Assembly: GCA_044892525.1 (NCBI GenBank)
Contig: CM097886.1
Coordinates: 121,334,001-121,398,000 of the forward strand
Direction of reading: 5' to 3'
Length of the DNA stretch: 64,000 nucleotides
DNA from: Schmidtea polychroa
Lineage: Eukaryota
Shown here: in pieces, positions 1 through 64,000 of the stretch
Numbering within the stretch: position 1 is the stretch's first letter
Layout of the letters: every line of letters begins with the position of its first letter
Notes under the pieces: generated by a model
The model's input: only the letters and a program-made list of their open reading frames with translations
Database searches by the model: none
What the model was told of the DNA's origin: nothing
Program-made: the position numbers and the translations under genes

Positions 1-344
1 AAATCAAATGACATACTTCTATAGACATTATCAAATGTCCAGTATCATAATAATAGGACATTTCCAAAACCTTTTTTTTCCTCCTTTTATTCTTTTCAAC
101 ACTTTAACCAATTTGGACACACCTCGAAATATATACATAAATACAAGGTTCATTCGTTCAATCAAAGGTTGTCACATGCTCACGCTTTTTCCTATATGTA
201 ATCAACTCTTTTATTACTTGTTGTGTTTTGTTTAAAAGATTTGCTTGGAAGCACACAAAATATCAAAAATAAATTTAATTATAAACATATACACACATAT
301 TACTTAATGTGAAACTTGTTTTTCAATTTTTTCAGATAATTTTT

Positions 345-1386
345 TTATGTCCACAGGTATTTTCGAAGTTGCACATCGTAATTGGTTTTTAAATTTTCAT
401 CAGTTAATCTATTACGAATTTTACATTTAACAATCTTTAATTTTGAAAAAAAAGATTCGCAAAGATACGTGGTCCTCATTGCAGCTGTAACGCTTATCGC
501 TAGTTTTCTTAGATTAGGAAATTTATCATTGCATATGTATTTTTTATAAAACTGAACTTTATCATTGGCTTCAAACATATATTTTAATTCAGAAGATGAC
601 TGGAGATCTATTAACTCCATTTTCAAATTTGTTGGAGCTGATTCCACAACAATGTCAAATCGACATAGGAAAATATTAAATATATTCTCATATTTCTTTA
701 AATATGAAAATCTCTCCTGAAATTCTTGTAGTAAATTGGTAATTTCTTGTGCATATTTAGAAAAATCTTTTTTGTCACAATTAAATATATGTAATAATGG
801 AAAGTGGACAGAATTTTTTGATTTTAATTGACTTTCATAAAGTTTCAGTTTTGTTATGAATGCTTTTATATTTCCATAACAGTCTGTGATCAACTTGTTT
901 TCACCTTGAAGCTGCCTATTCAGTTCGTTTAATTTCATAGTAATATCTGTAAGGAAACATAAATCCAAAAGCCACTGCTCATCATATAATTCAGGAACAT
1001 TTTGGTCATTTTCATTCATAAAAATTCCCATCTCTTCTCTCAAATTCCAAAATCTTTCTAAACATTTCCCACGACTTCCCCAGCGAATTTTTTTACTCGT
1101 AATCATAGCAACCATTTTATGCATGATAGTCATAGTCACCATGCATAAAATGGTTGCTATGACTATCATGCATAAAATTTTTACACAAGTTGTAACCGTC
1201 TTTTGTGTTAAAACTAAAAAATAAAAATCTTAAAAGTAACCGTTTTTTTGTATAAAAAAATAAATAAATACACATTAAAAAAAATTTTGAACGCACATGT
1301 GATATTTTACTACAATAAAAATTTATATTTGATATTTCATTACAATAAATATTTATACAAAACGGGCCGCAGGTTGGACATAGCTG
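345..1386 (-). mobile_element. Internally deleted hAT (Charlie/SPIN/GTF2IRD2-like) element, left copy; transposase C-terminal half with a 3' frameshift
   Basis: Terminus CAGCTATGTCCAACCTGCGGCCCG (1386-1363, minus). ORF 345-1169 has RW.SRG..L.RF, WLLDLCFLTD, FPNL and TTYLCESFFS..K...RNRL hAT motifs. One A fewer than the right copy near 386-390. Confidence 0.85.
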
Positions 1387-1593
1387 TACTAAAGTATTAT
1401 TTTATATTTTAAAATATATATTAATGTTATTATTATTATTTTAGACAAATGTTATCATATTATAATATATGAACCCTTGTTTATATAATATAATTTAAAT
1501 AATATAATTTATTGATTATAATTGACATTTTTGAATTTTAAGTTTCACTAATTTAATTTTTAAAATTTTTCATAATTTAAATTTATATGATAA

Positions 1594-2988
1594 ATGGCTG
1601 ATTCGAAATTAGGAAATGTTTGGCAAATAATAAGAAATCATAATTATGAAAGTTTAGCAGAAATTCAGCACGAGATGATATGTTCACTGTGTAAAAAATT
1701 AATGGTCAATGCTCGAAGTGCTCCATGTGGCTGCAGATTTTGTTTCTCTTGTATTTCAGAGTATCTAGAAAGAGAGAATAAAACTTGCCCAGGTAACACA
1801 GAGGACTGTAAGCTGGAAATGCTGAATTTGAGTGAAAATATTGGTGTGGATTACGCGATGAATATTAAAATATCAAAGATAAGAGTGAAATGCTCAGAAA
1901 TGTCTTGTGATTATGTTGACGAATTAAGAAAAATGGAAGATCATTCACTGATGTGCAAATATCGATCAGTTGCATGTCCATATGTGAATATAGGATGTGA
2001 CAAATGCAATATATGTCATGATAAGGTTGCGGATCATTTGCAATCTGAAATAATGGAGCACGCAAATCTACTGATGAATTTCATAACTAATTCCAATAAT
2101 GAGACGGAGATATTGAAGGCAAATAACAACAAATTGACCGCTGAGAATGAATTTTTGCGAACTGAAATCAGCGAATTGAAATTGGATAGCGAGAGGAGAC
2201 GAGTAAGATTCAATATTTCATTTGATGTGGATAATTGTGAGAATTCAGGAGGAAATTGCTGATTTGCAGAGGAAATATGTTGATTTGCAGAGGAAATGTG
2301 CTGATCAAAATATGGAAATTGAATTGTTGAATGAGGACATTCCTGCATTGAGGAATGTAGATAGAAATTTGAGCGATGGATTGAATGAATTGAAATTGGA
2401 TAGCGAGAGGATGCGAGTAAGATTCAATATTTCACTTGATGCGGATAAATGGTGAGAATTCAGGAGGAAATTGCTGATTTGCAGAGGAAATGTGCTGATC
2501 ACGCTCAGCAAATGAGCAACTATATGCAATGCGGAGAATATTCATGGAAGCTCGACAAATTCTCTGATAAAATGGCAGATGCAAAAAAGGGAATCAACAG
2601 CAGCATTTATAGCAAATCATTTCTCACGCATGCAAATGGTTACAAAATGTGTTTGTATGTATATCCCGATGGTGTTGGTGATGGCAAGGGCACTCATTTA
2701 TCTGTGTACTTTTGTTTGATGAAGGGCGAGTTTGACAGCATTTTGCAATGGCCATTCAAGCATTCTGTCACACTCGCATTGATTAATCAGCGCACCCGAC
2801 TGGCTCATGTCAGTTGGACTGAGTTATGTGCAGATAATCCAAATGATGAAGCATTTATGCAACCAACAGATATAAATGATGGATGGGGATATCCCCAATT
2901 TATAAGCCATGCGGATTTATCAGCCAATCCAGATCTGATGCGTAACAATGAAATATTTATCAAATGCTCCGTTGACCTTGACTCGTGA
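1594..2988 (+). CDS. TRAF-family protein (RING, Zn fingers, coiled coil, MATH), ~433 aa; exons 1594-2202, 2249-2416, 2464-2988
   Basis: RING CSLC...PCGCRFC...CP; TRAF zinc fingers; MATH motifs NGYKMCLYVYPDG, THLSVYF, LQWPF. Phase-0 GTAAG...TTCAG introns 2203-2248 (46 nt) and 2417-2463 (47 nt) join three track ORFs in frame. AATAAA at 3013-3018. Confidence 0.9.
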
Positions 2989-4069
2989 TTGAATAATATT
3001 TTTATTCTTATTAATAAATTGGTTTATTTATTTGATAATTTTCATTTATTTCATTTACAAAAATTTTAATATTTAAAGTGAAAATTGAGGATAAATTTGA
3101 AAGCAGTGAAAATTGTGCCAGATGAGGAGAATTTGTCAAATATTTGAATTATCCACCATTTGATGAGTAATTATTCAATAATGTGAATGCAATTAATGCA
3201 ATTTTGTTTCATTTCACTCGGCACCTTTCAAATATGTTCAACATCATCTAGTATATAGCAGCAAAGGAGAGAACTGCGCATCAATAACAGCCAATGGGGA
3301 AATTGCCAGTTGCGGATAATTGTTACGGATTTTTATTAGTTTGGGCCTAGCAAAGCATTTCTGTGATCTAGCAAGGAATAATTGGAAATGCGGCTCAGCA
3401 TTTATTTGATAGCAAACTTTTTGATTTCGTATGTGGAAGCGCTGGAGCAATCTTTTGTAAGCTGTAATTTATATGTAAAGCAAGAACTTTATTAATATTA
3501 TCATAATTATTTTGTGTCAGGCCTCAGTTTCAAATAAGTCAATCCTGATAAAAAGTGCTGGGGGCGCATATAAAATATTATGCTGCATTTCAACCAATAT
3601 TATTGCTCCTATTGGTCCATCCGACTGCTGGAGCCGTTTACGCCCGACAATAAACGGCACTGGAATCCATCATTAAAACAAAACCTTCACAGCTGACAAA
3701 TTTATAATTAAGTTCAATTTCATTATTAAAACCAATAATTGAATTCAGCTCTAGAAACCGATTAAAGAAGCAGTGCAGGAATTGGAAGGCTACAAATATA
3801 ATTCTGAGCATCACTTTGTGGCAATTGAGTATTTCTGTTGAACTTTGACATTCCTTGCACCTTTCATGTCTGTGATTGGTGAGATTGCCCTTTGGCAATG
3901 GTAAAATATTTCTTTTATCCTTCTGATGACTCAATTTGGTGACATTTTTGGGTATTTTGATGACTTTTGAAAACTAATTTTTATTTTTGTTTTAATTTTA
4001 ATATTCCTTGCATAATATAATTTACTCAAACCATAATTTTATACCACAATTTTATACTTAATATTTTTT

Positions 4070-4870
4070 CTTTAAACCAACTGAACAATCCTTTTGTACA
4101 AAATGACGCTTTCAAAACTATCTGAGGTTGCTTACACACTTGTTAAATTCATATATTTTGCGGGTTTTTCAATATTTTTTTAAATATTTTTGTTTTAACC
4201 AAACGAAAATGCTTTTTCATTTAAATGGGGCCTTCAAAATATCTAAAATTTTATAGAAATCTCAAAAAATCATTTCAGCCCGTTAATTTACTTTTTACTT
4301 TCAAATTTTTAACGTGTTTCACATTATTTTTCGACATTATTTTGTTTAAACCAACTGGAAAATCTTTCTATAAAATGGCACCTTCAAAATCTTGGAAAAC
4401 CGTCTTAGCCTGTTGGCGACGCACTTTATAAAATTCATATATATTGCTAATTTTTTAATATTTTTATAATTATTTTTGTTTGAAACAATGTGAGTGAACT
4501 GTCGCTCGGTTTTCATTTCGTTTTTCTAGTGTTTCATAATGTTTTTCGAAATTAATTGGTTTGAAAACTGAAAAATCTTTCTACAACGTGAAATCTTTAA
4601 AACCTTAAAAGCTGGGGAATTTTCAGGAAATTAAAATAATTTGGGGTTTATTTAATGTTTCTAAATATTTTTTGTTTTAACCAAATGAAAATGCTTTTTT
4701 ATTTAAATTGGACTTTCAAAAGACCATAAATTGTATATAAACCTCAAAAATTCATTTCAGTCCACTTTTTACTTTCAAACTTTTAAAATTTAAAATATTT
4801 TTGGAAATTATTTTGTTTAAACCAATTGAGATATCTTTCTATAATAAGGCACCTTGAAAACCTTAAAAAA
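4070..4870. repeat. Degenerate AT-rich repeat array in the palindrome spacer
   Basis: About five recurrences of ttaa(a)ccaa..gaaaa..cttt.....aaatgg..cttcaaaa near 4072, 4195, 4347, 4677 and 4817. Confidence 0.6.
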
Positions 4871-6017
4871 CTATTTTTCAACGAATAAACCTAAGTATTA
4901 TTTTTTACTAAAAACATTAAAAATATTTTTAAATGTTAAAGTTCAAATAATTTTTAAAAAGCATGAAATTTTAAATGAAAAAAATATTTTTCATGATTAA
5001 AAATCAAAGTAATTTTTCGGATCAATAAGCTTAAATTAATTTGTTAGCGAAAATAATTTTTTCAATAATTAAAAAACTTTAACTAAACTTTAACTAATCG
5101 CCAAAAAAACTCTAGTAATTACTATTATTTTTAGATGGGCTGATTAAAAAAGATGTGTAATTATTAAAGTAAAATAAAGTATTTAAAATTAAACGTTTTC
5201 AAGCTTTTTAATATTTAAATTTTTTTAAATCTTTATATTTTCAAGCTTTATCCACTATATCATATTATTTTATTGAAACATTTATTTATTATTTCCATTT
5301 TGAAAACATTTGTTGGACGAATTAAGTAGGTAGTCTGGTACCCCCCGGATCGCTGCATTCGAATTTTTTGCTTTTTTTGTTTACTTTATTGATGCAGTGA
5401 GCTGCGCTTATTTTTTCTGGGATTTTCAATAGAAAAAAAGGTCTTATAGAAATAAAGCCATGGTCCTTGGAATCTCAATTGAGGCCTGACACAAAATAAT
5501 TATGATAATATTAATAAAGTTCTTGCTTTACATATAAATTACAGCTTACAAAAGATTGCTCCAGCGCTTCCACATACGAAATCAAAAAGTTTGCTATCAA
5601 ATAAATGCTGAGCCGCATTTCCAATTATTCCTTGCTAGATCACAGAAATGCTTTGCTAGGCCCAAACTAATAAAAATCCGTAACAATTATCCGCAACTGG
5701 CAATTTCCCCATTGGCTGTTATTGATGCGCAGTTCTCTCCTTTGCTGCTATATACTAGATGATGTTGAACATATTTGAAAGGTGCCGAGTGAAATGAAAC
5801 AAAATTGCATTAATTGCATTCACATTATTGAATAATTACTCATCAAATGGTGGATAATTCAAATATTTGACAAATTCTCCTCATCTGGCACAATTTTCAC
5901 TGCTTTCAAATTTATCCTCAATTTTCACTTTAAATATTAAAATTTTTGTAAATGAAATAAATGAAAATTATCAAATAAATAAACCAATTTATTAATAAGA
6001 ATAAAAATATTATTCAA

Positions 6018-7412
6018 TCACGAGTCAAGGTCAACGGAGCATTTGATAAATATTTCATTGTTACGCATCAGATCTGGATTGGCTGATAAATCCGCATGGC
6101 TTATAAATTGGGGATTTCCATATCCAGCATTTATATCAGTTGGTTGCATAAATGCTTCATCATTTGGATTATCTGCACATAACTCAGTCCAACTGACATG
6201 AGCCAGTCGGGTGCGCTGATTAATCAATGCGAGTGTGACAGAATGCTTGAATGGCCATTGCAAAATGCTGTCAAACTCGCCCTTCATCAAACAAAAGTAC
6301 ACAGATAAATGAGTGCCCTTGCCATCACCAACACCATCGGGATATACATACAAACACATTTTGTAACCATTTGCATGCGTGAGAAATGATTTGCTATAAA
6401 TGCTGCTGTTGATTCCCTTTTTTGCATCTGCCATTTTATCAGAGAATTTGTCGAGCTTCCATGAATATTCTCCGCATTGCATATAGTTGCTCATTTGCTG
6501 AGCTTGATCAGCACATTTCCTCTGCAATTCAGCAATTTCCTCCTGAATTCTCACCATTTATCCGCATCAAGTGAAATATTGAATCTTACTCGCATCCTCT
6601 CGCTATCCAATTTCAATTCATTCAATCCATCGCTCAAATTTCTATCTACATTCCTCAATGCAGGAATGTCCTCATTCAACAATTCAATTTCCATATTTTG
6701 ATCAGCACATTTCCTCTGCAAATCAACATATTTCCTCTGCAAATCAGCAATTTCCTCCTGAATTCTCACAATTATCCACATCAAATGAAATATTGAATCT
6801 TACTCGTCTCCTCTCGCTATCCAATTTCAATTCGCTGATTTCAGTTCGCAAAAATTCATTCTCAGCGGTCAATTTGTTGTTATTTGCCTTCAATATCTCC
6901 GTCTCATTATTGGAATTAGTTATGAAATTCATCAGTAGATTTGCGTGCTCCATTATTTCAGATTGCAAATGATCCGCAACCTTATCATGACATATATTGC
7001 ATTTGTCACATCCTATATTCACATATGGACATGCAACTGATCGATATTTGCACATCAGTGAATGATCTTCCATTTTTCTTAATTCGTCAACATAATCACA
7101 AGACATTTCTGAGCATTTCACTCTTATCTTTGATATTTTAATATTCATCGCGTAATCCACACCAATATTTTCACTCAAATTCAGCATTTCCAGCTTACAG
7201 TCCTCTGTGTTACCTGGGCAAGTTTTATTCTCTCTTTCTAGATACTCTGAAATACAAGAGAAACAAAATCTGCAGCCACATGGAGCACTTCGAGCATTGA
7301 CCATTAATTTTTTACACAGTGAACATATCATCTCGTGCTGAATTTCTGCTAAACTTTCATAATTATGATTTCTTATTATTTGCCAAACATTTCCTAATTT
7401 CGAATCAGCCAT
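6018..7412 (-). CDS. TRAF-family protein, mirror copy; exons 7412-6804, 6757-6590, 6542-6018
   Basis: Mirror of the gene at 1594-2988 with the same introns; five amino-acid differences, all in the last exon. Confidence 0.9.
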
Positions 7413-7619
7413 TTATCATATAAATTTAAATTATGAAAAATTTTAAAAATTAAATTAGTGAAACTTAAAATTCAAAAATGTCAATTATAATCAATAAATT
7501 ATATTATTTAAATTATATTATATAAACAAGGGTTCATATATTATAATATGATAACATTTGTCTAAAATAATAATAATAACATTAATATATATTTTAAAAT
7601 ATAAAATAATACTTTAGTA

Positions 7620-8703
7620 CAGCTATGTCCAACCTGCGGCCCGTTTTGTATAAATATTTATTGTAATGAAATATCAAATATAAATTTTTATTGTAGTAAA
7701 ATATCACATGTGCGTTCAAAATTTTTTTTAATGTGTATTTATTTATTTTTTTATACAAAAAAACGGTTACTTTTAAGATTTTTATTTTTTAGTTTTAACA
7801 CAAAAGACGGTTACAACTTGTGTAAAAATTTTATGCATGATAGTCATAGCAACCATTTTATGCATGGTGACTATGACTATCATGCATAAAATGGTTGCTA
7901 TGATTACGAGTAAAAAAATTCGCTGGGGAAGTCGTGGGAAATGTTTAGAAAGATTTTGGAATTTGAGAGAAGAGATGGGAATTTTTATGAATGAAAATGA
8001 CCAAAATGTTCCTGAATTATATGATGAGCAGTGGCTTTTGGATTTATGTTTCCTTACAGATATTACTATGAAATTAAACGAACTGAATAGGCAGCTTCAA
8101 GGTGAAAACAAGTTGATCACAGACTGTTATGGAAATATAAAAGCATTCATAACAAAACTGAAACTTTATGAAAGTCAATTAAAATCAAAAAATTCTGTCC
8201 ACTTTCCATTATTACATATATTTAATTGTGACAAAAAAGATTTTTCTAAATATGCACAAGAAATTACCAATTTACTACAAGAATTTCAGGAGAGATTTTC
8301 ATATTTAAAGAAATATGAGAATATATTTAATATTTTCCTATGTCGATTTGACATTGTTGTGGAATCAGCTCCAACAAATTTGAAAATGGAGTTAATAGAT
8401 CTCCAGTCATCTTCTGAATTAAAATATATGTTTGAAGCCAATGATAAAGTTCAGTTTTATAAAAAATACATATGCAATGATAAATTTCCTAATCTAAGAA
8501 AACTAGCGATAAGCGTTACAGCTGCAATGAGGACCACGTATCTTTGCGAATCTTTTTTTTCAAAATTAAAGATTGTTAAATGTAAAATTCGTAATAGATT
8601 AACTGATGAAAATTTAAAAAACCAATTACGATGTGCAACTTCGAAAATACCTGTGGACATAAAAAAATTATCTGAAAAAATTGAAAAACAAGTTTCACAT
8701 TAA
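7620..8703 (+). mobile_element. Internally deleted hAT element, right copy (288-aa transposase C-terminal part, intact stop)
   Basis: Terminus CAGCTATGTCCAACCTGCGGCCCG at 7620-7643; ORF 7837-8703 includes the hAT dimerisation domain; N-terminal half missing; no 3' TIR recognised. Confidence 0.85.
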
Positions 8704-9034
8704 GTAATATGTGTGTATATGTTTATAATTAAATTTATTTTTGATATTTTGTGTGCTTCCAAGCAAATCTTTTAAACAAAACACAACAAGTAATAAAAGA
8801 GTTGATTACATATAGGAAAAAGCGTGAGCATGTGACAACCTTTGATTGAACGAATGAACCTTGTATTTATGTATATATTTCGAGGTGTGTCCAAATTGGT
8901 TAAAGTGTTGAAAAGAATAAAAGGAGGAAAAAAAAGGTTTTGGAAATGTCCTATTATTATGATACTGGACATTTGATAATGTCTATAGAAGTATGTCATT
9001 TGATTTTTAAATTATTATTATTGTTTCTATTTAG

Positions 9035-9197
9035 ATAGTTGAATCAAAGTTTTTCCATGGATACCAATGGTGGGCGAATTACAATCGTCGATATAGCTAA
9101 AAATACAAAGGAATTGAACGAAGACATCGCAAAATTCAAAAACTTGAAACTAGCAACTGGATTTGTTATAATTTATATTTGTTGTAAAATTTATAAT
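9035..9197 (+). pseudogene. Frameshifted Bcl-2-family last exon (BH2 + tail anchor), paralogue of 11609-11788
   Basis: Acceptor tttag at 9030-9034; KF.PWI..NGG split by frameshifts, then IAKNTKELNEDIAKFKNLKLATGFVIIYICCKIL*. Confidence 0.6.
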
Positions 9198-10992
9198 AAA
9201 AATTAATGTTGTTATTATTGTTTTACTCGAAATAAACAAAGTATTGTTCAAATTAAAAATGATTAACAGAATTAACTAATTTATTTACTAGCACATTCAC
9301 AATCATCATCTCCACAATTCATAATTTTTTCAACTATATTATGAACACAATCTGTAAAATCAGTGTCAACTTGCACCATTGAAAGATCATTTAGCACACT
9401 GAGAAGAGTCAAAATGTGGCTAAGATCAACAATGTGTGAAAATAGACTTTCTGGACTTTGCATGATGAGTGTTCATCATGACAGAATCAATGACAGTAAA
9501 AAAAGCGTAAAATAATGGACAAAGTGATCAATAAATTTGGTCAAGATCACAGAAGTTTGCAGTTTCTTTTCAAAAAGTAATATTTATAAGTCTGTAATTT
9601 TTTTTATAATTGAATAAATATACAAAATAGAATTTTTTTTACCTTTTTTGATTCTGTTTTTTCCTAAAATCACATTAATGTTTTGTTGGGTTTTAGATTA
9701 CTTTAAGTCGGTTCCCTCTGACTCCTAGTGTTCTTTAAATCAAAACAATGAACGACCCAACGTATATTGAAACAACAGGTTCACAATTTATTATCACCAT
9801 TTTACAATTACTAATCAAAGTTCCGTTTGTACGATTCTCCGCTCGGCGTTGATGCTCTGCAAATAGATAATATTCACCTTTTATTCCTTTAGGTTCTCTT
9901 GACCCACGTTTTCCTCGGTTTCTGTTTGATTTGATTTCTTGTTCACCTTTCCGTATTCCTAATTCTATTTCTTCTTTTCCCTACTTTCCCTAATTTGTTT
10001 TCGCCTTTTCCTAAGCTCTGTTTTTTCCAACCTTAGCTGAGGCAAAATGCCGATTTTTTCTGATTTTCCTTTTGCTTATATACTCCTCGAAATCAGGATG
10101 ACAAATGGTTATTGCCGAGCCAATCTTTCATTTGACATTTGCTCCCACGTATTTGCTTCGGCTGTCACCCATAATGGTCCAACGAATCCAGATAATTAAT
10201 GGCCCTTCCGGTCTTCCTAAACGCGCTATCTTCTCCTTGCTCTTTTCTAATTAATCATTGTGTCAAGCTAATGGGCCCAAATCTTCCTTCTGTTTGCTTT
10301 TCTTCTTGTTTACCCAGCTCGGGTTTCCTTTATATCTCGGGTTCTCCATTGGCTCGGGTTTCCCATTAGCTCGGGTTTTCCATTAGCCAATTAATTAATT
10401 AATTAACGTTTTCTGTTTTCATACATTTGAATGCTTTTCGACCATTCCTAACCATTTTCTGATAAATCCCTAATCATCATCTTGTTGACCATTAGCTACT
10501 CTATACCTGTCCCGTTTTCCCATTCGATTTCGATGATTTTACCATTTATTGATTTTTCTCGGATTTCCGGATTCTTGCCTTTCGTAATTGCTTTTGGCAT
10601 TTTCTAATACTGCTTCCATCACACTTTCCTTTACTATTGATTCTGTGCATGATCTCGCTTTTATTTGTCTTTTTTCTTCGCTTACTTTCTATTTGAATTA
10701 TTAGCCTAAATTTCATTTAAATTTTATTTTAATTTACGGACCTCAACAGTTTCAACGATAAAAATGAGTTTAATTGAAATCATAAATATACTATTATTAA
10801 TCTAATTATATATAGTAACAATTCTTTTTCGTAATGAAATGTTTCGTAAGGTGACCATTTATATTTTTCTCTAATCGCATACATTATAAAAATGAACTTT
10901 ATTTTTTACCAAATAAACAAAAAAAAGTTATTTTATTTCAATAAAATACTGATTCAAATCGCATTACAAGTACATATAATATTTTATATTTT

Positions 10993-11226
10993 TTATTTTT
11001 TGTATTTTTCAACGGGATGAATTTTTTTCAAGATTGTTTCATCTTTTTCTAATATATCGGTAAATTCAGTACAGTTTACATTTCGTAAATTAAATTTTAC
11101 TTTTAATATTGCAGACAATGCATTCACAGATAATCGCGATTTATCGTCAGTCCAAATGTCAGTGGCAATTGAAAACACTCTCTCCACTGAAGCATTTGTA
11201 CCTGGCACATCTTTTAGACAAAACAC
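10993..11226 (-). mobile_element. hAT transposase dimerisation-domain fragment
   Basis: VPGTNASVERVFS.....WTDDKSRLSV..LSAIL.VKFN matches the hATC pattern. Confidence 0.7.
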
Positions 11227-11238
11227 GATAAGTCGTCC

Positions 11239-11445
11239 GATGACTCATTAAGGTTATTTCAAGGTCACATGAGTCATCCAATAACTCATCAAGGTCATTT
11301 CAAGGTTACACGAGTCTTCCGATGACTCATCAAGGTCATTTCAAGGTCACATGAGTCATCCGATGTTTCATCAATGTCATTCTCAAGTTCTTATGACTCA
11401 TCCAATGTCATTCCTAAGGCCATATGATTCATCAAGGTCATATCA
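11239..11445. repeat. 41-bp tandem repeat, ~5 copies, each with an internal 10-bp inverted repeat
   Basis: Unit GATGACTCATCAAGGTCATTTCAAGGTCACATGAGTCATCC at 11239, 11280, 11321 and 11362, then degenerating. Confidence 0.85.
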
Positions 11446-11608
11446 TTATTTCAAAAAAAATAATGTCTTTGTTCCAGAGGTGCACTGTTTTTGGTCATGC
11501 AACAAGTTAGTGATGCCTTCAATCCGATTTTATTGAACGCTAGCTTATTTTAAAGCTTCAAGAAGTAATACTTTTATAATCTATATTTTAATAATATTTA
11601 TTTTCTAG

Positions 11609-11788
11609 ATAATCAAGTCCAAGTTTACACCATGGATTGAAGCCAATGACGGATGGGGTGTATTGAACCAACTCGCCCGAAATGCAAAAGAAATCGACGA
11701 GCACAAAATAAAATTTAAAAATTATATAAAACTTGCAATAGGTGTTGCAATTTTGTATGTAATATCTAGATTTTTAAATAACAATTAA
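11609..11788 (+). pseudogene. Bcl-2-family last exon (BH2 + C-terminal membrane anchor); upstream exon has stops
   Basis: Acceptor ttttctag at 11601-11608; exon reads IIKSKFTPWIEANDGWGVLNQLARNAKEIDEHKIKFKNYIKLAIGVAILYVISRFLNNN*. Probable 44-nt intron 11565-11608; the frame upstream contains TAG. Confidence 0.7.
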
Positions 11789-11818
11789 TGTAGTTATTTT
11801 GTCTTTTTTTAAATAAAT

Positions 11819-12205
11819 TTACAAACAATAATTAACTAAAATTTGTAAATTAACACATTCACAATCGTCATCTCCACATTTCATTATATTTTCAACGACA
11901 TGATCAATACAATCATTCGTAATATTATCTCTAGGTTCCTCTATAGGTTCATCTATAGGTTCATAGATTTCCTCATCAATTTCTTGAGTATCGGTTTCTT
12001 GAGTTTCTTCCTGATCATCAAATCCTGAATCTTGACTCTCAATTACCCAGCCGATATTTAATGCATTTGTAACAGATAATATGTCCTCAATTTTTACACC
12101 AGCTATTTCTGCAACTTTTCCAACAAAAGTTGATTACAAATTCTAAATAATAAATAATTCGGGAATTAATTAATAATGTTAACCTTTTTCTGCAGTCATT
12201 TTCAT
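11819..12205 (-). pseudogene. Unknown acidic protein relic ending in CIDHVVENIMKCGDDDCEC; partial paralogue at ~9285-9380
   Basis: Open stretch TFVGKVAEIAG...QEETQETDTQEIDEE...KCGDDDCECVNL; the same C-terminal motif (CVHNIVEKIMNCGDDDCEC) is in ORF 9281-9463. Confidence 0.45.
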
Positions 12206-12332
12206 CACTTTAAATCTATATTTTAAGTTTGTTTATAGATTTTCTTTGTTAAATTTGCATGTCATTTGCATTTATGTTGCAATTAATAAAGAGAAAAAAC
12301 AAATATGACTAATACATTTATTAAATATAACA

Positions 12333-12731
12333 TTAAAATATTTGTGAAAGTCTAGCAGACATAATTTTCCAAATAGGAGAATACACATCATTATTATCAA
12401 CTTTATATCCCTGGATTGCAATTGTTATATACCAATTTTCATTTTCTTTGAAACTGATTTCATCAAAAGCATTATAAAATCTTGCATATCTGTTGTTGAA
12501 CCAGGCATGTTGATTACACGATATCCGTTTAAAAACATCATCAATAGTTTTAACATCTATCATTGAAAGCGTGCACGATAAGAATTGAAATTTAGTTGGA
12601 ATTAGCTTGACTGGTGCAACCAATTTCATATTGATTTCTTCTTTCAAAAAATACATTTTGTAGTTGTGGAACATTTGAACTGGTTGTACCATTTCTTTAG
12701 GTTTTTCGGTGCATGAAATTTTCTTGGTCAT
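12333..12731 (-). CDS. Hypothetical protein (virus-like element gene; possible OB-fold)
   Basis: Intronless 132-codon ORF with its own AATAAA-like 3' end, next to the TBP-like and ATPase ORFs; no firm motif. Confidence 0.4.
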   Translation of the reverse strand: MTKKISCTEKPKEMVQPVQMFHNYKMYFLKEEINMKLVAPVKLIPTKFQFLSCTLSMIDVKTIDDVFKRISCNQHAWFNNRYARFYNAFDEISFKENENWYITIAIQGYKVDNNDVYSPIWKIMSARLSQIF

Positions 12732-13048
12732 CGTGAATAATGATTAAATTGAAATGTTACAGGGTTTTTATACCTTTGACTCATGCCTATCAACCAATCA
12801 GATCATAGCATGTCTTTGTTTAAATTGCATGTTATTTGCATTAATGTTGCATTTATGTTCAATTTGTCATAATATTATTACTAATTTTATGTGACATATT
12901 ATTACTGTTCTCATATTATTAATGTTTTATTATTATTAATGTGTCATATTATTATTCTCAAATTAATATTATTACTATTTATATTATTATTACTATTATT
13001 TGAAATATATATAAAAGAAAAAAAACAATAAAAAACATTTATTGACAT

Positions 13049-13345
13049 TTAACATCCCAGATCTACAACTCGGGAGTAGTGAAACCTTTTAGGAGTTTTT
13101 ACTAACTCCCATTCAACATATCGCTGATAACGATCGGCACAGCAAGAGCATCCAGTGATGCATTGATATTCAGGCTCCATATGTTTCATCGTCCTATTGA
13201 TCTTAAGATCCCTCTGGAATATGTGAAAAACTTCAAATATCCGGATTTGGGTAGCATAAAATATGAGATCTGGAATAATCTCTTGTTTTCGGTCATTTAT
13301 AATTTCGTTTAATTGTGGATAATAATATTTGATTCTGTTTAACAT
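13049..13345 (-). CDS. Hypothetical small protein with a CITGCSCC motif
   Basis: 98-codon ORF in the same compact gene cluster; no family recognised. Confidence 0.35.
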   Translation of the reverse strand: MLNRIKYYYPQLNEIINDRKQEIIPDLIFYATQIRIFEVFHIFQRDLKINRTMKHMEPEYQCITGCSCCADRYQRYVEWELVKTPKRFHYSRVVDLGC

Positions 13346-13532
13346 TACTTCTGTATATTTATCTGAAAATAAAGATTATAAAAAATGAAAATAATAAATT
13401 TAAAATTTTCCATAATCATCAATATCCTTCATCAAATGAGCTGCGCTAGGAATTTTGTACATTGGAAAAATGATTTCTAAACAAAAAAACAGTTTGTTTA
13501 AAACAATCAATAACCAATTAGAAATTAACCAA

Positions 13533-13970
13533 TTAGAAATCGACCAATGAAATTATCTCATATCGAACCTTGTCAACAAATTCTCTATACTCCAAATTTC
13601 TCAACCTGAACATGACAACCTTTCCACTAGCAAACACGTTGACACATATAGGGTTATATTTTAATAGTCTTAGCGCAGGAAACAATTCCGGTTCAAACAT
13701 ACAATCCCATTTTTTCGACATGTTATATAGTTCGATACTATGTCCCATATCCATAGTAACGGTAATTGATTGGATTTTAATATTATTTATTCGATATTGT
13801 AATTTATTAATATCCAAGGGTTTCTTACATCCCATGATTCTACATTTGCCTGTCTTGATAAATATTATCGGGTATTTCCCGCTTCTATCGATAATTTGCT
13901 GGGGTTTTCCTGGTGGGAACCTCATATTCGATACATCAAAATTTCCTCGATAATTTATATTTGCTAACAT
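13533..13970 (-). CDS. Divergent, miniature TATA-binding-protein-like protein (145 aa)
   Basis: FEPELFPAL......ICVNVFASGKVVM resembles TBP YEPELFPGL...IVLLIFVSGKVVL; first pseudo-repeat IIFIKTGKCRIMGCK. Confidence 0.65.
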   Translation of the reverse strand: MLANINYRGNFDVSNMRFPPGKPQQIIDRSGKYPIIFIKTGKCRIMGCKKPLDINKLQYRINNIKIQSITVTMDMGHSIELYNMSKKWDCMFEPELFPALRLLKYNPICVNVFASGKVVMFRLRNLEYREFVDKVRYEIISLVDF

Positions 13971-14070
13971 TATTAAATCATGTATGAAAATTAGTCTTTA
14001 TATACAGATTGAGCACGAGTTCATTAAATCATCGAATATAAAAAATACACATATATTTATAAAATTTGAA

Positions 14071-14650
14071 ATGGAATTTAGAAATGATGCAGTATACCAA
14101 ATCGTTGGTCCGAGTGGTAGTGGAAAACATTATTTGTTTGCAAATTACTAAAATCAAATTTATTCAAAACAAAATTCAACAGGATTTATTGGCATAGGGG
14201 TGCTGATGAAGAACATGGATTGACGCAATCAAGTTTCTGTATATTAAAAAACATGAAAATAATAAAGGGATTCGATAAAAACTGGTCCAGCCGATTAAAG
14301 AAAGGTGATGTCATCATTATCGATGATTTGTACCAAGAAGCTAATAAAGAAAAAGATTTTAATAATTTATTTACAAAGATCAGCAGACATGTCGGTGTAA
14401 CAGTAATTTTCATAACGCAAAATCTATTTCATCAAGGTGGTGCACATCGAACACATAATTTAAATGTACAATATTTAGTTATTTTCAAGAATCCTAGAGA
14501 TGAAACAGTGATTGATTTTCTTGCACGTCAAGCATACCCTAACAATCGTAATTTTCTTATCATTGCATTTCAAGATGCAACAAAAATACCTCATGGGTAT
14601 ATATTTCTTGATTTCACGTAACAATGTCCCGATGATTTACGTTATGCCTG
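14071..14650 (+). pseudogene. A32/FtsK-HerA-type packaging ATPase (Polinton/Maverick-like), disrupted
   Basis: Walker A IVGPSGSGK (14101-14127) followed by a 1-bp deletion; Walker B VIIIDD; ISRH..VTVIFITQN; KNPRD; GYIFLD; premature TAA at 14619-14621. Confidence 0.8.
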
Positions 14651-14901
14651 AAATGGATCCTGTCTTTCGAGATCAACAATTCAATCAACTATTCAACTCG
14701 ATAATTTAAAGTTATAATTTGGGCCAATTATTTAACATTTTAATATGTATATATTTGTGTAAATACGATGTCGAATAAAAATTTGTAAATATTTAGTTAT
14801 TTTTGTTTGTCAACTTTTTATGGTATAACTATTGTGTTATAAATTTTTTAATAATCGACTATGTTTTTCGTTAACCATGATTTGTGATAGAAAGTTGAAA
14901 T

Positions 14902-14907
<6 letters not shown>

Positions 14908-14951
<44 letters not shown>

Positions 14952-14966
14952 TAATAATAATAATAA
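14908..14966. repeat. (AAT)n microsatellite
   Basis: Direct sequence. Confidence 0.95.
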
Positions 14967-14999
14967 GTAGGAGTTTTTCAACATTTATTTCAAAAATAC

Positions 15000-16855
15000 A
15001 CTGAATGAGATTCATTGATTATGACACCATAACTCTGACATCTACTGCAGTGTGCCAGTGGTGACACATCCTACTACTTTTTTACATTCATAATAGGTGA
15101 CGACATTATTATACATATCTTTTAGCAGTCTCAGTGTTCTCTGATTGATTCGCATCTTTTCAATTATGTTCCAGATCATCTGATTGGGTAGCCTACCAAA
15201 GGCATCAGCAATATCCTAACAAATAATATGTAGGTTTTTTTGTGATATTATTGAATGTTCTTTTGCAATTTTGATTTATAGTTTGTGCTTAGCGCAGCCA
15301 TCAGGTTCTCCCACAGGTTTTTGATTAATGCTCATTAAATTTCCTGCTTTGATCCATCCTAGCAATCGAATATTTAATAAAGTTGCAAAAATTCTGTATG
15401 CCGTATCCATAATTGCCAAAGATCGCCATGATGATGTTTCTTGACTTTTATCTTGTTTTCTTGGTTTAAGTATCAGTCTCGTTCTGAATATTTTCCAATT
15501 ATCAGGACATTTTCTGTTTCTAAGGATATTATTTGATAGCGAAATTGGTATTTTGGTAATTTTCTTCCAATCTCCATAAGTTATTTTATCGTTTTCCAGG
15601 AACAGATTTTTCAAGTTTACTCATGATATATGATATTTCTTCATAGTTCGTTTTCATGATGGTCTCTTCTTTATAAGTTGGTATATTGAAAAGTTTTGTG
15701 TAGCATCAAATTGACAAGTTGTGCTTGCAAAATCTTCTACGAATTTGGTCATTTCTGGTGTAGTAATATTGAATTTTTTATTCCATAATTTTAATAGTTC
15801 TTCTTTAAGAGTAATTTTAAATTTGAATCTCTTTATACAAGTTAATTCAAAAGATATTTTTTTGCTTGAATAGATAAGATCAGAGATTTTCTTTATTTCA
15901 TATTTTTTTGGATTTATTGAGCAGTTTATTCTTTCAATTTCCATCATAGATGAGTCACAATTGATGTGATCATTATCCAGTTGTAGAATTAGATCATTAA
16001 GAAATGTTCTATATTTCTTTATATCATCATCCGGTCTTCGATTATCTATGTTTTGCATAATCAGATCTTTCATTTCATCTTTCATATTCTATATTTTTGG
16101 ATTAGTAATTTCAAAATTTGAGTTAAGGCACTTAATGAAATGACATATATAGATTGGACTGTCATTATTATTTACACATTTAGGATATAGTGATTCTTTT
16201 AAGGCAACATCTATATCAGTTATGATGCTTTGTACTGATTTGACGGTATTTATTAAATCAATAATAAGCAATTTGTGAGTAGGAATGCTTTCATGCAACA
16301 TTGGATCAATAAAGGTTGCAAATTTTCTTGATTTGTTTAGATAAAACATGCACCATGTATTATTTATGGTTAGTGGCATAACTATCTCACTCCAATCAGG
16401 AAACATTTTGAATGGGAATCCTGCAAAGAATGTTTTGTAGATATGCAAAATATGTGCATTCCCTTGTTTTTTTCATACATTTTTCCCGTCAAATTTGTCT
16501 CCTGAAATCGTAAGATACTTGGTCTGGCGGTGAAGTAGAAAAGAAAAACAGTAGTTAGAGACAATCTCAACTGGACCGGAGGTCTTGTCAGTGTGTCCGT
16601 ATAGGAAGATAATGTGGAAGTAAGTCCTTCTATCGGCATTCCAAGACCCGAAAGGCGAATATCATGAGGAGTAATCATAACACAGTGGCTCACTTGCTCA
16701 TGAATTCCAGCCAGTGTGTACATCACCAACATGACCATTGTCATGGGTACAGAGTTGATATAAAGATAACAATCATAATGGGCTTTTAGGAAGTAGTCCC
16801 TCTAAACATTTACAATTACACCTAACATTCACCGTTGAGACAAACCCCTAAGCGC
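15000..16855 (-). mobile_element. Degraded R2-superfamily (NeSL-like) non-LTR retrotransposon: Ulp1-like protease and RT N-terminus, internally deleted
   Basis: ORF 16089-16448 (IVMPLTINNTWCMF...FIDP...NNNDSPIYIC) is Ulp1-like. ORF 15276-15614 (WKIFRTRLILKP...SWRSLAI...YRIFATLLNIRL...QK....DGCAKH) is the start of an RT. The three ORFs are in one frame separated by stops. Confidence 0.7.
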
Positions 16856-17967
16856 TAATTGGATTGTTATTCCCTAATAGATCCTGCTCCATTGAAACAA
16901 ATTGAAAACTCCTGAACACTTTTTTCAAACTGATTGCGAAGGCATTATCACCAATACAAACAATTAGACACGCGGAACAGCCAGTACAACAAGCAGAGAA
17001 TCCATAATTTTGACAAAGTGAAGGCACTGCGTCGCTATAGAGATTTTTGGTAGAAGCTGAATTTTGGCGTTTTCAACCTCATTGCTTCATGTACATAACT
17101 TACTCGCTTGTGAACTTATATTGTTTAATAGCTTAAGGTAGATATATTTTCTTTAATGTCAATTTTGTATAGAATGAATGCCATGATGTTTCGCTTATCT
17201 AATGATGCACGAATAATTGATGTGCTTAAAAAGTGTATGAGAGTGCGTATGAAAATGTTGAGGAAACTACTAGTTAATACATGTATCATTGTCTTTTAGT
17301 AGTACCTAAACTAAATGATTAACGTAAAGTAGCAGGCTCACGGGTACTCAGTTTTTTATAATCTTGTCTGTGCTAAACATTATCAGCATCATTCATTATG
17401 AACATGATTTGGTCATTTGCATGTTTAATGAAGGTTGAAATTATTGAAGATTGAGCCGTAGAGTAATGCTAGTGGTGACAACTTTAAAAATTGAAAACAT
17501 GTCAAACCTTACATTTTAAACTTCAAATTTATGAAAGCAGGCATATTACTTTTAAAATGGAATATTTGACTATTCAATTTATAATGTCAAATAAATATTA
17601 TTTTTCCAGACGTTTTGACGCCAAACCATTTTGCTCAATTCAGTGAACCTTTAGTTATAAAATCATTTTCCAATGTCATCACAGGCAATTTAGGCCGTGA
17701 AAGTTGTACTTAAAAATTTCTGTTTTCATTACAACCCCGCGGCATTGTTTAATATAATTAACAAATTTAAATCATAAAAGTTGATTTGCTTTACTATTCT
17801 TTTATTGATATTTTTCTTTTGTAACGTTTTATTAAACGAAGAGAAAATATTTGATATTTCTTTCGTCGCTTTTGACATATTTTTTTGTCATATTTGATAT
17901 TTAAATATATTGTTTAAATAATATACTAATTTAATTTTAAAGTCTATGTAAAATTAATTTTTAAAAT

Positions 17968-18408
17968 ATGAGTGATATTGACATCGATGACGTCCAATTA
18001 AGTGACAATGATTCTGTAGCATCTGAAGAAATAATAAATGAAATTCCCTCGTGTAATTTACAGTTTAGAGATTCAGAACAAGATCAAATAAATTCGGAAG
18101 TGGAAGAAATTATTGATGTTTCACACAAGGATAGCGAAGAACAGGATAAACTTTTCAAAGCGGAGAATTTAATTTTTCCCAAGTCTCGTGTCAAAACTAT
18201 TATAAAGCTTAACAATGAAATTGGAATTGTTAATAATGATTCAATATCCTTAATTAATAAAGCTACTGAATATTTTGTCGAGGAAATTGCAAAAGGTGCT
18301 GCTTATTTTGCCCAGTTGTCGAATAAAAAAACTATTACAAAAACTCATCTGATCGAGTTTATAAATGAAAATTCGCATATGAATTTTTTAGATGGAATGC
18401 TTGATTAG
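17968..18408 (+). CDS. POLE4: Histone-fold protein, DNA polymerase epsilon subunit 4-like (CHRAC1 not excluded)
   Basis: FPKSRVKTIIK...KATEYFVEEIAK..Y..A....KKTI.K.HL...I......FLDGMLD matches the POLE4/Dpb3 histone fold and C-terminus; single exon. Confidence 0.75.
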   Translation: MSDIDIDDVQLSDNDSVASEEIINEIPSCNLQFRDSEQDQINSEVEEIIDVSHKDSEEQDKLFKAENLIFPKSRVKTIIKLNNEIGIVNNDSISLINKATEYFVEEIAKGAAYFAQLSNKKTITKTHLIEFINENSHMNFLDGMLD

Positions 18409-18696
18409 TAAAATTCTATTATGAAATAAATGAATTTGTTGTTTTCAGTAAAATGATTTTATTAATAAATAATAAAAATTAGTCGAATTTAGTAAATAAT
18501 TATTTCATCTAGTTCAATGATTCTTGATCTACTCTAAATGAACTTAATCTTGGGAAATTCTAGATAACATTATATTTGTGTATTCTGCCCTGTTTTCCGA
18601 ATATTTGGTTACATAAATATAGATTATTTCGTTAACTAATCAAGACAGAATTTATTACCACCGAAATAATTTATTTTTAATATAAATAGTTTAGAC

Positions 18697-19955
18697 CAGT
18701 GGTGTCTAATTCAAAAGGCACCAAGAGCCGCATAAGGTATTTTAAGTACGCTGCGGGCCACATTAAAAAACTTAAGAAGTACCGTTACATTTTGTATTAT
18801 ATTTAATTAATTTGCATACTTACTACATTAAACTATTACCTCAGCGTTAAATATAATAATTCTGATCGAAATTTTGAATGACGAAAAAAAAAATTACAAA
18901 TAAATTTTTTTTGCACTGAAGTTTGATGTCTTTTTCATAACAATTGTTTTTATATTCGGATTAAATGTATTTGTCGTTCTCAACTTCATTAAGGATAACA
19001 AATGTTTATCATTAGGCTTTGTTCTTTGTCATAAATGAAAATAACTCTTCGTATAAAAAAGTGGAACCGAACACTTCCATAATTTTGATGAACAGTTTTT
19101 TAAGTTCGGATAACTTTTGGGGAGGTATGAATTGATGGGTTACAAGTAATCCATATTTTACTCTCGTGCTGTTTCCAGCGTAACCCAGAATACACGAATG
19201 TTGCCCTGCTCGATATCCATTGAGCTCAATGTTGAATTTGTATCGATTGGGTGGGTACTTAAGAAAAGTGAGCGTAACTTATACACTGTAATCGGTAAGC
19301 ACTGGAGCAGGTTCGTGGACTGCCGTTTTGAAAGCCTATACCCGACTTTCTTTTAGGTCTCTCTGTTTTTCGCCTATTAGCTAAACTTGTCTCTCTAAAA
19401 CCCGACATTTAGCAAATGTATGACAAAGATTTATTTATTTACATTTTTTCTTTTTTTCGAGGATTCTTTATTTTTGAATGTTTCTTTGACTCGAATATAT
19501 GCTCTCAAATTCTATTTGAGATTTTACTATTGAATTCAAACTCATTCCCGCAATATATACATTCTGATCCTTCAATTATTACTGATTCTTCGTTTTTGGA
19601 TGTCATTTGCTTCTTTATTATCATTAAATCATCAATTATCAACTTCGTACCTGTGTGTGAACTGGGATTTTAAAACGTTAAAAATCAAAAAGGTGAAAGA
19701 CTTAAAAACATTGAAGAGTTAAGAGTATGCCTTTCTCACATTCGCCCACAAATTACAGCACCAGTAAAGAAGCTGAATACAGGATATGTTGTATTTATGT
19801 GAATATAAATTCTCCTAATATGAACTTCTTTGCTTTATATTATTTGATTGCAAAGTCTTTATGAATAAAAAATATTTATTTTTTGTGATAGGTATGCCGT
19901 GAAAATTTAAAGAGCTCAAAGTATGCCGCAATGTAAAAAAGGTTAAGAACCTTTG
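18697..19955 (+). mobile_element. hAT-derived relic(s), possibly mosaic
   Basis: Start CAGTGGTGTCTAATTC...GCGGGCCACA; 19640-19760 reads TSYLCELGF*...ERLKNIEELRVCLSHIRPQI; end AAAAGGTTAAGAACCTTTG. Confidence 0.55.
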
Positions 19956-20765
19956 ATTTTTACTGTTAATCTGGCAAACTAATCTTCATTCATTTCCGGA
20001 TAAAGTCGTTACTCGATATATCAAATTTTTCTAAAGCATGGTATTGTGATGTTTGAATATTATAAGTTTTATATTTGTATGTATAATTGTTTATATCTAG
20101 AGAATTTAAGCGTGTATTAAGGAAGTTTTGTAGAACCCGATAGAGTCACATATAAAAAGTGTCGGGACAATCGGGGTACTTGTATGTAAAATAACAATTA
20201 AATAAAATTATAAATTTTATTAACAAATAAATAAAAAATACTTCAGAAAATATGATATCGGTACTTGACAGAACAATTGACTGCGAAGATCCAACACAAA
20301 CGGCAGGTTTATCTATAATAATAGAGGTGGTAGATTAAGTAAAGAATTGTTGGGGCACTACTCGGTTGACCACCCTTAGTTCAACTTTCTAGCCTAGGGG
20401 ATGAACGCCCGTTACGATTATACCTGTCATTACTGTGTCACCCCGAGCAGGGCCCGTACATAATCTATACTCCAACATAGCACCCGTGAATTGCTTCACG
20501 TTGGAACTGTGCTATGATGGCGAGGTGCCAGTGAGCAGGTGAGCCACCTCCTTCGGACTACTCCTCACTGAGACCCCGACTTCCTAACCCTGACTGCCGA
20601 TAGAAGGACTTACGTCTACACATTCTGTCACCCTGTCGCCATACCCTTGGTTTGGATTGCAAATTGAACAATACTCCTCGAATCTCAAAAACCTCAATGC
20701 TATTTACCACTCAATGTTAAATCCCTTATGAACGAAAAACAAAACCCGTATACAGACAAAAATTG

Positions 20766-20771
20766 TTTATT
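20766..20771 (-). terminator. Candidate polyadenylation signal AATAAA in the LTR
   Basis: tttatt on plus, ~130 nt downstream of the LTR ORF stop and ~420 nt from the LTR end. Confidence 0.55.
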
Positions 20772-20901
20772 TCAAACATTGCAATACAGGCGCGTCGTAA
20801 TTTATACATCAGAATTAGAATAAGAGAAAACACAAGGACAGGAAACGATATTAGTTGATTCAGGACTCTCCGACGGATGAGGTCATCTCACGGGAAAATC
20901 C

Positions 20902-21651
20902 TCATTTTTCCCACTCGGAGTCGGCGAGTAACTCGTCCAAATCGAAGAATTCGGAGGCGTTTTCCTCCCACGTCACCCCAGCGGCAGATATGATCCGCCC
21001 TAGTGTTCTTGTTGTTAGGTCAATTACAGCAGGGACGTTATTGACATTACTCCCGAGGTCCGGCAGTTGCTTGGGCTGCTTCGCAGCTATTCGCTCACGC
21101 TGTTTCCTTTTGCGTTCAGCCCTTGATAGCTGCCGACGCTTTGGCTTGTTGGTCGATGAATTGTTTGGGGCTACCGCCGATGTAGAGGCGACGTTAGGCA
21201 GTACCCGACTATTTCCAACAAAAACCACCTCTAGTTGCTCTGGCGAGAGTTGTGTTTCTACGCACGGCCGGCAAGGTTTTTTCGAAGGGAGCGACGATTT
21301 GGCAGAAGTATTATGGTGGGCCGGAAAGAGATTGTCGGCTTCACCGATGGGAATTTTCACTATCTTTCTAGTTGGCGCGGCCTGGATGTACACTTTATGC
21401 AGCGCCTCGGACTGCTCCTTGATCAAACTTCTTTGGGCACGACTCTCGGAGATTAGAGCGTCCCGGCAATGTTCACTTCGGTGTAATTTCTTTTGGGTCT
21501 CTTTCATCTGGGCGGGACTAAACCATGTCCCCTCTAACTCGTCTATCTTCTTTTTGTACCGTCCGATCTGGGTCTGCAGGTCCTTGATTATCGCGTTCTT
21601 GTCGGAACAAGAAAAACAGGGTCTGAGGACGGTTTTTGCAGTGGGTAACAT
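20902..21651 (-). CDS. LTR-encoded 249-aa protein (coiled coil, basic NLS-like patch, acidic-aromatic tail)
   Basis: ATG-to-stop ORF intact in both LTRs, in a GC-rich island; KPKRRQLSRAERKRKQRER; C-terminus EENASEFFDLDELLADSEWEK. Confidence 0.7.
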   Translation of the reverse strand: MLPTAKTVLRPCFSCSDKNAIIKDLQTQIGRYKKKIDELEGTWFSPAQMKETQKKLHRSEHCRDALISESRAQRSLIKEQSEALHKVYIQAAPTRKIVKIPIGEADNLFPAHHNTSAKSSLPSKKPCRPCVETQLSPEQLEVVFVGNSRVLPNVASTSAVAPNNSSTNKPKRRQLSRAERKRKQRERIAAKQPKQLPDLGSNVNNVPAVIDLTTRTLGRIISAAGVTWEENASEFFDLDELLADSEWEK

Positions 21652-24358
21652 GTCTGCTAGCTAAGAAGAATAATAACACTAAATGGGATAGATCAAATTT
21701 AGAAAATCATCATTTTTCGCCACCATTCGTTAATCAATATTAGACATTTTTACAGGAAAAGAAAAACGGATTATTTATCAAGAGGGATTTCCTATGCCAT
21801 CAACCTATGCGTACTCTGGGTGTTTATTCACTAGAAAATCAACTGATAACATTAGGCTTTACTTAACGAAGGTTGTACATCATTGTTAAAGAAAATGAAA
21901 ATTACATGTTTAAGAGGAATTATTGATGACGGAAATTTTTCTTGAAGAGGGTAAATAGCATTGAAAATTCAACCCGAACTAAATAATTACTAAGTGAAAA
22001 TTTAGCTAATCATTATAATGATTTTATAGATAATTAGATAAGTTGGTTTTAATTCATCATTAAGTAAAAATATTAAATTTTTGCAGTTCCAGTAATAGAC
22101 TTGGATTAATTGAGTTGCATTTTGTTTGTATTTTATTTAGGCTTTCGATTATATTGTCTATAATTTATTATAATTTTGTTTTCAAATCTCACATTTATTT
22201 ACTATTTTAAAATTAATTATTGAGTTGTTGGTGACTCGTGTTATCATCACTCATGTCTAGTGCTTTCGGTAAATAGCCGAGATTTTTATCTGACACACCC
22301 GGTGGACTTTTCTCAAGTTAGCCGTTCGCGGTAAAATATCTACTATCGGGTTAGATGACTATGCAATCTCAAGGAACGTATCACCTGGAAGATAGACTCG
22401 TAGAATTATGGCTAGTGATATCCGTGTTATTATTGGTGAGCACCAGCATGTGGACTTTGGCTATTAGAACTTGCAATGTGTGCATTTACACATGTGTGCG
22501 GGTACTCACTTCGTGAGACTCTTATCCTTTTGGCAGCTTGCATGAATCATCAGATGTTATATTACACCGTGTTGAATTTCTATCTCTCGTGGAAATTTTG
22601 CATAGGCAGATTTTGCGTACCGCTATTACTGGATGTAATTCGTTTCGTAGACAAACTGGTCAACTATTCAAGCTATAATTTCTACTCCCCTCATGGATTT
22701 TATCATCATCAACATGCCCACTGTCTATATCGAGTTGGAAATTTATTAACTATCGCTGGAAATACAATTCGACGAAATGCGGATATTCCATCATCCTCCG
22801 TGACATCTCTAAGACTCGGATTTTATTCCCATGGAGGGTCTATCGGATCAGTTACCTCCCATCCTAACTTTGCATCAGTTGCCACAAACGTTTGGTATTC
22901 GATATACAAGGGAATGACATGTTTGATTGTTTTTATAAATACATTTTTCCTGACTAGATTCATTATTATTTTATGGTTTATTATTTTTGAGAACTATTTG
23001 TTTGTCACAATTCACCACAAGTAGGTTTTTAGAGAGACGCAGCAAAGTTGATTGCACGTGATGGATATAGATGATGAAAGTAGCAGTTATGAAGATCCTT
23101 AGGCTGAAGGTTTCAGGAATAATTTCGAGTGGAATCATGAACGCAGATAATATGCTACAAATGATGTCCAGACTGATTTAACGGAAAATCCTGTATAGAT
23201 CTTCAGATGATAGTACCAATTTCAATTTGATAAAGACAATAGTATGACGCCCTCAATCACTGTGCGAACTCTCGAACAAGATTTTTCCTCATATGACTAC
23301 ACTTCCCATTGCTTGATAGTTACCATCTCTCTACAGTATTGTTCACATATTTTAGTCGCATCTTCAGCGACGGACCCGTGAGGAAGCCCCCACATTACGG
23401 CCCGAATCAGCTGCGTGATTGAAAATCGCCATGTCCACCGGCTGAGCTCCCGAAGGCACCTCATACCATGACATGGAGTTTCTCAACGCCACGTTTCTCG
23501 GAAATTTATAATCATTAAATAATAATGCATGAAAATCAATCAGGTATCGAATCGAATAAATGGTTACTCGAAATTTACGTCGATTGTTAACTGTTTGATA
23601 ATATCTCCTGGTTTCTAGATTGATTCTCGTACGTTGCTGCTGTTTACCTGTAAAGTTGGTTGTTTAACTGTAACTGTTAAAATTTATCTTACCTGTAAAG
23701 TTGGTTGTTTAACTGTAAGTTTATAATTTTTGTGTTTCCTTATATATTAATTTTTGATGTGTGCGGACCAATCAGAATTGAGTGCCGCTTAATTTTATTG
23801 CTTTAATTTATTTTTCTTGTTTTTGAGTTATTTTTTCCTATTTTCTTTATTTTTATTGTGTTTTTTATTTATTTTCTTTAATTTCTTTATTATTTACTAC
23901 ATTTTACGTTATTTTTTGTCATTCTATTGTCCTATTTCAATTTTCCTTATTTTTATATTTTTTGTTTTAACTCTTATTTTCTAATTTTTTATTTTTCTTA
24001 TATCCTATTCTATTTTATTCTTAAATTTGTTTTGTTTTATTTTTATTTTAATTTAATTATGTTTAACCTAATTTCTTGGATACCCTTCGACTCAGCCCAA
24101 CAAATCACTCGGGGACCCATCAAAATTGCGTCCCGCAATTGCATACTAAATTTATTTCGTACATTCCACCAAAGCTAAAAATAAAAATAAATAACAAAAT
24201 GGTACAACATAAAATTTATTAATAAGATGTAGGTCAAACCAAGACCAAGCAGTCATCACTTATGGTGATGGTTTATATACAAAGCAAAATTTCACAATGT
24301 AATGTTTAGTTCAGTTATGGTATTGTTCGATTATTCTGATGGTTTTGGTTGGAGTTTG

Positions 24359-24979
24359 TTACTGCGGTTGAGAATGGATATTATGGTAGGCTTGACGACT
24401 GGATGATGGTTGAGGAGATTCTTTGTTGGCTAATCTGGGTGGGCTTGTGGTTTGGATAGCATTGGCGAGTTCGACTGAGTTTTGTATGGGGGCTCTCGAT
24501 TTCGAGCTCTGACGATTTTTCTTAACTTCGAGGATTTTCAGGAGGGTTACGAGACATAGTAAGATAGTTTCTGCGATCACTACGTAGAGAAGGTAGTGGG
24601 TGTCGCTGTTATTAGAGGGGTTTTCTGCGGTCTCTGCAGGGTTTTCGAACATTTCTTGTTGCACTTGTTGTTCCAGCTGATCGAAGTGTTGGATTTGTTC
24701 GAGTATTTTCTTGTCTATCATTCGGCATATAGGACTATTCTGGCATAGACTTCTGATATTATTAACATATGACCGAGCCGATTGGATATTATGGAGGAGG
24801 TTGGTTTTTATTGTACTGGGGTATTTGCATTGGCAAGGGTCTGATTTGGCTTTTTGATTCCGATTGCGGTGGTCTCGTATGCTTGTTGGTTGGGCATTTA
24901 ATGGTTGTTTCTCCATCAGGTGATTTATCAATACCATTACTGTTATTGTCATACCATACCACATTGTACTAATATACAT
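24359..24979 (-). CDS. Small putative type-I membrane protein (cargo ORF)
   Basis: N-terminal hydrophobic segment, CQC...C...C, TM YLLYVVIAETILLCLVTLL, basic/Ser-Pro tail; AATAAA downstream near 24215. Confidence 0.6.
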   Translation of the reverse strand: MYISTMWYGMTITVMVLINHLMEKQPLNAQPTSIRDHRNRNQKAKSDPCQCKYPSTIKTNLLHNIQSARSYVNNIRSLCQNSPICRMIDKKILEQIQHFDQLEQQVQQEMFENPAETAENPSNNSDTHYLLYVVIAETILLCLVTLLKILEVKKNRQSSKSRAPIQNSVELANAIQTTSPPRLANKESPQPSSSRQAYHNIHSQPQ

Positions 24980-25018
24980 TTATTATTATTATATTATTTA
25001 CACTGGCTTTAATGGCTT

Positions 25019-25729
25019 TTAGTTAAACGGTTCTGCTTTGGGATTATTTTCGGCGGTTCTCATCAGGGTAGACTCCGCTTTAATGACCCTGTGTCTCAAC
25101 TCGGGCAGCATTTCCAATTGTCTGTCCTTTTCACGGGCCTCCCTTTTCATGTGTCTTATCTCCTTTTCCAATCTTCTAATTTCTTCCCGTTTTTTATCGA
25201 GATTCTTTTTTAGTTCGATTTGTAGGAAATCTTGTTCGTTTTCTTGCGAAAGGTTTCGTTGTTGTTGTTGTTGCTTTTTCTCGATCTCTTGGTATTTGCG
25301 AATCCATTTCTTCATTTCCTCACTTTCTCGTTGTTTTTCCTCCAATTGTCGATTTAATTTATTTATGGTTATTTGGCGTTCTTTCGCTTCTGTTTTCCAG
25401 TAGTCTTGGATTACTTCTTCTGCTTTGAAGCTTGCCCTCTCTTGCCATAATTCCTCTGCAATCTTTTCCCAATTTCTCCCTCGCTTTCGTTGTTCCTGTA
25501 ACCATTCATTCTCCCCCTCAACTTCTTTCTTTACTTCTCCCAATACTTTGCATTCTTTCTTTAGTATTTTTATTATTTTTCGGTCTTCTATGTATTTGTT
25601 TATTAATCTCCCATTTTCCCGTTTCTCTTCTCGTAGCTTTTCCTTTAATATTTGCGTTTCTATAGTTTCCACTTCAATCTCTCCTTCTTCCAGTTCATTC
25701 GTGAGTTCTATTATTTCTTCAATCTTCAT
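25019..25729 (-). CDS. Coiled-coil protein (cargo ORF, 236 aa)
   Basis: E/K/R/Q-rich heptads throughout; ATG start. Confidence 0.7.
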   Translation of the reverse strand: MKIEEIIELTNELEEGEIEVETIETQILKEKLREEKRENGRLINKYIEDRKIIKILKKECKVLGEVKKEVEGENEWLQEQRKRGRNWEKIAEELWQERASFKAEEVIQDYWKTEAKERQITINKLNRQLEEKQRESEEMKKWIRKYQEIEKKQQQQQRNLSQENEQDFLQIELKKNLDKKREEIRRLEKEIRHMKREAREKDRQLEMLPELRHRVIKAESTLMRTAENNPKAEPFN

Positions 25730-25897
25730 GTCTATAATATTTATAATTAATCATGCGCTACAATGCGGCTTATACTTATACATTTATATCATTTTTATTT
25801 ACACAGGGTTACAGTACCTCAATTTTATACTATTAATTTTTTTGTTGGGATACAGTTCCCATTTTTTTTTTTTTATATTTTTGTTTTTTGACTTGGA

Positions 25898-26857
25898 CTA
25901 CACAAATGACTCTTCCTGACCCCAGTATCCCTCGTCGCTTTCTACTGCTAGGTTCAGGTGGATTGCTATAGGATCGTGTGGTGTATAATGGTGGGTTAGT
26001 TGAGCCCTTAGCTCGTATACCTCATCTCTTAGAGCTCGAGTGATATTCAGCTCCTCATCGAGTAGGTAGGTGAGGTATCTCGTCTCATCGTCTTTTGCCT
26101 CTAATTGCTTGCCTAACTCTTTAATCTTTTCATCGCCCTTCCACTTTTCAATCTCTATCTCCAGATTTTTGAGATTTTCATTATACATTTTTCTTTCATT
26201 TTCCAGCTTTCTATTTTTCCCTGTCAGCACCATGTTTCGCTGTTCCAGGGCCCCTTGGTATCCATTGACATCTCGTTCTAGCTCGGCGACTTTATTTACT
26301 AATTCTACTACTCGTCCCGATTGCTGAACTATCATTTCTTCCATTGCTGCATTCTCGTGCTCTTTTATGGAGATTTTCATGGCTAAGTGTCTTTCAAATC
26401 CCATGGCTTTGGTCTGCCATGTTTGGCTTCGGGCCGCTATCTTCCTTAGCCGCTTTAGTTCTTCTTTTATGACTAGATTCTCTTCCCATTTGCCTTGTTC
26501 GCTCTCATATTCTAATCTCATAGGCAATTCCTTCATTTCCTTCTTTATCTCTCTGCTCTGTCGCTTCCATTTCCTGGCTTCTGCCAATAGGTGATTCATT
26601 TTCCTTCCTTCCTTTTGTTTTTCTGCTTCTCGTTTTGTGTTCTCGTCAGTCAATCGTTTTCGTGCCTCTTGCACTAATTGTTTTCGGTAGTGACTGTGTG
26701 CTTCCTGGCGTGTGTTTTCTAGCGACGCCCACTTGGAGGCTCTTTTACATGCTTCTGCTTCGATTCTTAAGTTGTTCACTAGCCATCGATATCTACTACT
26801 CTCGTCTTCTCTGGCTTCTTCGATGTGATTGCGGGTTAGGTTGGTCAATTGGAACAT
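25898..26857 (-). CDS. Coiled-coil protein (cargo ORF, 319 aa)
   Basis: Long heptad-rich ORF; AATAAA at 25794-25799 (minus). Confidence 0.7.
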   Translation of the reverse strand: MFQLTNLTRNHIEEAREDESSRYRWLVNNLRIEAEACKRASKWASLENTRQEAHSHYRKQLVQEARKRLTDENTKREAEKQKEGRKMNHLLAEARKWKRQSREIKKEMKELPMRLEYESEQGKWEENLVIKEELKRLRKIAARSQTWQTKAMGFERHLAMKISIKEHENAAMEEMIVQQSGRVVELVNKVAELERDVNGYQGALEQRNMVLTGKNRKLENERKMYNENLKNLEIEIEKWKGDEKIKELGKQLEAKDDETRYLTYLLDEELNITRALRDEVYELRAQLTHHYTPHDPIAIHLNLAVESDEGYWGQEESFV

Positions 26858-27146
26858 TACTTTGTTCCATCTTTTGCTATACTCCTGGAGAATTTGTGTC
26901 CTGGTTGTATTACTTGGGGTCGTCGTATTTTCCGTTGTTTTCTCTTATGTCATCTCTAAATTATATATTCTGATTAAATATCATCGCAGTATTAGATTTT
27001 ATTATTCAGTTGATGTTTTTCCTGGATTTTTCGCTTTAGTTTTGGGTTGTTGTATTTGCGGATCCCATACTACTATTATATACTATTTTATAGGTTATAT
27101 ACACCGATATATACAGATTTATTATATACAACGTTATTCGCACTGG

Positions 27147-28553
27147 CTACTCGGTTCTGCTCTTTCCCTCCTTCCTCACTGTCATCTTGATATATACGGT
27201 ATCATTTCTCGCCATATCCTCTATCTTTTGTTGTAAAATGAATGTAGGTGCTCCTGTTGCTGCTCCTTCTTCTTCAAGGGGTCTTTGGTTGGCTAGTTGA
27301 TTTCCCGTGGTCTTGAAACTTTGTTCGTGGATACTTTGGTCATTCATTATTGGGATATCGATTTTTGCCTGGAACGGCCATTCTATTATTTCGTCGTGCT
27401 CCCCTTTACATACTAAGAAGAAGATCGAAAAGTGTGTATCCAACCCGGTTCCATCTCCGTTAGGATATATCTTCATTTTCATTTTGTATCCGTTCTTCCA
27501 TGAGAGGAATGCGGGACTGGTTATTCTGGTATCTTCTCCGATTTTTGCTCTTCGTATCTTTTCTTTCACTCCCGTAATTTTCCATATGTAAGGTGCGGTT
27601 GGTAGTATTTCGTTGAGATTTATCTCGGTTATTTTTTGATGTAGCACCTTGGCTTGCTCATTACTGATTTCCATTCGATTAATTTGCATTTTTATGTTTG
27701 CTCGAGCTTGTTCGAAAGCCTCTTTTTCTTCTAGTAGTTCTTTTACTAATGCCTTCAGTGAGGTTATTTCTATCTCCATTTGTTGCACTTTCTCTTCACT
27801 TTCTTGTAACGCAGTTGACCACATCTCTGCGTGAGTTATTACATTTTCTGTTAAGTGGTGTGGCAAGTCTCCTCGGTGCAGTAATTTCTGACATCCCCAT
27901 TTGCCTAGTACACATATCATTCTTTTCCTTTCGCATTCTTTTAGATGCTGGGCTATTTTTATTATTCCCCCTTTGTTGCATTCGTTCGGGCATTCACCAC
28001 AGAATTCTGCACATACCTTTTCCTCCTGGATATTGTGATGTTTGATGGTGAGATTTTTCCAAGTGTCTATTTCTCCGCAATATTCACATCTTTCCAACCT
28101 TTCCTCGCACTGGCTTTGATGTTCCTTTTCTTCGTTAGCTTGAATTAATTTCTGGCATCGCTCACACTGGCTGACTTTGTACATACATTCCCCCAGATGT
28201 TGTTTCACTTTCCATATTGATCCTTTCCATTCACATGGGGTATTTTTACATCCTAGATTAGTGTTCAACATGTCCTTTACTGCGGCTTTATCTTCATTAG
28301 TATCTTCTAAACTGGATATCAGTGTCTCTTTACATATCGGACACCACTGTGGTCGGTTTTTTATTGTTTCTTTTATACATTCTTTGCACACTCTGCATCC
28401 GCATTGGGTTTGATGGGGTTCCTTTAATAGCTTTTCACATATTCCACACGTGACATGTTTGTGTATTCTGATTGCTGCGGAATTTCTGACTAACTCGATA
28501 ATTTCGTTAAACTCCTCTCTTCGTTGCTTATCCATGTCTACAATTATATACAT
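27147..28553 (-). CDS. Intronless full-length TRAF-family protein carried by the retroelement
   Basis: RING CGIC...QCGCRVC...CPIC; several TRAF zinc fingers; coiled coil; MATH YIWKI...NGYKM..KIYPNGDG...THFSIFF...IEWPF. Confidence 0.92.
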   Translation of the reverse strand: MYIIVDMDKQRREEFNEIIELVRNSAAIRIHKHVTCGICEKLLKEPHQTQCGCRVCKECIKETIKNRPQWCPICKETLISSLEDTNEDKAAVKDMLNTNLGCKNTPCEWKGSIWKVKQHLGECMYKVSQCERCQKLIQANEEKEHQSQCEERLERCEYCGEIDTWKNLTIKHHNIQEEKVCAEFCGECPNECNKGGIIKIAQHLKECERKRMICVLGKWGCQKLLHRGDLPHHLTENVITHAEMWSTALQESEEKVQQMEIEITSLKALVKELLEEKEAFEQARANIKMQINRMEISNEQAKVLHQKITEINLNEILPTAPYIWKITGVKEKIRRAKIGEDTRITSPAFLSWKNGYKMKMKIYPNGDGTGLDTHFSIFFLVCKGEHDEIIEWPFQAKIDIPIMNDQSIHEQSFKTTGNQLANQRPLEEEGAATGAPTFILQQKIEDMARNDTVYIKMTVRKEGKSRTE

Positions 28554-28618
28554 ATAGTTCTTATCGATACAGGTTCGATATTTTATTTACAATTATTTAC
28601 ATCTAATTTAGGTTTCGT

Positions 28619-28978
28619 TTATGGTTCAGAAGAGTCGGCCTCCTGTCCGCCCTCTTCTCTGTTCATTAACCATTCTGACCAATCTTCCATTTCTTCGTAT
28701 TCTGCTTCTTCCGCCATTCCCACTAACTCTTCCTCCTGTCTCTGGCTGTATCTTGTTATCCGCTCTATTTCTCTTTGCATCTGTTCGATTATTGCCCTCT
28801 GATCCTCAATTATTTTTAAATAGCTAAATCCCTTGTTTAGACTATCAATTAGGTTTCTTTGCATTGTAAGTCCTTGCTCTTGTAGGTTAGATACTATTTG
28901 TGCTAGTCCCGCGCATTGTTGCTTCCACATGTCTTCGGTTGTTGTATTGCGATTTATTTCGTTATTTCTTTGCTCCAT
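28619..28978 (-). CDS. Small coiled-coil protein with acidic tail (cargo ORF, 119 aa)
   Basis: ATG ORF; TATATAAG upstream near 29065-29072; AATAAA at 28582-28587. Confidence 0.55.
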   Translation of the reverse strand: MEQRNNEINRNTTTEDMWKQQCAGLAQIVSNLQEQGLTMQRNLIDSLNKGFSYLKIIEDQRAIIEQMQREIERITRYSQRQEEELVGMAEEAEYEEMEDWSEWLMNREEGGQEADSSEP

Positions 28979-29139
28979 TCTTAATTTTTATACATTCTCA
29001 ACTTGGTTTTGTTTAATTTTATATGGTTTATTCTCCCAATCTTTATATACTAATAATACCGCGCTTATATAAAAATATGATACTGTTATATACATAAGAT
29101 ATACTTACTTTTTACAATTATATACAGTCATAACCCCTT

Positions 29140-30702
29140 TTATATTTGTGGATTTGGAGGGCACTGCATATTCCAGGCCTCCATCCACCGTTCTTGGCTC
29201 ATTTTACTGGGCCTTTTTACTTGTTGTTGAAGATTTCTGGCTCTGATCATTTCGAGTTTGTTACGCTGTTGTTTATCTCGGATTATTTTTATCGTTCCCC
29301 CCGTTATAGTTATGAACGCTCCGGTTATTATTATTCCGCTGATCCATATCATCTGCTTTACGCTGATGATCTCTGGGTTTTCATTGTTTATCACTGTACT
29401 CGTTGTTTCCGCATTTCTTTCTTTCTCTGTTTGGCTTTTCCCTTTCTCCAGCCCTCGTATTCTTGTTATTTCCTCATTGATCCCTTCTTTTGCCATTTTT
29501 TGTATTTTTTCCATTTCCTCTTCTGATACGTAATTATCTTGGTTTTTCTCATCGGTCTTCTGGCGTTTTCCTTCCTCGTCTTCTCCGTCATTGATCTTTC
29601 TTTTCTTTCCCCTTTTCCCAGGATATCGTCGGCATTCCTTTTCTGGTCTTTTTCTCACGATACAGACCGTGTATTCCTTTGGCGGTTGTTGTTGTGTTAC
29701 GTATTGTAAACAGTCTTCGCCTGGTCCTAGCCTTGAAATACATACTTTGTGTTCTTTCCTTGGTTGGAGTTGTGTTATCACTACTTCACCTCCTTTACCT
29801 AGGTGCACCTCTTTCCATTTAACTTTCGTTATTCTCTTCCCGTTTCGGTGTTGGTATGCTTCTTGTATTCCCACTTCCGTTATCGGTTCTGTGTCCTCGT
29901 TCATCAACACTAATCTCCGATATGCTCTAGACATGCATCTCCCCAGTATACACCTTTCCTTTAAATCCCACTCCTCCTTCAGGTCCCATTGTTGCTCTTG
30001 CCCTTGCTTTTTCTTTTTTTGCTTTAGCTCCTCCTCTTTGTTGTCGTGGTTCTCCGCTTCTTTAGTCTCTTTTAACGTTCTCGTCTCTCCATGGGCTGTT
30101 ACTAACTCTATCATGGTTAGGACAATTATCATTAGTATCATATTTGTTTCTATTTCTTTGTTGGTGAAAGGTAGGCATACCCTCTGTTTTCCATTATTCG
30201 GTTTTTCCTCCTCTTTCATCTTGTTTCCCGGGTTGTTTCCGTCCTTTCCCGTACCTGGGTCTTTGTTTTCCGGGTTATTCTCTTCCGGTTTTCTTTTCTC
30301 TTTATCCTCTTTTCGACCCTTTCCGTCATTATCATCGAATTTATCTCCCCCACTGTCGTTTAAAATGTCGTCCTCGACATTTATATCGTTTAATAATCTT
30401 CGGTATGCTGTTAGTACTCTGTTTCTTGCTAGTTTAGCCTCGAATTCGAACTCTTTTCTCCCGGTTGCTGCGTGTCTTTTCCGGTTCCATTCCTTTACTA
30501 GTTCTCTCAGTTGGATACGGCGGTGTTTTCCAATTCGTTGTTGTTCGTTTTGGTTTTTCGTGAATCTCAGGTCTTCTCTATTCAATACAATTAGTATGAT
30601 TTTAGGTGTCCCCCCTTTAGTTAATGTATTTTTGATCATTGCGTTTTCACCGTTCTCATAAAATTCGTTTACGTTAATCGCGTATTTATTACTTTGCGGC
30701 AC
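29140..30702 (-). CDS. Terminal polyprotein segment: ankyrin-like start, internal signal-like segment, FN3-like motif, TM helix
   Basis: In frame with the upstream ORF across a single TAG; MILMIIVLTMIELVTAHG; ITQLQPRKEHKVCI; MIWISGIIITGAFITITGG. Confidence 0.65.
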   Translation of the reverse strand: MPQSNKYAINVNEFYENGENAMIKNTLTKGGTPKIILIVLNREDLRFTKNQNEQQRIGKHRRIQLRELVKEWNRKRHAATGRKEFEFEAKLARNRVLTAYRRLLNDINVEDDILNDSGGDKFDDNDGKGRKEDKEKRKPEENNPENKDPGTGKDGNNPGNKMKEEEKPNNGKQRVCLPFTNKEIETNMILMIIVLTMIELVTAHGETRTLKETKEAENHDNKEEELKQKKKKQGQEQQWDLKEEWDLKERCILGRCMSRAYRRLVLMNEDTEPITEVGIQEAYQHRNGKRITKVKWKEVHLGKGGEVVITQLQPRKEHKVCISRLGPGEDCLQYVTQQQPPKEYTVCIVRKRPEKECRRYPGKRGKKRKINDGEDEEGKRQKTDEKNQDNYVSEEEMEKIQKMAKEGINEEITRIRGLEKGKSQTEKERNAETTSTVINNENPEIISVKQMIWISGIIITGAFITITGGTIKIIRDKQQRNKLEMIRARNLQQQVKRPSKMSQERWMEAWNMQCPPNPQI

Positions 30703-30705
30703 TCT

Positions 30706-31257
30706 CTATGTTAATAATAATTTCATGGCTTCTAGATTTTCCCGTACCGTATTCCACTGAAAATGAGATGTGTTTTTGCAAATATTTTCAACTTCTTCCT
30801 TTGTCGCATTTTTGCATATGAACCTGATCATTTCTAGGTTCGGCTGTATGGTTGCCCAGTCCATTGTGGAGTTTCCTTCGGTTGACTTTTCATCTAGTCT
30901 TGATCCTGATTGATGTAGTATATGGAGTGTTTTTGGGTGTATTTTCGTTATAGCTGCATACATCATGGCGGTTTCGCCTTGTTCGTTTTTCGTGTTGGTT
31001 TCCTCGCCCAAATCTCTGAGGATTCTTATTATCGTTATTGCTCGGTTTTCCTTTGCTGCTAATATTGTTTGATCCCTTGCGTATGTGTGTACGGTCTTTA
31101 TTTTTTTAGCCAATATCATTTCGTCTGATAACTCTAGCATTTCCTCAAAGAATACTTCTTTCGCTTTGCGTATTATTGTTTCTTGATCTAAATTTCTTGG
31201 TTTCGTTTTGATGACGTTATTCGCTGCAATTTGATTCGTTTGCGACTTCGGTTCTTT
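30706..31257 (-). CDS. Ankyrin-repeat segment, in-frame continuation of pol after a single TGA
   Basis: EQGETAMMYAA, TEGNSTMDWAT; 39 open codons link the TGA at 31258-31260 to the ATG at 31140. Confidence 0.75.
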   Translation of the reverse strand, partial: KEPKSQTNQIAANNVIKTKPRNLDQETIIRKAKEVFFEEMLELSDEMILAKKIKTVHTYARDQTILAAKENRAITIIRILRDLGEETNTKNEQGETAMMYAAITKIHPKTLHILHQSGSRLDEKSTEGNSTMDWATIQPNLEMIRFICKNATKEEVENICKNTSHFQWNTVRENLEAMKLLLT

Positions 31258-34080
31258 TCACACCCCTTTCTTTATTCTTGTTTTCTTTCCGGTTGAATTA
31301 TTGATTCGTTCTTCTGCTGTAAGTACTTGAATAATATCTAAGTAATTCTCGCGAATGTTGTTCATTGTGTCCATCATATATAATACACTTACCGTTTCCC
31401 AATATTTATTTCGTGCTTGGTTAATGAATTGGAATATTGATTTTTCGAATGTGTCAATTCGCTTTTTTAATAACTGCTCATCTTTATGATTTGTGAATTC
31501 TATCCCTCGTTCTATCAATTGTTTTGGGATTTCGAATAAATGATGCCCTTTCATGGCTTCTCTCATAAGCGTGTTTTCTCCTCTCGTGAATGCTTCGTTT
31601 ACGTTGATCATGTAGTCATTTTTGATTGGATTTCTCCATGTAATTAATATTCCGGTAATTGTTGTCAGTTTTTCTTTGATTGCTGTTAATAGGCCGTCAT
31701 GCATGTTTCCGACTTCTCGATTATCCTCATATGCTAGTAGTTCCATCAACGTCGTAAATGCTTCGGAACTTTTCCCTTCAATTGCATGATGCAGTGCGTT
31801 TTTCTGATTTCGATCTTGTGTGGTTATCTTTGATCCGGTGTCAAGTAATGCGATTATAATGTCTTTTGTTTTGCCTCTGTTCGCCGCTATCATTAATGGT
31901 GTGTAACCTTGGTTGTTTTCTTGTTCTGTTGATCTCTTGCAGTCGTGAAATGCTTCTATTGTTTCTAGTATTTGTTCGTTGTTACCTACTTTCATGAGTT
32001 TATGTAATGGTGTGTCTCCATAATGATCTGTTATGGTAAATAATATTGGCCATTGACTTTTAACTACTCGTAGCAACGGATGTGTCCTCTCTCTGTTTGC
32101 ATAGTTTTCGATCATAGTCAGTAGACCTCCTAATATTTCGAAGTCTAGTCTATCTTTCGCCCATCCGGGTATTTTAATTTTTACCTCTTTTACGATCTTT
32201 TCAGCTTCCGATGGTTGGATACCTAATCGTCCAGTCGTTGGTTCTGCGAGTTGCTGCATCATGTTCATTCTGTAGGTTTGCGAACGTGTAGTTAACGTAC
32301 GGCCTTCTGGTTGACTGGTGGCTGTTTTTGGGATTGGTTTACATCGTGCCACATTTACGTATATTGGCCTGGTGAACGGGTTATTTACCAATTTTACTCT
32401 TACGTTCGTTTCTCCCACAAATAAGATCTCATATGGTCCCTTTCCGTTCCGTCGCAACTTTTTAGTGGTTCCTGGAATCAGTTCTGGTGTTTCTATCATT
32501 ACCCAATCACCTGTTTGAAAAGTATGTTGCTTCACGTTTTTCTTTCGATCGTGCAATTCTTTATAACTTTCCTGGTAGAACTTGATGTTTAATCCCGCAG
32601 TTTCCCAAATTTCCTGCATTCTTTCCTTGAATTTTGTGACATAATCGTCTATCTCCATATATTGCGATATTGGTGGTTGATATTCTAGGTCCATTGGCAT
32701 GTTACATTCTCTTCCGTACATTAATTTAAATGGGCTCATTTTCGTTGATGCATGAATTGACATTCTATAAGCCATAAGGCATAGGTTTATATATTCGTCC
32801 CAATCTCGTTGGTGACGGTCGACGTAATTTGACAACATTTGGATAAGTGTTCCGTTAAATCTTTCTGTCATCCCGTTGGTTTGAGGGTGATACGGTGATG
32901 TTCTCAACTTTGCGATTTTGAAGTAATTGGTTACCTCGCTCATGATCTCACTCATGAAATTTGTGCCTTGATCCGTTAGTATTTGCTTCGGCGTTCCATA
33001 TCGGCAACATATGTCTTCTACTAAGATTTTCGCGATTGTTTTAGCTTTTTGATCTGGTATAGCGAATGCCTCTGGGAATTTTGTGAGGTAATCCGTAATT
33101 ACCAAAATATAAATATTTCCTTTATCCGATTCGGGTAATGGACCAACTACGTCCATTGATATCATTGTCATTGGTTCTATTGGTACCGGCATTGGCGTTA
33201 AAGGTGCTTTCCATTTCGATCCAGTGTTTTTCCTTGTTGCACAGGTTAGGCAATTTTTCACCCATTCCGTTACGTCTTCTGTTAGGGTGGGCCAGAAACA
33301 TTTCTGTTTCATTCTCGCTAACGTCTTTTTTGATGACATGTGTCCTCCCAATCTTCCGTCGTGATATTGCGTTAGTAGCTCTTTTCGTCTGTTTTCCGGT
33401 ATGCACATTAATCGCTTTTCTCCATCCATTATTAGTAACCAATCTTTCTCGATAATGTATCGGTGTCGATGTTTATCCATATGTTCTTTTAATTTTTGGT
33501 CTTTCCCATACACTTCGGTTTTTCCGGTTTTTACATAATCGATAATCTGTTTCAGTTCTGGGTCTTCTTGTTGGTCCTTTCGCAGTTGGCAAAAATCCAA
33601 ATCTTCCGCTACTATTAAGCATATGCGTTGCATTTCTGAATCTACCAAATCTGGAAAAATAGACCTCGACATACAATCGGCGTTGGCGTTTGCTCTTCCT
33701 GCTTTGAATTTTATAAATGGAGAGTATTCTTGCAATTGCATGGCCCATCTCATTAGTCTACTTGACGCTTCTTTATGTTGCCCTAACCACACCAATGGTT
33801 GATGATCTGTGGTTATGCATATCTCATGTCCCCATAGTAAATATCGGAAGTGTTTGATGGCTTGTATTATGGCCAGTGCTTCTCTTTCGGTTACCGAATA
33901 GTTTTTCTCATGCTTTTTGAACGTTCGACTGTAATATCCGATGACTCTCTCTTTTCCTTCGTCATCCAGTTGCCCTAAAATCGCTCCTGCTGCATATCCG
34001 CTTGCGTCCGTTGCCGATAGAAATGGCTTCTTAAAATCTGGGTGTACGAGGATTGGTGCTTCAATCAATTTATCTCTCAA
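31258..34080 (-). CDS. pol: Pol 3' part: RNase H, integrase (HHCC, DDE, GPY/F) and ankyrin repeats
   Basis: ATDASG, TDHQPL, YHD...GH...CLTC, SMDVVGP, TDQGTNF, ERFNGTL, GKGPYEI, then GDTPLH, GYTPLMIAA, KNALHHAI. Confidence 0.95.
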   Translation of the reverse strand: MRDKLIEAPILVHPDFKKPFLSATDASGYAAGAILGQLDDEGKERVIGYYSRTFKKHEKNYSVTEREALAIIQAIKHFRYLLWGHEICITTDHQPLVWLGQHKEASSRLMRWAMQLQEYSPFIKFKAGRANANADCMSRSIFPDLVDSEMQRICLIVAEDLDFCQLRKDQQEDPELKQIIDYVKTGKTEVYGKDQKLKEHMDKHRHRYIIEKDWLLIMDGEKRLMCIPENRRKELLTQYHDGRLGGHMSSKKTLARMKQKCFWPTLTEDVTEWVKNCLTCATRKNTGSKWKAPLTPMPVPIEPMTMISMDVVGPLPESDKGNIYILVITDYLTKFPEAFAIPDQKAKTIAKILVEDICCRYGTPKQILTDQGTNFMSEIMSEVTNYFKIAKLRTSPYHPQTNGMTERFNGTLIQMLSNYVDRHQRDWDEYINLCLMAYRMSIHASTKMSPFKLMYGRECNMPMDLEYQPPISQYMEIDDYVTKFKERMQEIWETAGLNIKFYQESYKELHDRKKNVKQHTFQTGDWVMIETPELIPGTTKKLRRNGKGPYEILFVGETNVRVKLVNNPFTRPIYVNVARCKPIPKTATSQPEGRTLTTRSQTYRMNMMQQLAEPTTGRLGIQPSEAEKIVKEVKIKIPGWAKDRLDFEILGGLLTMIENYANRERTHPLLRVVKSQWPILFTITDHYGDTPLHKLMKVGNNEQILETIEAFHDCKRSTEQENNQGYTPLMIAANRGKTKDIIIALLDTGSKITTQDRNQKNALHHAIEGKSSEAFTTLMELLAYEDNREVGNMHDGLLTAIKEKLTTITGILITWRNPIKNDYMINVNEAFTRGENTLMREAMKGHHLFEIPKQLIERGIEFTNHKDEQLLKKRIDTFEKSIFQFINQARNKYWETVSVLYMMDTMNNIRENYLDIIQVLTAEERINNSTGKKTRIKKGV

Positions 34081-37000
34081 CGTTTCGAATGCCTCCTGTT
34101 GTTCTTTTCCCCCAAGTGAACGAGATATCTTTTTTCACTAACTCTTGGATTGGTTTTGCAATTCCTGCATAATTTTTGATGAATTTTCGATAGTATCCAC
34201 ATAATCCTAGGAACTCTTGCACTTGCGTAACGGTTTTTGGTGCTGGACATGTTTTTATTTTTTCGATGTTTCTTGGATCTGACTCTTTTCCTTTGGCTGA
34301 CACTATGTGTCCTAAAAACGTGACTTTTTCTTTTGCCCAATCACATTTTGAAGGTTTGAGCTTGAGTTTCCATTGTCGCAATCGAATGAATACATTTCGG
34401 ATATCCTCCAGATGTTGTTCAAATGTTGCTGAATAGATTAGCAAATCATCAATATATACCATACATTGTTTGATTCCATGAGTGACAAAGTTCATGCACC
34501 TTTGAAATGATGCTGGAGCGTTGGTCAGTCCGAATGGCATTTTCCTGAACTGATATAGATCTCGTCCCAACGTGAAAGCGGTCTTCTCTTTGTCCTCATC
34601 TTTGACTTTAATCTGCCAGTATCCACTTTTTAAATCTAAAGAAGTAAAATATGCTGCCTCCTGCAACATGAGTAACATTTCATTAATGTCTGGCAGTGGG
34701 TAGGTATCCCTCTTGGTTACTGCGTTTAACTTTCGATAATCGATACAGAATCTTTGCGTGCCATCTTTCTTTTTCACCATGACCACTGGAAACTGCCAAG
34801 GTGAGCAACTTGGTTCGATTACTTTTGCATCTAGCATTTTTTGCACTTCTGCTTCGGCTATTTCTTTTTGCATCTCCGCTAGTTTGTATGGTCTTAATGT
34901 GATTGGAGTTTCATCTATCAGGGGGATTGCATGTAGGGTAACATCACATGTACCCAAGTCTAAATCCGAAATGGCAAATATATCTTTGTATTCTACTAAT
35001 AATCGGGGCAATTTTGTCTTTTCGGCATCTGTTAGCAACGTGCTATCTATGGTCCATAATGCGTCGTCTTTGGTTCTTTCGTTGGTCACTTTTGGTAGTT
35101 CTATATCCATCATTGGAGTCAATTTTCCCAATCTTTCATTTTCGTAAATGATTTTGTCTTCCTCTTCGAAATTCGTGATGTTGATCGGTATCACTCCTTC
35201 TTGGTTTATTGTTATTATTTCTCTAGCGAGCGGTAATTCTCGTCGCTTTTCGAATGACTTACTTGGTTCGAAAATAACTTCCCCTTCCATTCCCGTATCC
35301 ACCTTTATCTGACAGATCATCTGTGATTTTGCTGGTACGATTATTTTTTCTGGACATCTGATTACTGCATTCATTTTGCATATTCTGCCGGTTTTATCCT
35401 TTAAGCACATTGTTTGTAAGTCAATTACTACTTCTTTTAGTAGTTCTGGCATTAAATCTGTTCCGATTATGCATGGTACACTCAGTTGTGGTATCACCGC
35501 TAAATACGTTTCAATCTCGTTATCCTGGTATTTCAAGGTGGTCCACCATCTCCCGACCACGTCTACTGTTTCTTTACTGCATGCTATGATGTGGATTGTT
35601 GTTGACTCGATATCTTTCCAATACCTACTGGGAATTTGATTATTTGCTATTGCTGATACGTTAGCTCCGGTGTCTATCATAGCATTTGTTTCTTTCCCAT
35701 TGATTTGAATCATGACTGTTACTGTCGGACCTCCAGGTAAAATCATGGCGGCTATCGACCGTACATCGTCCGCTTGATCTACACTTCTGGTTCTTCTAGT
35801 TGGCGGAAAATTCATTCCTGGTTGACTTGGTAACTGTGGATACATATTTTGTGTCATGGTCAAGGCTGCTTGTTGTCCGACGATGTCCGGTGGTATATAA
35901 CTTCCGTTGGCTATCCAGGTGTTTGTCTTATCCTTCTCCCAATATGGGGCTGTTTCTATTTGTTTTTCGTTCGGGTTTCTGCTTGGATATGGGTATTTAT
36001 TATTCCCTTCATCATCGTCATCGCTATCACTGTTAGATGATTGGTTTCTAAATCTATCGAAGAACTTTGGCTTACTCTTTTTCAATTGTCTTCTCGTTGC
36101 TTCATCATACATGGTTTTTCGGAATCGTCTACCTATTTCCTCGTCTGTCCCTTTAATCTTGGTTAAGATTTTAATCAATCGCTTTATTCGATGAATATCT
36201 TTCGAGTGACCATGTAATACCATAGTTTTTGCTAAAAATGGTAGAAACCCTACTATCATTTTCCAATTTACTTTCTTTTCTCTCTTGTAAATATCAAAAC
36301 AGGCTAGCATTTGTGTCAATATTACTCTAACAATTTGAATTATGAGTATGATTCCCAATATTCCTGCTATCATTTGTCCGAATACCAAGAATCTTCCCCA
36401 CATTGCTTTCATCATATTTGACGTGGCTTGTTGGAAATGGTCTGGTGATAATAGTAACTCGTAATTTGGACCTGATTGGAAATTTGTTCCGCCGGTTATT
36501 GTAACCATACTTGACAAGATTGACTCTCGCCTGGCTGGGAAAAGTATGTTTAGCCGTGCTGTTTCTAGATCCTCTGCTGAATACATACCTCCGTTTGATA
36601 CGTCTACGGGTTTGAAGTCTTGTTCCATGGCAAGTTCTATTAATCCAAACTTCTTAGGTTCCTCCACTGGGGCCTTTACTGGTAACATTATCCATTTTCC
36701 GTCGGGTCTTTCGTACAATGGTCCGTATGCATTGGAACAGTTAAAGAGATTTGGATAGAAACCCAATGGATTCATAATTCTGGTGATTAGTTGGACAAAT
36801 CGATTTTGTCCTTTGTAACGAATTTCCAACTCATTTGCACATTTCCCCGGTGGTATGGTGGGTTTTTCCGGCATTCGTGCAAACGTCTTGGTGCATGCAT
36901 ATGTATACATCACTTCGCCCACCATTCTACCAAAATGTCCGTCTGGTAATGGGAGTGATGACATCGTATTATCAGGGTGCGTTATCGCGATTGCTAGTTT

Positions 37001-38299
37001 TGTTTTCAGTATCTCTTTATTCAATGAACAATCGTTTTGTATAAGGTCGTAATATACTTTTTGTAGCGTCGTTTGTCCGCGATGGAATAAAAAATCCATT
37101 TTGTTATTGGCGTATAGGTACAATTTGACGTCCTCCATGGCTATCTTTCCCACTGCTCTATCTATTATCTGCCTTGACATGTAGATGCCTGCGTAGTTGG
37201 TCTTGTAGACGATACTGTCGCATTTGGTGGTCTCCTTCTCTCTGATGAATCTCATACCTAGGTCTGGATCGTCTGTGATCAGTGCCGTTGGTGTTTTTTG
37301 TGTTGTGAGCCTTTTTTCTTTGGGCGATGGTGGAACTGGTTTTCCATTTCGCATTCTTATTTTTTCATTTCCGTCCTCGTCAGCTTCGTTCTCATAAATT
37401 TCTCCTTTTACTTCATTGAATAGCGCACTTTTCAACAATTGGAGTCTGCATTTTTGGGTGTTAGCTTCATATATTATGGTCGAAACCCCCGTCTTACATA
37501 CGTTTTCCGAAGCTCTACATGCCGGGTTGGTTTTCATTTGGTAATTATTAGCGTCAAATTGTGCTTCGTATTCCTTTAACTCAACTGTATATGACTCGAT
37601 TACTACTACCCCCGATATCGCCTCTCCTCTGATCGTATACGTACCTCCGTTACATGTTCCATCCGTTGATTTTACGCGTCCGGCTACATAAATGCTTTCG
37701 GTTTTAATCATTCCACTTTGCCCGTGTATCGTTACTCCGTCTCGGATCCTCATTGCTCCGGTTCTAAACAGTTCTTTGCAATCCTCTCTTTGTATGGGTA
37801 CTATTTCTTTATCCAATCCGGGTAGTATGAGAGTTGAATATGAATATTGTCCGCAGTAATACGCCAACACACGTTTTGATACTACGCACTCCTTTGCTAG
37901 CGTCCTGATGAAATCCGATTCTTGATACACGTGATATGAGACCTTTTTGTTCACGATATCTAATTTATTTGGTGAAGCTTGTCTACATTCCTCGATATCT
38001 CCCAGTGAGTTTTTATCCCTCATTATGGAATTATTGCAGTCATAGATCGTGAAACCTGTTGCTCCACTGGTGCATAACATCCATATCATCATAGTCATCA
38101 TTAACGAGTTTATTGATGCTTTCCTGCTGGCTGGATCTTTCATTGGTAATTCCCATTCTAGTTCATTCAGCAACTTTTTTAATCTGACTTGCATTGATCT
38201 TTCCTGTTCGTTTTTTCGTGGCGCTTGGATGAGTCTCTTCCATCCTCCAGCACGGATAATATGTGGTTCGATAGTATTTTCTATGATTGCCACTGTCAT
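34070..38299 (-). CDS. pol: Polyprotein segment: end of Bcl-2-like domain, chuvirus-type glycoprotein (~38120-36300), aspartic protease, reverse transcriptase; +1 insertion at ~34105-34113
   Basis: GGW motif; signal-like segment then FTIYDC; Cys pattern and TM typical of chuvirus-type G; MIDTGA (~35670); YPLP, MPFGL, YIDD (34446-34457). Removing one base from GGGGGAAAA restores FTWGKEQQEAFETLRD. Confidence 0.92.
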   Translation of the reverse strand: MTVAIIENTIEPHIIRAGGWKRLIQAPRKNEQERSMQVRLKKLLNELEWELPMKDPASRKASINSLMMTMMIWMLCTSGATGFTIYDCNNSIMRDKNSLGDIEECRQASPNKLDIVNKKVSYHVYQESDFIRTLAKECVVSKRVLAYYCGQYSYSTLILPGLDKEIVPIQREDCKELFRTGAMRIRDGVTIHGQSGMIKTESIYVAGRVKSTDGTCNGGTYTIRGEAISGVVVIESYTVELKEYEAQFDANNYQMKTNPACRASENVCKTGVSTIIYEANTQKCRLQLLKSALFNEVKGEIYENEADEDGNEKIRMRNGKPVPPSPKEKRLTTQKTPTALITDDPDLGMRFIREKETTKCDSIVYKTNYAGIYMSRQIIDRAVGKIAMEDVKLYLYANNKMDFLFHRGQTTLQKVYYDLIQNDCSLNKEILKTKLAIAITHPDNTMSSLPLPDGHFGRMVGEVMYTYACTKTFARMPEKPTIPPGKCANELEIRYKGQNRFVQLITRIMNPLGFYPNLFNCSNAYGPLYERPDGKWIMLPVKAPVEEPKKFGLIELAMEQDFKPVDVSNGGMYSAEDLETARLNILFPARRESILSSMVTITGGTNFQSGPNYELLLSPDHFQQATSNMMKAMWGRFLVFGQMIAGILGIILIIQIVRVILTQMLACFDIYKREKKVNWKMIVGFLPFLAKTMVLHGHSKDIHRIKRLIKILTKIKGTDEEIGRRFRKTMYDEATRRQLKKSKPKFFDRFRNQSSNSDSDDDDEGNNKYPYPSRNPNEKQIETAPYWEKDKTNTWIANGSYIPPDIVGQQAALTMTQNMYPQLPSQPGMNFPPTRRTRSVDQADDVRSIAAMILPGGPTVTVMIQINGKETNAMIDTGANVSAIANNQIPSRYWKDIESTTIHIIACSKETVDVVGRWWTTLKYQDNEIETYLAVIPQLSVPCIIGTDLMPELLKEVVIDLQTMCLKDKTGRICKMNAVIRCPEKIIVPAKSQMICQIKVDTGMEGEVIFEPSKSFEKRRELPLAREIITINQEGVIPINITNFEEEDKIIYENERLGKLTPMMDIELPKVTNERTKDDALWTIDSTLLTDAEKTKLPRLLVEYKDIFAISDLDLGTCDVTLHAIPLIDETPITLRPYKLAEMQKEIAEAEVQKMLDAKVIEPSCSPWQFPVVMVKKKDGTQRFCIDYRKLNAVTKRDTYPLPDINEMLLMLQEAAYFTSLDLKSGYWQIKVKDEDKEKTAFTLGRDLYQFRKMPFGLTNAPASFQRCMNFVTHGIKQCMVYIDDLLIYSATFEQHLEDIRNVFIRLRQWKLKLKPSKCDWAKEKVTFLGHIVSAKGKESDPRNIEKIKTCPAPKTVTQVQEFLGLCGYYRKFIKNYAGIAKPIQELVKKDISFTWGKRTTGGIRNVER

Positions 38300-38317
38300 T
38301 TCTACGTGATTTGCAAA

Positions 38318-41086
38318 TTATTTATTGGGTATTTTCCTCGCAGCTAATCCCATCAAATTATACATCAAATAAGTTATTACCACTAGATGGTGTTCATCAT
38401 CGTTTGCGTTCGTTGTGAGTTGTTCGATTACTCTCCTTGTTTCATCCCAGTCCGTTTTAGTGGTTTTTGTTTTTTCTTTGATTAACTTTGGGATTATTCC
38501 TGATACGATGTGCCATAGTTGTCGAACTTCCACGCTTGCTACTTTCCGTTGCCACAAACGTCTGAGTTGCGGGTTTGTTATTATTAACATATCTTTTATT
38601 AATTCCCGTATCCACTTTTCTCCTCTCTCGATCGTTGGTTGGGCTTCTTTCAGATCCCATACTATTTTATCTAACATTTCCAATCTGACTTGTCCTTGTT
38701 CTTGCTTTAATTGTTCTCTGGTTTTAAATTCAGGTTTTTCTCCTTGTTTCTTGGGTCTCCCTTTTGCCCGTTTTTCCATTGTTGTTCCGGCTTCTCTGGT
38801 ATTTTCGTAACTCGGATTTCTTTCATTATCTGTTCTGGGCAATGAGCTGTCATTATTTCTTAGCCATTCATTCCATTTGTCTATTATTTTATCGGTTTGA
38901 CCTTCCGGAGTTATTCTTGTCGGTTCTCTTTGTTTCTTGAATTGTTCATCCGTTTCCGTTTCTGTCGTATTGTCGATGATTTCTTCGATATTTAGTTTCT
39001 CCGGTTGTTGATAACTCGTCGACGGTCTGCTGGTTGTCCAAATCTCGGCTCCCGTCGGCCATCTCACTAATAGCGGCGATCTTTCCCCAGGTTCATCGTC
39101 ACTATCTTCTAGGATAATCTCCTCGACCTCCTCGGTTTCATTCGATTTACTTGGTGCTTTGTTCGGACTTGGGGTGCTCAAACTACCTTTTGTTGGTTTA
39201 CCATTTTTACTTTTCCTTTTTAACGGTTTCCCCAACGTTTCTGCCATTGTCAATACGTTTGTCTCTTCCAACCTCATAGGTGTTATTCCTACGTCCGCAT
39301 TATCATCTAATGATTTTCCTTGCAGCTGTAGATGGAATGGGGTTTCGTACGCCAATTTCTTTTTTAATTCTCTGATTTTTGTGGTTGGATGTACCTCTAC
39401 TTCCTCAACGTTTTTATCAGGGTATTTAATTCGAATTCGATATCTTTCTTGGGTGTCCTCTGACCATTCATGGTTTCGCCACTTCCCGATAATTTGCTCC
39501 AATTGTTCCGGGTACCATTCGTTGTATTGTCGGTATTCCTCTATAACTTTTACTATCTCTCTCAAATAGTGGATATTATCCGATATTTTTAGAATGAAGT
39601 TGGCCAGTGCTATCACTTGCCTTTTTTGATTCTTTGTTCCCGTCTCTAAGATATCGCCTAGTTGCTTATATCTCTCTTTCTCTTCTCGATCTCTCGCTTC
39701 CTTCGCCTCCTCACCGTCTATATCGGCATATTCACGTTCCTTTTTCCTCATCGCATGGATATGTCTGGCTTCATTTTCACTTTCTGATGTGACGTCCGTC
39801 TCGCTCTCGTCATCTGATGTCTGTTCCATTGCTTCCTCTTCATATTCTGGAGGTTCATCTTCTTCCTCCTCTGGCTCTTCATCCGTCTCCTCGATTTCTG
39901 TTTCTATGAAGATTCCTTTCTTGATTTCCCATTCCTTCTTTTCCGCGTTCCACACTCTTTCCCATGGGGTTCGTCTACAGGATCTGGTACTTAGTTTCGT
40001 TATTTTTCCTTGTAGTTCCTTTTCTTTTAACCATTGTTGGTGGATTTCAATTATTTCTACGGATTTCTGATATAACGTCTTCATCCGATCTCGTATCTCC
40101 TTTTGATAGGTTACATCCCTCGTTCGGAATTCATCCATTGGTACTATTCTGATTATTTGGTGATCAACCCACATGCCCATTTCACTTAATGAGGTGTCGT
40201 CTTCAGTTCGTAGTATTATTTTATCGTACATCATGACTATATCGTCTATCATACCATCGTCACTCTCGCTTCGTACTCTTTCCGTTATCTCTTGGTTTAT
40301 CCTTTCTACTAATTCGTCTACCGTGCTTTGATTACTGATTTTGATTCGTCGTTTTTCCTCATTTGGCAACCATATCGTTACTTCCAATTTTCTTGGTTGC
40401 GTTTCTTTTAACCGTCCATATTTGTGGATTAAATTGACGGTTCTCCAATCACTCATCCTGAGGAGTTCCGTATCGCGTAATCTGCTCATTAACTCGTGCA
40501 TCTCGGGGGCTCGTCTGGCTATGAGTAAATCCCAATTATCATCTACTTGTTCTTGAATTTGTTTGATGAGCTTGTCTAGGTTTCGTTTCAAAGTACATTG
40601 TTTTATTTGTTCCAATTTCAGTTTGATGTTAAAATCATATTCGGCCTTAGCGTCTTTAGCCCAATCATAGATATTGGCTGGTTGTTTCTCTTTGTGCAGC
40701 TTTAATATTTGGGTTTCTCCTGGCCATACCAGTGCGTCTACCAAGTGCATATCTGGTTTGATTTGCTCTCCTTGATATTGGTACAGGTACTCCTTTTTCC
40801 TCGAGCTACCTAAATGTTCTCGTATCCAATCGAAAAGTTCGTCGGTGACGGTATTTTTAACCCATATTCTTTCAAGTCCTTTACTTGTTCCGATTTTTAT
40901 TACATATCGCGTGGTATCGGCCTGCTTCATTTTTTCCATATACTTTTTTATTATCGACTTTTCCTCGTTTGGTATTAAATCTTTCTCGTTTCTTTCCAAT
41001 TTCATCACTTTCTGTACGAATCGTCTAAATGGTATTACATCGATGAACTCTTGGTTTCTCACTACCACTGGGAGTATTTCGGCTAC
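38318..41086 (-). CDS. Polyprotein segment with three ubiquitin-like domains, an acidic linker and the N-terminal part of a Bcl-2-like domain
   Basis: In frame with gag (single TGA) and with the next ORF (single TAA); UBL-like segments ~40910-40700, 40390-40140 and 39445-39245. Confidence 0.7.
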   Translation of the reverse strand, partial: VAEILPVVVRNQEFIDVIPFRRFVQKVMKLERNEKDLIPNEEKSIIKKYMEKMKQADTTRYVIKIGTSKGLERIWVKNTVTDELFDWIREHLGSSRKKEYLYQYQGEQIKPDMHLVDALVWPGETQILKLHKEKQPANIYDWAKDAKAEYDFNIKLKLEQIKQCTLKRNLDKLIKQIQEQVDDNWDLLIARRAPEMHELMSRLRDTELLRMSDWRTVNLIHKYGRLKETQPRKLEVTIWLPNEEKRRIKISNQSTVDELVERINQEITERVRSESDDGMIDDIVMMYDKIILRTEDDTSLSEMGMWVDHQIIRIVPMDEFRTRDVTYQKEIRDRMKTLYQKSVEIIEIHQQWLKEKELQGKITKLSTRSCRRTPWERVWNAEKKEWEIKKGIFIETEIEETDEEPEEEEDEPPEYEEEAMEQTSDDESETDVTSESENEARHIHAMRKKEREYADIDGEEAKEARDREEKERYKQLGDILETGTKNQKRQVIALANFILKISDNIHYLREIVKVIEEYRQYNEWYPEQLEQIIGKWRNHEWSEDTQERYRIRIKYPDKNVEEVEVHPTTKIRELKKKLAYETPFHLQLQGKSLDDNADVGITPMRLEETNVLTMAETLGKPLKRKSKNGKPTKGSLSTPSPNKAPSKSNETEEVEEIILEDSDDEPGERSPLLVRWPTGAEIWTTSRPSTSYQQPEKLNIEEIIDNTTETETDEQFKKQREPTRITPEGQTDKIIDKWNEWLRNNDSSLPRTDNERNPSYENTREAGTTMEKRAKGRPKKQGEKPEFKTREQLKQEQGQVRLEMLDKIVWDLKEAQPTIERGEKWIRELIKDMLIITNPQLRRLWQRKVASVEVRQLWHIVSGIIPKLIKEKTKTTKTDWDETRRVIEQLTTNANDDEHHLVVITYLMYNLMGLAARKIPNK

Positions 41087-43370
41087 TCATTTTATCGCTT
41101 CCTCTCTTTCTTTTCTCAATTGTATTTCGATATCCTCGTCCTCACTTTCGCTGGTTATCTCGCTTTCGCTTTCGCTTTCCTCTTTGGTTTCCCCTTTTGA
41201 CGGTTCGCCATCTTCGTTCAGCTGTAGTATTTCTCCCCCCAAACTGCTCACATAGTCTTCATCTGATGACGACGTACCTTTTGTCTCTTTCATCATGTTG
41301 ATTCGCAAATTACTCATCCTTGGTACTCGCTTTAGTTTCTTATTTTCGAATATCGTTGTTTCTTCGAATTCTAATTCTTGTAGTATTTTGTGGTTTAGGT
41401 GACTGGTTTGTTCCTGGTCTTTTTTACTATCATCTTTTGCCTCAGTTTTCGTTTTGTCATGTTCCTTTTCGATTTTGTCTTTTATCTTTTTCCAGAATAT
41501 TCTCTGAATTCTTTGGTTTCCTTTCAGTATCGTTGTTGGACCTTCCGTTCCGTTTTCTGTTGTTGTTTCTTTTACTTTTTCCGGTTCAGCCATCGGCACT
41601 ATTCTTGGGTTTTTCCCATAGTTGTAACAATATTGCTCTTTAACGTCCCTTATTAATCTCATCATATTTAGTCGTAAGGGTTGCCCTTGTCGTTGCTGGT
41701 CGCGTTCTTGTTTTATTCTCTCTTCTTCGGCCTGCAACCTTTGCCAATCCTGTGCATGTTGCTGTCTCTCGTAGTTGTTGATGTTTTCGGTGCTTCTCAT
41801 CATCCGTATATTCTGTGTTTGCTGAGGCGCCGGTTCCGGTCTTGGTCGCAGTAATTGATGCATCATCTGTTTCATTTGGGAGATTTCTTGCATGACGTTC
41901 ATTTGTTTCCCTTCACTGGGGTTACTTTGTCGTTGCGGATTCGACATATAATTATTATTCCGTTGTGGCGGTCGTTGTTGTTGGCCTCTTTCTCGGCATT
42001 CCCTAGATATATGGCCTGGTTGTCCGCAGTTAAAACATCCTCTCGTTTGGCATATATTCTCCGTATGCCCCCGTCGTCCGCAACGATTGCAATTTGCATT
42101 TCTATAACAATCTCTGTCCCAATGTCCTGATTTACCACAGGTTAGGCATTGTTTGTTGTCGTTCCCATTTCGTCGATTATTAAAATTATTCCCGTTATTT
42201 GGGTGGTTACGTTCGTTGTTATTCCCATTTGATCGTCCTTGTGGTGGTTTGAAAATTTGATGCGCTCCGGGTATGAATTGATTCATTTTTGGTTCTTGGT
42301 TATTGATATCTCCACCATCTGTTTTTACCATGGCTGTTGCTATCCTCCCATCCTCTTGCATAATATTCATTTGAGCTGGGAGGTGGAGCTCGCATCGTGT
42401 GGCCCAATCTATGGCCTCTTCCAACGTTTTACACATTTGGCATCCCACCGATGCTCTTACTTCTTCTCGGCGTAGTCCCTCTATGAAATAGCCGATCAAA
42501 TTTTCCTCTGGCAATTTCCCATTCATTGCTTTCTTTGCTAATCTCCGTAATTCACTTGCATATAATGTTATTGATTCATTGGTTCTCTGTTTTCTATTGG
42601 CTAGTTCGCCGAGTGCTTGATTTATTGGCTTGCTCGCTCCGAAAGTTTTCTTCAGAAATGTTTTGATATCTTCCCATTTATCTAATTTCGTGTCTCTCTC
42701 TTTAGCTTCTAAGTACACTTCCAATGCACTATCACATAAAAACAACGGCATTCTTTTGCTAACCGCTTCGGCTGTCCATCCACACACCGTGATATAGACC
42801 TCAAAGTTGGTTATAAACGTTGTCAATTTGTTTGCATTTCCGTTGAACAGTTCGCCTCTAAAGTTTTCTTTATACTCGTCGGTTTTTACCACATTCGTCA
42901 TGATTGGTTCTCGAGTTTCCACTGTTTCTTTTAAGTTATCTAATAACTGGGTTAGGTTATGGACGGATAGTTCTTCTGTGGATGCTGATAAACTGTTCGT
43001 GATATCTATTATACTTTCTCGGCTTTTCGCTCGCTTCGGGGTAAATTGGATTGTTGGGTTTTCTTTGTCGTCTATCAATATTCTGTTCGTCTCGTTAGGT
43101 CCTTGCGATGATCCTCTCCTGTGACGGGTTGATCTAGCTCTCTTGATGCTTTGCAGCTGATCTACTGAAAATAACGTATCGTATTGATTACTTGAGGATC
43201 GGAGTGTTCTTTGATTTGCCGTGACTTCTTCCTGTTACTCCTTTGTCTTTCCTTGGCTCCTTTCCGTTTGATCGGGTTCTGGATTGGTTATTTCTGGTTG
43301 GTTGTTGGTTTCTTCGAATTCCTTTTGCGCAGGTTCTGGATTGGCTTGCTTGACTGGATTGGTTGGATAT
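41087..43370 (-). CDS. gag: Gag (capsid-like domain and three CCHC knuckles); frame open from 43370 with one TAA at 43235-43237
   Basis: CLTCGKSGHWDRDC, CNRCGRRGHTENIC, CFNCGQPGHISREC; capsid-like FNGNANKLTTFITNFE...RKQRTNESITLYASELRRLA. Confidence 0.9.
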
Positions 43371-44083
43371 CTAAAATGAAAAAATGATCTCGTGTTGCAT
43401 CTGCTTACACGACTTCATCATTCTTTCTGCAGCATTCAAACACAGACACCTTTTAGGTTTCTGTTTGTGCTTCCCCTATTTTTTATGCAATTCCTTCCGC
43501 GGGTTATATTTTCCCATCAGCCCGTATTTTTCGTCGATTTTAAATTATCTATATGGGGTAGTAACAATTATCTATAGAGTCGTAATAATTATCTATCTTT
43601 AATACTTATAATATGAATAGGTCGTTGTCGGTCACTGCTTATTACCCCCCTTTATTTTCCTAATCCTTTTGCGCTATTGTCGCTATGTTACTTATCTTTT
43701 CGTCTTTACTATTTCTCACTCAGTTCTATTCTAGAACTAATAAAATTAATTTCCCCGGTTTAAACCAAAAAAAAATACTCCGTAGAGTTTCTCTACTTCA
43801 CTGGGATCCCTTTAATTAGTTAATTATTTCCTCTTCTGCTCATCATCTCTTTTCACTTATTCTTTGGTTCCACTGACTTTCTAATTCATTTTCCTCTTCC
43901 CTTACCCTTTCTCATTATAATCTTGTTATCATTTTCCACGAGCTCGTTTAATCCTCTCAATTCAAACTCCGGTAATTAATATTCAACTTGTTTCTAGCTA
44001 GCTTTAATATTCCATTCCACTGTTAACTTAAATACTATCTCATTGTAGCTTAAATGCTATCTCTCGTTTCTCTAGGCCTTTAC

Positions 44084-44521
44084 GACTGGCTGGCACTTTT
44101 CAACAGCTCAATCTTCATTATCCTGACCGGCTGGACTTTTCACAACTCGGTCTTAATATCTCCGAACTGGCTGGACTTTTCACAACTCAGTTTTAATTTC
44201 CCTGACCGGCTGGACTTTTCAACAACTCGGCCTTAATATCTCCGAACTGGCTGGACTTTTCACAACTCAGTTTTAATTTCCCTGACCGGCTGGACTTTTC
44301 AACAACTCGGCCTTAATATCTCCGAACTGGCTGGACTTTTCACAACTCAGTTTTAATTTCCCTGATCGGCTGGACTTTTCAACAACTCGGCCTTAATATC
44401 TCCGAACTGGCTGGACTTTTCACAACTCAGTTTTAATTTCCCTGACCGGCTGGACTTTTCAACAACTCGGCCTTAATATCTCCGAACCGGCTGGACTTTT
44501 CAACAACTCGGCCTTAATATC
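44084..44521. repeat. Tandem array of ~11 40-bp monomers alternating A/B (80-bp higher-order unit) in the element leader
   Basis: A = cctgaccggctggacttttcaacaactcggccttaatatc (e.g. 44201-44240); B = tccgaactggctggacttttcacaactcagttttaatttc (44241-44280). Confidence 0.95.
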
Positions 44522-45071
44522 TGTCATTCTGCATGCTTCTACTTCTCTTTCTCCTCTTTTACTCTAAATTATCATTTTCTCTCTCTCTACTTTTAATTTG
44601 TCGACTTAATCTTTGCCGCTTGAGAGTGTTTCCCCTTTCCCCCCTTGCTCAAAACGCACGACGATCGCGAAGATCCATTTCTACATTGGCATGGTGATCA
44701 GTCACACGGCAGAAACTTCTCATCATTTGCGATGGTACCCCGCCCTACGCTCCTTACTTAGGTTGATCGGTTATCCCCTCCCAATTGGTCTTCCTCATGA
44801 TAGAACGTACCGCCCGAAGGTGGCTCGGTTTGTACCCTTACAGCCTATATTGGGACTAACTCCACATTAGTTTATTTTTCTTTTCGTTTGATTCAAAAAT
44901 TAAAAATAGAAATAAAAACAATAAGCACTCAGTTCACAACCAAATTTTATTCACCATAAAATAAATAAAAATTCAAGCTTTAATAGTATTTCACACAAAA
45001 ACTACATTTATTCATATTCAATCGTCCATATTAATTCGATGTTCATAGGTGTTATTGTATCTTTAGTAATT

Positions 45072-45614
45072 TCATTCACCATAATAAACCATATGAGTTT
45101 CCTTTATCTCATACTTGCATATCGTACATCGTTTCAACTCGTTCACGCATTCTTCACAGTGACTGAGGTGTCCACAAGGCAAGAACAGTACGCGAATAGG
45201 GCGAAGTTTGCAACACAGACAGGATCGTAATCTAGTGACTTTTTCCTGGATCTTTTGTTCGATTATGTCGGTTATAGTATCTAATTGATCTCGTATTCGA
45301 TGATATTCTAGATTTAATGCAGGGTGTCTCAATCTTTCCTGATACCACTGATATATGGTTTCGTGATTTACTTTACCATCTGTACGACTTAGGCCTATGG
45401 CTAGTAATATATGGTTAGGTACGACTGGTGCTTGTCCCATTGTTTGTAGTTGTATGCTCTTAATTCTCTCTCTTTTGTGTATGAGTGTTTTTATAGGGTC
45501 GTTTTCTATATCGATGAAGTTGATTAATTGTTGAATCTGTTCTGCGAATTCCTTCATGTCTATTGGGAAAAGAAAATATCTTAATAGTATACAACTAATT
45601 AATGGTTGTTTCAT
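45072..45614 (-). CDS. IAP/Mdm2-type C-terminal RING protein between the PBS and gag
   Basis: CLCCKLRPIRVLFLPCGHLSHCEECVNELKRCTICKYEIKETHMVYY at the extreme C-terminus; no BIR recognised; ATG at 45614 or 45557; AATAAA at 44946-44951. Confidence 0.85.
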   Translation of the reverse strand: MKQPLISCILLRYFLFPIDMKEFAEQIQQLINFIDIENDPIKTLIHKRERIKSIQLQTMGQAPVVPNHILLAIGLSRTDGKVNHETIYQWYQERLRHPALNLEYHRIRDQLDTITDIIEQKIQEKVTRLRSCLCCKLRPIRVLFLPCGHLSHCEECVNELKRCTICKYEIKETHMVYYGE

Positions 45615-45867
45615 CAAACATTTTCCTTTTTAAATCGTTATAATTTATTTTACTTTATCTTATTTCCCCATTATTGAATTTACTTTATTATATCTTTAAT
45701 TTTATTATATTCTAATCATAATTTTATAATAAGATTCGATGAGCATCAGTCAATTTGCACTCGCCAATCAATTAAAATCAATAATCCCGGTAAATTCACA
45801 CTATTCAACAAAATCCCAATCAATATCCCGGTGGAGTTCACACTAGTTAATGGAAATTTCAATCTAG

Positions 45868-45885
45868 ATCCCGGCTGAGCCCCCA
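45868..45885 (-). promoter_or_regulatory. Primer-binding site, tRNA-Pro-like
   Basis: TGGGGGCTCAGCCGGGAT is 16/18 identical to the classic tRNA-Pro PBS TGGGGGCTCGTCCGGGAT; 7 nt from the LTR end. Confidence 0.85.
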
Positions 45886-46446
45886 AAAATCATGTTGGGG
45901 CACTACTCGGTTGACCACCCTTAGTTCAACTTTCTAGCCTAGGGGATGAACGCCCGTTACGATTATACCTGTCATTACTGTGTCACCCCGAGCAGGGCCC
46001 GTACATAATCTATACTCCAACATAGCACCCGTGAATTGCTTCACGTTGGAACTGTGCTATGATGGCGAGGTGCCAGTGAGCAGGTGAGCCACCTCCTTCG
46101 GACTACTCCTCACTGAGACCCCGACTTCCTAACCCTGACTGCCGATAGAAGGACTTACGTCTACACATTCTGTCACCCTGTCGCCATACCCTTGGTTTGG
46201 ATTGCAAATTGAACAATACTCCTCGAATCTCAAAAACCTCAATGCTATTTACCACTCAATGTTAAATCCCTTATGAACGAAAAACAAAACCCGTATACAG
46301 ACAAAAATTGTTTATTTCAAACATTGCAATACAGGCGCGTCGTAATTTATACATCAGAATTAAAATAAGAGAAAACACAAGGACAGGAAACGATATTAGT
46401 TGATTCAGGACTCTCCGACGGATGAGGTCATCTCACGGGAAAATCC

Positions 46447-47196
46447 TCATTTTTCCCACTCGGAGTCGGCGAGTAACTCGTCCAAATCGAAGAATTCGGA
46501 GGCGTTTTCCTCCCACGTCACCCCAGCGGCAGATATGATCCGCCCTAGTGTTCTTGTTGTTAGGTCAATTACAGCAGGGACGTTATTGACATTACTCCCG
46601 AGGTCCGGCAGTTGCTTGGGCTGCTTCGCAGCTATTCGCTCACGCTGTTTCCTTTTGCGTTCAGCCCTTGATAGCTGCCGACGCTTTGGCTTGTTGGTCG
46701 ATGAATTGTTTGGGGCTACCGCCGATGTAGAGGCGACGTTAGGCAGTACCCGACTATTTCCAACAAAAACCACCTCTAGTTGGTCTGGCGAGAGTTGTGT
46801 TTCTACGCACGGCCGGCAAGGTTTTTTCGAAGGGAGCGACGATTTGGCAGAAGTATTATGGTGGGCCGGAAAGAGATTGTCGGCTTCACCGATGGGAATT
46901 TTCACTATCTTTCTAGTTGCCGCGGCCTGGATGTACACTTTATGCAGCGCCTCGGACTGCTCCTTGATCAAACTTCTTTGGGCACGACTCTCGGAGATTA
47001 GAGCGTCCCGGCAATGTTCACTTCGGTGTAATTTCTTTTGGGTCTCTTTCATCTGGGCGGGACTAAACCATGTCCCCTCTAACTCGTCTATCTTCTTTTT
47101 GTACCGTCCGATCTGGGTCTGCAGGTCCTTGATTATCGCGTTCTTGTCGGAACAAGAAAAACAGGGTCTGAGGACGGTTTTTGCAGTGGGTAACAT
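46447..47196 (-). CDS. LTR-encoded 249-aa protein, 5' LTR copy
   Basis: Same ORF as 20902-21651 with two amino-acid changes (P/A, E/D). Confidence 0.7.
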   Translation of the reverse strand: MLPTAKTVLRPCFSCSDKNAIIKDLQTQIGRYKKKIDELEGTWFSPAQMKETQKKLHRSEHCRDALISESRAQRSLIKEQSEALHKVYIQAAATRKIVKIPIGEADNLFPAHHNTSAKSSLPSKKPCRPCVETQLSPDQLEVVFVGNSRVLPNVASTSAVAPNNSSTNKPKRRQLSRAERKRKQRERIAAKQPKQLPDLGSNVNNVPAVIDLTTRTLGRIISAAGVTWEENASEFFDLDELLADSEWEK

Positions 47197-49284
47197 GTCT
47201 GCTAGCTAAGAAGAATAATAACACTAAATGGGATAGATCAAATTTAGAAAATCATCATTTTTCGCCACCATTCGTTAATCAATATTAGACATTTTTACAG
47301 GAAAAGAAAAACGGATTATTTATCAAGAGGGATTTCCTATGCCATCAACCTATGTGTACTCTGGGTGTTTATTCACTAGAAAATCAACTGATAACATTAG
47401 GCTTTACTTAACGAAGGTTGTACATCATTGTTAAAGAAAATGAAAATTACATGTTTAAGAGGAATTATTGATGACGGAAATTTTTCTTGAAGAGGGTAAA
47501 TAGCATTGAAAATTCAACCCGAACTAAATAATTACTAAGTGAAAATTTAGCTAATCATTATAATGATTTTATAGATAATTAGATAAGTTGGTTTTAATTC
47601 ATCATTAAGTAAAAATATTAAATTTTTGCAGTTCCAGTAATAGACTTGGATTAATTGAGTTGCATTTTGTTTGTATTTTATTTAGGCTTTCGATTATATT
47701 GTCTATAATTTATTATAATTTTGTTTTCAAATCTCACATTTATTTACTATTTTAAAATTAATTATTGAGTTGTTGGTGACTCGTGTTATCATCACTCATG
47801 TCTAGTGCTTTCGGTAAATAGCCGAGATTTTTATCTGACACACCCGGTGGACTTTTCTCAAGTTAGCCGTTCGCGGTGAAATATCTACTATCGGGTTAGA
47901 TGACTATGCAATCTCAAGGAACGTATCACCTGGAAGATAGACTCGTAGAATTATGGCTAGTGATATCCGTGTTATTATTGGTGAGCACCAGCATGTGGAC
48001 TTTGGCTATTAGAACTTGCAATGTGTGCATTTACACATGTGTGCGGGTACTCACTTCGTGAGACTCTTATCCTATTTGGCAGCTTGCATGAATCATCAGA
48101 TGTTATATTACACCGTGTTGAATTTCTATCTCTCGTGGAAATTTTGCATAGGCAGATTTTGCGTACCGCTATTACTGGATGTAATTCGTTTCGTAGACAA
48201 ACTGGTCAACTATTCAAGCTATAATTTCTACTCCCCTCATGGATTTTATCATCATCAACATGCCCACTGTCTATATCGAGTTGGAAATTTATTAACTATC
48301 GCTGGAAATACAATTCGACGAAATGCGGATATTCCATCATCCTCTGTGACATCTCTAAGACTCGGATTTTATTCCCATGGAGGGTCTATCGGATCAGTTA
48401 CCTCCCATCCTAACTTTGCATCAGTTGCCACAAACGTTTGGTATTCGATATACAAGGGAATGACATGTTTGATTGTTTTTATAAATACATTTTTCCTGAC
48501 TAGATTCATTATTATTTTATGGTTTATTATTTTTGAGAACTATTTGTTTGTCACAATTCACCACAAGTAGGTTTTTAGAGAGACGCAGCAAAGTTGATTG
48601 CACGTGATGGATATAGATGATGAAAGTAGCAGTTATGAAGATCCTTAGGCTGAAGGTTTCAGGAATAATTTCGAGTGGAATCATGAACGCAGATAATATG
48701 CTACAAATGATGTCCAGACTGATTTAACGGAAAATCCTGTATAGATCTTCAGATGATAGTACCAATTTCAATTTGATAAAGACAATAGTATGACGCCCTC
48801 AATCACTGTGCGAACTCTCGAACAAGATTTTTCCTCATATGACATCACTTCCCATTGCTTGATAGTTACCATCTCTCTACAGTATTGTTCACATATTTTA
48901 GTCGCATCTTCAGCGACGGACCCGTGAGGAAGCCCCCACATTACGGCCCGAATCAGCTGCGTGATTGAAAATCGCCATGTCCACCGGCTGAGCTCCCGAA
49001 GGCACCTCATACCATGACATGGAGTTTCTCAACGCCACGTTTCTCGGAAATTTATAATCATTAAATAATAATGCATGAAAATCAATCAGGTATCGAATCG
49101 AATAAATGGTTACTCGAAATTTACGTCGATTGTTAACTGTTTGATAATATCTCCTGGTTTCTAGATTGATTCTCGTACGCTGCTGCTGTTTACCTGTAAA
49201 GTTGGTTGTTTAACTGTAACTGTTAAAATTTATCTTACCTGTAAAGTTGGTTGTTTAACTGTAAGTTTATAATTTTTGTGTTTC

Positions 49285-49318
49285 CTTATATATTAATTTT
49301 TGATGTGTGCGGACCAAT
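49285..49318 (-). promoter_or_regulatory. Candidate LTR promoter: CCAAT box (49314-49318) and TATATAAG (49292-49285)
   Basis: Motifs read directly (also 23768-23772 and 23739-23746 in the 3' LTR); a 30-bp direct repeat with 45-bp period lies just downstream. Confidence 0.5.
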
Positions 49319-50039
49319 CAGAATTGAGTGCCGCTTAATTTTATTGCTTTAATTTATTTTTCTTGTTTTTGAGTTATTTTTTCCTATTTTCTTTATTTTT
49401 ATTGTGTTTTTTATTTATTTTCTTTAATTTCTTTATTATTTACTACATTTTACGTTATTTTTTGTCATTCTATTGTCCTATTTCAATTTTCCTTATTTTT
49501 ATATTTTTTGTTTTAACTCTTATTTTCTAATTTTTTATTTTTCTTATATCCTATTCTATTTTATTCTTAAATTTGTTTTGTTTTATTTTTATTTTAATTT
49601 AATTATGTTTAACCTAATTTCTTGGATACCCTTCGACTCAGCCCAACAGAATTTTAAATTTCTAATGAATTCGCCTTGGGTTAAAAACCGATCTTTATTT
49701 TATAATCTTTATAATCAAAACTTGTAGTTGTTATATGGAACCTTTATATACTACACGACCTTTTTCTTTAATTTAGAATTTTTCCGATTTCTTTAATATT
49801 GTACTGATATATCAACTAACGTTGTAAGTTTTCTTTTCCTTTTATAACAATTCCGCGAATAACTTCTTAATTGGTGTTTGATTTCGTATTATTTATTTTA
49901 TGATTTATTTTTTCGACTTTTTGTAATTCTCTAATTATTCAGAGAATTATTCTATATAGTACTATTTTAATTTTATAGTATCCTAAAAAAAATAATATTA
50001 AGAATAACTTTATAATGTTATTCCTATTACAATTACATA

Positions 50040-50625
50040 ATTATTACAACAAACAAAATATAATAAAACAGTACACTCCTTTAAAACCGGTAGCGTTTCT
50101 TGTGTTCTTGTATGATTGTTGAGTTTTTGTTGGTTTGAAATTTGTTGTTAGGAGGGTTGTGTTATTTGGTTGTTGTAATGATATGGTTTTAATCTGCGAA
50201 TGTTTATTTGTTATTTATTAAGTGTGCCCAAGTTTTTGTTTAGCTTGATTAGTTTGTAGGGGCCTTCGTATTTTGATTCGAAACTGCTAGTGTACGGTTT
50301 TTTTATTAAAACTGAATCGACGATTAGGTTAGGTTGTTTACTTTTGTCGTCTTTGTTTTTAAAGTGTTCTTGATACGTTTAAATGTGTTTTAATTTTGTC
50401 CTCAAGCTTTTCTTTGTGTTTTCAACTTTTTCTATTAGGTTTGGGAGGTTTTGTCCGAAAGTTAATTGACTTGGGCATTTATTGTTTATCGACGAAGGGT
50501 TATTTCGTAATTCGATTAGGATCTCTGGAAGTTTTTCTAACCAGTTTCTGTCATTGGCTTTAGTTCTAATTTCTTGTTTTAAAGATCTCTATAATCTTTC
50601 TATTTTGCTATTTGACTGTAAACGG
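50040..50625 (-). mobile_element. Decayed gypsy integrase C-terminal relic (older element)
   Basis: Minus strand reads QSNSKIERL*RSLKQEIR...NWLEKLPEILIELRNNP...PSQLTFGQ and later KYEGPYKLIK (GPY/F). Confidence 0.7.
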
Positions 50626-53600
50626 TAATTGGAAAGAAAGTAAAATTTCAATTCATTTTGATTATCTCAAAAATTTAAATTGGCGAGAAAACATTTAACA
50701 ATAACTGAAATTTTTTCGGGCCCGATTTAAGATAATAAAAATCAATAAAATAAGAAAAGACAAACAAATGATTTATTCAGTCCAACTCATTAGTAAAAAT
50801 ACCGATGTTACTCCTTCAACGTCATGATAATGCAACCTTTTAACAAGTTTCACCACTCCCTCGTTAGCGTGAAATATTTCCCCTTCGCACAACACTCCGA
50901 GTATCGGAACTGTAGGAAAGAATGCAGAAAACATTTCGTATTCTGTAACCGGGGGAGAATCGTTATCTAATTTTATTTCGATTTCTTTGCGAAGAAAACA
51001 AGAAAAAATCAAAACGCATTGATATTTGATTTTACTCGATTTAATTAATTCCTCATTTCTTTCCTTTAAACTGAGAAAAGCCTAAAATTATTGATTTTTA
51101 TTTCCCAACTTTAAAAATCTGACAAAACCTGTTTTATTGAACTGGAATCGTTGCGATCTTCTGGGAATACGCATTTATCTATGTGTAAATTATCGCCGCT
51201 TAAAGCAATGGAAACGTGTAAAAGTCTGGAGAGAGAGAAAATTAAAAAAGCAACATTTATCATCGTACCAACTTTTCGAAAGCTCCTGTACAATGATTAA
51301 ATAACCCTATCGAATTCACAAGGCCACCAGCGTAATAAACGGGATTCTCGATATTTGGATAATCTTCGAATATTTTAGTACGATAACTGTCTTTGGCAGT
51401 GCTAACCTGGGTAGAAATGTTCCATTAATTTGTTGCTATAATTTTATAAAATGTGCAATTTCAATTTCATTCCGGAGTTTTAGAATAGGAATGTTGTTTG
51501 CATTAAATTTGGTATATTTCTTATTTTCTTTCTACCTAATATGTACTTACTTTGGTTATTTTGTTACACCAGCTTTCATAAATTGCATGCAACAGGAACA
51601 CATTTTGGGAAAGTTTGTAATTTAAAAGTTGTATTTTTTATTAAATTAAAATTTTTTTAATGAAATAAAATTGTCGTATTTATTATGAATTTCGTTGCAT
51701 TTATGATTGATTTATTAAATTATTAAATTGATTATTAAATTTTTATTTAAATACATATTTTTAAATGTCTCCGAAAATAATTTCAGGAAGAATTTTTAGT
51801 GATTGTAATAAATTTCAATAAATACTTTTATTCATTTCTAAATACGTTTAACTCAGAACGTTCTAAATAATTTAACTTAAAATTTATTAATCCCATTCGC
51901 GTTTTGATGTTTCTCTACATTTTCCATAATTTCCTTAATCTATTATCGTTTATCAAATTTCCTCAAGATTAAATCGATAATTTTATTAAATGAATTATAA
52001 TTTAAATTGGTGCTCTTCTACATGCGGAAAGATTGAATGTAAATAAAATCAATAAATATGTCAGTTATAAATGTCAATGTTAGGATAGATCAAGTGGACT
52101 AAGATATTTGATTATAACACAGAAACTTCTATATCTGACCCCAAAGATAAAATTTCTGGCGTGTAGGTATATTAGATTAGGTATATTATGGTTTATATTG
52201 TTGGAGTTAGTACAAAAACAAAAATATTATATATATTATAATTAATAACAAATATTGGTAAAATCAATAAAAGTGCACAATTAATTAAAATTTACTAAAA
52301 ATCAAAAATTAATATTCAAACAGTATAAAAAGGAGCTCAGAAACAGACAAGCCACCAGTTGGTATAAGAAACAAAGAGAATCATGCGATCAATGAACGAA
52401 ATATCGTAATTGAAAAAAAGTTTAATCCTCGTACCAGAAAGTGATTGCCTCTCGGGTTATCTACCAAAACGAGTAATATTTATATTGAGCAAAAGGTGCA
52501 AATATAGTGACAAATTGTAATTTGATTGAAATTGAATAAAATTATTCTGTGTTGGGTTTCGACTTATTTGTTAGAATAAGAACATGAGAAGTCAGAGAAA
52601 ATAGATTTGAAAAATAAAACCCAACAAAATTAAGAAAACAAGATATTATTTTGTACAACAACTACAATGTATTTAATTTGTTACACCCAAAAATGCTGAT
52701 TTTCACTCTAAATATAGAAATCGGATATTAGAACCGTCCTCAGAATAATGCCAAACTACTGGTTTATCACAGCGCTGATCTAAGGTGAAAGGAACAAGAA
52801 GGGATATTTCCGAAATTTACGCGATCGTTTCCTATGATATGCCCTCTCAGATTTTAATTCCTAGCAGGTAAATCAACTGATATAATTGATACCCGTGGAC
52901 GGGTTATATTTTTTTTAATAAGTTTAATAAAATTGGTAAATAACTACAGTTAATACCTTTTTGAATTATTTCGTTCTATTTCGAATTCAGATTAGCAAAG
53001 CTAAATTGCAAATTTGCTACTGGATTTATTCTCCGGTCGTTTTCAAATCTTCTGATATTTATGGTAACTTTTTCTCCAGCTGTTGTTTTCCTTATTCAGA
53101 ATTATAACTACACTTATACCAAAATAAAATCAATATTGATTATTGACTTTCTCTCTGTACTTCTCTCCACTAAAATATCTCAATTAATTAATATTAAATT
53201 TTAAATCTATATTTATTATTTTTGGTAATTATATATCACTATATATAAATTACCATATTTAACTTATTTCTAACTTTAGTAAATAATTTGTACTAATTAT
53301 ATAATTTTTCTATTTATAGTAATTATTTACTTATTTATAGTATTTATTAATTTCGAAATATAATCCCCTTATGGCTACTATTTTTACTAACATAAACCCC
53401 AACACCAATAATGTTTGTCCCCAGTGTATATTTTATTATTGCGAATTATGGTGTATATGTTTGTATTTTATTTTTCTCACCAAAATTATATTCCTGCTCC
53501 TCTACAGTAAATGACTGTAAGTCCACCATAATTTTCGTCTTTATTTCAAGTAGATGTGTATATTTTTTATATATAAATTAATTATATCTTAAAATATACC

Positions 53601-54140
53601 GTTATTTGTACATTTATACAAAACAAATTTAAGAAAATAAGCTGATAAAAAAGTCTAAGCAAATTTTTAGGTGAACACTGGAATCTTGGTGTTTGTAATC
53701 TTGGAAAGAATATGAAAAGAAAGACCGATGAATATTAACTCGTTGAATAATGATGAATGAATTGAAATAAACAAACTGAAGTTCTATGTCAAGTAAAAAT
53801 ATAAAAACAGTCAAGTCACTTGACCTATCACCACTCAAGTTAGCAGTTTTTCCATCGTTGAATAGTACATTTTTCATTTTTATTAATACATATTTAATTT
53901 AGAAGCTCGCCAAGTTTATTCCCAGATATTTCAAGGAAATGAGGAATCAGCAATCGAAACTCAAGGAAATCGTTAATTTAATTTTTTAATTAATTTTATT
54001 AATATTACTATAGATTTTTTTTATCGAAGATTGTGCAGTGATCACGGAGAATGAATATCTCTTGTATATGTCAAACATTTTCGAAATAGTAATTGTTTGA
54101 ATTTTCTTTATCTTTTAAAATTTATTTTTAGAACATTTAA

Positions 54141-54960
54141 ATGAAAACATTAACGCATTATAAGCCAGAGTTTGTGACCAAGAAGTGGCTTTGTTACACT
54201 TGTCTTGCAACATCTCACATATTTAGAGAATGTGAAAAACCGAGCTTTTGTAAGGATAGAGATTGTACTCATAATTTGCTCCATGACTATTTAGAGGACA
54301 AAATTGATGGAAATCAAGAGCCAAGCACTGAAAACACATCAGTTATGACTGTTCAAGATATAGAGCCAGAAGATGTATGTTCCTTTCCGAACTATTACGG
54401 CAAAGTTAATTATTAAAGGGAAAGAGATCAAAATCAACGCATTGCTAGACGACGCAAGCAATGTTAGTTATATTAGCGGCGCAAGAACTGGGTGTTGGAG
54501 GACAGTAGCAAAGCACTTCAGTTGGCGTAATTGGTGGACAATCACAAATTTTGGAAACGAAGCCAATAAGTATTATTGGCAAGCAATAATAACAATCTGA
54601 AAGTAAATTTGAACGCCTTGGTGGTAAAAAAAGGTCACTGGAGACCTGGAAATGTGTAACTGGAGAAAGTTATCGACGAAATGGAAGCATCTGAGATATC
54701 TAGACTTCCCAATTTTGAATACAAGGACGCAGATAGATGTATTGATTGGCGATGACTACCCATATCTACATCGATCTATTCGAGAAGTAAAAGGAGCAAA
54801 ACGTGAACCAGTTACGAGGTTGACGTACCCTGGATGGACATGTCTTCGTAGGATCAACAGAAATCAAGCTCCAAGATGTTCAAATTTGGTACAGAGGTAT
54901 ATTGCGGAAATTGAAAATTTAAATGACGAATTACGGGCATTTTGGGAAATTGGATTATTC
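54141..54960 (+). mobile_element. Decayed BEL/Pao retrotransposon (gag Cys-His and protease region)
   Basis: LCYTCL..SH..REC....C....C.HNLLH; INALLDDASNVSYIS; WKHL..LDFP...IDVLIG.D; LRAFWEI; frameshifted. Confidence 0.75.
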
Positions 54961-55770
54961 TTTATTATGACTTTAATCATTATGGTAGCAGAGCGTGGTT
55001 CTGGTTATCCAACCAGAACAAGATATCACATAATTATTGTATAATTGATATTTTGTACTGTGTACTTTTCAAAACATTATGTAATTTTTTCTCGGTTAAC
55101 GGAACATTTCCCCTAGCGCCTGCCCTTTCGAAAAATTATAAAAATAAATTAAAAGAGATTAGGGCAAATATTTTATTTTTTTTCAATCTTTAAAATTGGT
55201 TCAAATTAAATGAAAACTTTACCATATTAAACTAAATTATAATTATTGTTGCATTATATCACCAATATTTTTTTTAATAAAAAAAATTTCTTTGTCTTAA
55301 TCATAAAAGCTCCATATCGTCACATTTTATCTTCCAATATGTTATTGAGGAATGATTTTTCAAGATTGCTGTAAACTTTGTTTATGTATTTTCAGCAAAA
55401 GCTCGTATTGGTTACAAGTTTTATATAGCTGTCATATAAATATGACACTGGTAATTAGCGTTATTAAAATGTATGTCCTATGTACGTTATGAAATTTAAT
55501 ATAAATACAAAAATGATTTTTATATTTCCTAAATGTTTAATTAATTAAATTCAATTATGCTGCATATTGTATATGAATTTGTATGTCTTTAAATTTTGGA
55601 ACGAATTATTTGTATTTATAATATTTTTTATATTTGTTTATTACGGTTTGCATAAAAAGTTTTATATTTTATCATATTTGAAATAAATTAATTCAAATTA
55701 GGTAACTAAACTTTTTTTCTTTTTGTACTTTCTACAACTGAGTTAATTTATTGTTTCGCCGTATCATAGA

Positions 55771-58631
55771 CAGGGATTCGGAGCGGAGCCCTGTGCGGAA
55801 AATTTGTTTGGAGTAAAGAGCGGAGCAGTTACTCAAAAATTTAGAAGGAGCGGAGCGGTGCGGTTTCGCTCCGCTCCATATTTTAATAGCTGATTATAAT
55901 TTGAAAATTAGAATATTCTTGGGTAAGTTAGTTTATCATTATCCTCTTGATATTTAGTTTCATTATTCTTCACTTTTCTTTATAGGAAAAATATACGAGT
56001 AATATAAAACATATAAAACTTATTGATATGTAATGTGTAATGTCAAACACAAAAGTTAAATAAATTTAAATTAAGAAGCTTAAATAAAGGTAAATTTAAA
56101 TTTTATTATTTATATATTATTAGTACGGCTGTGAAGTTCATGCACTAATAATTGTAAAATATGCTCATAAAATATATACAGAATTTTCGCTGTAATAATT
56201 TGCTTATTACAGCTTTTACATAATAGAATAGTTCCATATAAGTCTTGAAAATGTTGGCGAATAATTTCACAATTTCTTGCGATTATATATTTATTTTTGG
56301 GATATGCGGTATATGCAAAATTGAATCAATGCCATTTTACTTAAAAATGTCTGAAACAGATTAGCATTAGAGAGAAATTTAAATTAATTCAACCATTAAA
56401 ATTTCATATACTTCATTTTTTCATATATTTCATTTTTTCATAATTTTCATATACTTCATAGTCCTAATTATTAGTTATTTATTTATACTTTTACTATATT
56501 TTTTTTACATAGAATGGGAAAGGTAAAGAATCCAGTACGGAATTTTTTTTACTATGAAAAAATAAATGATAAGTTTACGTGCAAGATAGATGATTGCAAT
56601 CAAGTACTTTGTAGCAGAAATAACCATGTGTCGAATTTGGAAAGGCACATACAAAGATTCCATAAAAAAGAATATGCTGATTTGCAAAATAAAAAAATTG
56701 AAATTTCTATAAATGTAAAAAAATGAAATGTGTTGAGGTTGAGGATGAAATGCCAGAAAGAGAAACCTTGACGAAATTCTTAAATATGAAAAGATTAAAA
56801 AAAAATAGAAATCGACCTTGACTAACAACGATTAAAAGATGCTTGTGTTGAATTAGTGGCCAAGAATGGTCGGCCCTTTTCACTTATAGAAGATAGTGGA
56901 TTTTAAAAAATTATTAACCCTCTAATGAAAGCATTTAATGCAAAGGGCAGGATTAATTATGAAGATACTAAAAATAAAATGATTTCAGTAAAAATGGATG
57001 CTGCAACCAGATTAAATAGAAGTATTCTTGGAATAAATATACAATTTATCCAAAATAGTAATATTTGTCTTAGAACAATTCCCATAAGGATCTGGTCGAA
57101 TCCCATACGGGTATTTATTTAAAAAATATTTTACTTGGAATTTTAAAAGAATATGAAATTAATGTTAATCAAATTTATTCTGTTACAACTGACAATGGAG
57201 CTAATATGATAAAATGTGTAGAGCTTTTGTCAAAAAATGAAGATATAGAAATTGAAATGTCTGCTGATGATGATAATATTGATAATGAGGCTATTATTGA
57301 CTCAGATGAAAGTAATAATGTCGTGGAAATAGTTGAGGATGAAGAATCCTATTTCTTTGAAAATAACGATTTAGGTGAATTTATTGTTACATCAAATTCA
57401 AATAACATAATTTTGAAATCTGTAAGATGTGCTGCACATACCCTACAATTGGCTGTGCACGACGTTCTTAAATTAAAAATAGTCAGCAACATGTAGGTTT
57501 TTGGTAAAGAGATTGCGAGCACCTAAAATCACATGCATCATAAAGAAAACTCCAAATTTGCGTACACCTATAATTGATTATCCGACACAATGGAACTCGA
57601 TGTTCGACACGGCTTCAAAAATTCAAACTCTTTTGTTTTGAGTTAGAAAACACATTCAAATTTCTGAAAACTTCACCTGAATTATGGGAATTCATGGATA
57701 ATTTTGTTGTAGTTTTTCAACCTATTAAAAATGCGACTCTCAAACTGCAAGAGGAACACTTACTTTTAGGGGATTTTTATTCATTATGGACCGTGAAAAA
57801 ATTAAAAGTAAATTCAATGCAGAAGAAGCAATGAATAAGAGAGAAATGATTTTGTTAATGCTGCATTATATTTAGATCCACAGTTTCAGTTTCTACTATC
57901 ATCTACAACCATAAAGGCTGCACAAAATCATCTAATGTATACTTGGAAAACGCTGAAAATTATTAAAGAAATTAATCAAGTTGAAATTGAAACTGGCGAT
58001 CAATGTGAATCCTCAAAAACAACCGAAATGGAAAATGTATATGATCTTGAAATATTTTTGGCAAATGAAGCAGAAAAACTGAGAAAAATTCCAATTTACT
58101 CATCAAGTGAAATTGAAAATATTATAAAGAATTTTTTAAATGTACCAAGAATCAAATCTGATACAAATATTTTGGAGTATTGGGAGACCAAAAAACTAGA
58201 ACAAAGGATTCTCTATGAGTTGGCACAAGTTGTTTTGGCAGTGTCTGGTACACAGGCAAGTGTAGAGAGGAATTTTTCTGTGTAAAAATATGTGTTTTCG
58301 TTGCCGCCTGAGTGAGGAAAGACTTCACAAGATATTTTGCTGATCAAGTTAAATAATAACTTTATAGAATGATTAANNNNNNNNNNNNNNNNNNNNNNNN
58401 NNNNNNNNNNNNNNNNNNNNNNNNNNNNNNNNNNNNNNNNNNNNNNNNNNNNNNNNNNNNNNNNNNNNNNNNNNNNNNNNNNNNNNNNNNNNNNNNNNNN
58501 NNNNATGTTTTTTAATTTTAATATAAAATTTTAGTTTTTTTGTTAAATAAATACTAAAAAAACAGAAATTTAAAAATTTTTATCAAATTCAGAGCGAATT
58601 TTTTTAATGAAGCGGATCGGAGAATCAGCTG
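55771..58631 (+). mobile_element. Decayed hAT (Ac/hobo-like) element with a BED finger, spanning the assembly gap
   Basis: Start CAGGGATTCGGAGCGGAGC with GGAGC subterminal repeats; BED finger 56514-56726; DAATR, TTDNGANM, RCAAHTLQLAV, ILEYWE...QASVERNFS; possible end GAATCAGCTG at 58631; no TSD found. Confidence 0.75.
58377..58504. other. Assembly gap (128 N)
   Basis: Direct sequence. Confidence 1.
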
Positions 58632-58639
58632 TCTAGCTC

Positions 58640-59795
58640 TGAAAGGACACGTAGGAAGCGCGCCCAATAGGCCGAAACCGATGCGCGAGTAGCCGCCCAA
58701 CTCGTATGATCCCTCCACTGAGCTTAGAATGGGACGGAGTTACGCAAACGGGTGTCTGAATACCCAGTGACGGAGAGAGATAACATCTTCCCGGTCCACC
58801 ATTGGGCCGTTGATCATCATATTCCCTAGAAATCATCTTACATGAGTCACGGGCGGCCATTTCATCTTCTACGACTCCCGACGTCATCTACGTCGGCACC
58901 AGTTCGATTTCGGTCGCTGACCCTACCCGATAGTCATTCCAATCGTTTCCTCAGCTCCAGCTCCGCCAGCGATTCAGAGTGGCCAGAAGAAAAGAAAATG
59001 GCTCACGCGTGCCGAACTTTCCAAACGGAAGCGGGACGAAATAGCCGCAGTAGAAGCAGCACTGTTCGCAGTTTCTGATACGGCCAATGCGAAACCGGCA
59101 ACAGGCACACCCTGGATTGCCGATCCAATTCTAGAGGCACATGTCGAATACCTATTGAGAGAGACCTCCGATTTCGAATCTTAGTAAAATCTGCAGAACT
59201 AACTCCAAAATGTGTTTCTGTCACAATAAATAATTTGTCGTTTATGATTGTCCGTATGGGTCGTATAATATTTGGTTTTGAATGTCATATGCTTTTGCAC
59301 GAGGTACGGTCTTTAGTGTGAACTTGAGGTTGATAAATTTCTCCCTGAGGTCATAGTGTGTTCCGAGAGTTTGTGCGACTACATGAATTTATCGTCGTAA
59401 TACCTTTGTTGAATATTGTCGTATCATGCATTGACTTATGGGATAAATGTTTTGGGAAGGCGGAATCTTAGAAAGATGACAAAAGAGAGTCGAGAATAAC
59501 CTCAACTGGACCAGAGGTGTTATTGGTATTATGATACACGTGATTGATTCTGCTGTAAGTCCTCCTATCGGTATTCCAGAACCCGAAAAAGTGAATGTCA
59601 TGAAGAGTAGTCCTAACACAGGGGCTCACCTGCTCATGAATTCCAACCTGTGTATACAGTACCAACATTGTCGTTGCCATGGATAAACATCAGGGATAAA
59701 GACAGTAATCATCACGGCGTTTAGGAAGGAGTCTGTCGGAGCCTCTACCACCAGTCAAACGTCCTAAAAGTGGAGACACACCCCTAAGCGCCCAA
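58640..59795 (-). mobile_element. Second non-LTR relic, 5' part related to the element at 15000-16855
   Basis: 59500-59791 aligns by eye with 16560-16855 (ctcaactggacc, gctcatgaattcca, gagaca.acccctaagcgc); GC-rich decayed coding-like DNA downstream. Confidence 0.5.
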
Positions 59796-61819
59796 CAGAA
59801 ACAAGGTATAATTTATTTTATTATGTATTGATATTATGTATTTTTTTAGTTATTGGAGTAAAATATATTCAATTTTAATATTTAGACCATAAAACAAATT
59901 AGAAAATTATCGAAAGCACAAACAGTTTCAATATTGTCAGTTTCTCTACAAATAATTTTTCATTGGACCCAATTTTGTTGCACATCAGACCATTGACCAA
60001 GTTGATGATAATTTTTTCTTGTTTCATATAATAAATTATCATATTTACTAAGTATTTATACAAATTTTGACATATGAAGGCATGAATCATGCATGCTAAG
60101 TAAATGTAGATACTGTACATGATTGTTATGAATTGGTTATCTCCCCAGATTTTATTATTATTATTGTTATTATTTTATTCAGGGTTAATTCTCGATGGTA
60201 AATACTATAGAGAACTATGTTCATTTTATTTAAAACATTAAATTTCAATACTTTGTTATTATACAATCATTAAATAAATAGCGATTAATCGTGTTCGGAT
60301 TTTGAATCATTTTATAGTAAAATTCGAGTAGATTTCATATCAAACAACCAAAATTAAAGGAATTGAAAATTAAATAAAAACAACAATGGCAATTAGAAGC
60401 TGGAAATTAAATGAAAATAACAAAAGAAGAGAAAGGCTAGAGTTCTAAAAGAATGGAAAATATTCAAAGAGAAAACCAAAAAATTCTTTTCAGCAACATT
60501 TTAATAGACATTACTGGTAATATTTTTTGTTTTCATATATAATAAACTTTGTAAAGTTTGAAAGTTATAATTTTTAGCTTTGATTACCTATTGTAATAAA
60601 TAAAAATAGTTCTATCTTAGACTTAACATAACATACACCCCAATTGTCCTCACATTAGTTATTGAGTGATCCTTTTAGACTCTACAGTTCTCCCGTAACA
60701 CATTATACATAGCAATTATTATACATAACAATTACACAACATCCTGACAAATTTACCCATAAAAATGATTAACCCCACTGTTTACTTTGATTTTATGGCC
60801 CATAAACTTAGACATTAGAAGAATGTCAGGAAAAGTTTTGCTAATTTTAAAAATGTAAAGAAAGGCGGTCTGATTGTGCATATCGGTCAATAACAGAAAA
60901 GGCAAATGTTCAACCTAAATAGTAAACCGTTGAAATATCCACCACTGAGCCCCATTTTTTATAAAATCATATCGCGCCAACAGAGATGAGAAAATCCTGC
61001 AGAAAGTATAGCGAATCTCCACAGAAGCTGAACGCCATCAGGAAAGCCAATAATACAATTAGGAGTTATACAGGCACGAGTAAGATTCCATAATCTAATC
61101 TAATACGCAAACATAAACATCGATATCCACTCAAACAGCCTATGGATAGGCGAGGAAAAACCTGAATGGTTGAAAGGAATTGTTGAACTCCACTCGTACA
61201 CTAACTAAAGCCACTGAGAGTATGTTGTATTCACTAGAACGACATATAGGATCAATTTTCTGGTAACATTATCAATGTTGGTTTCCGTTGATTCTAGTTG
61301 AAAAAATTCTTCTCGTTTGCACAAATAGAAATGAGATGATGCACTTCAATATTACACGACTACATATCATAAGTGTTGGCTCTGTTAAATTCCCAACTCC
61401 GTCTTAAGGCGGGCAACACTAAATCCTATTTTTCCTTAATTGCTTAAATTTACTTTTTTGCCATAACTGCCCAGGTCCGCCTCAAGACGGGTATACCTAT
61501 AGCATGTATACCAAGTGACAATATACCGATAACAAAAAATTGAATACAGATTTATTTTCAGCGGCATTCATTTATGTAAGGAGACATTGCACGACGATAA
61601 AAACATTGGGTATTAGAGGGTTAACAGAGTAATAAATATATTAATGATGATAATCAATACATGAGCAGTAATTAAAACACCAGGAACTATAATATCAGTA
61701 ATAATAATAAATGTGCCAATAACGATAATAATTCATAATAATAATTATAATAACAGTCATGATTATTCCCGTAACCCTATAGTAGTATAAAGTGATGATC
61801 GGTATTAATAATTATACCG

Positions 61820-61858
61820 ATAATGATTATAATTATAATAATCACAATGATAATAAGG

Positions 61859-61948
<90 letters not shown>

Positions 61949-61950
61949 TT
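61820..61950. repeat. (AAT)n microsatellite
   Basis: Direct sequence; explains the poly-Ile ORF 61823-62023. Confidence 0.95.
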
Positions 61951-63700
61951 AATACTAACTTTAAGTAGTGATTGTGATAGAAATATGGATAATAAATTAA
62001 CAAAATCGACAAGAGTTATATAGAATGGCGATCATTCGATCAATCAGAAAGGAAAGAAATAATTTAATATAAAAACAAAAAATGAAAACAGCCAATCAAA
62101 TTGATTGGAATTTGAAATTTAAATTACAACAATAAAAACGATCCAAAAACACACAATCGATTCTGATTGGTCGAATCTGTCAACAAAATAGTACTCAGCA
62201 GACAATTTACCACTTTGTAAAAAAATATTTTTATCACTTATCAATTTATTTCAATCACTTTTCTTATAAATCGAAATCTACGTTTCTATTAAATCTTAAA
62301 CCAATCCTAATATACTACTTTTGTATTAACTTTCTTTCTCTCATCGGCGAGTGGAAGGGATCCTTAGTGGTTCCTGGGCTAGTCAGTAGGAAATGTCATC
62401 AAGTCACCAGTAGATAGCCGTAACGAAGCATCCCTATGAGGCAGTGCTACAGTCATCTCTGGCCATTTTAATGCTCAAATTCTTGCACCGATTTATAGCT
62501 ACCAGGAAAATATAAAGAAACCCTGCTACGCCATGTGAAAGACAAAAGATCAACAATAATTGATATGGCATTTATTTCAAATAAATTATTGGACGATAAA
62601 TTTGATCTTTCCGCAATATTGATTGCATAAATGTTTAATATATAATTTTCAATGCATTTTATAATTGTAATATATAATTTTATCCTTAATTATAATTCTT
62701 TTTAAATAATGATATCTAACATTCAATACGATAACCAATTTAGTATTTGATTTAATTTCTGAATCATGCATAAGGACGTCTGCTTCGATTTCTGAAGGTA
62801 AACACAGCCAGCTAAAACCGGGAGATTTCGATGAAAATGTTCTTTTTAACTTTATCTCCTCGTCCAGACTGGAATTGCAATAGCCCATATTTCCATGTTT
62901 GCTGTAAGCATAGCAAATTATTGCATTCGTATCACAGTTACTGATGATAATTTCATTTAATTTAGGAATTTCCTTTTCGCTAGACATTATTAAAACCAAT
63001 TTCGGATTCTTGCATTGAAAATTTGCCTGTTAAATTTATTAAAATCATTTATTAAGAATTAATAATTAGCACATTAATTTCTATATTGAGTAATAATATT
63101 CCAAATATTAATATTTACTAAATTTTATATAATAATAATTATATTCACATATAATTAGTTTATTCTTTCGCATTTAAAATTTCTAATATCAAAAAGCAAT
63201 ATAATATTAAAAATACCATTATGTGAGTTGGATCATCCATTAAACGTTTTAAGCGCTTATTAGTCTTATGAGATGATTTTGATAATGATAGCTGCCCAAA
63301 TAGAATTCGAGAACATCGACGAATTTCTTCACGTTCGCAGACCTCAAAACAAAGACTATTAATTCTGAAATTAGTAAATATAGTAAACGATGCTTCAATT
63401 CAATTATAAATACTCTTTAAAATTCTTAATATCCTCCCATGATATATGTTTAACAATACTACAAACAATAGTAAAATGATTGAAAAAATTTGACATTTTA
63501 AAACTGAATATAACATTCAATATTTAAACAAACAAGACTCATTTTATATTTTGTTAAAATTTAAATTAGTTAAGGTATCTAAATATCGAAAAAATTAAGG
63601 TTCATTTTTAATAAAAAGACACTAAACATATGAAATAAGTAACAATAAAATTATCCTCATAATCAGTCTGTCATTATAATCTGATTCTAATGCTATATAG

Positions 63701-63770
63701 CAGCGCTTCTTAAACTTTTTTCATTTACGACCTCATTTATGATTGCGAGTTTCCTAGCGACCCCATATAA
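63701..63770 (+). mobile_element. Probable hAT/MITE terminus
   Basis: CAGCGCTTCTTAAACTTTTT...GCGACCCC resembles hAT-Charlie ends; partner end not in window. Confidence 0.4.
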
Positions 63771-64000
63771 ATATAACAAAAAGATAAATAAGTATTTTTT
63801 GATGATTTATTTATTATGTAACAATACACATGAAAAAATATAGTTTTAGAATTCGTTTTGAAACATACAAAAATTTAAAATTAAATTTAATGAGATGGAT
63901 GTGCCTGTTTTTTATTGCATAACAAATTAAATCTTGGTGGAATGTTTGACACTGCTGGACGTAAGACCTCTTCAACATTTTTTAGCGATGAACGATATTG

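Follow-up and report, generated by a model that had tools for sequence, protein, structure and literature searches.

A giant, coding-defective Ty3/gypsy copy of probable Burro type in Schmidtea polychroa, and purifying selection on the cargo of its family

Large DNA viruses carry genes that modulate their hosts, including baculovirus IAPs, poxviral and herpesviral Bcl-2 proteins and poxviral ankyrin proteins. The closest described LTR retroelements are the planarian Burro/GYPSM1 elements, whose cargo, as listed in the Burro account of PMC6431247, comprises MATH_TRAF, BIR, ankyrin, BCL2-like, Ubi/SUMO-like and Smc domains. The same account places env in frame between gag and pol, calls the elements possible integrated proviruses and proposes that they meddle with apoptosis and ubiquitination. 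Published RNAi of BURRO1 did not rescue the smedwi-2 phenotype, a result that neither needs nor shows a role in cell death, and we found no later functional study of Burro cargo in the literature searched. A further set, Smed_errantivirus_1-6, appears in PMC13524379 among Platyhelminthes GAG-ENV-POL elements; the words Burro and ankyrin are absent from the main text of that paper.

We analyzed a 64,000-nt stretch of contig CM097886.1 of Schmidtea polychroa (the window) and found on its minus strand a Ty3/gypsy element of 29,301 bp (20348..49648), with the following features.

1624-2973 and 6033-7382: host TRAF genes; the surrounding region holds many more
20344..20347 (left) and 49649-49652 (right), no strand: 4-bp target-site duplication GAAT
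20348..24102, minus: 3' LTR, 3,755 bp
24103..24144, minus: conserved non-purine motif of about 40 nt adjoining the 3' LTR, in the expected place of the polypurine tract
24359..24979, minus: 206-aa predicted membrane protein, the fastest-evolving ORF (dN/dS 0.33)
25019..25729, minus: 236-aa charged, coiled-coil-like accessory ORF (dN/dS 0.11)
25898..26857, minus: 319-aa coiled-coil-like accessory ORF, homologous to a 532-aa ORF of a sister family (dN/dS 0.06)
27147..28553, minus: 468-aa intronless TRAF with RING, zinc fingers, coiled coil and MATH (dN/dS 0.11)
28619..28978, minus: 119-aa accessory ORF (dN/dS 0.13)
29140..30705, minus: C-terminal polyprotein region with two hydrophobic segments, ending at the family's shared stop (23/23 copies)
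30706..31980, minus: two blocks of ankyrin repeats; private stops fall at 31258 and 30706
32704..33402, minus: integrase, H2C2 zinc finger and DDE core
33757..34134, minus: RNase H
34145..34942, minus: reverse transcriptase, YIDD, nearest solved relative Ty3 RT; frameshift just downstream
35441..35716, minus: aspartic protease, DTG motif
36317..38113, minus: env, with internal signal-like segment, class III (gB-type) fusion ectodomain and transmembrane helix (36373-36317)
38153..38662, minus: Bcl-2-like domain, with a stop inside (dN/dS 0.03)
38318..41086, minus: polyprotein piece 2, with ubiquitin-like (UBL) segments, acidic/low-complexity spacers and most of the Bcl-2-like domain; private stop at its end
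about 40915-40691, 40396-40130 and 39451-39230, minus: ubiquitin-like segments, three at most, the first of them recognized by eye alone
41087..42901, minus: polyprotein piece 1, with Gag capsid domain, CCHC zinc knuckles and spacer, ending at a private stop
44085..44509, no strand: 5.3 tandem copies of an 80-bp unit, within the 5' untranslated region
45072..45614, minus: 180-aa accessory ORF with C-terminal IAP-type RING finger and no BIR
45868..45885, minus: primer-binding site, a perfect 18-nt complement of the 3' end of the genome's tRNA-Pro(TGG)
45893..49648, minus: 5' LTR, 3,756 bp
46447..47196 (second copy 20902-21651), minus: 249-aa ORF in the LTR, no family match (dN/dS 0.10)

The LTRs with their TG...CA ends, the target duplication, the tRNA primer site and the domain order PR-RT-RH-IN identify the element as Ty3/gypsy (Metaviridae); the nearness of its RT to Ty3 is a matter of best matches, not of an RT tree with named references. 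The LTR pair differs by 9 substitutions and 1 indel across 3,756 columns (99.73% identity), which confirms the near-identity behind the youth ascribed to the element in the initial annotation. The primer site lies 7 nt from the LTR end, and the corresponding gap in the family is 7-8 nt. We found no clear polypurine tract beside the 3' LTR, the longest purine run within 70 nt being 7 nt and far from the LTR. Plus-strand primers can be other than pure purine, and the non-purine motif occupies the expected position; its pairing with tRNA-Pro or with the LTR ends was no better than that of shuffles (254/500, 190/300 and 64/300), its folding was weak (z -1.9), and a search for one tRNA-Trp-like pattern gave no match. 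For the 249-aa LTR ORF, ESM Atlas gave no usable match.

To the Burro/GYPSM1 elements, as PMC6431247 describes them, the window element was matched point by point, and the assignment rests on this published architecture, not on consensus-sequence identity. Shared features are a length of about 30 kb, multi-kb LTRs, one giant ORF, a Gag with CCHC knuckles, Ubi/SUMO-like and BCL2-like domains, PR-RT-RH-IN, ankyrins, TRAF/MATH, an Smc-like coiled coil, and an env that lies in frame, with BCL2 before it and protease after it, and matches mononegavirus-type glycoproteins. Unlike the published elements, the window lineage has no MATH_TRAF_C inside ORF1 and no BIR, its full-length TRAF stands apart as an ORF of its own, downstream of a polyprotein of about 4,586 codons (4,873 in the published elements), and the window copy is broken. 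The dUTPase-like domain of Burro/GYPSM1 was not detected in the window element by Pfam or PDB searches, in which a conserved 96-aa segment between PR and RT (dN/dS 0.04) also matched neither dUTPase nor any other entry; the published dUTPase-like call used HHpred. In the Burro-like element of Dugesia (Girardia) tigrina, also from PMC6431247, the polyprotein likewise lacks MATH_TRAF_C and TRAF is an accessory ORF, but that TRAF ORF is described as upstream, and the polyprotein ORF, of 5,140 aa, as having a midasin-like region. Smed_errantivirus_1-6 share with our element a Ty3/gypsy pol, an env between gag and pol and a class III gB-type glycoprotein; by eye, its env resembles the HSV/gB-type Smed_errantivirus_5 row in supplement 3 of PMC13524379. 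The six Smed rows of that paper give no tRNA primer site, whereas the window element has a perfect one. The modulators of large DNA viruses likewise put the same protein folds to use in a parasite of cells; the window cargo, in contrast, sits on an LTR retroelement, largely within a polyprotein, and its function is predicted.

In the same genome we found a sister family with a Burro1-like layout, including a 4,688-aa ORF with MATH inside and a BIR-RING ORF. Its RT is 90% identical to that of the window lineage and its env-pol region about 60%, and on this comparison we assign the window element to a sister lineage of Burro1-like elements. The gene set had been put forward as new, a claim that fails because the same domains, env position and provirus idea, along with the apoptosis interpretation, are already in the Burro account of PMC6431247; since the kind of element and its cargo were known, the finding as originally written is a rediscovery. 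What is added here is the selection on the cargo, support for the Bcl-2 fold, the non-purine motif at the polypurine site and the element-borne TRAF/BIR matches.

At the family level the polyprotein is a single frame in the order Gag-UBL-Bcl-2-like-Env-PR-RT-RH-IN-ankyrin, in which a candidate five-residue cleavage motif recurs at 11 sites (2.2 expected). The window copy is interrupted by in-frame stops at 41087, 38318, 31258 and 30706, the second of which (38318-38320) splits the Bcl-2-like domain, and by a frameshift near 34110. The four stops are shared by 0/20, 0/23, 0/22 and 0/23 other aligned copies, and the frame at the frameshift site differs in 23/23; this single frameshift lies beside a homopolymer, and assembly error is a remaining doubt. 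The contigs compared from four runs were short and came from many copies, a resolution too coarse to reveal expression or to confirm the private breaks. Four nonsense changes represent a mild excess over the roughly 1.0 expected from LTR divergence (P 0.018). Hypermutation of ADAR or APOBEC type was rejected as the source of the breaks, private changes being strand-symmetric (per kb of base, A>G 3.8 and T>C 3.8; G>A 4.8 and C>T 4.7), and mobilisation of already broken templates finds little support, with 2 of 48 stop columns across copies common to two copies. The description of the element as complete thus holds for its LTRs, target duplication and domains and not for its coding capacity. As it reads, the copy could not produce its enzymes by way of a single polyprotein, and a further move would need proteins supplied by another copy; the accessory ORFs, TRAF and RING among them, are uninterrupted. 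An unbroken polyprotein occurs in 0/27 sampled stretches of the window lineage, which gives no sign of its current activity.

Several of the initially named domains were clear: the ankyrin blocks (Pfam Ank_2, E 1e-14 and 9e-8), the TRAF (RING-zinc finger-coiled coil-MATH; TRAF3/2, E 4e-26), the fusion glycoprotein (Monjiviricetes_fusion PF24664, E 2e-68), and the membrane proteins, with segments predicted in env, the C-terminal polyprotein piece and the 206-aa ORF. Others stood in part. The RING of the 180-aa ORF is indeed of IAP type (best PDB matches cIAP2/cIAP1/XIAP RING, E 5e-10), but the gene is not a full IAP because it has no BIR domain: Pfam found none in the window ORFs, and the BIR of the sister family matched 0/27 stretches of the window lineage. 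The ubiquitin-like domains gave weak Pfam matches, all below cut-off (Rad60-SLD E 2e-4, RA-like E 0.003-0.008). Homolog searches returned only two env-bearing proteins (39% identity) and one distant TRAF.

By sequence, the Bcl-2-like domain had no match in Pfam, the PDB, 1.84 billion representatives or ESM Atlas, nor in a 5.8-billion-protein search limited to long proteins. Profile-profile comparison linked it to host Bcl-2 genes (E 6e-5, probability 66%), and in a fold search the top 34 of 48,161 representatives were all Bcl-2-fold; the best had Z 13.4, with 137 residues aligned at rmsd 2.5, against Z 5.6 for the next unrelated protein. The model with good confidence (pLDDT 76) is biased, its alignment having included four host Bcl-2 genes; an unbiased model from a shallow alignment was poor (pLDDT 53) and gave weak Foldseek matches, mostly Bcl-xL/Mcl-1 (E 0.14 and above), and helical-repeat matches in a wide search. 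The BH2 GGW motif is retained, with the env signal segment 42-50 residues after it in three families. The BH1 NWGR motif is replaced by unrelated residues, which makes BH3 binding doubtful. In a smaller gag-env-pol family, Pfam recognizes Bcl-2 at the corresponding place before env (E 6e-5). Taken together, these models and comparisons support a Bcl-2 fold.

Across copies, every cargo ORF was under purifying selection (dN/dS 0.03-0.33, against 0.48-1.13 for non-coding controls and 0.8-3.7 for shifted frames). Pooled values were 0.03 for the Bcl-2-like domain, 0.05-0.08 for UBL, 0.06 for env, 0.08 for ankyrin, 0.08-0.12 for TRAF and 0.13 for RING, with RT at 0.01. The cargo is intronless and found in 19-24 of 25 copies, and so is neither absent nor decayed in most of them. 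We disregarded the plus-strand ORFs that lie within the LTR or opposite the polyprotein; dN/dS, computed for one of them, indicated no constraint (0.53-1.13, 4 copies). Because it is under purifying selection, the cargo works for the element, and likely helps it survive in host cells; such selection indicates benefit to the element and does not tell which pathway is involved.

The explanation we favor, at a probability of roughly 80%, is that the locus is a recent insertion of a Burro-type giant Ty3/gypsy element, defective in its coding sequence, from a family whose cargo probably keeps the host cell alive and immune signaling damped during replication. Reverse transcription would be primed by tRNA-Pro, and the element protease would cut the polyprotein at the recurring five-residue motif. 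The env signal segment may also tether the Bcl-2-like domain to the membrane of the ER, and Env would allow particles to bud and to fuse with neighboring cells. TRAF and RING may act as ubiquitin ligases or decoys in TNF/Toll-type signaling, and, together with the polyprotein cargo, the accessory RING, TRAF, coiled-coil and membrane-protein genes would keep the host cell alive and damp its immune signaling. This anatomy fits the initial reading as a complex, env-bearing, retrovirus-like element whose cargo modulates the host, and the selection supports a working cargo.

The cargo could serve replication chemistry instead of cell-death control, with UBL and RING/TRAF acting in ubiquitin-dependent budding or stability and the Bcl-2 fold acting as a membrane-tethered scaffold or as an NF-kB-type inhibitor like poxviral A52/N1/B14. 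The degenerate BH1 in three families, the missing BIR, the non-apoptotic poxviral proteins among the fold matches and the fixed position of the domain directly before env in families of different size are consistent with this role; the best fold matches, however, are cellular pro-survival proteins and BAX, and apoptosis control appears as a recurring theme because the sister family carries a true BIR-RING gene. We regard replication chemistry as possible, with the odds against it. That the element is infectious in the full sense, its enveloped particles spreading between cells or animals with a large-virus-style counter-defence kit, is rather unlikely, even though the env ectodomain is constrained, open in 17/24 copies and rich in cysteines, has a signal-like segment and a transmembrane helix, and the provirus hypothesis is in print (PMC6431247): PMC13524379, in its treatment of env-bearing gypsy clades, reads them as mostly vertically inherited, and the role of Env could be confined to passage from soma to stem cells or to germline inside a single animal.

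Neutral hitch-hiking of host DNA from the neighboring TRAF genes, suggested by the two in the window and the many around it, is refuted by the dN/dS of the cargo and has next to no probability; the element MATH is only 32% identical to the neighboring host TRAFs and groups apart from them, and the cargo has no introns and recurs across copies. Equally negligible is the idea of a working element that uses its in-frame stops as programmed signals for read-through or frameshifting: the pieces do continue in one frame across the stops, but these are private and other copies break elsewhere. A more sweeping picture, which we hold to be improbable as a whole, is that Burro-type elements are living enveloped planarian retroviruses that actively suppress host cell death; that a single signal segment serves both as the beginning of Env and as the membrane anchor of a Bcl-2-fold protein; that plus strands start from a conserved structured motif and not a polypurine tract; and that TRAF, IAP and Bcl-2-like genes carried by the elements number in the hundreds, account for much of the TRAF expansion reported in planarians and shape stem-cell survival and regeneration.

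The role of the cargo had been a published idea only (2019 review); its purifying selection shows a function for the element and singles out domains to test. The lack of a clear polypurine tract and the 7-8 nt primer-site gap suggest that the family may prime and process its DNA ends unusually. Finally, since many of the genome's TRAF/BIR matches lie in these elements, planarian TRAF and IAP counts and RNAi studies may mix host and element genes.

Self-comparison of the window revealed one direct repeat, the two LTRs of a minus-strand Ty3/gypsy element, which differ by 9 substitutions and 1 indel over 3,756 columns (99.73% identity). The LTR identity of ~99.7% from which the initial annotation had judged the element young is therefore borne out, and its insertion is recent. 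Both LTRs start with TG and end with CA, and the element is flanked by a duplicated GAAT. The features discussed below are as follows.

Features of the window
20348-49648, minus strand: the 29,301-bp element
45893-49648, minus strand: 5' LTR
20348-24102, minus strand: 3' LTR
24103-24144, minus strand: segment before the 3' LTR
41087, 38318, 31258 and 30706, minus strand: stops in the long frame
near 34110, minus strand: frameshift in the long frame
29140, minus strand: final stop
386-8620: 3.5-kb inverted duplication (arms 1-3529 and 5477-9006, 99.7% identical), each arm with a host TRAF gene
near 1624-1977 and 2539-2973: RING exon and MATH exon of the host TRAF gene, mirrored at 7382-6033
17968-18408, plus strand: histone-fold gene without introns, 146 aa (CBFD_NFYB_HMF, E 8e-13), lying 1.9 kb away from the element

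Seven bases past the 5' LTR we found a perfect 18-nt complement to the 3' end of the genome's tRNA-Pro(TGG), a site that is perfect in 16 of the 27 stretches of this lineage (the window and 26 other loci). The tRNA-Pro(TGG) pattern has 2,186 matches genome-wide, and genes of this type form a long tandem array with 475-bp spacing (contig G000:C1 from 130.90 Mb, L196). At the other end, no clear polypurine tract precedes the 3' LTR in the window or at equivalent positions in other copies. Instead, the final 17 nt are identical in 23/23 true rows of the lineage, and a close variant is present in a sister family, a separate giant element family of the same genome; a smaller related family, unlike the window lineage, has a purine-rich end there. 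Pfam and PDB searches identified Gag with zinc knuckles, protease, RNase H, integrase and an RT closest to Ty3. The same searches confirmed accessory domains named in the initial annotation, namely two ankyrin blocks, an IAP-type RING, a full TRAF and a fusion glycoprotein, the last of Monjiviricetes type (Pfam E 2e-68); its ubiquitin-like domains were matched, with scores under the Pfam cut-off.

The element had also been described as complete, which fails for its coding sequence, broken by four stops and a frameshift. We compared it with the 26 other loci, chosen from the best genome hits (40 candidates scored per search out of 318 to 2,104, so that the set is no census and was not drawn at random); most of the polyprotein is spanned by 24 of these loci. 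The four stops, in the order listed, are common to 0/20, 0/23, 0/22 and 0/23 other copies, and at the frameshift site all 23 differ in frame from the window copy. Because these breaks are unshared and the final stop is common to 23/23, the family has a single ORF of about 4,586 codons and the window breaks are lesions. The whole ORF is open in none of the 27 stretches, the longest open frames being 3,587, 3,416 and 3,275 codons. Lesions are mostly private (2/48 stop columns shared), and the private changes are strand-symmetric. Since homopolymers adjoin 19 of 46 private one-base indels, versus a 16% background, some frameshifts, perhaps including the window's, may be assembly errors. The window element is real, well-formed, recently inserted and coding-defective. 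At L049-L052 (G000:C2 179.58 Mb; C1 190.24 Mb), LTRs 97-98% like the window's flank internal parts that are tandemly duplicated, deleted or nested.

The cargo is under selection. Pooled over copy pairs from up to 25 copies, which share ancestry so that the values are descriptive rather than a formal test, dN/dS was 0.01 for RT, 0.03 for both the Gag capsid and the Bcl-2-like domain, 0.05-0.08 for the ubiquitin-like domains, 0.06 for env, 0.08 for the ankyrins, 0.08-0.12 for the TRAF parts, 0.13 for the RING ORF and 0.10 for an ORF in the LTR. Three further ORFs, of 319, 236 and 206 aa, gave 0.06, 0.11 and 0.33. Controls in the same pipeline gave 0.48-1.13 for seven stretches that are non-coding or off-strand, each read in three frames, and 0.8-3.7 for shifted frames. 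Frames were open in 16/23 copies for the Bcl-2-like domain, 17/24 for env, 18-22 of 23-24 for the TRAF parts, 6/19 for RING, 10/22 for the 206-aa ORF and 9/20 for the LTR ORF, counts that for divergent ORFs are probably too low owing to alignment. Copies with close siblings showed private pN/pS near 1, the usual post-insertion decay. The window copy lies 6-9% from its nearest sampled relatives, and because its private pN/pS is 0.22, most of that distance accrued while the lineage was still selected.

Sequence searches with the Bcl-2-like domain (Pfam, PDB, large protein collections) returned no match. We consider the initially assigned fold likely on profile and structural evidence. A profile built from the lineage and the sister family hits four Bcl-2 genes of the host (E 6e-5, 69 columns). 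Modelling free of this bias gave a poor structure, although Bcl-xL and Mcl-1, with E values no better than 0.14, still made up most of its leading Foldseek rows; a wide structure search with it returned generic helical repeats. With a deeper alignment, which is biased because it contained host Bcl-2 genes, pLDDT reached 76, and Bcl-2-fold proteins filled the first 34 places among the structural matches (best Z 13.4, rmsd 2.5, 137 residues). A smaller gag-env-pol family has a Pfam Bcl-2 match at the corresponding place. The BH1 NWGR motif is lost in the element, so the fold does not imply an anti-apoptotic action. A hydrophobic segment starts 42-50 residues past the GGW motif in three families; this is the env signal segment, which would also anchor the Bcl-2-like domain. 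The smaller family (L164-L167, G000:C1 210.86 Mb; 13.4 kb, 1,069-bp LTRs, 3,029-aa ORF, RT 50% identical) has its Bcl-2 match immediately before env, thereby extending the Bcl-2-env linkage to a much smaller relative. Another repeated Bcl-2-like gene (L169:4792-5316, G000:C1 34.776 Mb), with about 30 matches like it, has one short intron and a hydrophobic C-terminal tail. As an A32-like ATPase and an rve integrase lie within a few kb, it is probably carried by a Maverick/Polinton-type element; a literature search on it surfaced only the 2019 review PMC6431247.

Acquisition of TRAF from the neighbouring host TRAF genes was ruled out, since it is 32% identical to them and falls apart from them in a tree that groups the element-borne domains with weak support and long branches. 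Dozens of similar host genes occupy G000:C2 around 105-124 Mb. Among the best 150 of 1,551 MATH candidates, 13 fall in frames >2,400 codons, and a count by eye places about 53 in frames of 487/490 codons that resemble the sister family's TRAF ORF. Of 309 BIR matches, 150 were scored, and nearly all of these are in frames resembling that family's BIR ORF. A planarian TRAF expansion with 121 MATH domains has been reported (PMC6109357), and is not tied to Burro in the accessible text.

The initial annotation regarded such accessory genes as typical of large DNA viruses, not of LTR retrotransposons. The same set is already annotated for the giant planarian elements Burro/GYPSM1: the 2019 review (PMC6431247) lists AIR1 zinc knuckles, Smc, MATH_TRAF_C, BIR, ankyrin, BCL2-like, Ubi/SUMO-like and dUTPase-like domains, with env in frame between gag and pol, and suggests integrated proviruses proposed to meddle with apoptosis and ubiquitination. 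Other papers list six GAG-ENV-POL elements of Schmidtea whose env is of gB type (PMC13524379) and report BURRO1 RNA up in gut cells after smedwi-2 knock-down (PMC8532177); passages of PMC11410931, PMC13238120 and PMC8797187 hold nothing further on cargo. Figures in Grohme 2018 and Jurka 2007 may already name the window's family. The sister family has the Burro1 layout and an RT 90% identical; at L156-L163 (G000:C1 21.53 Mb; C2 12.97 Mb) it measures about 35 kb and its LTRs 4.75 kb, MATH lies within its polyprotein, and both a second TRAF ORF and a BIR-RING ORF are present. Burro1 has both BIR and in-polyprotein MATH, whereas the window lineage lacks the latter and has BIR in 0/27 stretches, so that by domain content it is Burro-type but not Burro1.

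As for its life cycle, tRNA-Pro would prime reverse transcription, and one polyprotein would be made, cut at env by host signal peptidase and, at a five-residue motif that recurs along it, by the protease of the element. This motif, a pattern picked by eye after the data were seen, occurs 11 times versus 2.2 in shuffles (0/1,000), and each of the eight sites examined is conserved in 14-24 of 20-24 copies. The accessory ORFs, TRAF and RING among them, are genes separate from the polyprotein; on the simplest reading their products would keep the particle-making cell alive and hold stress or immune signalling low. We consider an infectious, death-suppressing retrovirus unlikely (probability about 0.2). 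The window element belongs to an already known kind; useful additions to what is known of it are the data on selection, the support for the Bcl-2-like fold, the apparent lack of a polypurine tract and the proportion of TRAF and BIR matches that elements carry.

Follow-up and report, generated by a model that had tools for sequence, protein, structure and literature searches.

The 64,000-nucleotide stretch of Schmidtea polychroa DNA analysed here (the window) contains a TRAF gene carried by a retrotransposon and, 19.7 kb away, a host TRAF gene with the same CGC motif in its RING. The locus raises the question of how the element came by its TRAF. An initial annotation had proposed capture, via mRNA, from the host lineage's own expanded TRAF family.

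The retrotransposon and its TRAF gene

The carrier of the TRAF gene is a young 29.3-kb Burro-type LTR retrotransposon, assigned by the published description of Burro. In the available text of that description, Burro (GYPSM1) elements are giant gypsy-like LTR retrotransposons of dugesiid planarians, about 30 kb long, with gag, a SUMO-like part, a mononegavirus-like env in frame before protease and reverse transcriptase, integrase and ankyrin repeats, and with apoptosis- and ubiquitin-related cargo (PMC6431247). The window element is 29,301 bp long, and all its features lie on the reverse strand. The LTRs are about 3.75 kb long and have TG...CA termini. The 5′ LTR (45893..49648) is 99.7% identical to the 3′ LTR (20348..24102), and the 4-bp target duplication GAAT is present on both sides (49649-49652 and 20344-20347); the insertion is therefore young.

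Reading from the 5′ LTR, an accessory ORF with a C-terminal RING (zf-C3HC4_3; 45072..45614) is followed by gag with zinc knuckles (41087..43234), and a tandem repeat with a 40/80-bp period lies between them (44057-44536). Pfam detected no BIR in the accessory ORF, the RING of which resembles that of a BIR-RING ORF in a second Burro family. Next come a part of the polyprotein with weak ubiquitin/SUMO-like matches (38318..41005), a mononegavirus-like fusion glycoprotein, protease and reverse transcriptase in one frame (34070..38299), and integrase with ankyrin repeats, in two frames in the window copy (30706..33753). The glycoprotein match, PF24664, precedes protease and reverse transcriptase in the same frame, which is the placement of env in Burro. 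Two ORFs without a Pfam match (28619..30639) lie directly upstream of the TRAF ORF, and three further ORFs (24359..26857) lie downstream of it. Of the cargo types of Burro, the window element has MATH, ankyrin and weak SUMO-like matches; BIR and BCL2 gave no Pfam match in the window ORFs scanned, and no tRNA was found within the 64-kb window. The polyprotein region occupies several frames in the window copy, and the second Burro family has frames of 4,791 aa; in Burro as published, one polyprotein of about 4,800 aa is described.

The second family, from the same genome, has its own CGC TRAF ORF with flanking genes as in the window family. A 119-aa ORF upstream of the window TRAF has a homologue at the equivalent place in the second family, and a 319-aa ORF downstream has one that is also downstream of TRAF. 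The env-protease-reverse transcriptase regions of the two families are 60% identical and their TRAFs 30% identical. They differ in cargo: the polyprotein of the window family lacks MATH and no BIR was detected, whereas the second family combines a polyprotein MATH domain, a full TRAF ORF and a BIR-RING protein. A MATH_TRAF_C domain has already been reported in Burro (PMC6431247): in S. mediterranea it is part of the polyprotein, and in D. tigrina an accessory ORF contains it. The available text of that report names the MATH domain alone; here a whole RING-zinc finger-coiled coil-MATH gene lies downstream of pol.

The TRAF ORF of the element (27147..28553, reverse strand) is a single uninterrupted frame of 468 aa without introns. 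Pfam placed a RING at residues 36-74 and a MATH domain at 322-459, and between them are an array of five zinc fingers and a long coiled coil. The RING letters are CGICEKLLKEPHQTQCGCRVCKEC, i.e. QTQCGCRVC, so that both the intronless frame and the QCGCRVC reading of the initial annotation hold. The predicted structure had a mean pLDDT of 90.5, and the best PDB matches to the model were TRAF1/3/2 domains. By its RING, zinc fingers, coiled coil and MATH domain the protein is a member of the TRAF family, with a RING that departs from the canonical C3HC4 form. Compared with vertebrate TRAF2/3/5/6, to which it is about 25-30% identical, it has the same domain order, zinc-ligand pattern and MATH fold; the vertebrate proteins differ in having a C3HC4 (CGH) RING, a short spacer in zinc finger 3 (ZF3) and a longer coiled coil.

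Within the RING (28332..28448, reverse strand) the ligand positions are C36, C39, C51, C53, C56, C59, C71 and C74, and C53 (window 28395-28397) occupies the site of the His in canonical TRAFs. Since Cys for His leaves eight potential zinc ligands, the domain is of the C4C4 type, a recognised RING class; the replacement would retain the fourth zinc ligand and allow the RING to fold as C4C4. Eight Cys ligands are likewise found in the CNOT4-type class, which in the available text includes a member modelled with an E2 (PMC3166285). Unlike that class, the C4C4 RING of the element derives from a TRAF RING, and no CNOT4 ancestry is implied. A further difference from canonical TRAFs is a longer spacer at the end of ZF3, H173-x7-C181 (28011..28037, reverse strand), which is common to the triclad host TRAFs.

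Host TRAF genes

The neighbouring host TRAF (6018..7412, reverse strand) belongs to an expanded intron-bearing family and comprises a RING, a reduced zinc-finger region and a MATH domain, giving 433 aa if spliced as predicted. Its RING reads SAPCGCRFC, and two phase-0 GT..AG introns of 46 and 47 nt are predicted from the sequence. The earlier description of an intron-containing palindrome TRAF reading PCGCRFC was thus confirmed, with two copies present: the mirror copy lies at 1594..2988 on the forward strand, with introns at 2203-2248 and 2417-2463. The palindrome extends past the window (window 1-3529 and 5477-13588; L204:5418-10000); its arms are about 8.1 kb long and 99.7% identical, are separated by a 1.9-kb spacer, and double a hAT transposase fragment along with the host TRAF. 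A 214-bp tandem duplication of an intron and flanking coiled-coil sequence (2154-2499 and 6507-6852) is the origin of the neighbour's two introns. Proximity to the element was considered as evidence that the neighbour was the donor and was dropped: 781 Mb of sequence contain 601 RING motifs of the element type and 231 of the expanded family, so that about 7 pairs within 20 kb are expected by chance.

Three groups of host TRAF genes were found in the genome: the expanded intron-bearing family, full-length intronless CGC genes, and two TRAF4-like CGH genes. In the expanded family, which gave 150 scored matches and 231 RING-pattern matches, RING and MATH are encoded by separate exons and the zinc-finger region is reduced. 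Cys was present at the variable site in 28 of the 30 top loci by a strict pattern (one had CSC and one locus was unmatched), and in all 43 RINGs read at 40 further host loci, 42 of them of the expanded family. One large branch of the family (L156, L160, L175 and related loci, on contigs C1 and C2) has a strongly diverged MATH domain, and the NGDG loop, otherwise conserved in MATH, is missing in L156, L160 and L175.

The full-length single-frame host genes (L091, L092, L093, L095, L096, L098, L144 and L190) are all CGC. L091, which is 71% identical to D. japonica TRAF2-like A, is the best host match of the element TRAF. Bit scores against the element TRAF reached 249 over about 450 aa for genes of this group; the two exons of the neighbour scored 49+89 bits. 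The remaining two genes bear introns, have CGH and a short ZF3 spacer, and are TRAF4-like by best match in a protein search. As they keep CGH, the CGC motif is clade-specific within this genome. A first CGH pattern search of the genome gave three matches, all of them non-TRAF RINGs, and a wider pattern matched 161 times (control: 6), with no TRAF among the 30 loci examined.

Expansion of TRAF genes in planarians has been described previously (PMC6109357, PMC8807557), and RNAi of Smed-TRAF-2A/B is reported to be lethal and to raise cell death, the genes being described as essential for the survival of cells (PMC7586133). These genes and the expanded planarian family fall in the same clade as the element TRAF. 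The available text of the three papers treats host genes and is silent on the CGC RING, on the lengthened ZF3 and on the many TRAF copies carried by elements.

Phylogenetic position and origin of the element TRAF

The claim that canonical TRAF RINGs have CGH agrees with human TRAF5 and TRAF6 (solved structures), with named fish TRAF2 and TRAF3, and with mollusc TRAF3-like homologues. In a first public protein set (n=119) the site was His in 39, Cys in 9 and another residue in 19, with 52 giving no match; the corresponding counts in a second set (n=144) were 74, 16, 17 and 37. Proteins with Cys included three from Dendrocoelum lacteum and TRAF3-like proteins from crinoid and starfish. CGC has arisen separately in echinoderms and, being homoplastic, was rejected as a clade marker on its own. 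Nearly all RINGs read in the triclad clade have it (public member P0134 has Phe). The initial annotation was therefore right that element and neighbour have CGC in common, and this indicates no special link between the two, because the whole triclad clade has it.

A long ZF3 spacer (H-x7 or more-C) was found in 16 of 16 full-length element and triclad rows and in none of the 16 other rows. A cruder pattern count, in which many rows were undetermined, found Cys with a long spacer in 14 rows, Cys with a short one in 5, His with a short one in 57 and His with a long one in 2. In those echinoderm CGC proteins whose spacer could be measured ZF3 is short, and they were placed among the outgroups. 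On the sequences compared, the long spacer is a second derived trait, which resolves the homoplasy of CGC. No named non-triclad flatworm TRAF was retrieved in the homologue and representative searches, and an Atlas search returned only generic RING/TRAF clusters.

For the trees, which used subsets of 36-63 rows, the columns of the Cys and of the insertion were taken out. Element TRAFs and triclad CGC host genes formed one clade in three trees (100/100, 99/96 and 99/100), and the two halves of the protein agreed on this placement (MATH 95/87; RING and zinc fingers 93/98). The two host CGH TRAF4-like genes fell outside the clade in the full-length tree, and the expanded family formed a clade excluding the elements (100/100). 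Element sequences themselves formed one clade with support of 98/91 (in the 99/96 tree), 95/86 (MATH) and 99/99 (in the 99/100 tree). Their monophyly was weak or absent in one quick tree, the 100/100 tree, the RING and zinc-finger tree (66/38) and a second quick tree, which had MATH-only rows. For three of the sequences, P0003, P0122 and P0131, the element-like label is based on similarity and not on genomic context. P0003, from an ENA contig, is a CGC TRAF-like sequence with apparently two degenerate MATH domains, and it grouped with element TRAFs in some trees.

Long branches and deviating composition of the elements were flagged in several trees and could draw the elements together. In the second quick tree, the host CGH genes, entered as MATH-only rows, were pulled into the triclad clade, an effect that disappeared with full-length rows. 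Attraction among planarian sequences is thus real in these data, and the quick tree with MATH-only rows, in which rows without common columns were joined, was set aside.

AU tests rejected the grouping of elements with the neighbour's subfamily (p=0.000145) and with non-triclad TRAF2/3/5 (p=0.0095). Two placements were not rejected, one with the elements outside every host CGC gene (p=0.18) and one with the elements as sister of the expanded family as a whole (p=0.48), so these tests do not show the direction of transfer. At its base, where the elements branch off, the CGC clade is a polytomy that points to no single donor gene. On these sequence comparisons the element TRAF belongs to a triclad-specific host CGC TRAF branch, maybe as a sister rather than nested within it, and the neighbour's subfamily is not its donor. 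Of the origin first proposed, membership of the host CGC clade stands: element and host CGC TRAFs group together (99/96; 99/100). The neighbour's subfamily as the source does not stand (p=0.000145). The absence of introns, taken earlier as a sign of capture via mRNA, is not diagnostic, since the full-length host CGC TRAFs are also intronless in their coding sequence, and it was rejected as proof.

The reading that we regard as probable is that the TRAF is an accessory Burro gene of the triclad C4C4 branch, kept under purifying selection, which was captured once and early and likely biases host survival or immune signalling to the benefit of the element. The single element clade and the equal TRAF neighbours in the two Burro families argue for a single capture, which likely predates the split of these families. 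Template switching during reverse transcription is the usual route by which LTR elements capture genes. By this route an early Burro ancestor would have taken up a full-length CGC TRAF transcript, from a host gene that was full-length and probably already intronless, and would have retained it as an accessory ORF; a MATH copy would have entered the polyprotein of the second family later. The host paralogue clades include Dendrocoelum genes, which together with the basal branching of the elements suggests an old event.

Flow in the other direction would require that an early Burro-like element took up a canonical TRAF, that CGC, the ZF3 insertion and intron loss arose by way of the element, and that some or all host CGC TRAFs descend from it. 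The intronless coding sequence of all full-length host CGC genes, next to the introns kept in host CGH genes, is in keeping with this, as are the two basal placements that the AU tests left standing. Against it, host genes never fell inside the sampled element clade in three trees, and the TRAF-2A/B-like host genes have short branches and an AT-rich host composition. The 10-kb surroundings of eight host stretches also contained no gag or integrase matches and a single weak match to reverse transcriptase; an LTR fragment lay near one of the genes, at a distance of about 4 kb. We consider this history unlikely. If it were nevertheless true, the TRAF2/3-type genes of triclads, among them the essential TRAF-2A/B and the hundreds of copies of the expanded family, would descend from a TRAF that had passed through a Burro-like retroelement. 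There the RING would have taken on its C4C4 form and the introns would have been lost before the gene returned to the host, and the element's own TRAF beside its IAP-type protein would be a captured TRAF-IAP survival module. If several Burro families had independently captured different triclad paralogues, which only long branches and A-rich composition then drew together in the trees, this would account for TRAFs that are no closer between the two families than to host genes, and for the four trees in which element monophyly lacked support; the common gene neighbourhood of both families and the element clade recovered in the other three trees make this distinctly improbable.

Capture of a spliced mRNA from the neighbour's own family draws on the CGC motif common to element and expanded family, and a deep sister relation to the ancestor of that family is compatible with the data (p=0.48). 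Grouping with the neighbour's subfamily was nevertheless rejected and the family forms a clade without elements; moreover, the middle zinc fingers present in the element TRAF are absent from the neighbour and from the other expanded-family members sampled, and the neighbour is only 25% and 32% identical to the element TRAF, over partial lengths. This version is very improbable, and we judge equally so a convergent origin of CGC with horizontal transfer of the TRAF from another animal. The crinoid and starfish proteins give the latter its starting point, as they have CGC; the short ZF3 of those with a measurable spacer, their position with the outgroups and the rejection of non-triclad TRAF2/3/5 as relatives (p=0.0095) all speak against it.

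Copies, selection and proposed function

A protein search gave 91 scored genome copies of the element TRAF with identities of 83-100%. The element-type RING pattern had 601 genome matches, against none in the control, a count that includes a few host genes. Whole-gene dN/dS against the window copy was 0.07-0.09 in 6 of 10 comparisons, the unsaturated ones, and C53 was invariant in all 57 distinct intact copies (41 TGC and 16 TGT codons), a sample that favours conservation as the copies were picked as intact top matches. The element TRAF, with all domains kept, is under purifying selection, and the earlier statement that no domain had been lost is borne out, dN/dS being about 0.07-0.09 where measurable. 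Reads only guessed to be RNA covered the TRAF gene in part, with a few poly-T loose ends, and were not taken as evidence of expression.

Two copies, L014 and L007, showed dS against the window TRAF that varies sharply along the gene between element subfamilies (for L014, 0.06 at the N-terminus and 1.25 in MATH), which suggests recombination between subfamilies. Others (L066:1-2823; L240:1474-2670) have the TRAF joined in frame to the upstream ORF, or an in-frame internal loss of the last zinc fingers.

The element TRAF would trimerise, binding or competing with host TRAF partners, and would act alongside the IAP-type RING or BIR-RING cargo of the element. With IAP-type cargo next to it, the protein most plausibly takes part in survival or immune signalling, as an adaptor or as a decoy; mammalian TRAF2 recruits cIAPs. 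Burro1 is expressed once PIWI silencing is lost, according to the available text (PMC8532177), and Burro has been proposed to interfere with host apoptosis and ubiquitination in an account whose available text names domains alone (PMC6431247).

Burro with its MATH domain was known before, as was the expansion of TRAF genes in planarians. In the papers searched no description was found of full-length TRAF cargo, of where it came from, or of the CGC (C4C4) RING and the lengthened ZF3, and PMC4484250 and PMC11410931 contributed nothing decisive; Grohme 2018, Jurka 2007 and supplements may note a full-length ORF. The element carries a whole host signalling adaptor, under strong selection and in hundreds of copies, since before the two Burro families split, and this adaptor is linked to the clade that includes TRAF-2A/B, for which a lethal effect of knockdown is reported. 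Whether and how a provirus-like element influences the survival of cells in an animal that regenerates could be tested on this gene. The C4C4 RING extends across a whole TRAF branch, and planarian TRAF counts may include element copies.

Elsewhere in the window, a cluster of short ORFs (12333-16406) with a TBP-like match and a weak poxvirus A32-like ATPase match is possibly a decayed DNA-virus-like or Polinton-like element, and a single-frame ORF at 17968-18408 encodes a histone fold of the NF-Y/CBF-like type.

What the first reader, a model, noticed from the sequence alone, without database searches (positions are those of the whole stretch)
36300..38120. Chuvirus-type fusion glycoprotein fused in frame upstream of the protease: Gag-Env-Pol order
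Seen: a hydrophobic signal ending ATG|FTIYDC; motifs C......YYCG, DC..LF.TG, DGTC.G..Y, YANNKMDF, DC.L...IL...LAIA, GEV.Y...C, C.NEL, GGMYSAEDL...ILFP; TM WGRFLVFGQMIAGILGIILII; then, with no stop, a cytoplasmic linker into DTG protease and RT. Established: this motif series matches Jingchuvirales (chuvirus) class III glycoproteins as I recall them, and these have been reported captured by BEL/Pao elements. Env genes normally lie downstream of integrase. Inference: a gypsy element with an RNA-virus envelope inside its polyprotein, Pol initially tethered to the glycoprotein tail and processed by signalase plus its own protease. This is an organisation I do not know from described retroelements.
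Basis: partly seen in the sequence, partly recalled or inferred. Interest (0 to 1): 0.95.

Follow-up and report, generated by a model that had tools for sequence, protein, structure and literature searches.

The report
Giant flatworm-type retroelement with in-frame envelope
The window holds a 29-kb gypsy-type endogenous retrovirus whose chuvirus-like fusion glycoprotein sits in frame between gag and protease.

Summary
On the minus strand, 36329-38101 encodes a signal peptide, a 551-residue ectodomain and a transmembrane helix. These run without a stop into a retropepsin and a reverse transcriptase.

- **Glycoprotein type:** it matches Pfam PF24664 (Monjiviricetes fusion glycoprotein) at E 1.9e-68. 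Its nearest named relatives are chuvirus glycoproteins. A confident AlphaFold model (pLDDT 85) matches herpesvirus gB and chu-like virus glycoproteins, so it has the class III fold.
- **Not a private insertion:** eleven relatives, 28-47% identical in this segment, carry the glycoprotein and Pol domains in one uninterrupted ORF. Seven of them run through to integrase.
- **The element:** a 29.3-kb Ty3/gypsy element (20348-49648) with 3.76-kb LTRs that are 99.7% identical and a 4-bp target duplication. It also carries RING, ubiquitin-like, ankyrin and TRAF/MATH genes.
- **Novelty claim fails:** Arkhipova and Yushenova (2019) described exactly this layout for planarian Burro/GYPSM1 elements and called it the first in-frame env between gag and pol. 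Later papers report the Gag-Env-Pol order in nematodes, bryozoans and flatworms.
- **State of this copy:** its roughly 4,650-codon polyprotein is interrupted by four in-frame stops and one frameshift.

The proposed processing (internal signal peptide, stop-transfer helix, then protease cleavage) is plausible but untested.

The parts
20344..20347 (.). Target-site duplication (4 bp), left copy
   Evidence: The same four bases flank both ends of the element.
20348..24102 (-). 3' LTR (3.76 kb, TG...CA termini)
   Evidence: blastn of the window against itself gives 3,760 aligned bases at 99.7% identity, with 9 mismatches and 2 gaps. The termini were read.
24359..26857 (-). Three accessory ORFs (206, 236 and 319 aa), charged and coiled-coil-like, with no Pfam family
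27147..28553 (-). Intact TRAF-like accessory gene (RING plus MATH/TRAF-C domain, 468 aa)
   Evidence: Pfam TRAF-mep_MATH at E 1.5e-23 and zf-C3HC4. It is only 25-32% identical to the TRAF-like host gene in the left flank.
29140..43078 (-). Gag-spacer-Env-PR-RT-RH-IN-ankyrin polyprotein coding region, about 4,650 codons, given as one broken gene. It is interrupted by 4 in-frame stops and 1 frameshift.
   Evidence: Two reading frames of 3,003 and 1,647 codons each hold only 2 internal stops. In six relatives the RT and RNase H parts lie in one continuous ORF.
42467..42748 (-). Gag capsid-like domain (Retrotrans_gag)
   Evidence: Pfam PF03732, E 3.4e-10.
41996..42148 (-). Three CCHC zinc knuckles (nucleocapsid)
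   Evidence: Pfam zf-CCHC; pattern count.
39347..39439 (-). Weak ubiquitin/SUMO-like match in the 916-residue spacer between Gag and the glycoprotein. A second weak beta-grasp match lies at 40277-40408.
   Evidence: PF11976 Rad60-SLD, E 1.8e-4 and 21.7 bits, which is below the 23.8-bit cut-off.
38054..38101 (-). Signal-peptide-like hydrophobic stretch of the glycoprotein (internal if the polyprotein is read as one)
   Evidence: Hydropathy and position. All relatives have an equivalent stretch.
36401..38053 (-). Class III fusion glycoprotein ectodomain, chuvirus-like
   Evidence: PF24664 at E 1.9e-68. AF2 model pLDDT 85.4. Foldseek matches gB at E 3e-14 and chu-like glycoproteins at E 1e-41. 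All 14 ectodomain cysteines are conserved in at least 93% of 61 sequences.
36329..36400 (-). Transmembrane (stop-transfer) helix
   Evidence: The only hydropathy peak above 1.6 over 19 residues in the 1,409-codon stretch. Net charge is +4 after it and 0 before it.
35717..36328 (-). Basic cytoplasmic tail and linker joining the glycoprotein to the protease (204 residues, no stop)
   Evidence: No Pfam family matched.
35441..35716 (-). Retropepsin (aspartic protease)
   Evidence: Pfam RVP, E 1.7e-10.
34301..34777 (-). Reverse transcriptase
   Evidence: Pfam RVT_1, E 8.2e-36.
33724..34038 (-). RNase H
   Evidence: Pfam RT_RNaseH, E 3.7e-38.
32884..33402 (-). Integrase (H2C2 zinc domain plus catalytic core)
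   Evidence: Pfam Integrase_H2C2 at E 1.2e-20 and rve at E 2.8e-13.
30805..31980 (-). Ankyrin-repeat region downstream of the integrase
   Evidence: Pfam Ank_2 at E 1.9e-14 and 9.3e-8.
45072..45617 (-). Accessory ORF upstream of gag with a C-terminal RING finger (zf-C3HC4_3)
   Evidence: Pfam E 4.1e-10. No BIR domain was found in this region.
45867..45885 (-). Candidate primer-binding site, starting TGG seven bases after the 5' LTR
   Evidence: Read from the sequence. This is inference only, because no tRNA was available to match it against.
45893..49648 (-). 5' LTR
49649..49652 (.). Target-site duplication, right copy

Best explanation
The segment is the envelope gene of a giant (29.3 kb) Ty3/gypsy endogenous retrovirus of the Burro type described from planarians.

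**Origin.** An ancestor of this lineage holds a class III fusion glycoprotein of the chuvirus (Jingchuvirales) kind placed between gag and the protease, in the same reading frame as Pol. The direction of transfer between virus and retroelement is not resolved here.

**Most likely mechanism (inferred, about 50-55% confidence).**
1. The genomic RNA is translated as a Gag-spacer-Env-Pol polyprotein.
2. The hydrophobic stretch just before the mature glycoprotein acts as an internal signal sequence. It takes the ribosome to the ER and is cut by signal peptidase.
3. The ectodomain is translocated and folds with seven disulfides.
4. The transmembrane helix stops transfer, so protease, RT, RNase H and integrase are made on the cytosolic face, tethered to the glycoprotein tail.
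5. The retropepsin then releases them.

This topology resembles a flavivirus-style polyprotein rather than the spliced env mRNA of retroviruses.

**This copy.** It is a recent insertion (LTRs 99.7% identical) but is not intact. Its polyprotein region carries four in-frame stops and one frameshift.

**What is shown:** domain identities, the fold, the in-frame continuity, conservation of the layout in relatives, and the LTR and target-duplication structure.
**What is inferred:** the topology, the cleavage steps and the host group.
For: **Glycoprotein identity and fold**
- PF24664 at 231 bits.
- Chuvirus glycoproteins are the nearest named relatives.
- AF2 pLDDT 85.4, matching gB and chu-like glycoproteins at TM 0.56-0.65.
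- 14 of 14 ectodomain cysteines are conserved.

**Element**
- 3.76-kb LTRs with TG..CA termini and a 4-bp target duplication.
- Gag with three CCHC knuckles, then PR-RT-RH-IN in that order.
- The integrase-region homologues that carry a name are annotated as gypsy or 17.6 Pol.

**The fusion is a family trait**
- Eleven relatives have the glycoprotein and downstream Pol domains in one ORF: P0001-P0005, P0012, P0015, P0017, P0151, P0286 and P0289.
- They are 28-47% identical to the window in this segment. They come from ENA and JGI metagenome assemblies (three loci read) and one NCBI record.
- The retroelement-borne glycoproteins form one clade apart from the standalone chuvirus-like ones.

**Topology**
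- Every relative has a hydrophobic stretch just before the projected mature N-terminus, 150 to 1,360 residues into its ORF, and a transmembrane helix after the ectodomain.
- Net charge is +2 to +7 after the helix and 0 to +2 before it, in all 12 proteins.

**Literature**
- PMC6431247 section 7 describes the same layout in Burro/GYPSM1, with MATH_TRAF, SUMO-like (PF11976), ankyrin and RING-type motifs.
- PMC11410931 reports more than 70% A/T and Burro elements over 30 kb in Schmidtea. The window flanks are 70.4% A+T.
Against: - No Burro or GYPSM1 sequence was available, so the assignment rests on architecture and composition, not on alignment.
- The host could not be identified.
- BCL2-like, BIR and dUTPase motifs reported for Burro1 were not detected. 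MATH/TRAF is a separate downstream gene here, not part of the polyprotein.
- Nothing here shows expression, signal cleavage or protease processing.
- This copy has five interruptions, so it cannot itself make the full polyprotein.
- A spliced env mRNA cannot be excluded from DNA alone.
- The metagenome relatives are single contigs of unknown host, and some are themselves split into several ORFs.
Confidence: 0.8

Rival explanations
1. The glycoprotein is expressed mainly from a spliced subgenomic mRNA, as in retroviruses. On this reading the in-frame continuity with Pol is tolerated rather than used: Gag-Pol would be made from another transcript or by bypassing the glycoprotein.
For: - In the window, and in five relatives (P0001, P0002, P0004, P0006, P0151), the ORF holding the glycoprotein opens only 82-209 residues upstream of the mature N-terminus.
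- In L001 and L005 gag is a separate ORF just upstream. An acceptor site there could therefore give an mRNA starting near the glycoprotein.
Against: - None of the eleven relatives, at 28-47% identity, has a stop between the transmembrane tail and the protease. Over that divergence this implies selection for continuity.
- Pol has no other entry point, because the protease lies only downstream of the glycoprotein.
- No splice evidence is available.
Confidence: 0.2
2. The glycoprotein no longer serves cell entry. On this reading it is retained as a membrane anchor that takes Pol and assembly to internal membranes of an element that spreads only within cells.
For: - Burro-type elements behave as very abundant genomic repeats (PMC6431247, PMC8532177).
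- Tethering Pol to a membrane protein would in any case localise it.
Against: The whole ectodomain is conserved, not just the anchor. All 14 cysteines are kept, the class III fold is predicted with confidence, and the ectodomain is retained in full over 28-47% divergence.
Confidence: 0.12
3. The glycoprotein segment is a private nested insertion of an endogenous chuvirus fragment into one gypsy copy, or an assembly chimera.
For: Chuvirus-derived glycoprotein insertions are common in invertebrate genomes (PMC7642597, PMC10084718).
Against: - Eleven divergent relatives have the glycoprotein at the same place and in frame.
- The retroelement-borne glycoproteins form their own clade.
- The segment lies in a 3,003-codon frame that has only two internal stops.
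Confidence: 0.01

Closest known systems
Burro / GYPSM1 giant gypsy-like LTR retrotransposons of planarians (Schmidtea mediterranea, Dugesia/Girardia tigrina): Jurka 2007; Grohme et al. 2018; Arkhipova and Yushenova 2019 (PMC6431247)
   Same: - Total length near 30 kb with a 21-25 kb internal region.
- Gag with retrotrans_gag and three CCHC knuckles.
- An env related to mononegavirus-type fusion glycoproteins, in frame between gag and PR.
- PR-RT-RH-IN order.
- Ankyrin, MATH_TRAF, SUMO-like (PF11976), RING-type and coiled-coil extras.
- A polyprotein of about 4,650-5,140 residues.
- An A/T-rich host genome.
   Different: - MATH/TRAF is a separate downstream gene here. In Burro1 it lies inside the polyprotein, and in the D. 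tigrina element it is in an upstream ORF.
- No BCL2-like, BIR or dUTPase match was found.
- The polyprotein of this copy is interrupted five times.
- Sequence identity to Burro-1 to -4 could not be measured.
GAG-ENV-POL Ty3/gypsy 'errantiviruses' with gB-type ENV in Nematoda, Bryozoa and Platyhelminthes (Sacco et al. 2022, J Gen Virol 103:1739; Chary and Hayashi, eLife 2026, PMC13524379)
   Same: A gypsy Pol, a class III (gB-type) envelope, and the envelope gene placed between gag and pol.
   Different: - Those elements were searched for within a size limit of at most 10 kb and are described as ORFs in that order. The eLife text never mentions an in-frame fusion (0 occurrences).
- This element is three times larger and carries many accessory genes.
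- The Sacco paper could not be read here.
Mosquito BEL/Pao elements with a captured Chuviridae glycoprotein (Dezordi et al. 2020, PMC7642597)
   Same: A chuvirus-type glycoprotein carried by an LTR retroelement.
   Different: That backbone is BEL/Pao with env downstream of pol as a separate ORF. Here the backbone is Ty3/gypsy, with env upstream of PR and fused to it.
Flavivirus/pestivirus-type polyprotein topogenesis (a likeness of mechanism only, from general knowledge)
   Same: Internal signal and stop-transfer segments would place the glycoprotein in the ER lumen and the enzymes in the cytosol. Host signal peptidase and a viral protease would then share the cleavages.
   Different: The two are unrelated in sequence and replication. 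The likeness is inferred from hydropathy and charge only.

Membership tests
Ty3/gypsy (Metaviridae) LTR retroelement | Long terminal repeats with TG...CA ends and a 4-6 bp target duplication | tested here: met
   LTRs of 3.76 kb at 99.7% identity, and a 4-bp duplication.
Ty3/gypsy (Metaviridae) LTR retroelement | Pol order PR-RT-RNase H-IN with RVT_1-type RT, and no BEL/Pao or copia signatures | tested here: met
   RVP, RVT_1, RT_RNaseH, Integrase_H2C2 and rve occur in that order, with no Peptidase_A17 or RVT_2. Named homologues are gypsy or 17.6 Pol.
Monjiviricetes / chuvirus-type class III fusion glycoprotein (PF24664) | Profile match above the curated cut-off | tested here: met
   231.4 bits against a cut-off of 27, E 1.9e-68.
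Monjiviricetes / chuvirus-type class III fusion glycoprotein (PF24664) | Class III fusion fold | tested here: met
   The AF2 model has pLDDT 85.4. Herpesvirus gB post-fusion structures are the top PDB matches at E 3e-14 and probability 1.0. Chu-related virus glycoproteins match at E 1.7e-41 with TM 0.62. A sequence-only search of the PDB found nothing.
Monjiviricetes / chuvirus-type class III fusion glycoprotein (PF24664) | Type I layout: N-terminal signal, ectodomain with conserved disulfide cysteines, single C-terminal transmembrane helix | tested here: met
   Hydropathy. 14 of 14 cysteines are conserved in at least 93% of 61 sequences. No dedicated signal-peptide predictor was available.
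Monjiviricetes / chuvirus-type class III fusion glycoprotein (PF24664) | Membrane-fusion activity | not testable with these tools
   No functional data. The functional test is outside what this report may propose.
Burro / GYPSM1 giant planarian gypsy-like elements | Giant size (internal region up to 25 kb, total about 30 kb) | tested here: met
   The internal region is 21.8 kb and the total is 29.3 kb, against the description in PMC6431247.
Burro / GYPSM1 giant planarian gypsy-like elements | env in frame between gag and pol | tested here: met
   PMC6431247 calls this the first such case.
Burro / GYPSM1 giant planarian gypsy-like elements | Extra domains: MATH_TRAF_C, ankyrin, SUMO-like, BCL2-like, BIR/RING, Smc-like, dUTPase | tested here: inconclusive
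   - Found: MATH/TRAF, ankyrin and RING, and coiled-coil ORFs.
- Found only below the Pfam cut-off: SUMO-like.
- Not found: BCL2-like, BIR and dUTPase.
- The AF2 model of the spacer's C-terminal part was too poor to use, at pLDDT 42.6.
Burro / GYPSM1 giant planarian gypsy-like elements | Sequence similarity to Burro-1 to -4 / GYPSM1 | not testable with these tools
   No Repbase or planarian repeat library is on hand. The closest proteins in the searched collections are unnamed metagenome ORFs at no more than 50% identity.
Burro / GYPSM1 giant planarian gypsy-like elements | Host is a dugesiid planarian | not testable with these tools
   The flanks are 70.4% A+T, which fits the figure of more than 70% A/T for Schmidtea (PMC11410931). 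Exact look-ups and a host-gene search returned no named organism.
BEL/Pao element with captured chuvirus glycoprotein | BEL/Pao-type Pol with env downstream of pol | tested here: not met
   The Pol is gypsy-type and env lies upstream of PR.

The most novel reading that the evidence does not exclude
This copy may belong to a Burro-like lineage that is not among the catalogued families. The whole clade, including the divergent metagenome relatives, may make Gag, envelope and Pol from one polyprotein by co-translational ER insertion through an internal signal sequence. That would leave Pol first tethered to the glycoprotein tail. Such a topogenesis has not been demonstrated for any reverse-transcribing element.
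Probability: 0.35. Interest if true: 0.55.

Novelty: already known. Interest (0 to 1): 0.3.

Why it matters
Placing an RNA-virus fusion glycoprotein inside the Gag-Pol polyprotein is a rare way for a retroelement to become virus-like. It raises a real question of membrane topology and stoichiometry that nobody has tested.

The layout itself is already in the literature for planarian Burro elements (2019), and the gene order is reported for nematode, bryozoan and flatworm elements (2022, 2026). This window therefore adds a well-annotated example and supporting detail rather than a discovery. The supporting detail is:
- a confident class III model of the glycoprotein;
- chuviruses as its nearest named relatives;
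- 14 conserved ectodomain cysteines;
- eleven divergent relatives that keep the fusion;
- a conserved internal hydrophobic stretch, transmembrane helix and charge pattern.

Tried and rejected
- **Sequence-only PDB search** with the glycoprotein: no hit. The fold had to be tested through a model.
- **Word-indexed homologue search** for fused-length relatives: nothing. The full HMMER scan found them.
- **Exact look-ups** of window proteins in public assemblies: none on record.
- **Host-gene search** with the flanking histone-fold protein: one unnamed hit at 79% identity. The host remains unidentified.
- **Single-sequence AF2** of the C-terminal part of the Gag-glycoprotein spacer, to test for a BCL2-like bundle: pLDDT 42.6, unusable, so no fold search was run on it.
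- **Permissive Pfam scans** for BCL2, dUTPase and BIR: nothing.
- **Spacer and accessory ORFs against the polyproteins of relatives:** no convincing similarity.
- **Troyka superfamily** (PMC12440569): rejected, because it has CG..CG termini and 3-bp duplications, whereas this element has TG..CA termini and a 4-bp duplication.
- **Capture of the neighbouring host TRAF gene:** rejected, at only 25-32% identity.
- **Papers not held:** Sacco et al. 2022 and Grohme et al. 2018.

Full report
**1. Observation.**
The long ORFs of this region are on the minus strand. The finding's coordinates fall in a 1,409-codon open stretch.

The hydropathy scan places:
- a signal-like stretch at 38054-38101;
- the ectodomain at 36401-38053, with 14 cysteines;
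- the only strong transmembrane peak at 36329-36400.

No stop follows. A basic 204-residue tail and linker (35717-36328) leads into a retropepsin (35441-35716) and an RVT_1 reverse transcriptase (34301-34777).

**2. What the segment is.**
- Pfam gives PF24664 "Monjiviricetes_fusion, viral fusion glycoprotein" at 231 bits against a cut-off of 27 (E 1.9e-68).
- A full HMMER scan of 1.84 billion representatives gave 938 hits. The standalone hits of 620-700 residues, at 21-26% identity, include glycoproteins of Tacheng tick virus 4, Yichun mivirus and Chuviridae sp., and a beetle genomic copy.
- A sequence-only PDB search found nothing.
- An AlphaFold2 model built on a 61-sequence alignment is confident, with mean pLDDT 85.4.
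- Foldseek puts post-fusion herpesvirus gB first in the PDB (E 3e-14, probability 1.0, about 650 aligned columns).
- Foldseek puts chu-related virus glycoproteins first in BFVD (E 1.7e-41 to 4e-36, TM 0.56-0.65).
- All 14 ectodomain cysteines are conserved in at least 93% of the 61 aligned sequences.

"Chuvirus-type class III glycoprotein" is therefore supported by sequence and by fold.

**3. The element around it.**
- Two 3.76-kb direct repeats (20348-24102 and 45893-49648) are 99.7% identical. They begin TG and end CA, and are flanked by a 4-bp duplication.
- The element is thus 29.3 kb long with a 21.8-kb interior.
- Reading the minus strand from the 5' LTR, the order is:
  1. a RING-finger ORF;
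  2. Gag (Retrotrans_gag plus three CCHC knuckles);
  3. a 916-residue spacer with only weak ubiquitin/SUMO-like matches;
  4. the glycoprotein;
  5. PR, RT, RNase H and integrase;
  6. ankyrin repeats, then a further 520 residues with one hydrophobic peak;
  7. an intact TRAF-like gene (RING plus MATH);
  8. three coiled-coil-like ORFs.
- The Pol order, the Pfam families and the named homologues make it Ty3/gypsy, not BEL/Pao.

**4. Is the fusion private?**
No. The best hits of the glycoprotein are long single ORFs called on ENA and JGI metagenome assemblies (three loci read) and one NCBI record.
- **Through to integrase:** Pfam shows glycoprotein-PR-RT-RH-IN in P0002, P0005, P0017 and P0151. 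P0012 has the same run but no detected protease domain. For P0286 and P0289 the precomputed domain lists give the same order.
- **As far as the protease:** P0001, P0004 and P0015 have glycoprotein-PR. P0003 has a CCHC knuckle, then glycoprotein-PR.
- **Colinearity:** the window's glycoprotein-PR-RT stretch and its RH-IN stretch align colinearly to one continuous ORF in six relatives.
- **Divergence:** these glycoproteins are 28-47% identical to the window's. Among those placed in the alignment, the median pairwise identity is 39%, and they form one clade apart from the standalone chuvirus-like set in a neighbour-joining tree.
- **Size and extras:** the relatives are also large and carry other accessory genes, RNase_T and RING.

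**5. State of this copy.**
- The coding region from Gag to beyond the ankyrin repeats (29140-43078) is about 4,650 codons in two frames.
- It is interrupted by four in-frame stops and one frameshift (counts).
- The relatives have RT and RNase H in one frame.
- From the LTR divergence, about 20 substitutions and about 1.2 new stops would be expected since insertion. Some interruptions may therefore predate the insertion or be programmed. One copy cannot tell.
- The accessory TRAF-like gene and the glycoprotein segment themselves are open.

**6. How it most likely works (inferred).**
- Every relative has a hydrophobic stretch ending shortly before the projected mature N-terminus of the glycoprotein. 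That stretch lies 150 to 1,360 residues inside the ORF. Each also has a transmembrane helix after the ectodomain.
- Net charge is +2 to +7 in the 40 residues after the helix and 0 to +2 before it, in all 12 proteins.
- This fits an internal signal sequence cut by signal peptidase, a lumenal ectodomain, a stop-transfer helix, and cytosolic PR-RT-RH-IN tethered to the tail until the retropepsin frees them.
- The main rival is a spliced envelope mRNA. It is disfavoured because none of the eleven divergent relatives has a stop between tail and protease, and because Pol has no other entry point.

**7. Comparison with what is known.**
- **Arkhipova and Yushenova 2019 (PMC6431247, section 7).** They describe the giant gypsy-like Burro/GYPSM1 elements of Schmidtea mediterranea and Dugesia tigrina:
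  - internal region up to 25 kb and total length over 30 kb;
  - a polyprotein of 4,873-5,140 residues;
  - Gag with two or three CCHC knuckles;
  - MATH_TRAF_C, SUMO-like PF11976, BCL2-like, ankyrin and BIR motifs;
  - an env region with hits to mononegavirus fusion glycoproteins between BCL2 and PR.

- **Expression of Burro1.** It is expressed and is upregulated when the PIWI protein SMEDWI-2 is knocked down. A Burro4 copy is shown as piRNA-targeted (PMC8532177).
- **Chary and Hayashi 2026 (PMC13524379).** They report the GAG-ENV-POL order with gB-type ENV in Nematoda (citing Sacco et al. 2022), Bryozoa and Platyhelminthes.
- **Fit to the Burro description.** The window's element fits in size, layout and most extras, and its flanks are 70.4% A+T, like Schmidtea (PMC11410931).
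- **Differences.** MATH/TRAF is a separate downstream gene, and no BCL2-like, BIR or dUTPase match was found.
- **Limits.** I could not align the element to a Burro sequence or name the host.

**8. Verdict.**
- I rate the finding as already known. At most it is a further member of the Burro kind. Interest is modest.
- The polyprotein topology remains untested in the literature I could read.

**9. Declared slip.**
My first notebook entry, and my early working, list the bounds of the ORFs as the ORF listing printed them. That was before I recognised that several of those bounds coincide with interruptions of one polyprotein gene. I stopped listing them after that, deleted nothing, and give only counts and outer bounds here.

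Noticed in passing
window 1-9006: A near-perfect inverted repeat: arms 1-3529 and 5477-9006 are 99-100% complementary with 1,947 nt between them. Each arm carries a TRAF-like gene (RING/TRAF zinc-finger exon plus MATH exon) and a hAT-dimerisation ORF. It is either a very recent inverted duplication or an assembly palindrome artefact.
   Followed up: partly
window 13536-14618: A TBP-like ORF (PF00352, E 2.8e-12) lies next to an ORF with a weak Pox_A32 packaging-ATPase match (E 0.004). This may be a remnant of a Polinton/Maverick-like or other DNA-virus-like element.
   Followed up: no
window 20902-21651 and 46447-47196 (minus strand, inside both LTRs): Each 3.76-kb LTR holds a 249-residue ATG-started ORF in the element's orientation, kept open in both copies with two residue differences and no Pfam family. 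A 269-residue ORF overlaps it on the other strand. Whether it codes for anything is unknown.
   Followed up: no
window 27147-28553 versus 1594-2988: The element carries its own intact TRAF-like gene and has inserted about 17 kb from host TRAF-like genes. The two are only 25-32% identical, so this is not a recent capture from this locus.
   Followed up: yes
P0005 (NCBI HBK71150.1) and P0165 (MGL4337186.1): Eukaryotic retroelement polyproteins of this family are deposited as proteins of bacterial MAGs (Flavobacteriaceae, Turicibacter). These are evidently mis-binned animal contigs.
   Followed up: no
L001, L002, L005 (ENA ERZ25039515): Relatives from one metagenome assembly carry an RNase_T-type exonuclease gene, and L001 also a RING gene, downstream of integrase. 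The window's element has ankyrin, TRAF and coiled-coil genes there instead. The accessory gene sets therefore turn over between lineages while the glycoprotein-Pol core is kept.
   Followed up: partly
window 54141-55044 and 57206-58285: The right flank holds further transposon remnants (a zinc-knuckle/protease-like ORF pair and hAT dimerisation ORFs). There is also an assembly gap at 58377-58504, which was left untouched.
   Followed up: no

Follow-up and report, generated by a model that had tools for sequence, protein, structure and literature searches.

The 64,000-nucleotide stretch of Schmidtea polychroa DNA analysed here (the window) carries on its minus strand a long reading frame that is cut by a single TAA inside what an earlier note took to be a hidden Bcl-2-like domain, legible only through the stop and released from a polyprotein by signal peptidase as an anti-apoptotic factor. 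The locus thus raises the question of whether this domain truly descends from Bcl-2, what the stop codon means, and what such a domain might do within the protein that contains it.

The frame belongs to a Burro-type retrotransposon

The host element is a Ty3/Gypsy LTR retrotransposon of 29.3 kb (20348-49648, minus strand) with LTRs of 3.76 kb each, a 4-bp target duplication (GAAT) at both flanks and flanking DNA of ~70% A+T (Table 1). Along it, the Pfam order is Gag/CCHC, ubiquitin/SUMO-like and RA-like modules (weak), the Bcl-2-like domain, a glycoprotein, aspartyl protease (PR), reverse transcriptase (RT), RNase H, integrase and ankyrins; the matches for these weak modules are PF11976 at E 1.9e-4 (21.6 bits, below the cut-off of 23.8) and PF00794 at E 0.0024. 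In the window copy Gag, the Bcl-2-like domain, the glycoprotein, PR and RT all lie in one frame, and the Gag ORF, which shares this frame with the downstream polyprotein, closes at a TGA. Accessory ORFs encode an IAP-type RING (45072-45629) and a RING-MATH TRAF-like protein (27147-28586; PF21355, E 1.5e-23). Neither a BIR domain nor a dUTPase-like spacer between PR and RT gave a Pfam match in the element regions scanned, which lie outside 44498-43235.

Table 1. Features of the element and of the Bcl-2-like domain, in window coordinates
Feature	Position	Strand	Basis or remark
5' LTR	45893..49648	-	TGT...ACA ends; followed by a primer-binding-site-like TGG stretch
3' LTR	20348..24102	-	99.7% identity to the 5' LTR (9 mismatches, 2 gaps)
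Gag with CCHC knuckles	41087..43234	-	PF03732 E 3.8e-10, PF00098 E 5e-8
Upstream part of the frame	38321..41086	-	carries ubiquitin/SUMO-like and RA-like modules plus acidic linkers and leads into the N-terminal portion of the Bcl-2-like domain
Bcl-2-like helical domain	38228..38650	-	extent of the model's alignments with BAK, Bcl-xL and KsBcl-2; interrupted in the window copy
BH1-equivalent segment VIEQL...DDEHHLVVI	38375..38431	-	aligns to Bcl-xL VVNELFRDGVNWGRIV; without W-G-R
In-frame TAA	38318..38320	-	interrupts the domain in the loop that joins modelled helices 100-119 and 128-148
BH2-like segment	38231..38275	-	GGW at its end, 38248-38240
Signal-peptide-like segment	38054..38104	-	hydropathy; basic residues precede a 12-15 residue hydrophobic core
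Monjiviricetes-type fusion glycoprotein (env)	36317..38053	-	PF24664 E 2e-68
C-terminal transmembrane helix of env	36373-36317	-	hydropathy 2.67
Protease, RT, RNase H, integrase, ankyrin repeats, C-terminal region	29140..35720	-	Pfam and reading frames

Elements of this architecture are in print. PMC6431247 describes the Burro elements of dugesiid planarians (GYPSM1 and Burro-1 to -4) as giant Ty3/Gypsy LTR retrotransposons of over 30 kb with a 4,873-aa ORF, in which a Ubi/SUMO-like module precedes a BCL2-like motif, credited to Grohme et al. 2018, and that motif is followed in frame, ahead of the protease, by an env that is related to the fusion proteins of mononegaviruses; a dUTPase-like spacer was assigned by HHpred. 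Parts of PMC11410931 and PMC8532177 also discuss Burro. The window element and its family share with Burro the size of ~30 kb, long LTRs, one polyprotein of ~4,700-5,100 aa, Gag with CCHC knuckles, the Ubi/SUMO-like module, the BCL2-like motif, the in-frame env, the PR-RT-RH-IN series, ankyrins and a MATH/TRAF cargo. In contrast, the window element falls, at its 29.3 kb, slightly below the ">30 kb" given for S. mediterranea, shows only the IAP-type RING ORF and no BIR domain in the regions scanned, carries MATH/TRAF as a separate ORF downstream of the polyprotein and, in the window copy, is broken. It is a Burro-type element, assigned by architecture and not by identity to a named family. The domain and its position in the polyprotein have already been published for Burro (2018-2019), and PMC6431247 gives the same succession of Ubi/SUMO-like module, BCL2-like motif, env and protease, so that the feature itself is hardly new. 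What is added here are four divergent versions in one genome, evidence of purifying selection, the loss of BH1 in all four and a junction to env that resembles a signal peptide.

The stop codon is damage to an individual copy

The peptide said to straddle the stop is indeed present: the minus-strand frame runs through 38740-38051 with a single TAA and is open on both sides, the flanking in-frame ORFs being 41086-38318 and 38317-34070. Other copies of the element place this codon in context. A DNA search of the genome (781 Mb, four large contigs) gave 311 candidate copies, 40 of which were scored and 30 returned as loci; a sense codon occupies the TAA position in all 29 other fetched copies, and GGW, the mark of BH2 discussed below, is kept in 30/30. 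A protein search, in which 150 of 715 candidates were scored, found a stop inside the domain in six of the 150. Inspection of all six left only the window copy and a second locus, L086, stopped at the TAA codon (2/150), and L086 has a different triplet there (TGA and TAG are listed for it). By hand count, an open frame of 4,732 aa encloses the domain in 59 of the 150 scored copies, a length that would take the frame from Gag to the ankyrin region. From one outer ORF end to the other, the window copy has 4,698 codons, interrupted by four stops (41089-41087, 38320-38318, 31260-31258 and 30708-30706) and one frame change near 34100. Given these copy counts, and the stops and frame change of the window copy, the family encodes a single giant polyprotein that the window copy is unable to make.

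The TAA at 38320-38318 is, with near certainty, decay, that is, a nonsense break at the level of this copy, and nothing is therefore concealed by readthrough; the description of the domain as hidden falls away. The window copy, which also has an earlier stop at 41089-41087, is unable to make the Bcl-2-like domain. That the TAA might instead be a site of programmed readthrough, or a genuine gene end dividing two products, is scarcely credible and already refuted by the copy counts among the scored candidates: L086 is stopped at the same codon and 1,415 codons lie open behind the TAA, but 148 of the 150 scored copies have no stop there, the L086 triplet differs, and the window copy bears three further internal stops and the frame change.

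Profile searches connect the domain to Bcl-2

With X in place of the stop, the window domain matches the Pfam Bcl-2 family (PF00452) at E 0.048-0.097 (13.7-14.7 bits), the hit that the earlier note had called for, albeit below the cut-off; its family as a whole reaches 13.7-15.2 bits against a curated cut-off of 31.4. Copies of a second element family in the same genome, family B, score 28-33 bits with PF00452, some of them above the cut-off. Family B comprises 16 loci fetched from a PF00452 search of the genome, in which 150 of 909 candidates were scored and many lay in frames of up to ~3,090 aa at ~29 bits, plus one further locus (L052). Its layout matches that of the window element, with a basic RGRP patch, a domain with GGW, a linker, a hydrophobic segment and the start of a glycoprotein. 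Families C and D were reached via the glycoprotein and not via Bcl-2, and still show GGW 25-41 residues ahead of a signal-like segment. We compared these four families, that is, the window element's own and the divergent families B, C and D, all from the same genome. Since the segments of our alignment A1 were cut around GGW, with stop-bearing ones dropped, the invariance of GGW within it is partly by construction.

A profile built of families B to D, which contains no sequence of the window family, scores the window domain at 22.5 bits. Not one of 1,000 shuffles reaches this value (the highest of the 989 reported scored 10.1), and no stretch outside the domain exceeds 4.7. A profile of seven host Bcl-2 genes gives 14.4 bits, again reached by 0/1,000 shuffles, but is less clean in that an unrelated stretch of the ankyrin region scores 15.2. 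Profile-profile comparison follows the same path: the window family matches B-D at 89.1% and B-D matches the host Bcl-2 genes at 95.7%, whereas the direct comparison of the window family with the seven host genes yields merely 35.8%, over 49 columns. A profile of all four families matches Bcl-xL at E 0.002 across the BH1-BH2 half, and all 60 matches listed for it are Bcl-xL or Bcl-2. Within the four-family alignment, 23/24 members match PF00452 at E<=0.1, the best at 4e-7.

Searches from the window family alone were far less telling. A profile of its 21 close copies retrieved no Bcl-2 from the PDB even at E<=10, phmmer with the domain gave no match among 1.84 billion representatives, and the ESM Atlas had nothing for it at 0.8 or above. 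A word-index search with alignment A1 found one match among longer proteins and none among those of near length. The nearest relatives outside the genome are MetaClust proteins, with 50-54% identity over the part of the domain that is present; the protein P0003 stops, and P0005 departs from the alignment, ahead of BH2, and the conservation of GGW described here refers to the S. polychroa genome. An identity of 15-24% over ~150 residues is too low for a tree to resolve the history of capture.

The predicted fold, of moderate quality, leans towards Bcl-2

AlphaFold2, run with X in place of the stop and with alignment A1, which includes the family B found through PF00452, predicted an all-helical domain at moderate quality (pLDDT 59.9, pTM 0.49). 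The model has a long hydrophobic central helix (100-119) and a next helix (128-148), with the stop in the loop between them. In a VIA comparison with 48,161 chains, the best match was BAK (Z 9.0, rmsd 3.4, 125 aligned), accompanied by Bcl-xL (Z 8.3, rmsd 3.6, 120 aligned) and KsBcl-2 (Z 8.1, rmsd 3.5, 116 aligned), values to be read with the caution that a Z below ~13 may reflect a mere common helical arrangement; an unrelated tubulin cofactor also reaches Z 8.3, over 72 residues, and values of this size are frequent among helical bundles. Members of the Bcl-2 family make up 15 of the best 50 VIA matches, aligning 107-127 residues, and the other 35 cover 62-101. All 41 matches listed by Foldseek in the PDB belong to the Bcl-2 family, at E values of at least 0.044 and with none at 0.001 or better, and a BFVD search placed named Bcl-2 homologues near the top, at E of at least 0.36. 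The structural check that had been proposed, with the stop replaced, is thus mixed in outcome: the Bcl-2 family heads the matches, but both the confidence of the model and the Foldseek E values are weak.

A model of family B was poor (pLDDT 56.1, pTM 0.39) and too weak to use; it had no Bcl-2 among its best 50 VIA matches (top Z 4.8), and Foldseek returned mostly the Bcl-2 family for it, at E of at least 2.4. A predicted complex between the domain and a BH3-like stretch from the host, made without alignment or controls, scored 0.02 and is evidence neither way.

Taken together, the profile links and the structure matches of the window domain support the claimed ancestry, and we consider the domain very probably a degenerate, strongly diverged Bcl-2-derived domain that was captured in the polyprotein. 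It is improbable that it is no Bcl-2 at all but a helical spacer whose GGW and weak scores are a chance likeness to BH2. Such a spacer would fit the sub-threshold Pfam score, the failure of the family's own profile to find any Bcl-2 in the PDB, the ankyrin-region stretch that does as well under the host profile and a Z that is only moderate among helical bundles. It sits badly with the position of the domain and its profile tie to families B-D, with a family B that in part passes the Pfam cut-off, and with the BCL2-like motif that earlier authors called at the same position in Burro.

BH2 is kept, BH1 is lost and the region is constrained

The claim of a BH2-type GGW is borne out; the two long frames of the element, 4,720 codons in all, contain no other GGW. 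Its surroundings follow the BH2 pattern W/x-I-x3-GGW, in which nearly all rows of B-D retain the first Trp and the window family has His instead. The earlier note had staked its reading on GGW being conserved in relatives, and the motif is found both in the 30 top copies and in all four families. It was likewise right that BH1 is poorly conserved: NWGR is missing from the domain and is replaced in all four families, by DDEHH (window), NRDK (B), DRDV (C) and DKEV (D), within a region that remains alignable, VIEQL standing opposite VVNELF of Bcl-xL. The pattern of a BH3 in helix 2 is L-x3-G-D; no BH3 motif was seen by eye in alignment A1. With a score below the cut-off and with neither the NWGR of BH1 nor a BH3 motif, the domain is not a canonical PF00452 member; it resembles a viral-type Bcl-2 passenger.

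Compared with Bcl-xL and BAK, which are its best profile and structure matches, the domain shares the helical bundle, the long hydrophobic central helix of the model and the GGW, but it differs in having neither NWGR nor BH3, in its sub-cut-off score, in lying within a polyprotein and in being followed 48 residues on by a signal-like segment. According to a passage in PMC9027176, the Gly and Arg of NWGR matter in most pro-survival members, the Arg pairing with the BH3 Asp. With the viral Bcl-2-fold proteins M11L of myxoma and A52, B14 and N1 of vaccinia, as portrayed in part of PMC3847314, the domain shares decayed motifs, its own fold being probably kept, and a virus-like carrier that holds further host-control cargo; these proteins, however, are separate genes of large DNA viruses, whereas the window domain is part of a retroelement polyprotein.

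In comparisons among the 30 copies, and of these with three copies from a more diverged subfamily, the domain has a dN/dS of 0.024-0.030 vs 0.063-0.067 for the glycoprotein, with the caveat that pairs are non-independent and copies were selected for likeness to the domain region. The linkers are likewise low (0.013-0.069), the one behind the domain at 0.013-0.014. Since the linkers are low too, these values speak for a translated and constrained region and do not point specifically to a Bcl-2 function.

The junction to env resembles a signal peptide

A hydrophobic segment had been predicted ~45 aa behind BH2, and one does begin at 38104, 48 codons past the first G of GGW. In families B-D the hydrophobic core starts 25-53 residues after GGW, always immediately ahead of the glycoprotein start "xx[AI]YDC". 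The core is 12-15 residues long, with a Kyte-Doolittle value of 1.8/1.5 in the window family (1.8 over 12 residues, which is mild, against a strong 3.0-3.4 in B-D) and 2.4-3.4 overall in B-D. Small residues at -3 and -1 are the rule for cleavage by signal peptidase. Such residues are found relative to 38054/38053, and signal peptidase probably cuts behind the segment, between these two positions. Judged by its hydropathy and flanking residues, the segment looks more like a signal peptide than a tail anchor, so that the signal part of the double role once suggested for it is supported, and a tail anchor, at 12-15 mildly hydrophobic residues in the window family, looks the less likely part.

What does not hold is release of the domain by signal peptidase alone. 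The cut would fall on the C-terminal side only, leaving the domain fused to ~1,500 upstream residues of Gag and the ubiquitin-like region, and a second, upstream protease cut would be needed for a free domain. Because the domain would stay on the Gag precursor, any dual use of the segment as anchor and signal is possible only at the ER, and with more than signal peptidase. The core-E1 junction of HCV, from passages of PMC5402940, has a comparable layout, the signal peptide for the following glycoprotein forming the C-terminal end of a cytosolic domain. By analogy, the domain of the window element would be held at the ER after cleavage; the likeness is one of topology, without homology.

A possible role in host cell death

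The explanation that we favour, with modest confidence, is that a Bcl-2-family domain has been fixed in frame in the polyprotein of an env-bearing, Burro-type Ty3/Gypsy element and would work as follows. Copies with an open frame would make a polyprotein consisting of Gag, a ubiquitin-like region, the Bcl-2-like domain, an internal signal, the fusion glycoprotein with its transmembrane helix, protease/RT/RNase H/integrase and ankyrins. Targeted by the internal signal, the glycoprotein would enter the ER, where signal peptidase would cleave behind that signal, freeing the N-terminus of the glycoprotein and leaving the domain at the end of a ~1,700-residue Gag precursor. The cleaved signal may retain this N-terminal product at the cytosolic side of the ER, in the manner of HCV core and the E1 signal, until the element's protease or a host protease trims the precursor to a free-standing domain. 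The most likely task of the domain would be to dampen host cell death during expression of the element by binding a host Bcl-2-family protein. Such binding would have to do without the canonical BH1 Arg salt bridge, for which myxoma M11L offers a parallel, as a passage in PMC3847314 has it binding the BH3 of Bak without that bridge. We hold the anti-apoptotic activity itself only tentatively, and it seems doubtful that the domain is a working, BH1-less death inhibitor that uses the envelope signal peptide as its membrane anchor.

If this bolder reading is correct, one signal-peptidase cut would yield the glycoprotein, anchor Gag at the ER and bring an apoptosis inhibitor to the same site. The domain would also join the IAP of Burro1 as a second module against cell death, kept in four very divergent families of one genome: a part of PMC13465017, citing Lee et al. 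2026, reports that the BIR-RING (IAP) module of Burro1 protects stem cells from apoptosis. An active domain would mean that a retrotransposon blocks host cell death at the Bcl-2 step besides the caspase step, and would bear on the persistence of very abundant elements in stem-cell-rich animals. Our literature search found no published test of the Burro BCL2-like domain, although Lee et al. 2026 and Grohme et al. 2018 may say more.

Other functions for a Bcl-2 fold deserve consideration. The domain might be a signalling adaptor that, together with the TRAF-like and ankyrin cargo, damps innate responses of the TRAF/NF-kB type, as do vaccinia A52 and B14. We think this unlikely, even if the absence of both NWGR and BH3 would suit it, as would the element's RING-MATH TRAF-like ORF and ankyrin repeats; A52 and B14, in the account given in part of PMC3847314, have a Bcl-2 fold with a closed groove and target NF-kB rather than apoptosis. 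They are also cytosolic and without a transmembrane region, however, and the invariance of GGW in the 30 top copies, its presence in all four families and the rank of BAK, Bcl-xL and KsBcl-2 as best structural matches all count against an adaptor. Less likely still, if not by much, is co-option of a Bcl-2-derived domain for particle assembly, as a matrix-like tie of the Gag precursor to the ER beside its own glycoprotein, anchored through the cleaved signal. The domain adjoins an internal signal in all four families examined and would still be fused to Gag after the cut, the linker behind it is as constrained as the domain itself, and HCV core is kept at the ER by the E1 signal following signal-peptidase cleavage (a passage of PMC5402940). 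Against this, linker length varies between families, from 25 to 53 residues, and an assembly role would be compatible with an anti-apoptotic one.

Possible transcripts of the family

The protein P0005 jumps from the middle of the domain to just ahead of the protease, which may reflect a splice that skips env. A joint of this type was absent from four sequencing runs, which were searched as contigs and none of which is recorded as RNA. Contigs of presumed-RNA runs do cover the domain, some of them ending in poly-T/A at A-rich places, and are at most a weak hint that the window element's family is transcribed.

Bcl-2-like genes outside the element

Additional features and their window coordinates
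Feature	Position	Strand	Remarks
Second exon of a separate, intron-containing Bcl-2-like gene	11609-11788	+	BH2-like motif and tail anchor
TBP-like ORF	13533-13997		near the Bcl-2-like exon
A32-ATPase-like ORF, weak	14121-14621		near the Bcl-2-like exon
TRAF-like ORF, complete-looking	27147-28586	-	RING, coiled coil, MATH; 3′ of polyprotein
Tandem repeat array, 40/80-bp units	44057-44536		leader, between RING ORF and gag
Accessory ORF ending in IAP-type RING	45072-45629	-	PF13920, E 4e-10; between 5′ LTR and gag

The exon of the separate Bcl-2-like gene is preceded by an AG acceptor, and no first exon was seen for it. It shows 75-82% likeness to multi-copy loci of the same genome (L046-L051, L059 and L060), in which the apparent "stop" belongs to a short intron (GTAA...TAG), being its terminal TAG. 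The TBP-like and weak A32-ATPase-like ORFs in its vicinity point to a Polinton/Maverick remnant. Elsewhere in the genome, a cluster of seven near-identical host-type Bcl-2 genes (L031-L037; contig G000:C4, 89.9-90.8 Mb) was observed, whose members carry NWGR and a BH3-like stretch.

Coding content and history of the retrotransposon copy

The search of 44499-45892, around the accessory RING ORF, returned no BIR match; this ORF may represent a BIR-less counterpart of the IAP module (BIR-RING) of Burro1. When P0005, an unnamed related MetaClust protein, is compared with the window, the alignment jumps from 38350 to 35926, that is, from within the Bcl-2-like domain to just 5′ of the protease, skipping env, which may reflect either a gene-model artefact or a real splice. 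Near the polyprotein end (29140-30705, minus strand), two further hydrophobic segments were visible by eye, separated by cysteine-bearing repeats; this arrangement suggests a second membrane-inserted product.

The LTRs of the element (20348-49648) differ at only nine positions and two gaps, yet its coding region carries four stops and one frame change, and the closest among the scored copies reaches 94% identity across the Bcl-2-like domain. The template from which this copy arose may therefore have been defective already. The sequence adjoining the 3′ LTR on its 5′ side (24103-24125, minus strand) contains no purine tract, its place being taken by a TGG-started stretch resembling a second primer-binding site.

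The window opens with a 3.5-kb inverted repeat (1-9006; 99.7%), which is unrelated to Bcl-2; in each arm there is one ORF of TRAF-like RING/zf-TRAF type, another encoding MATH and a further one with a hAT dimerisation domain.
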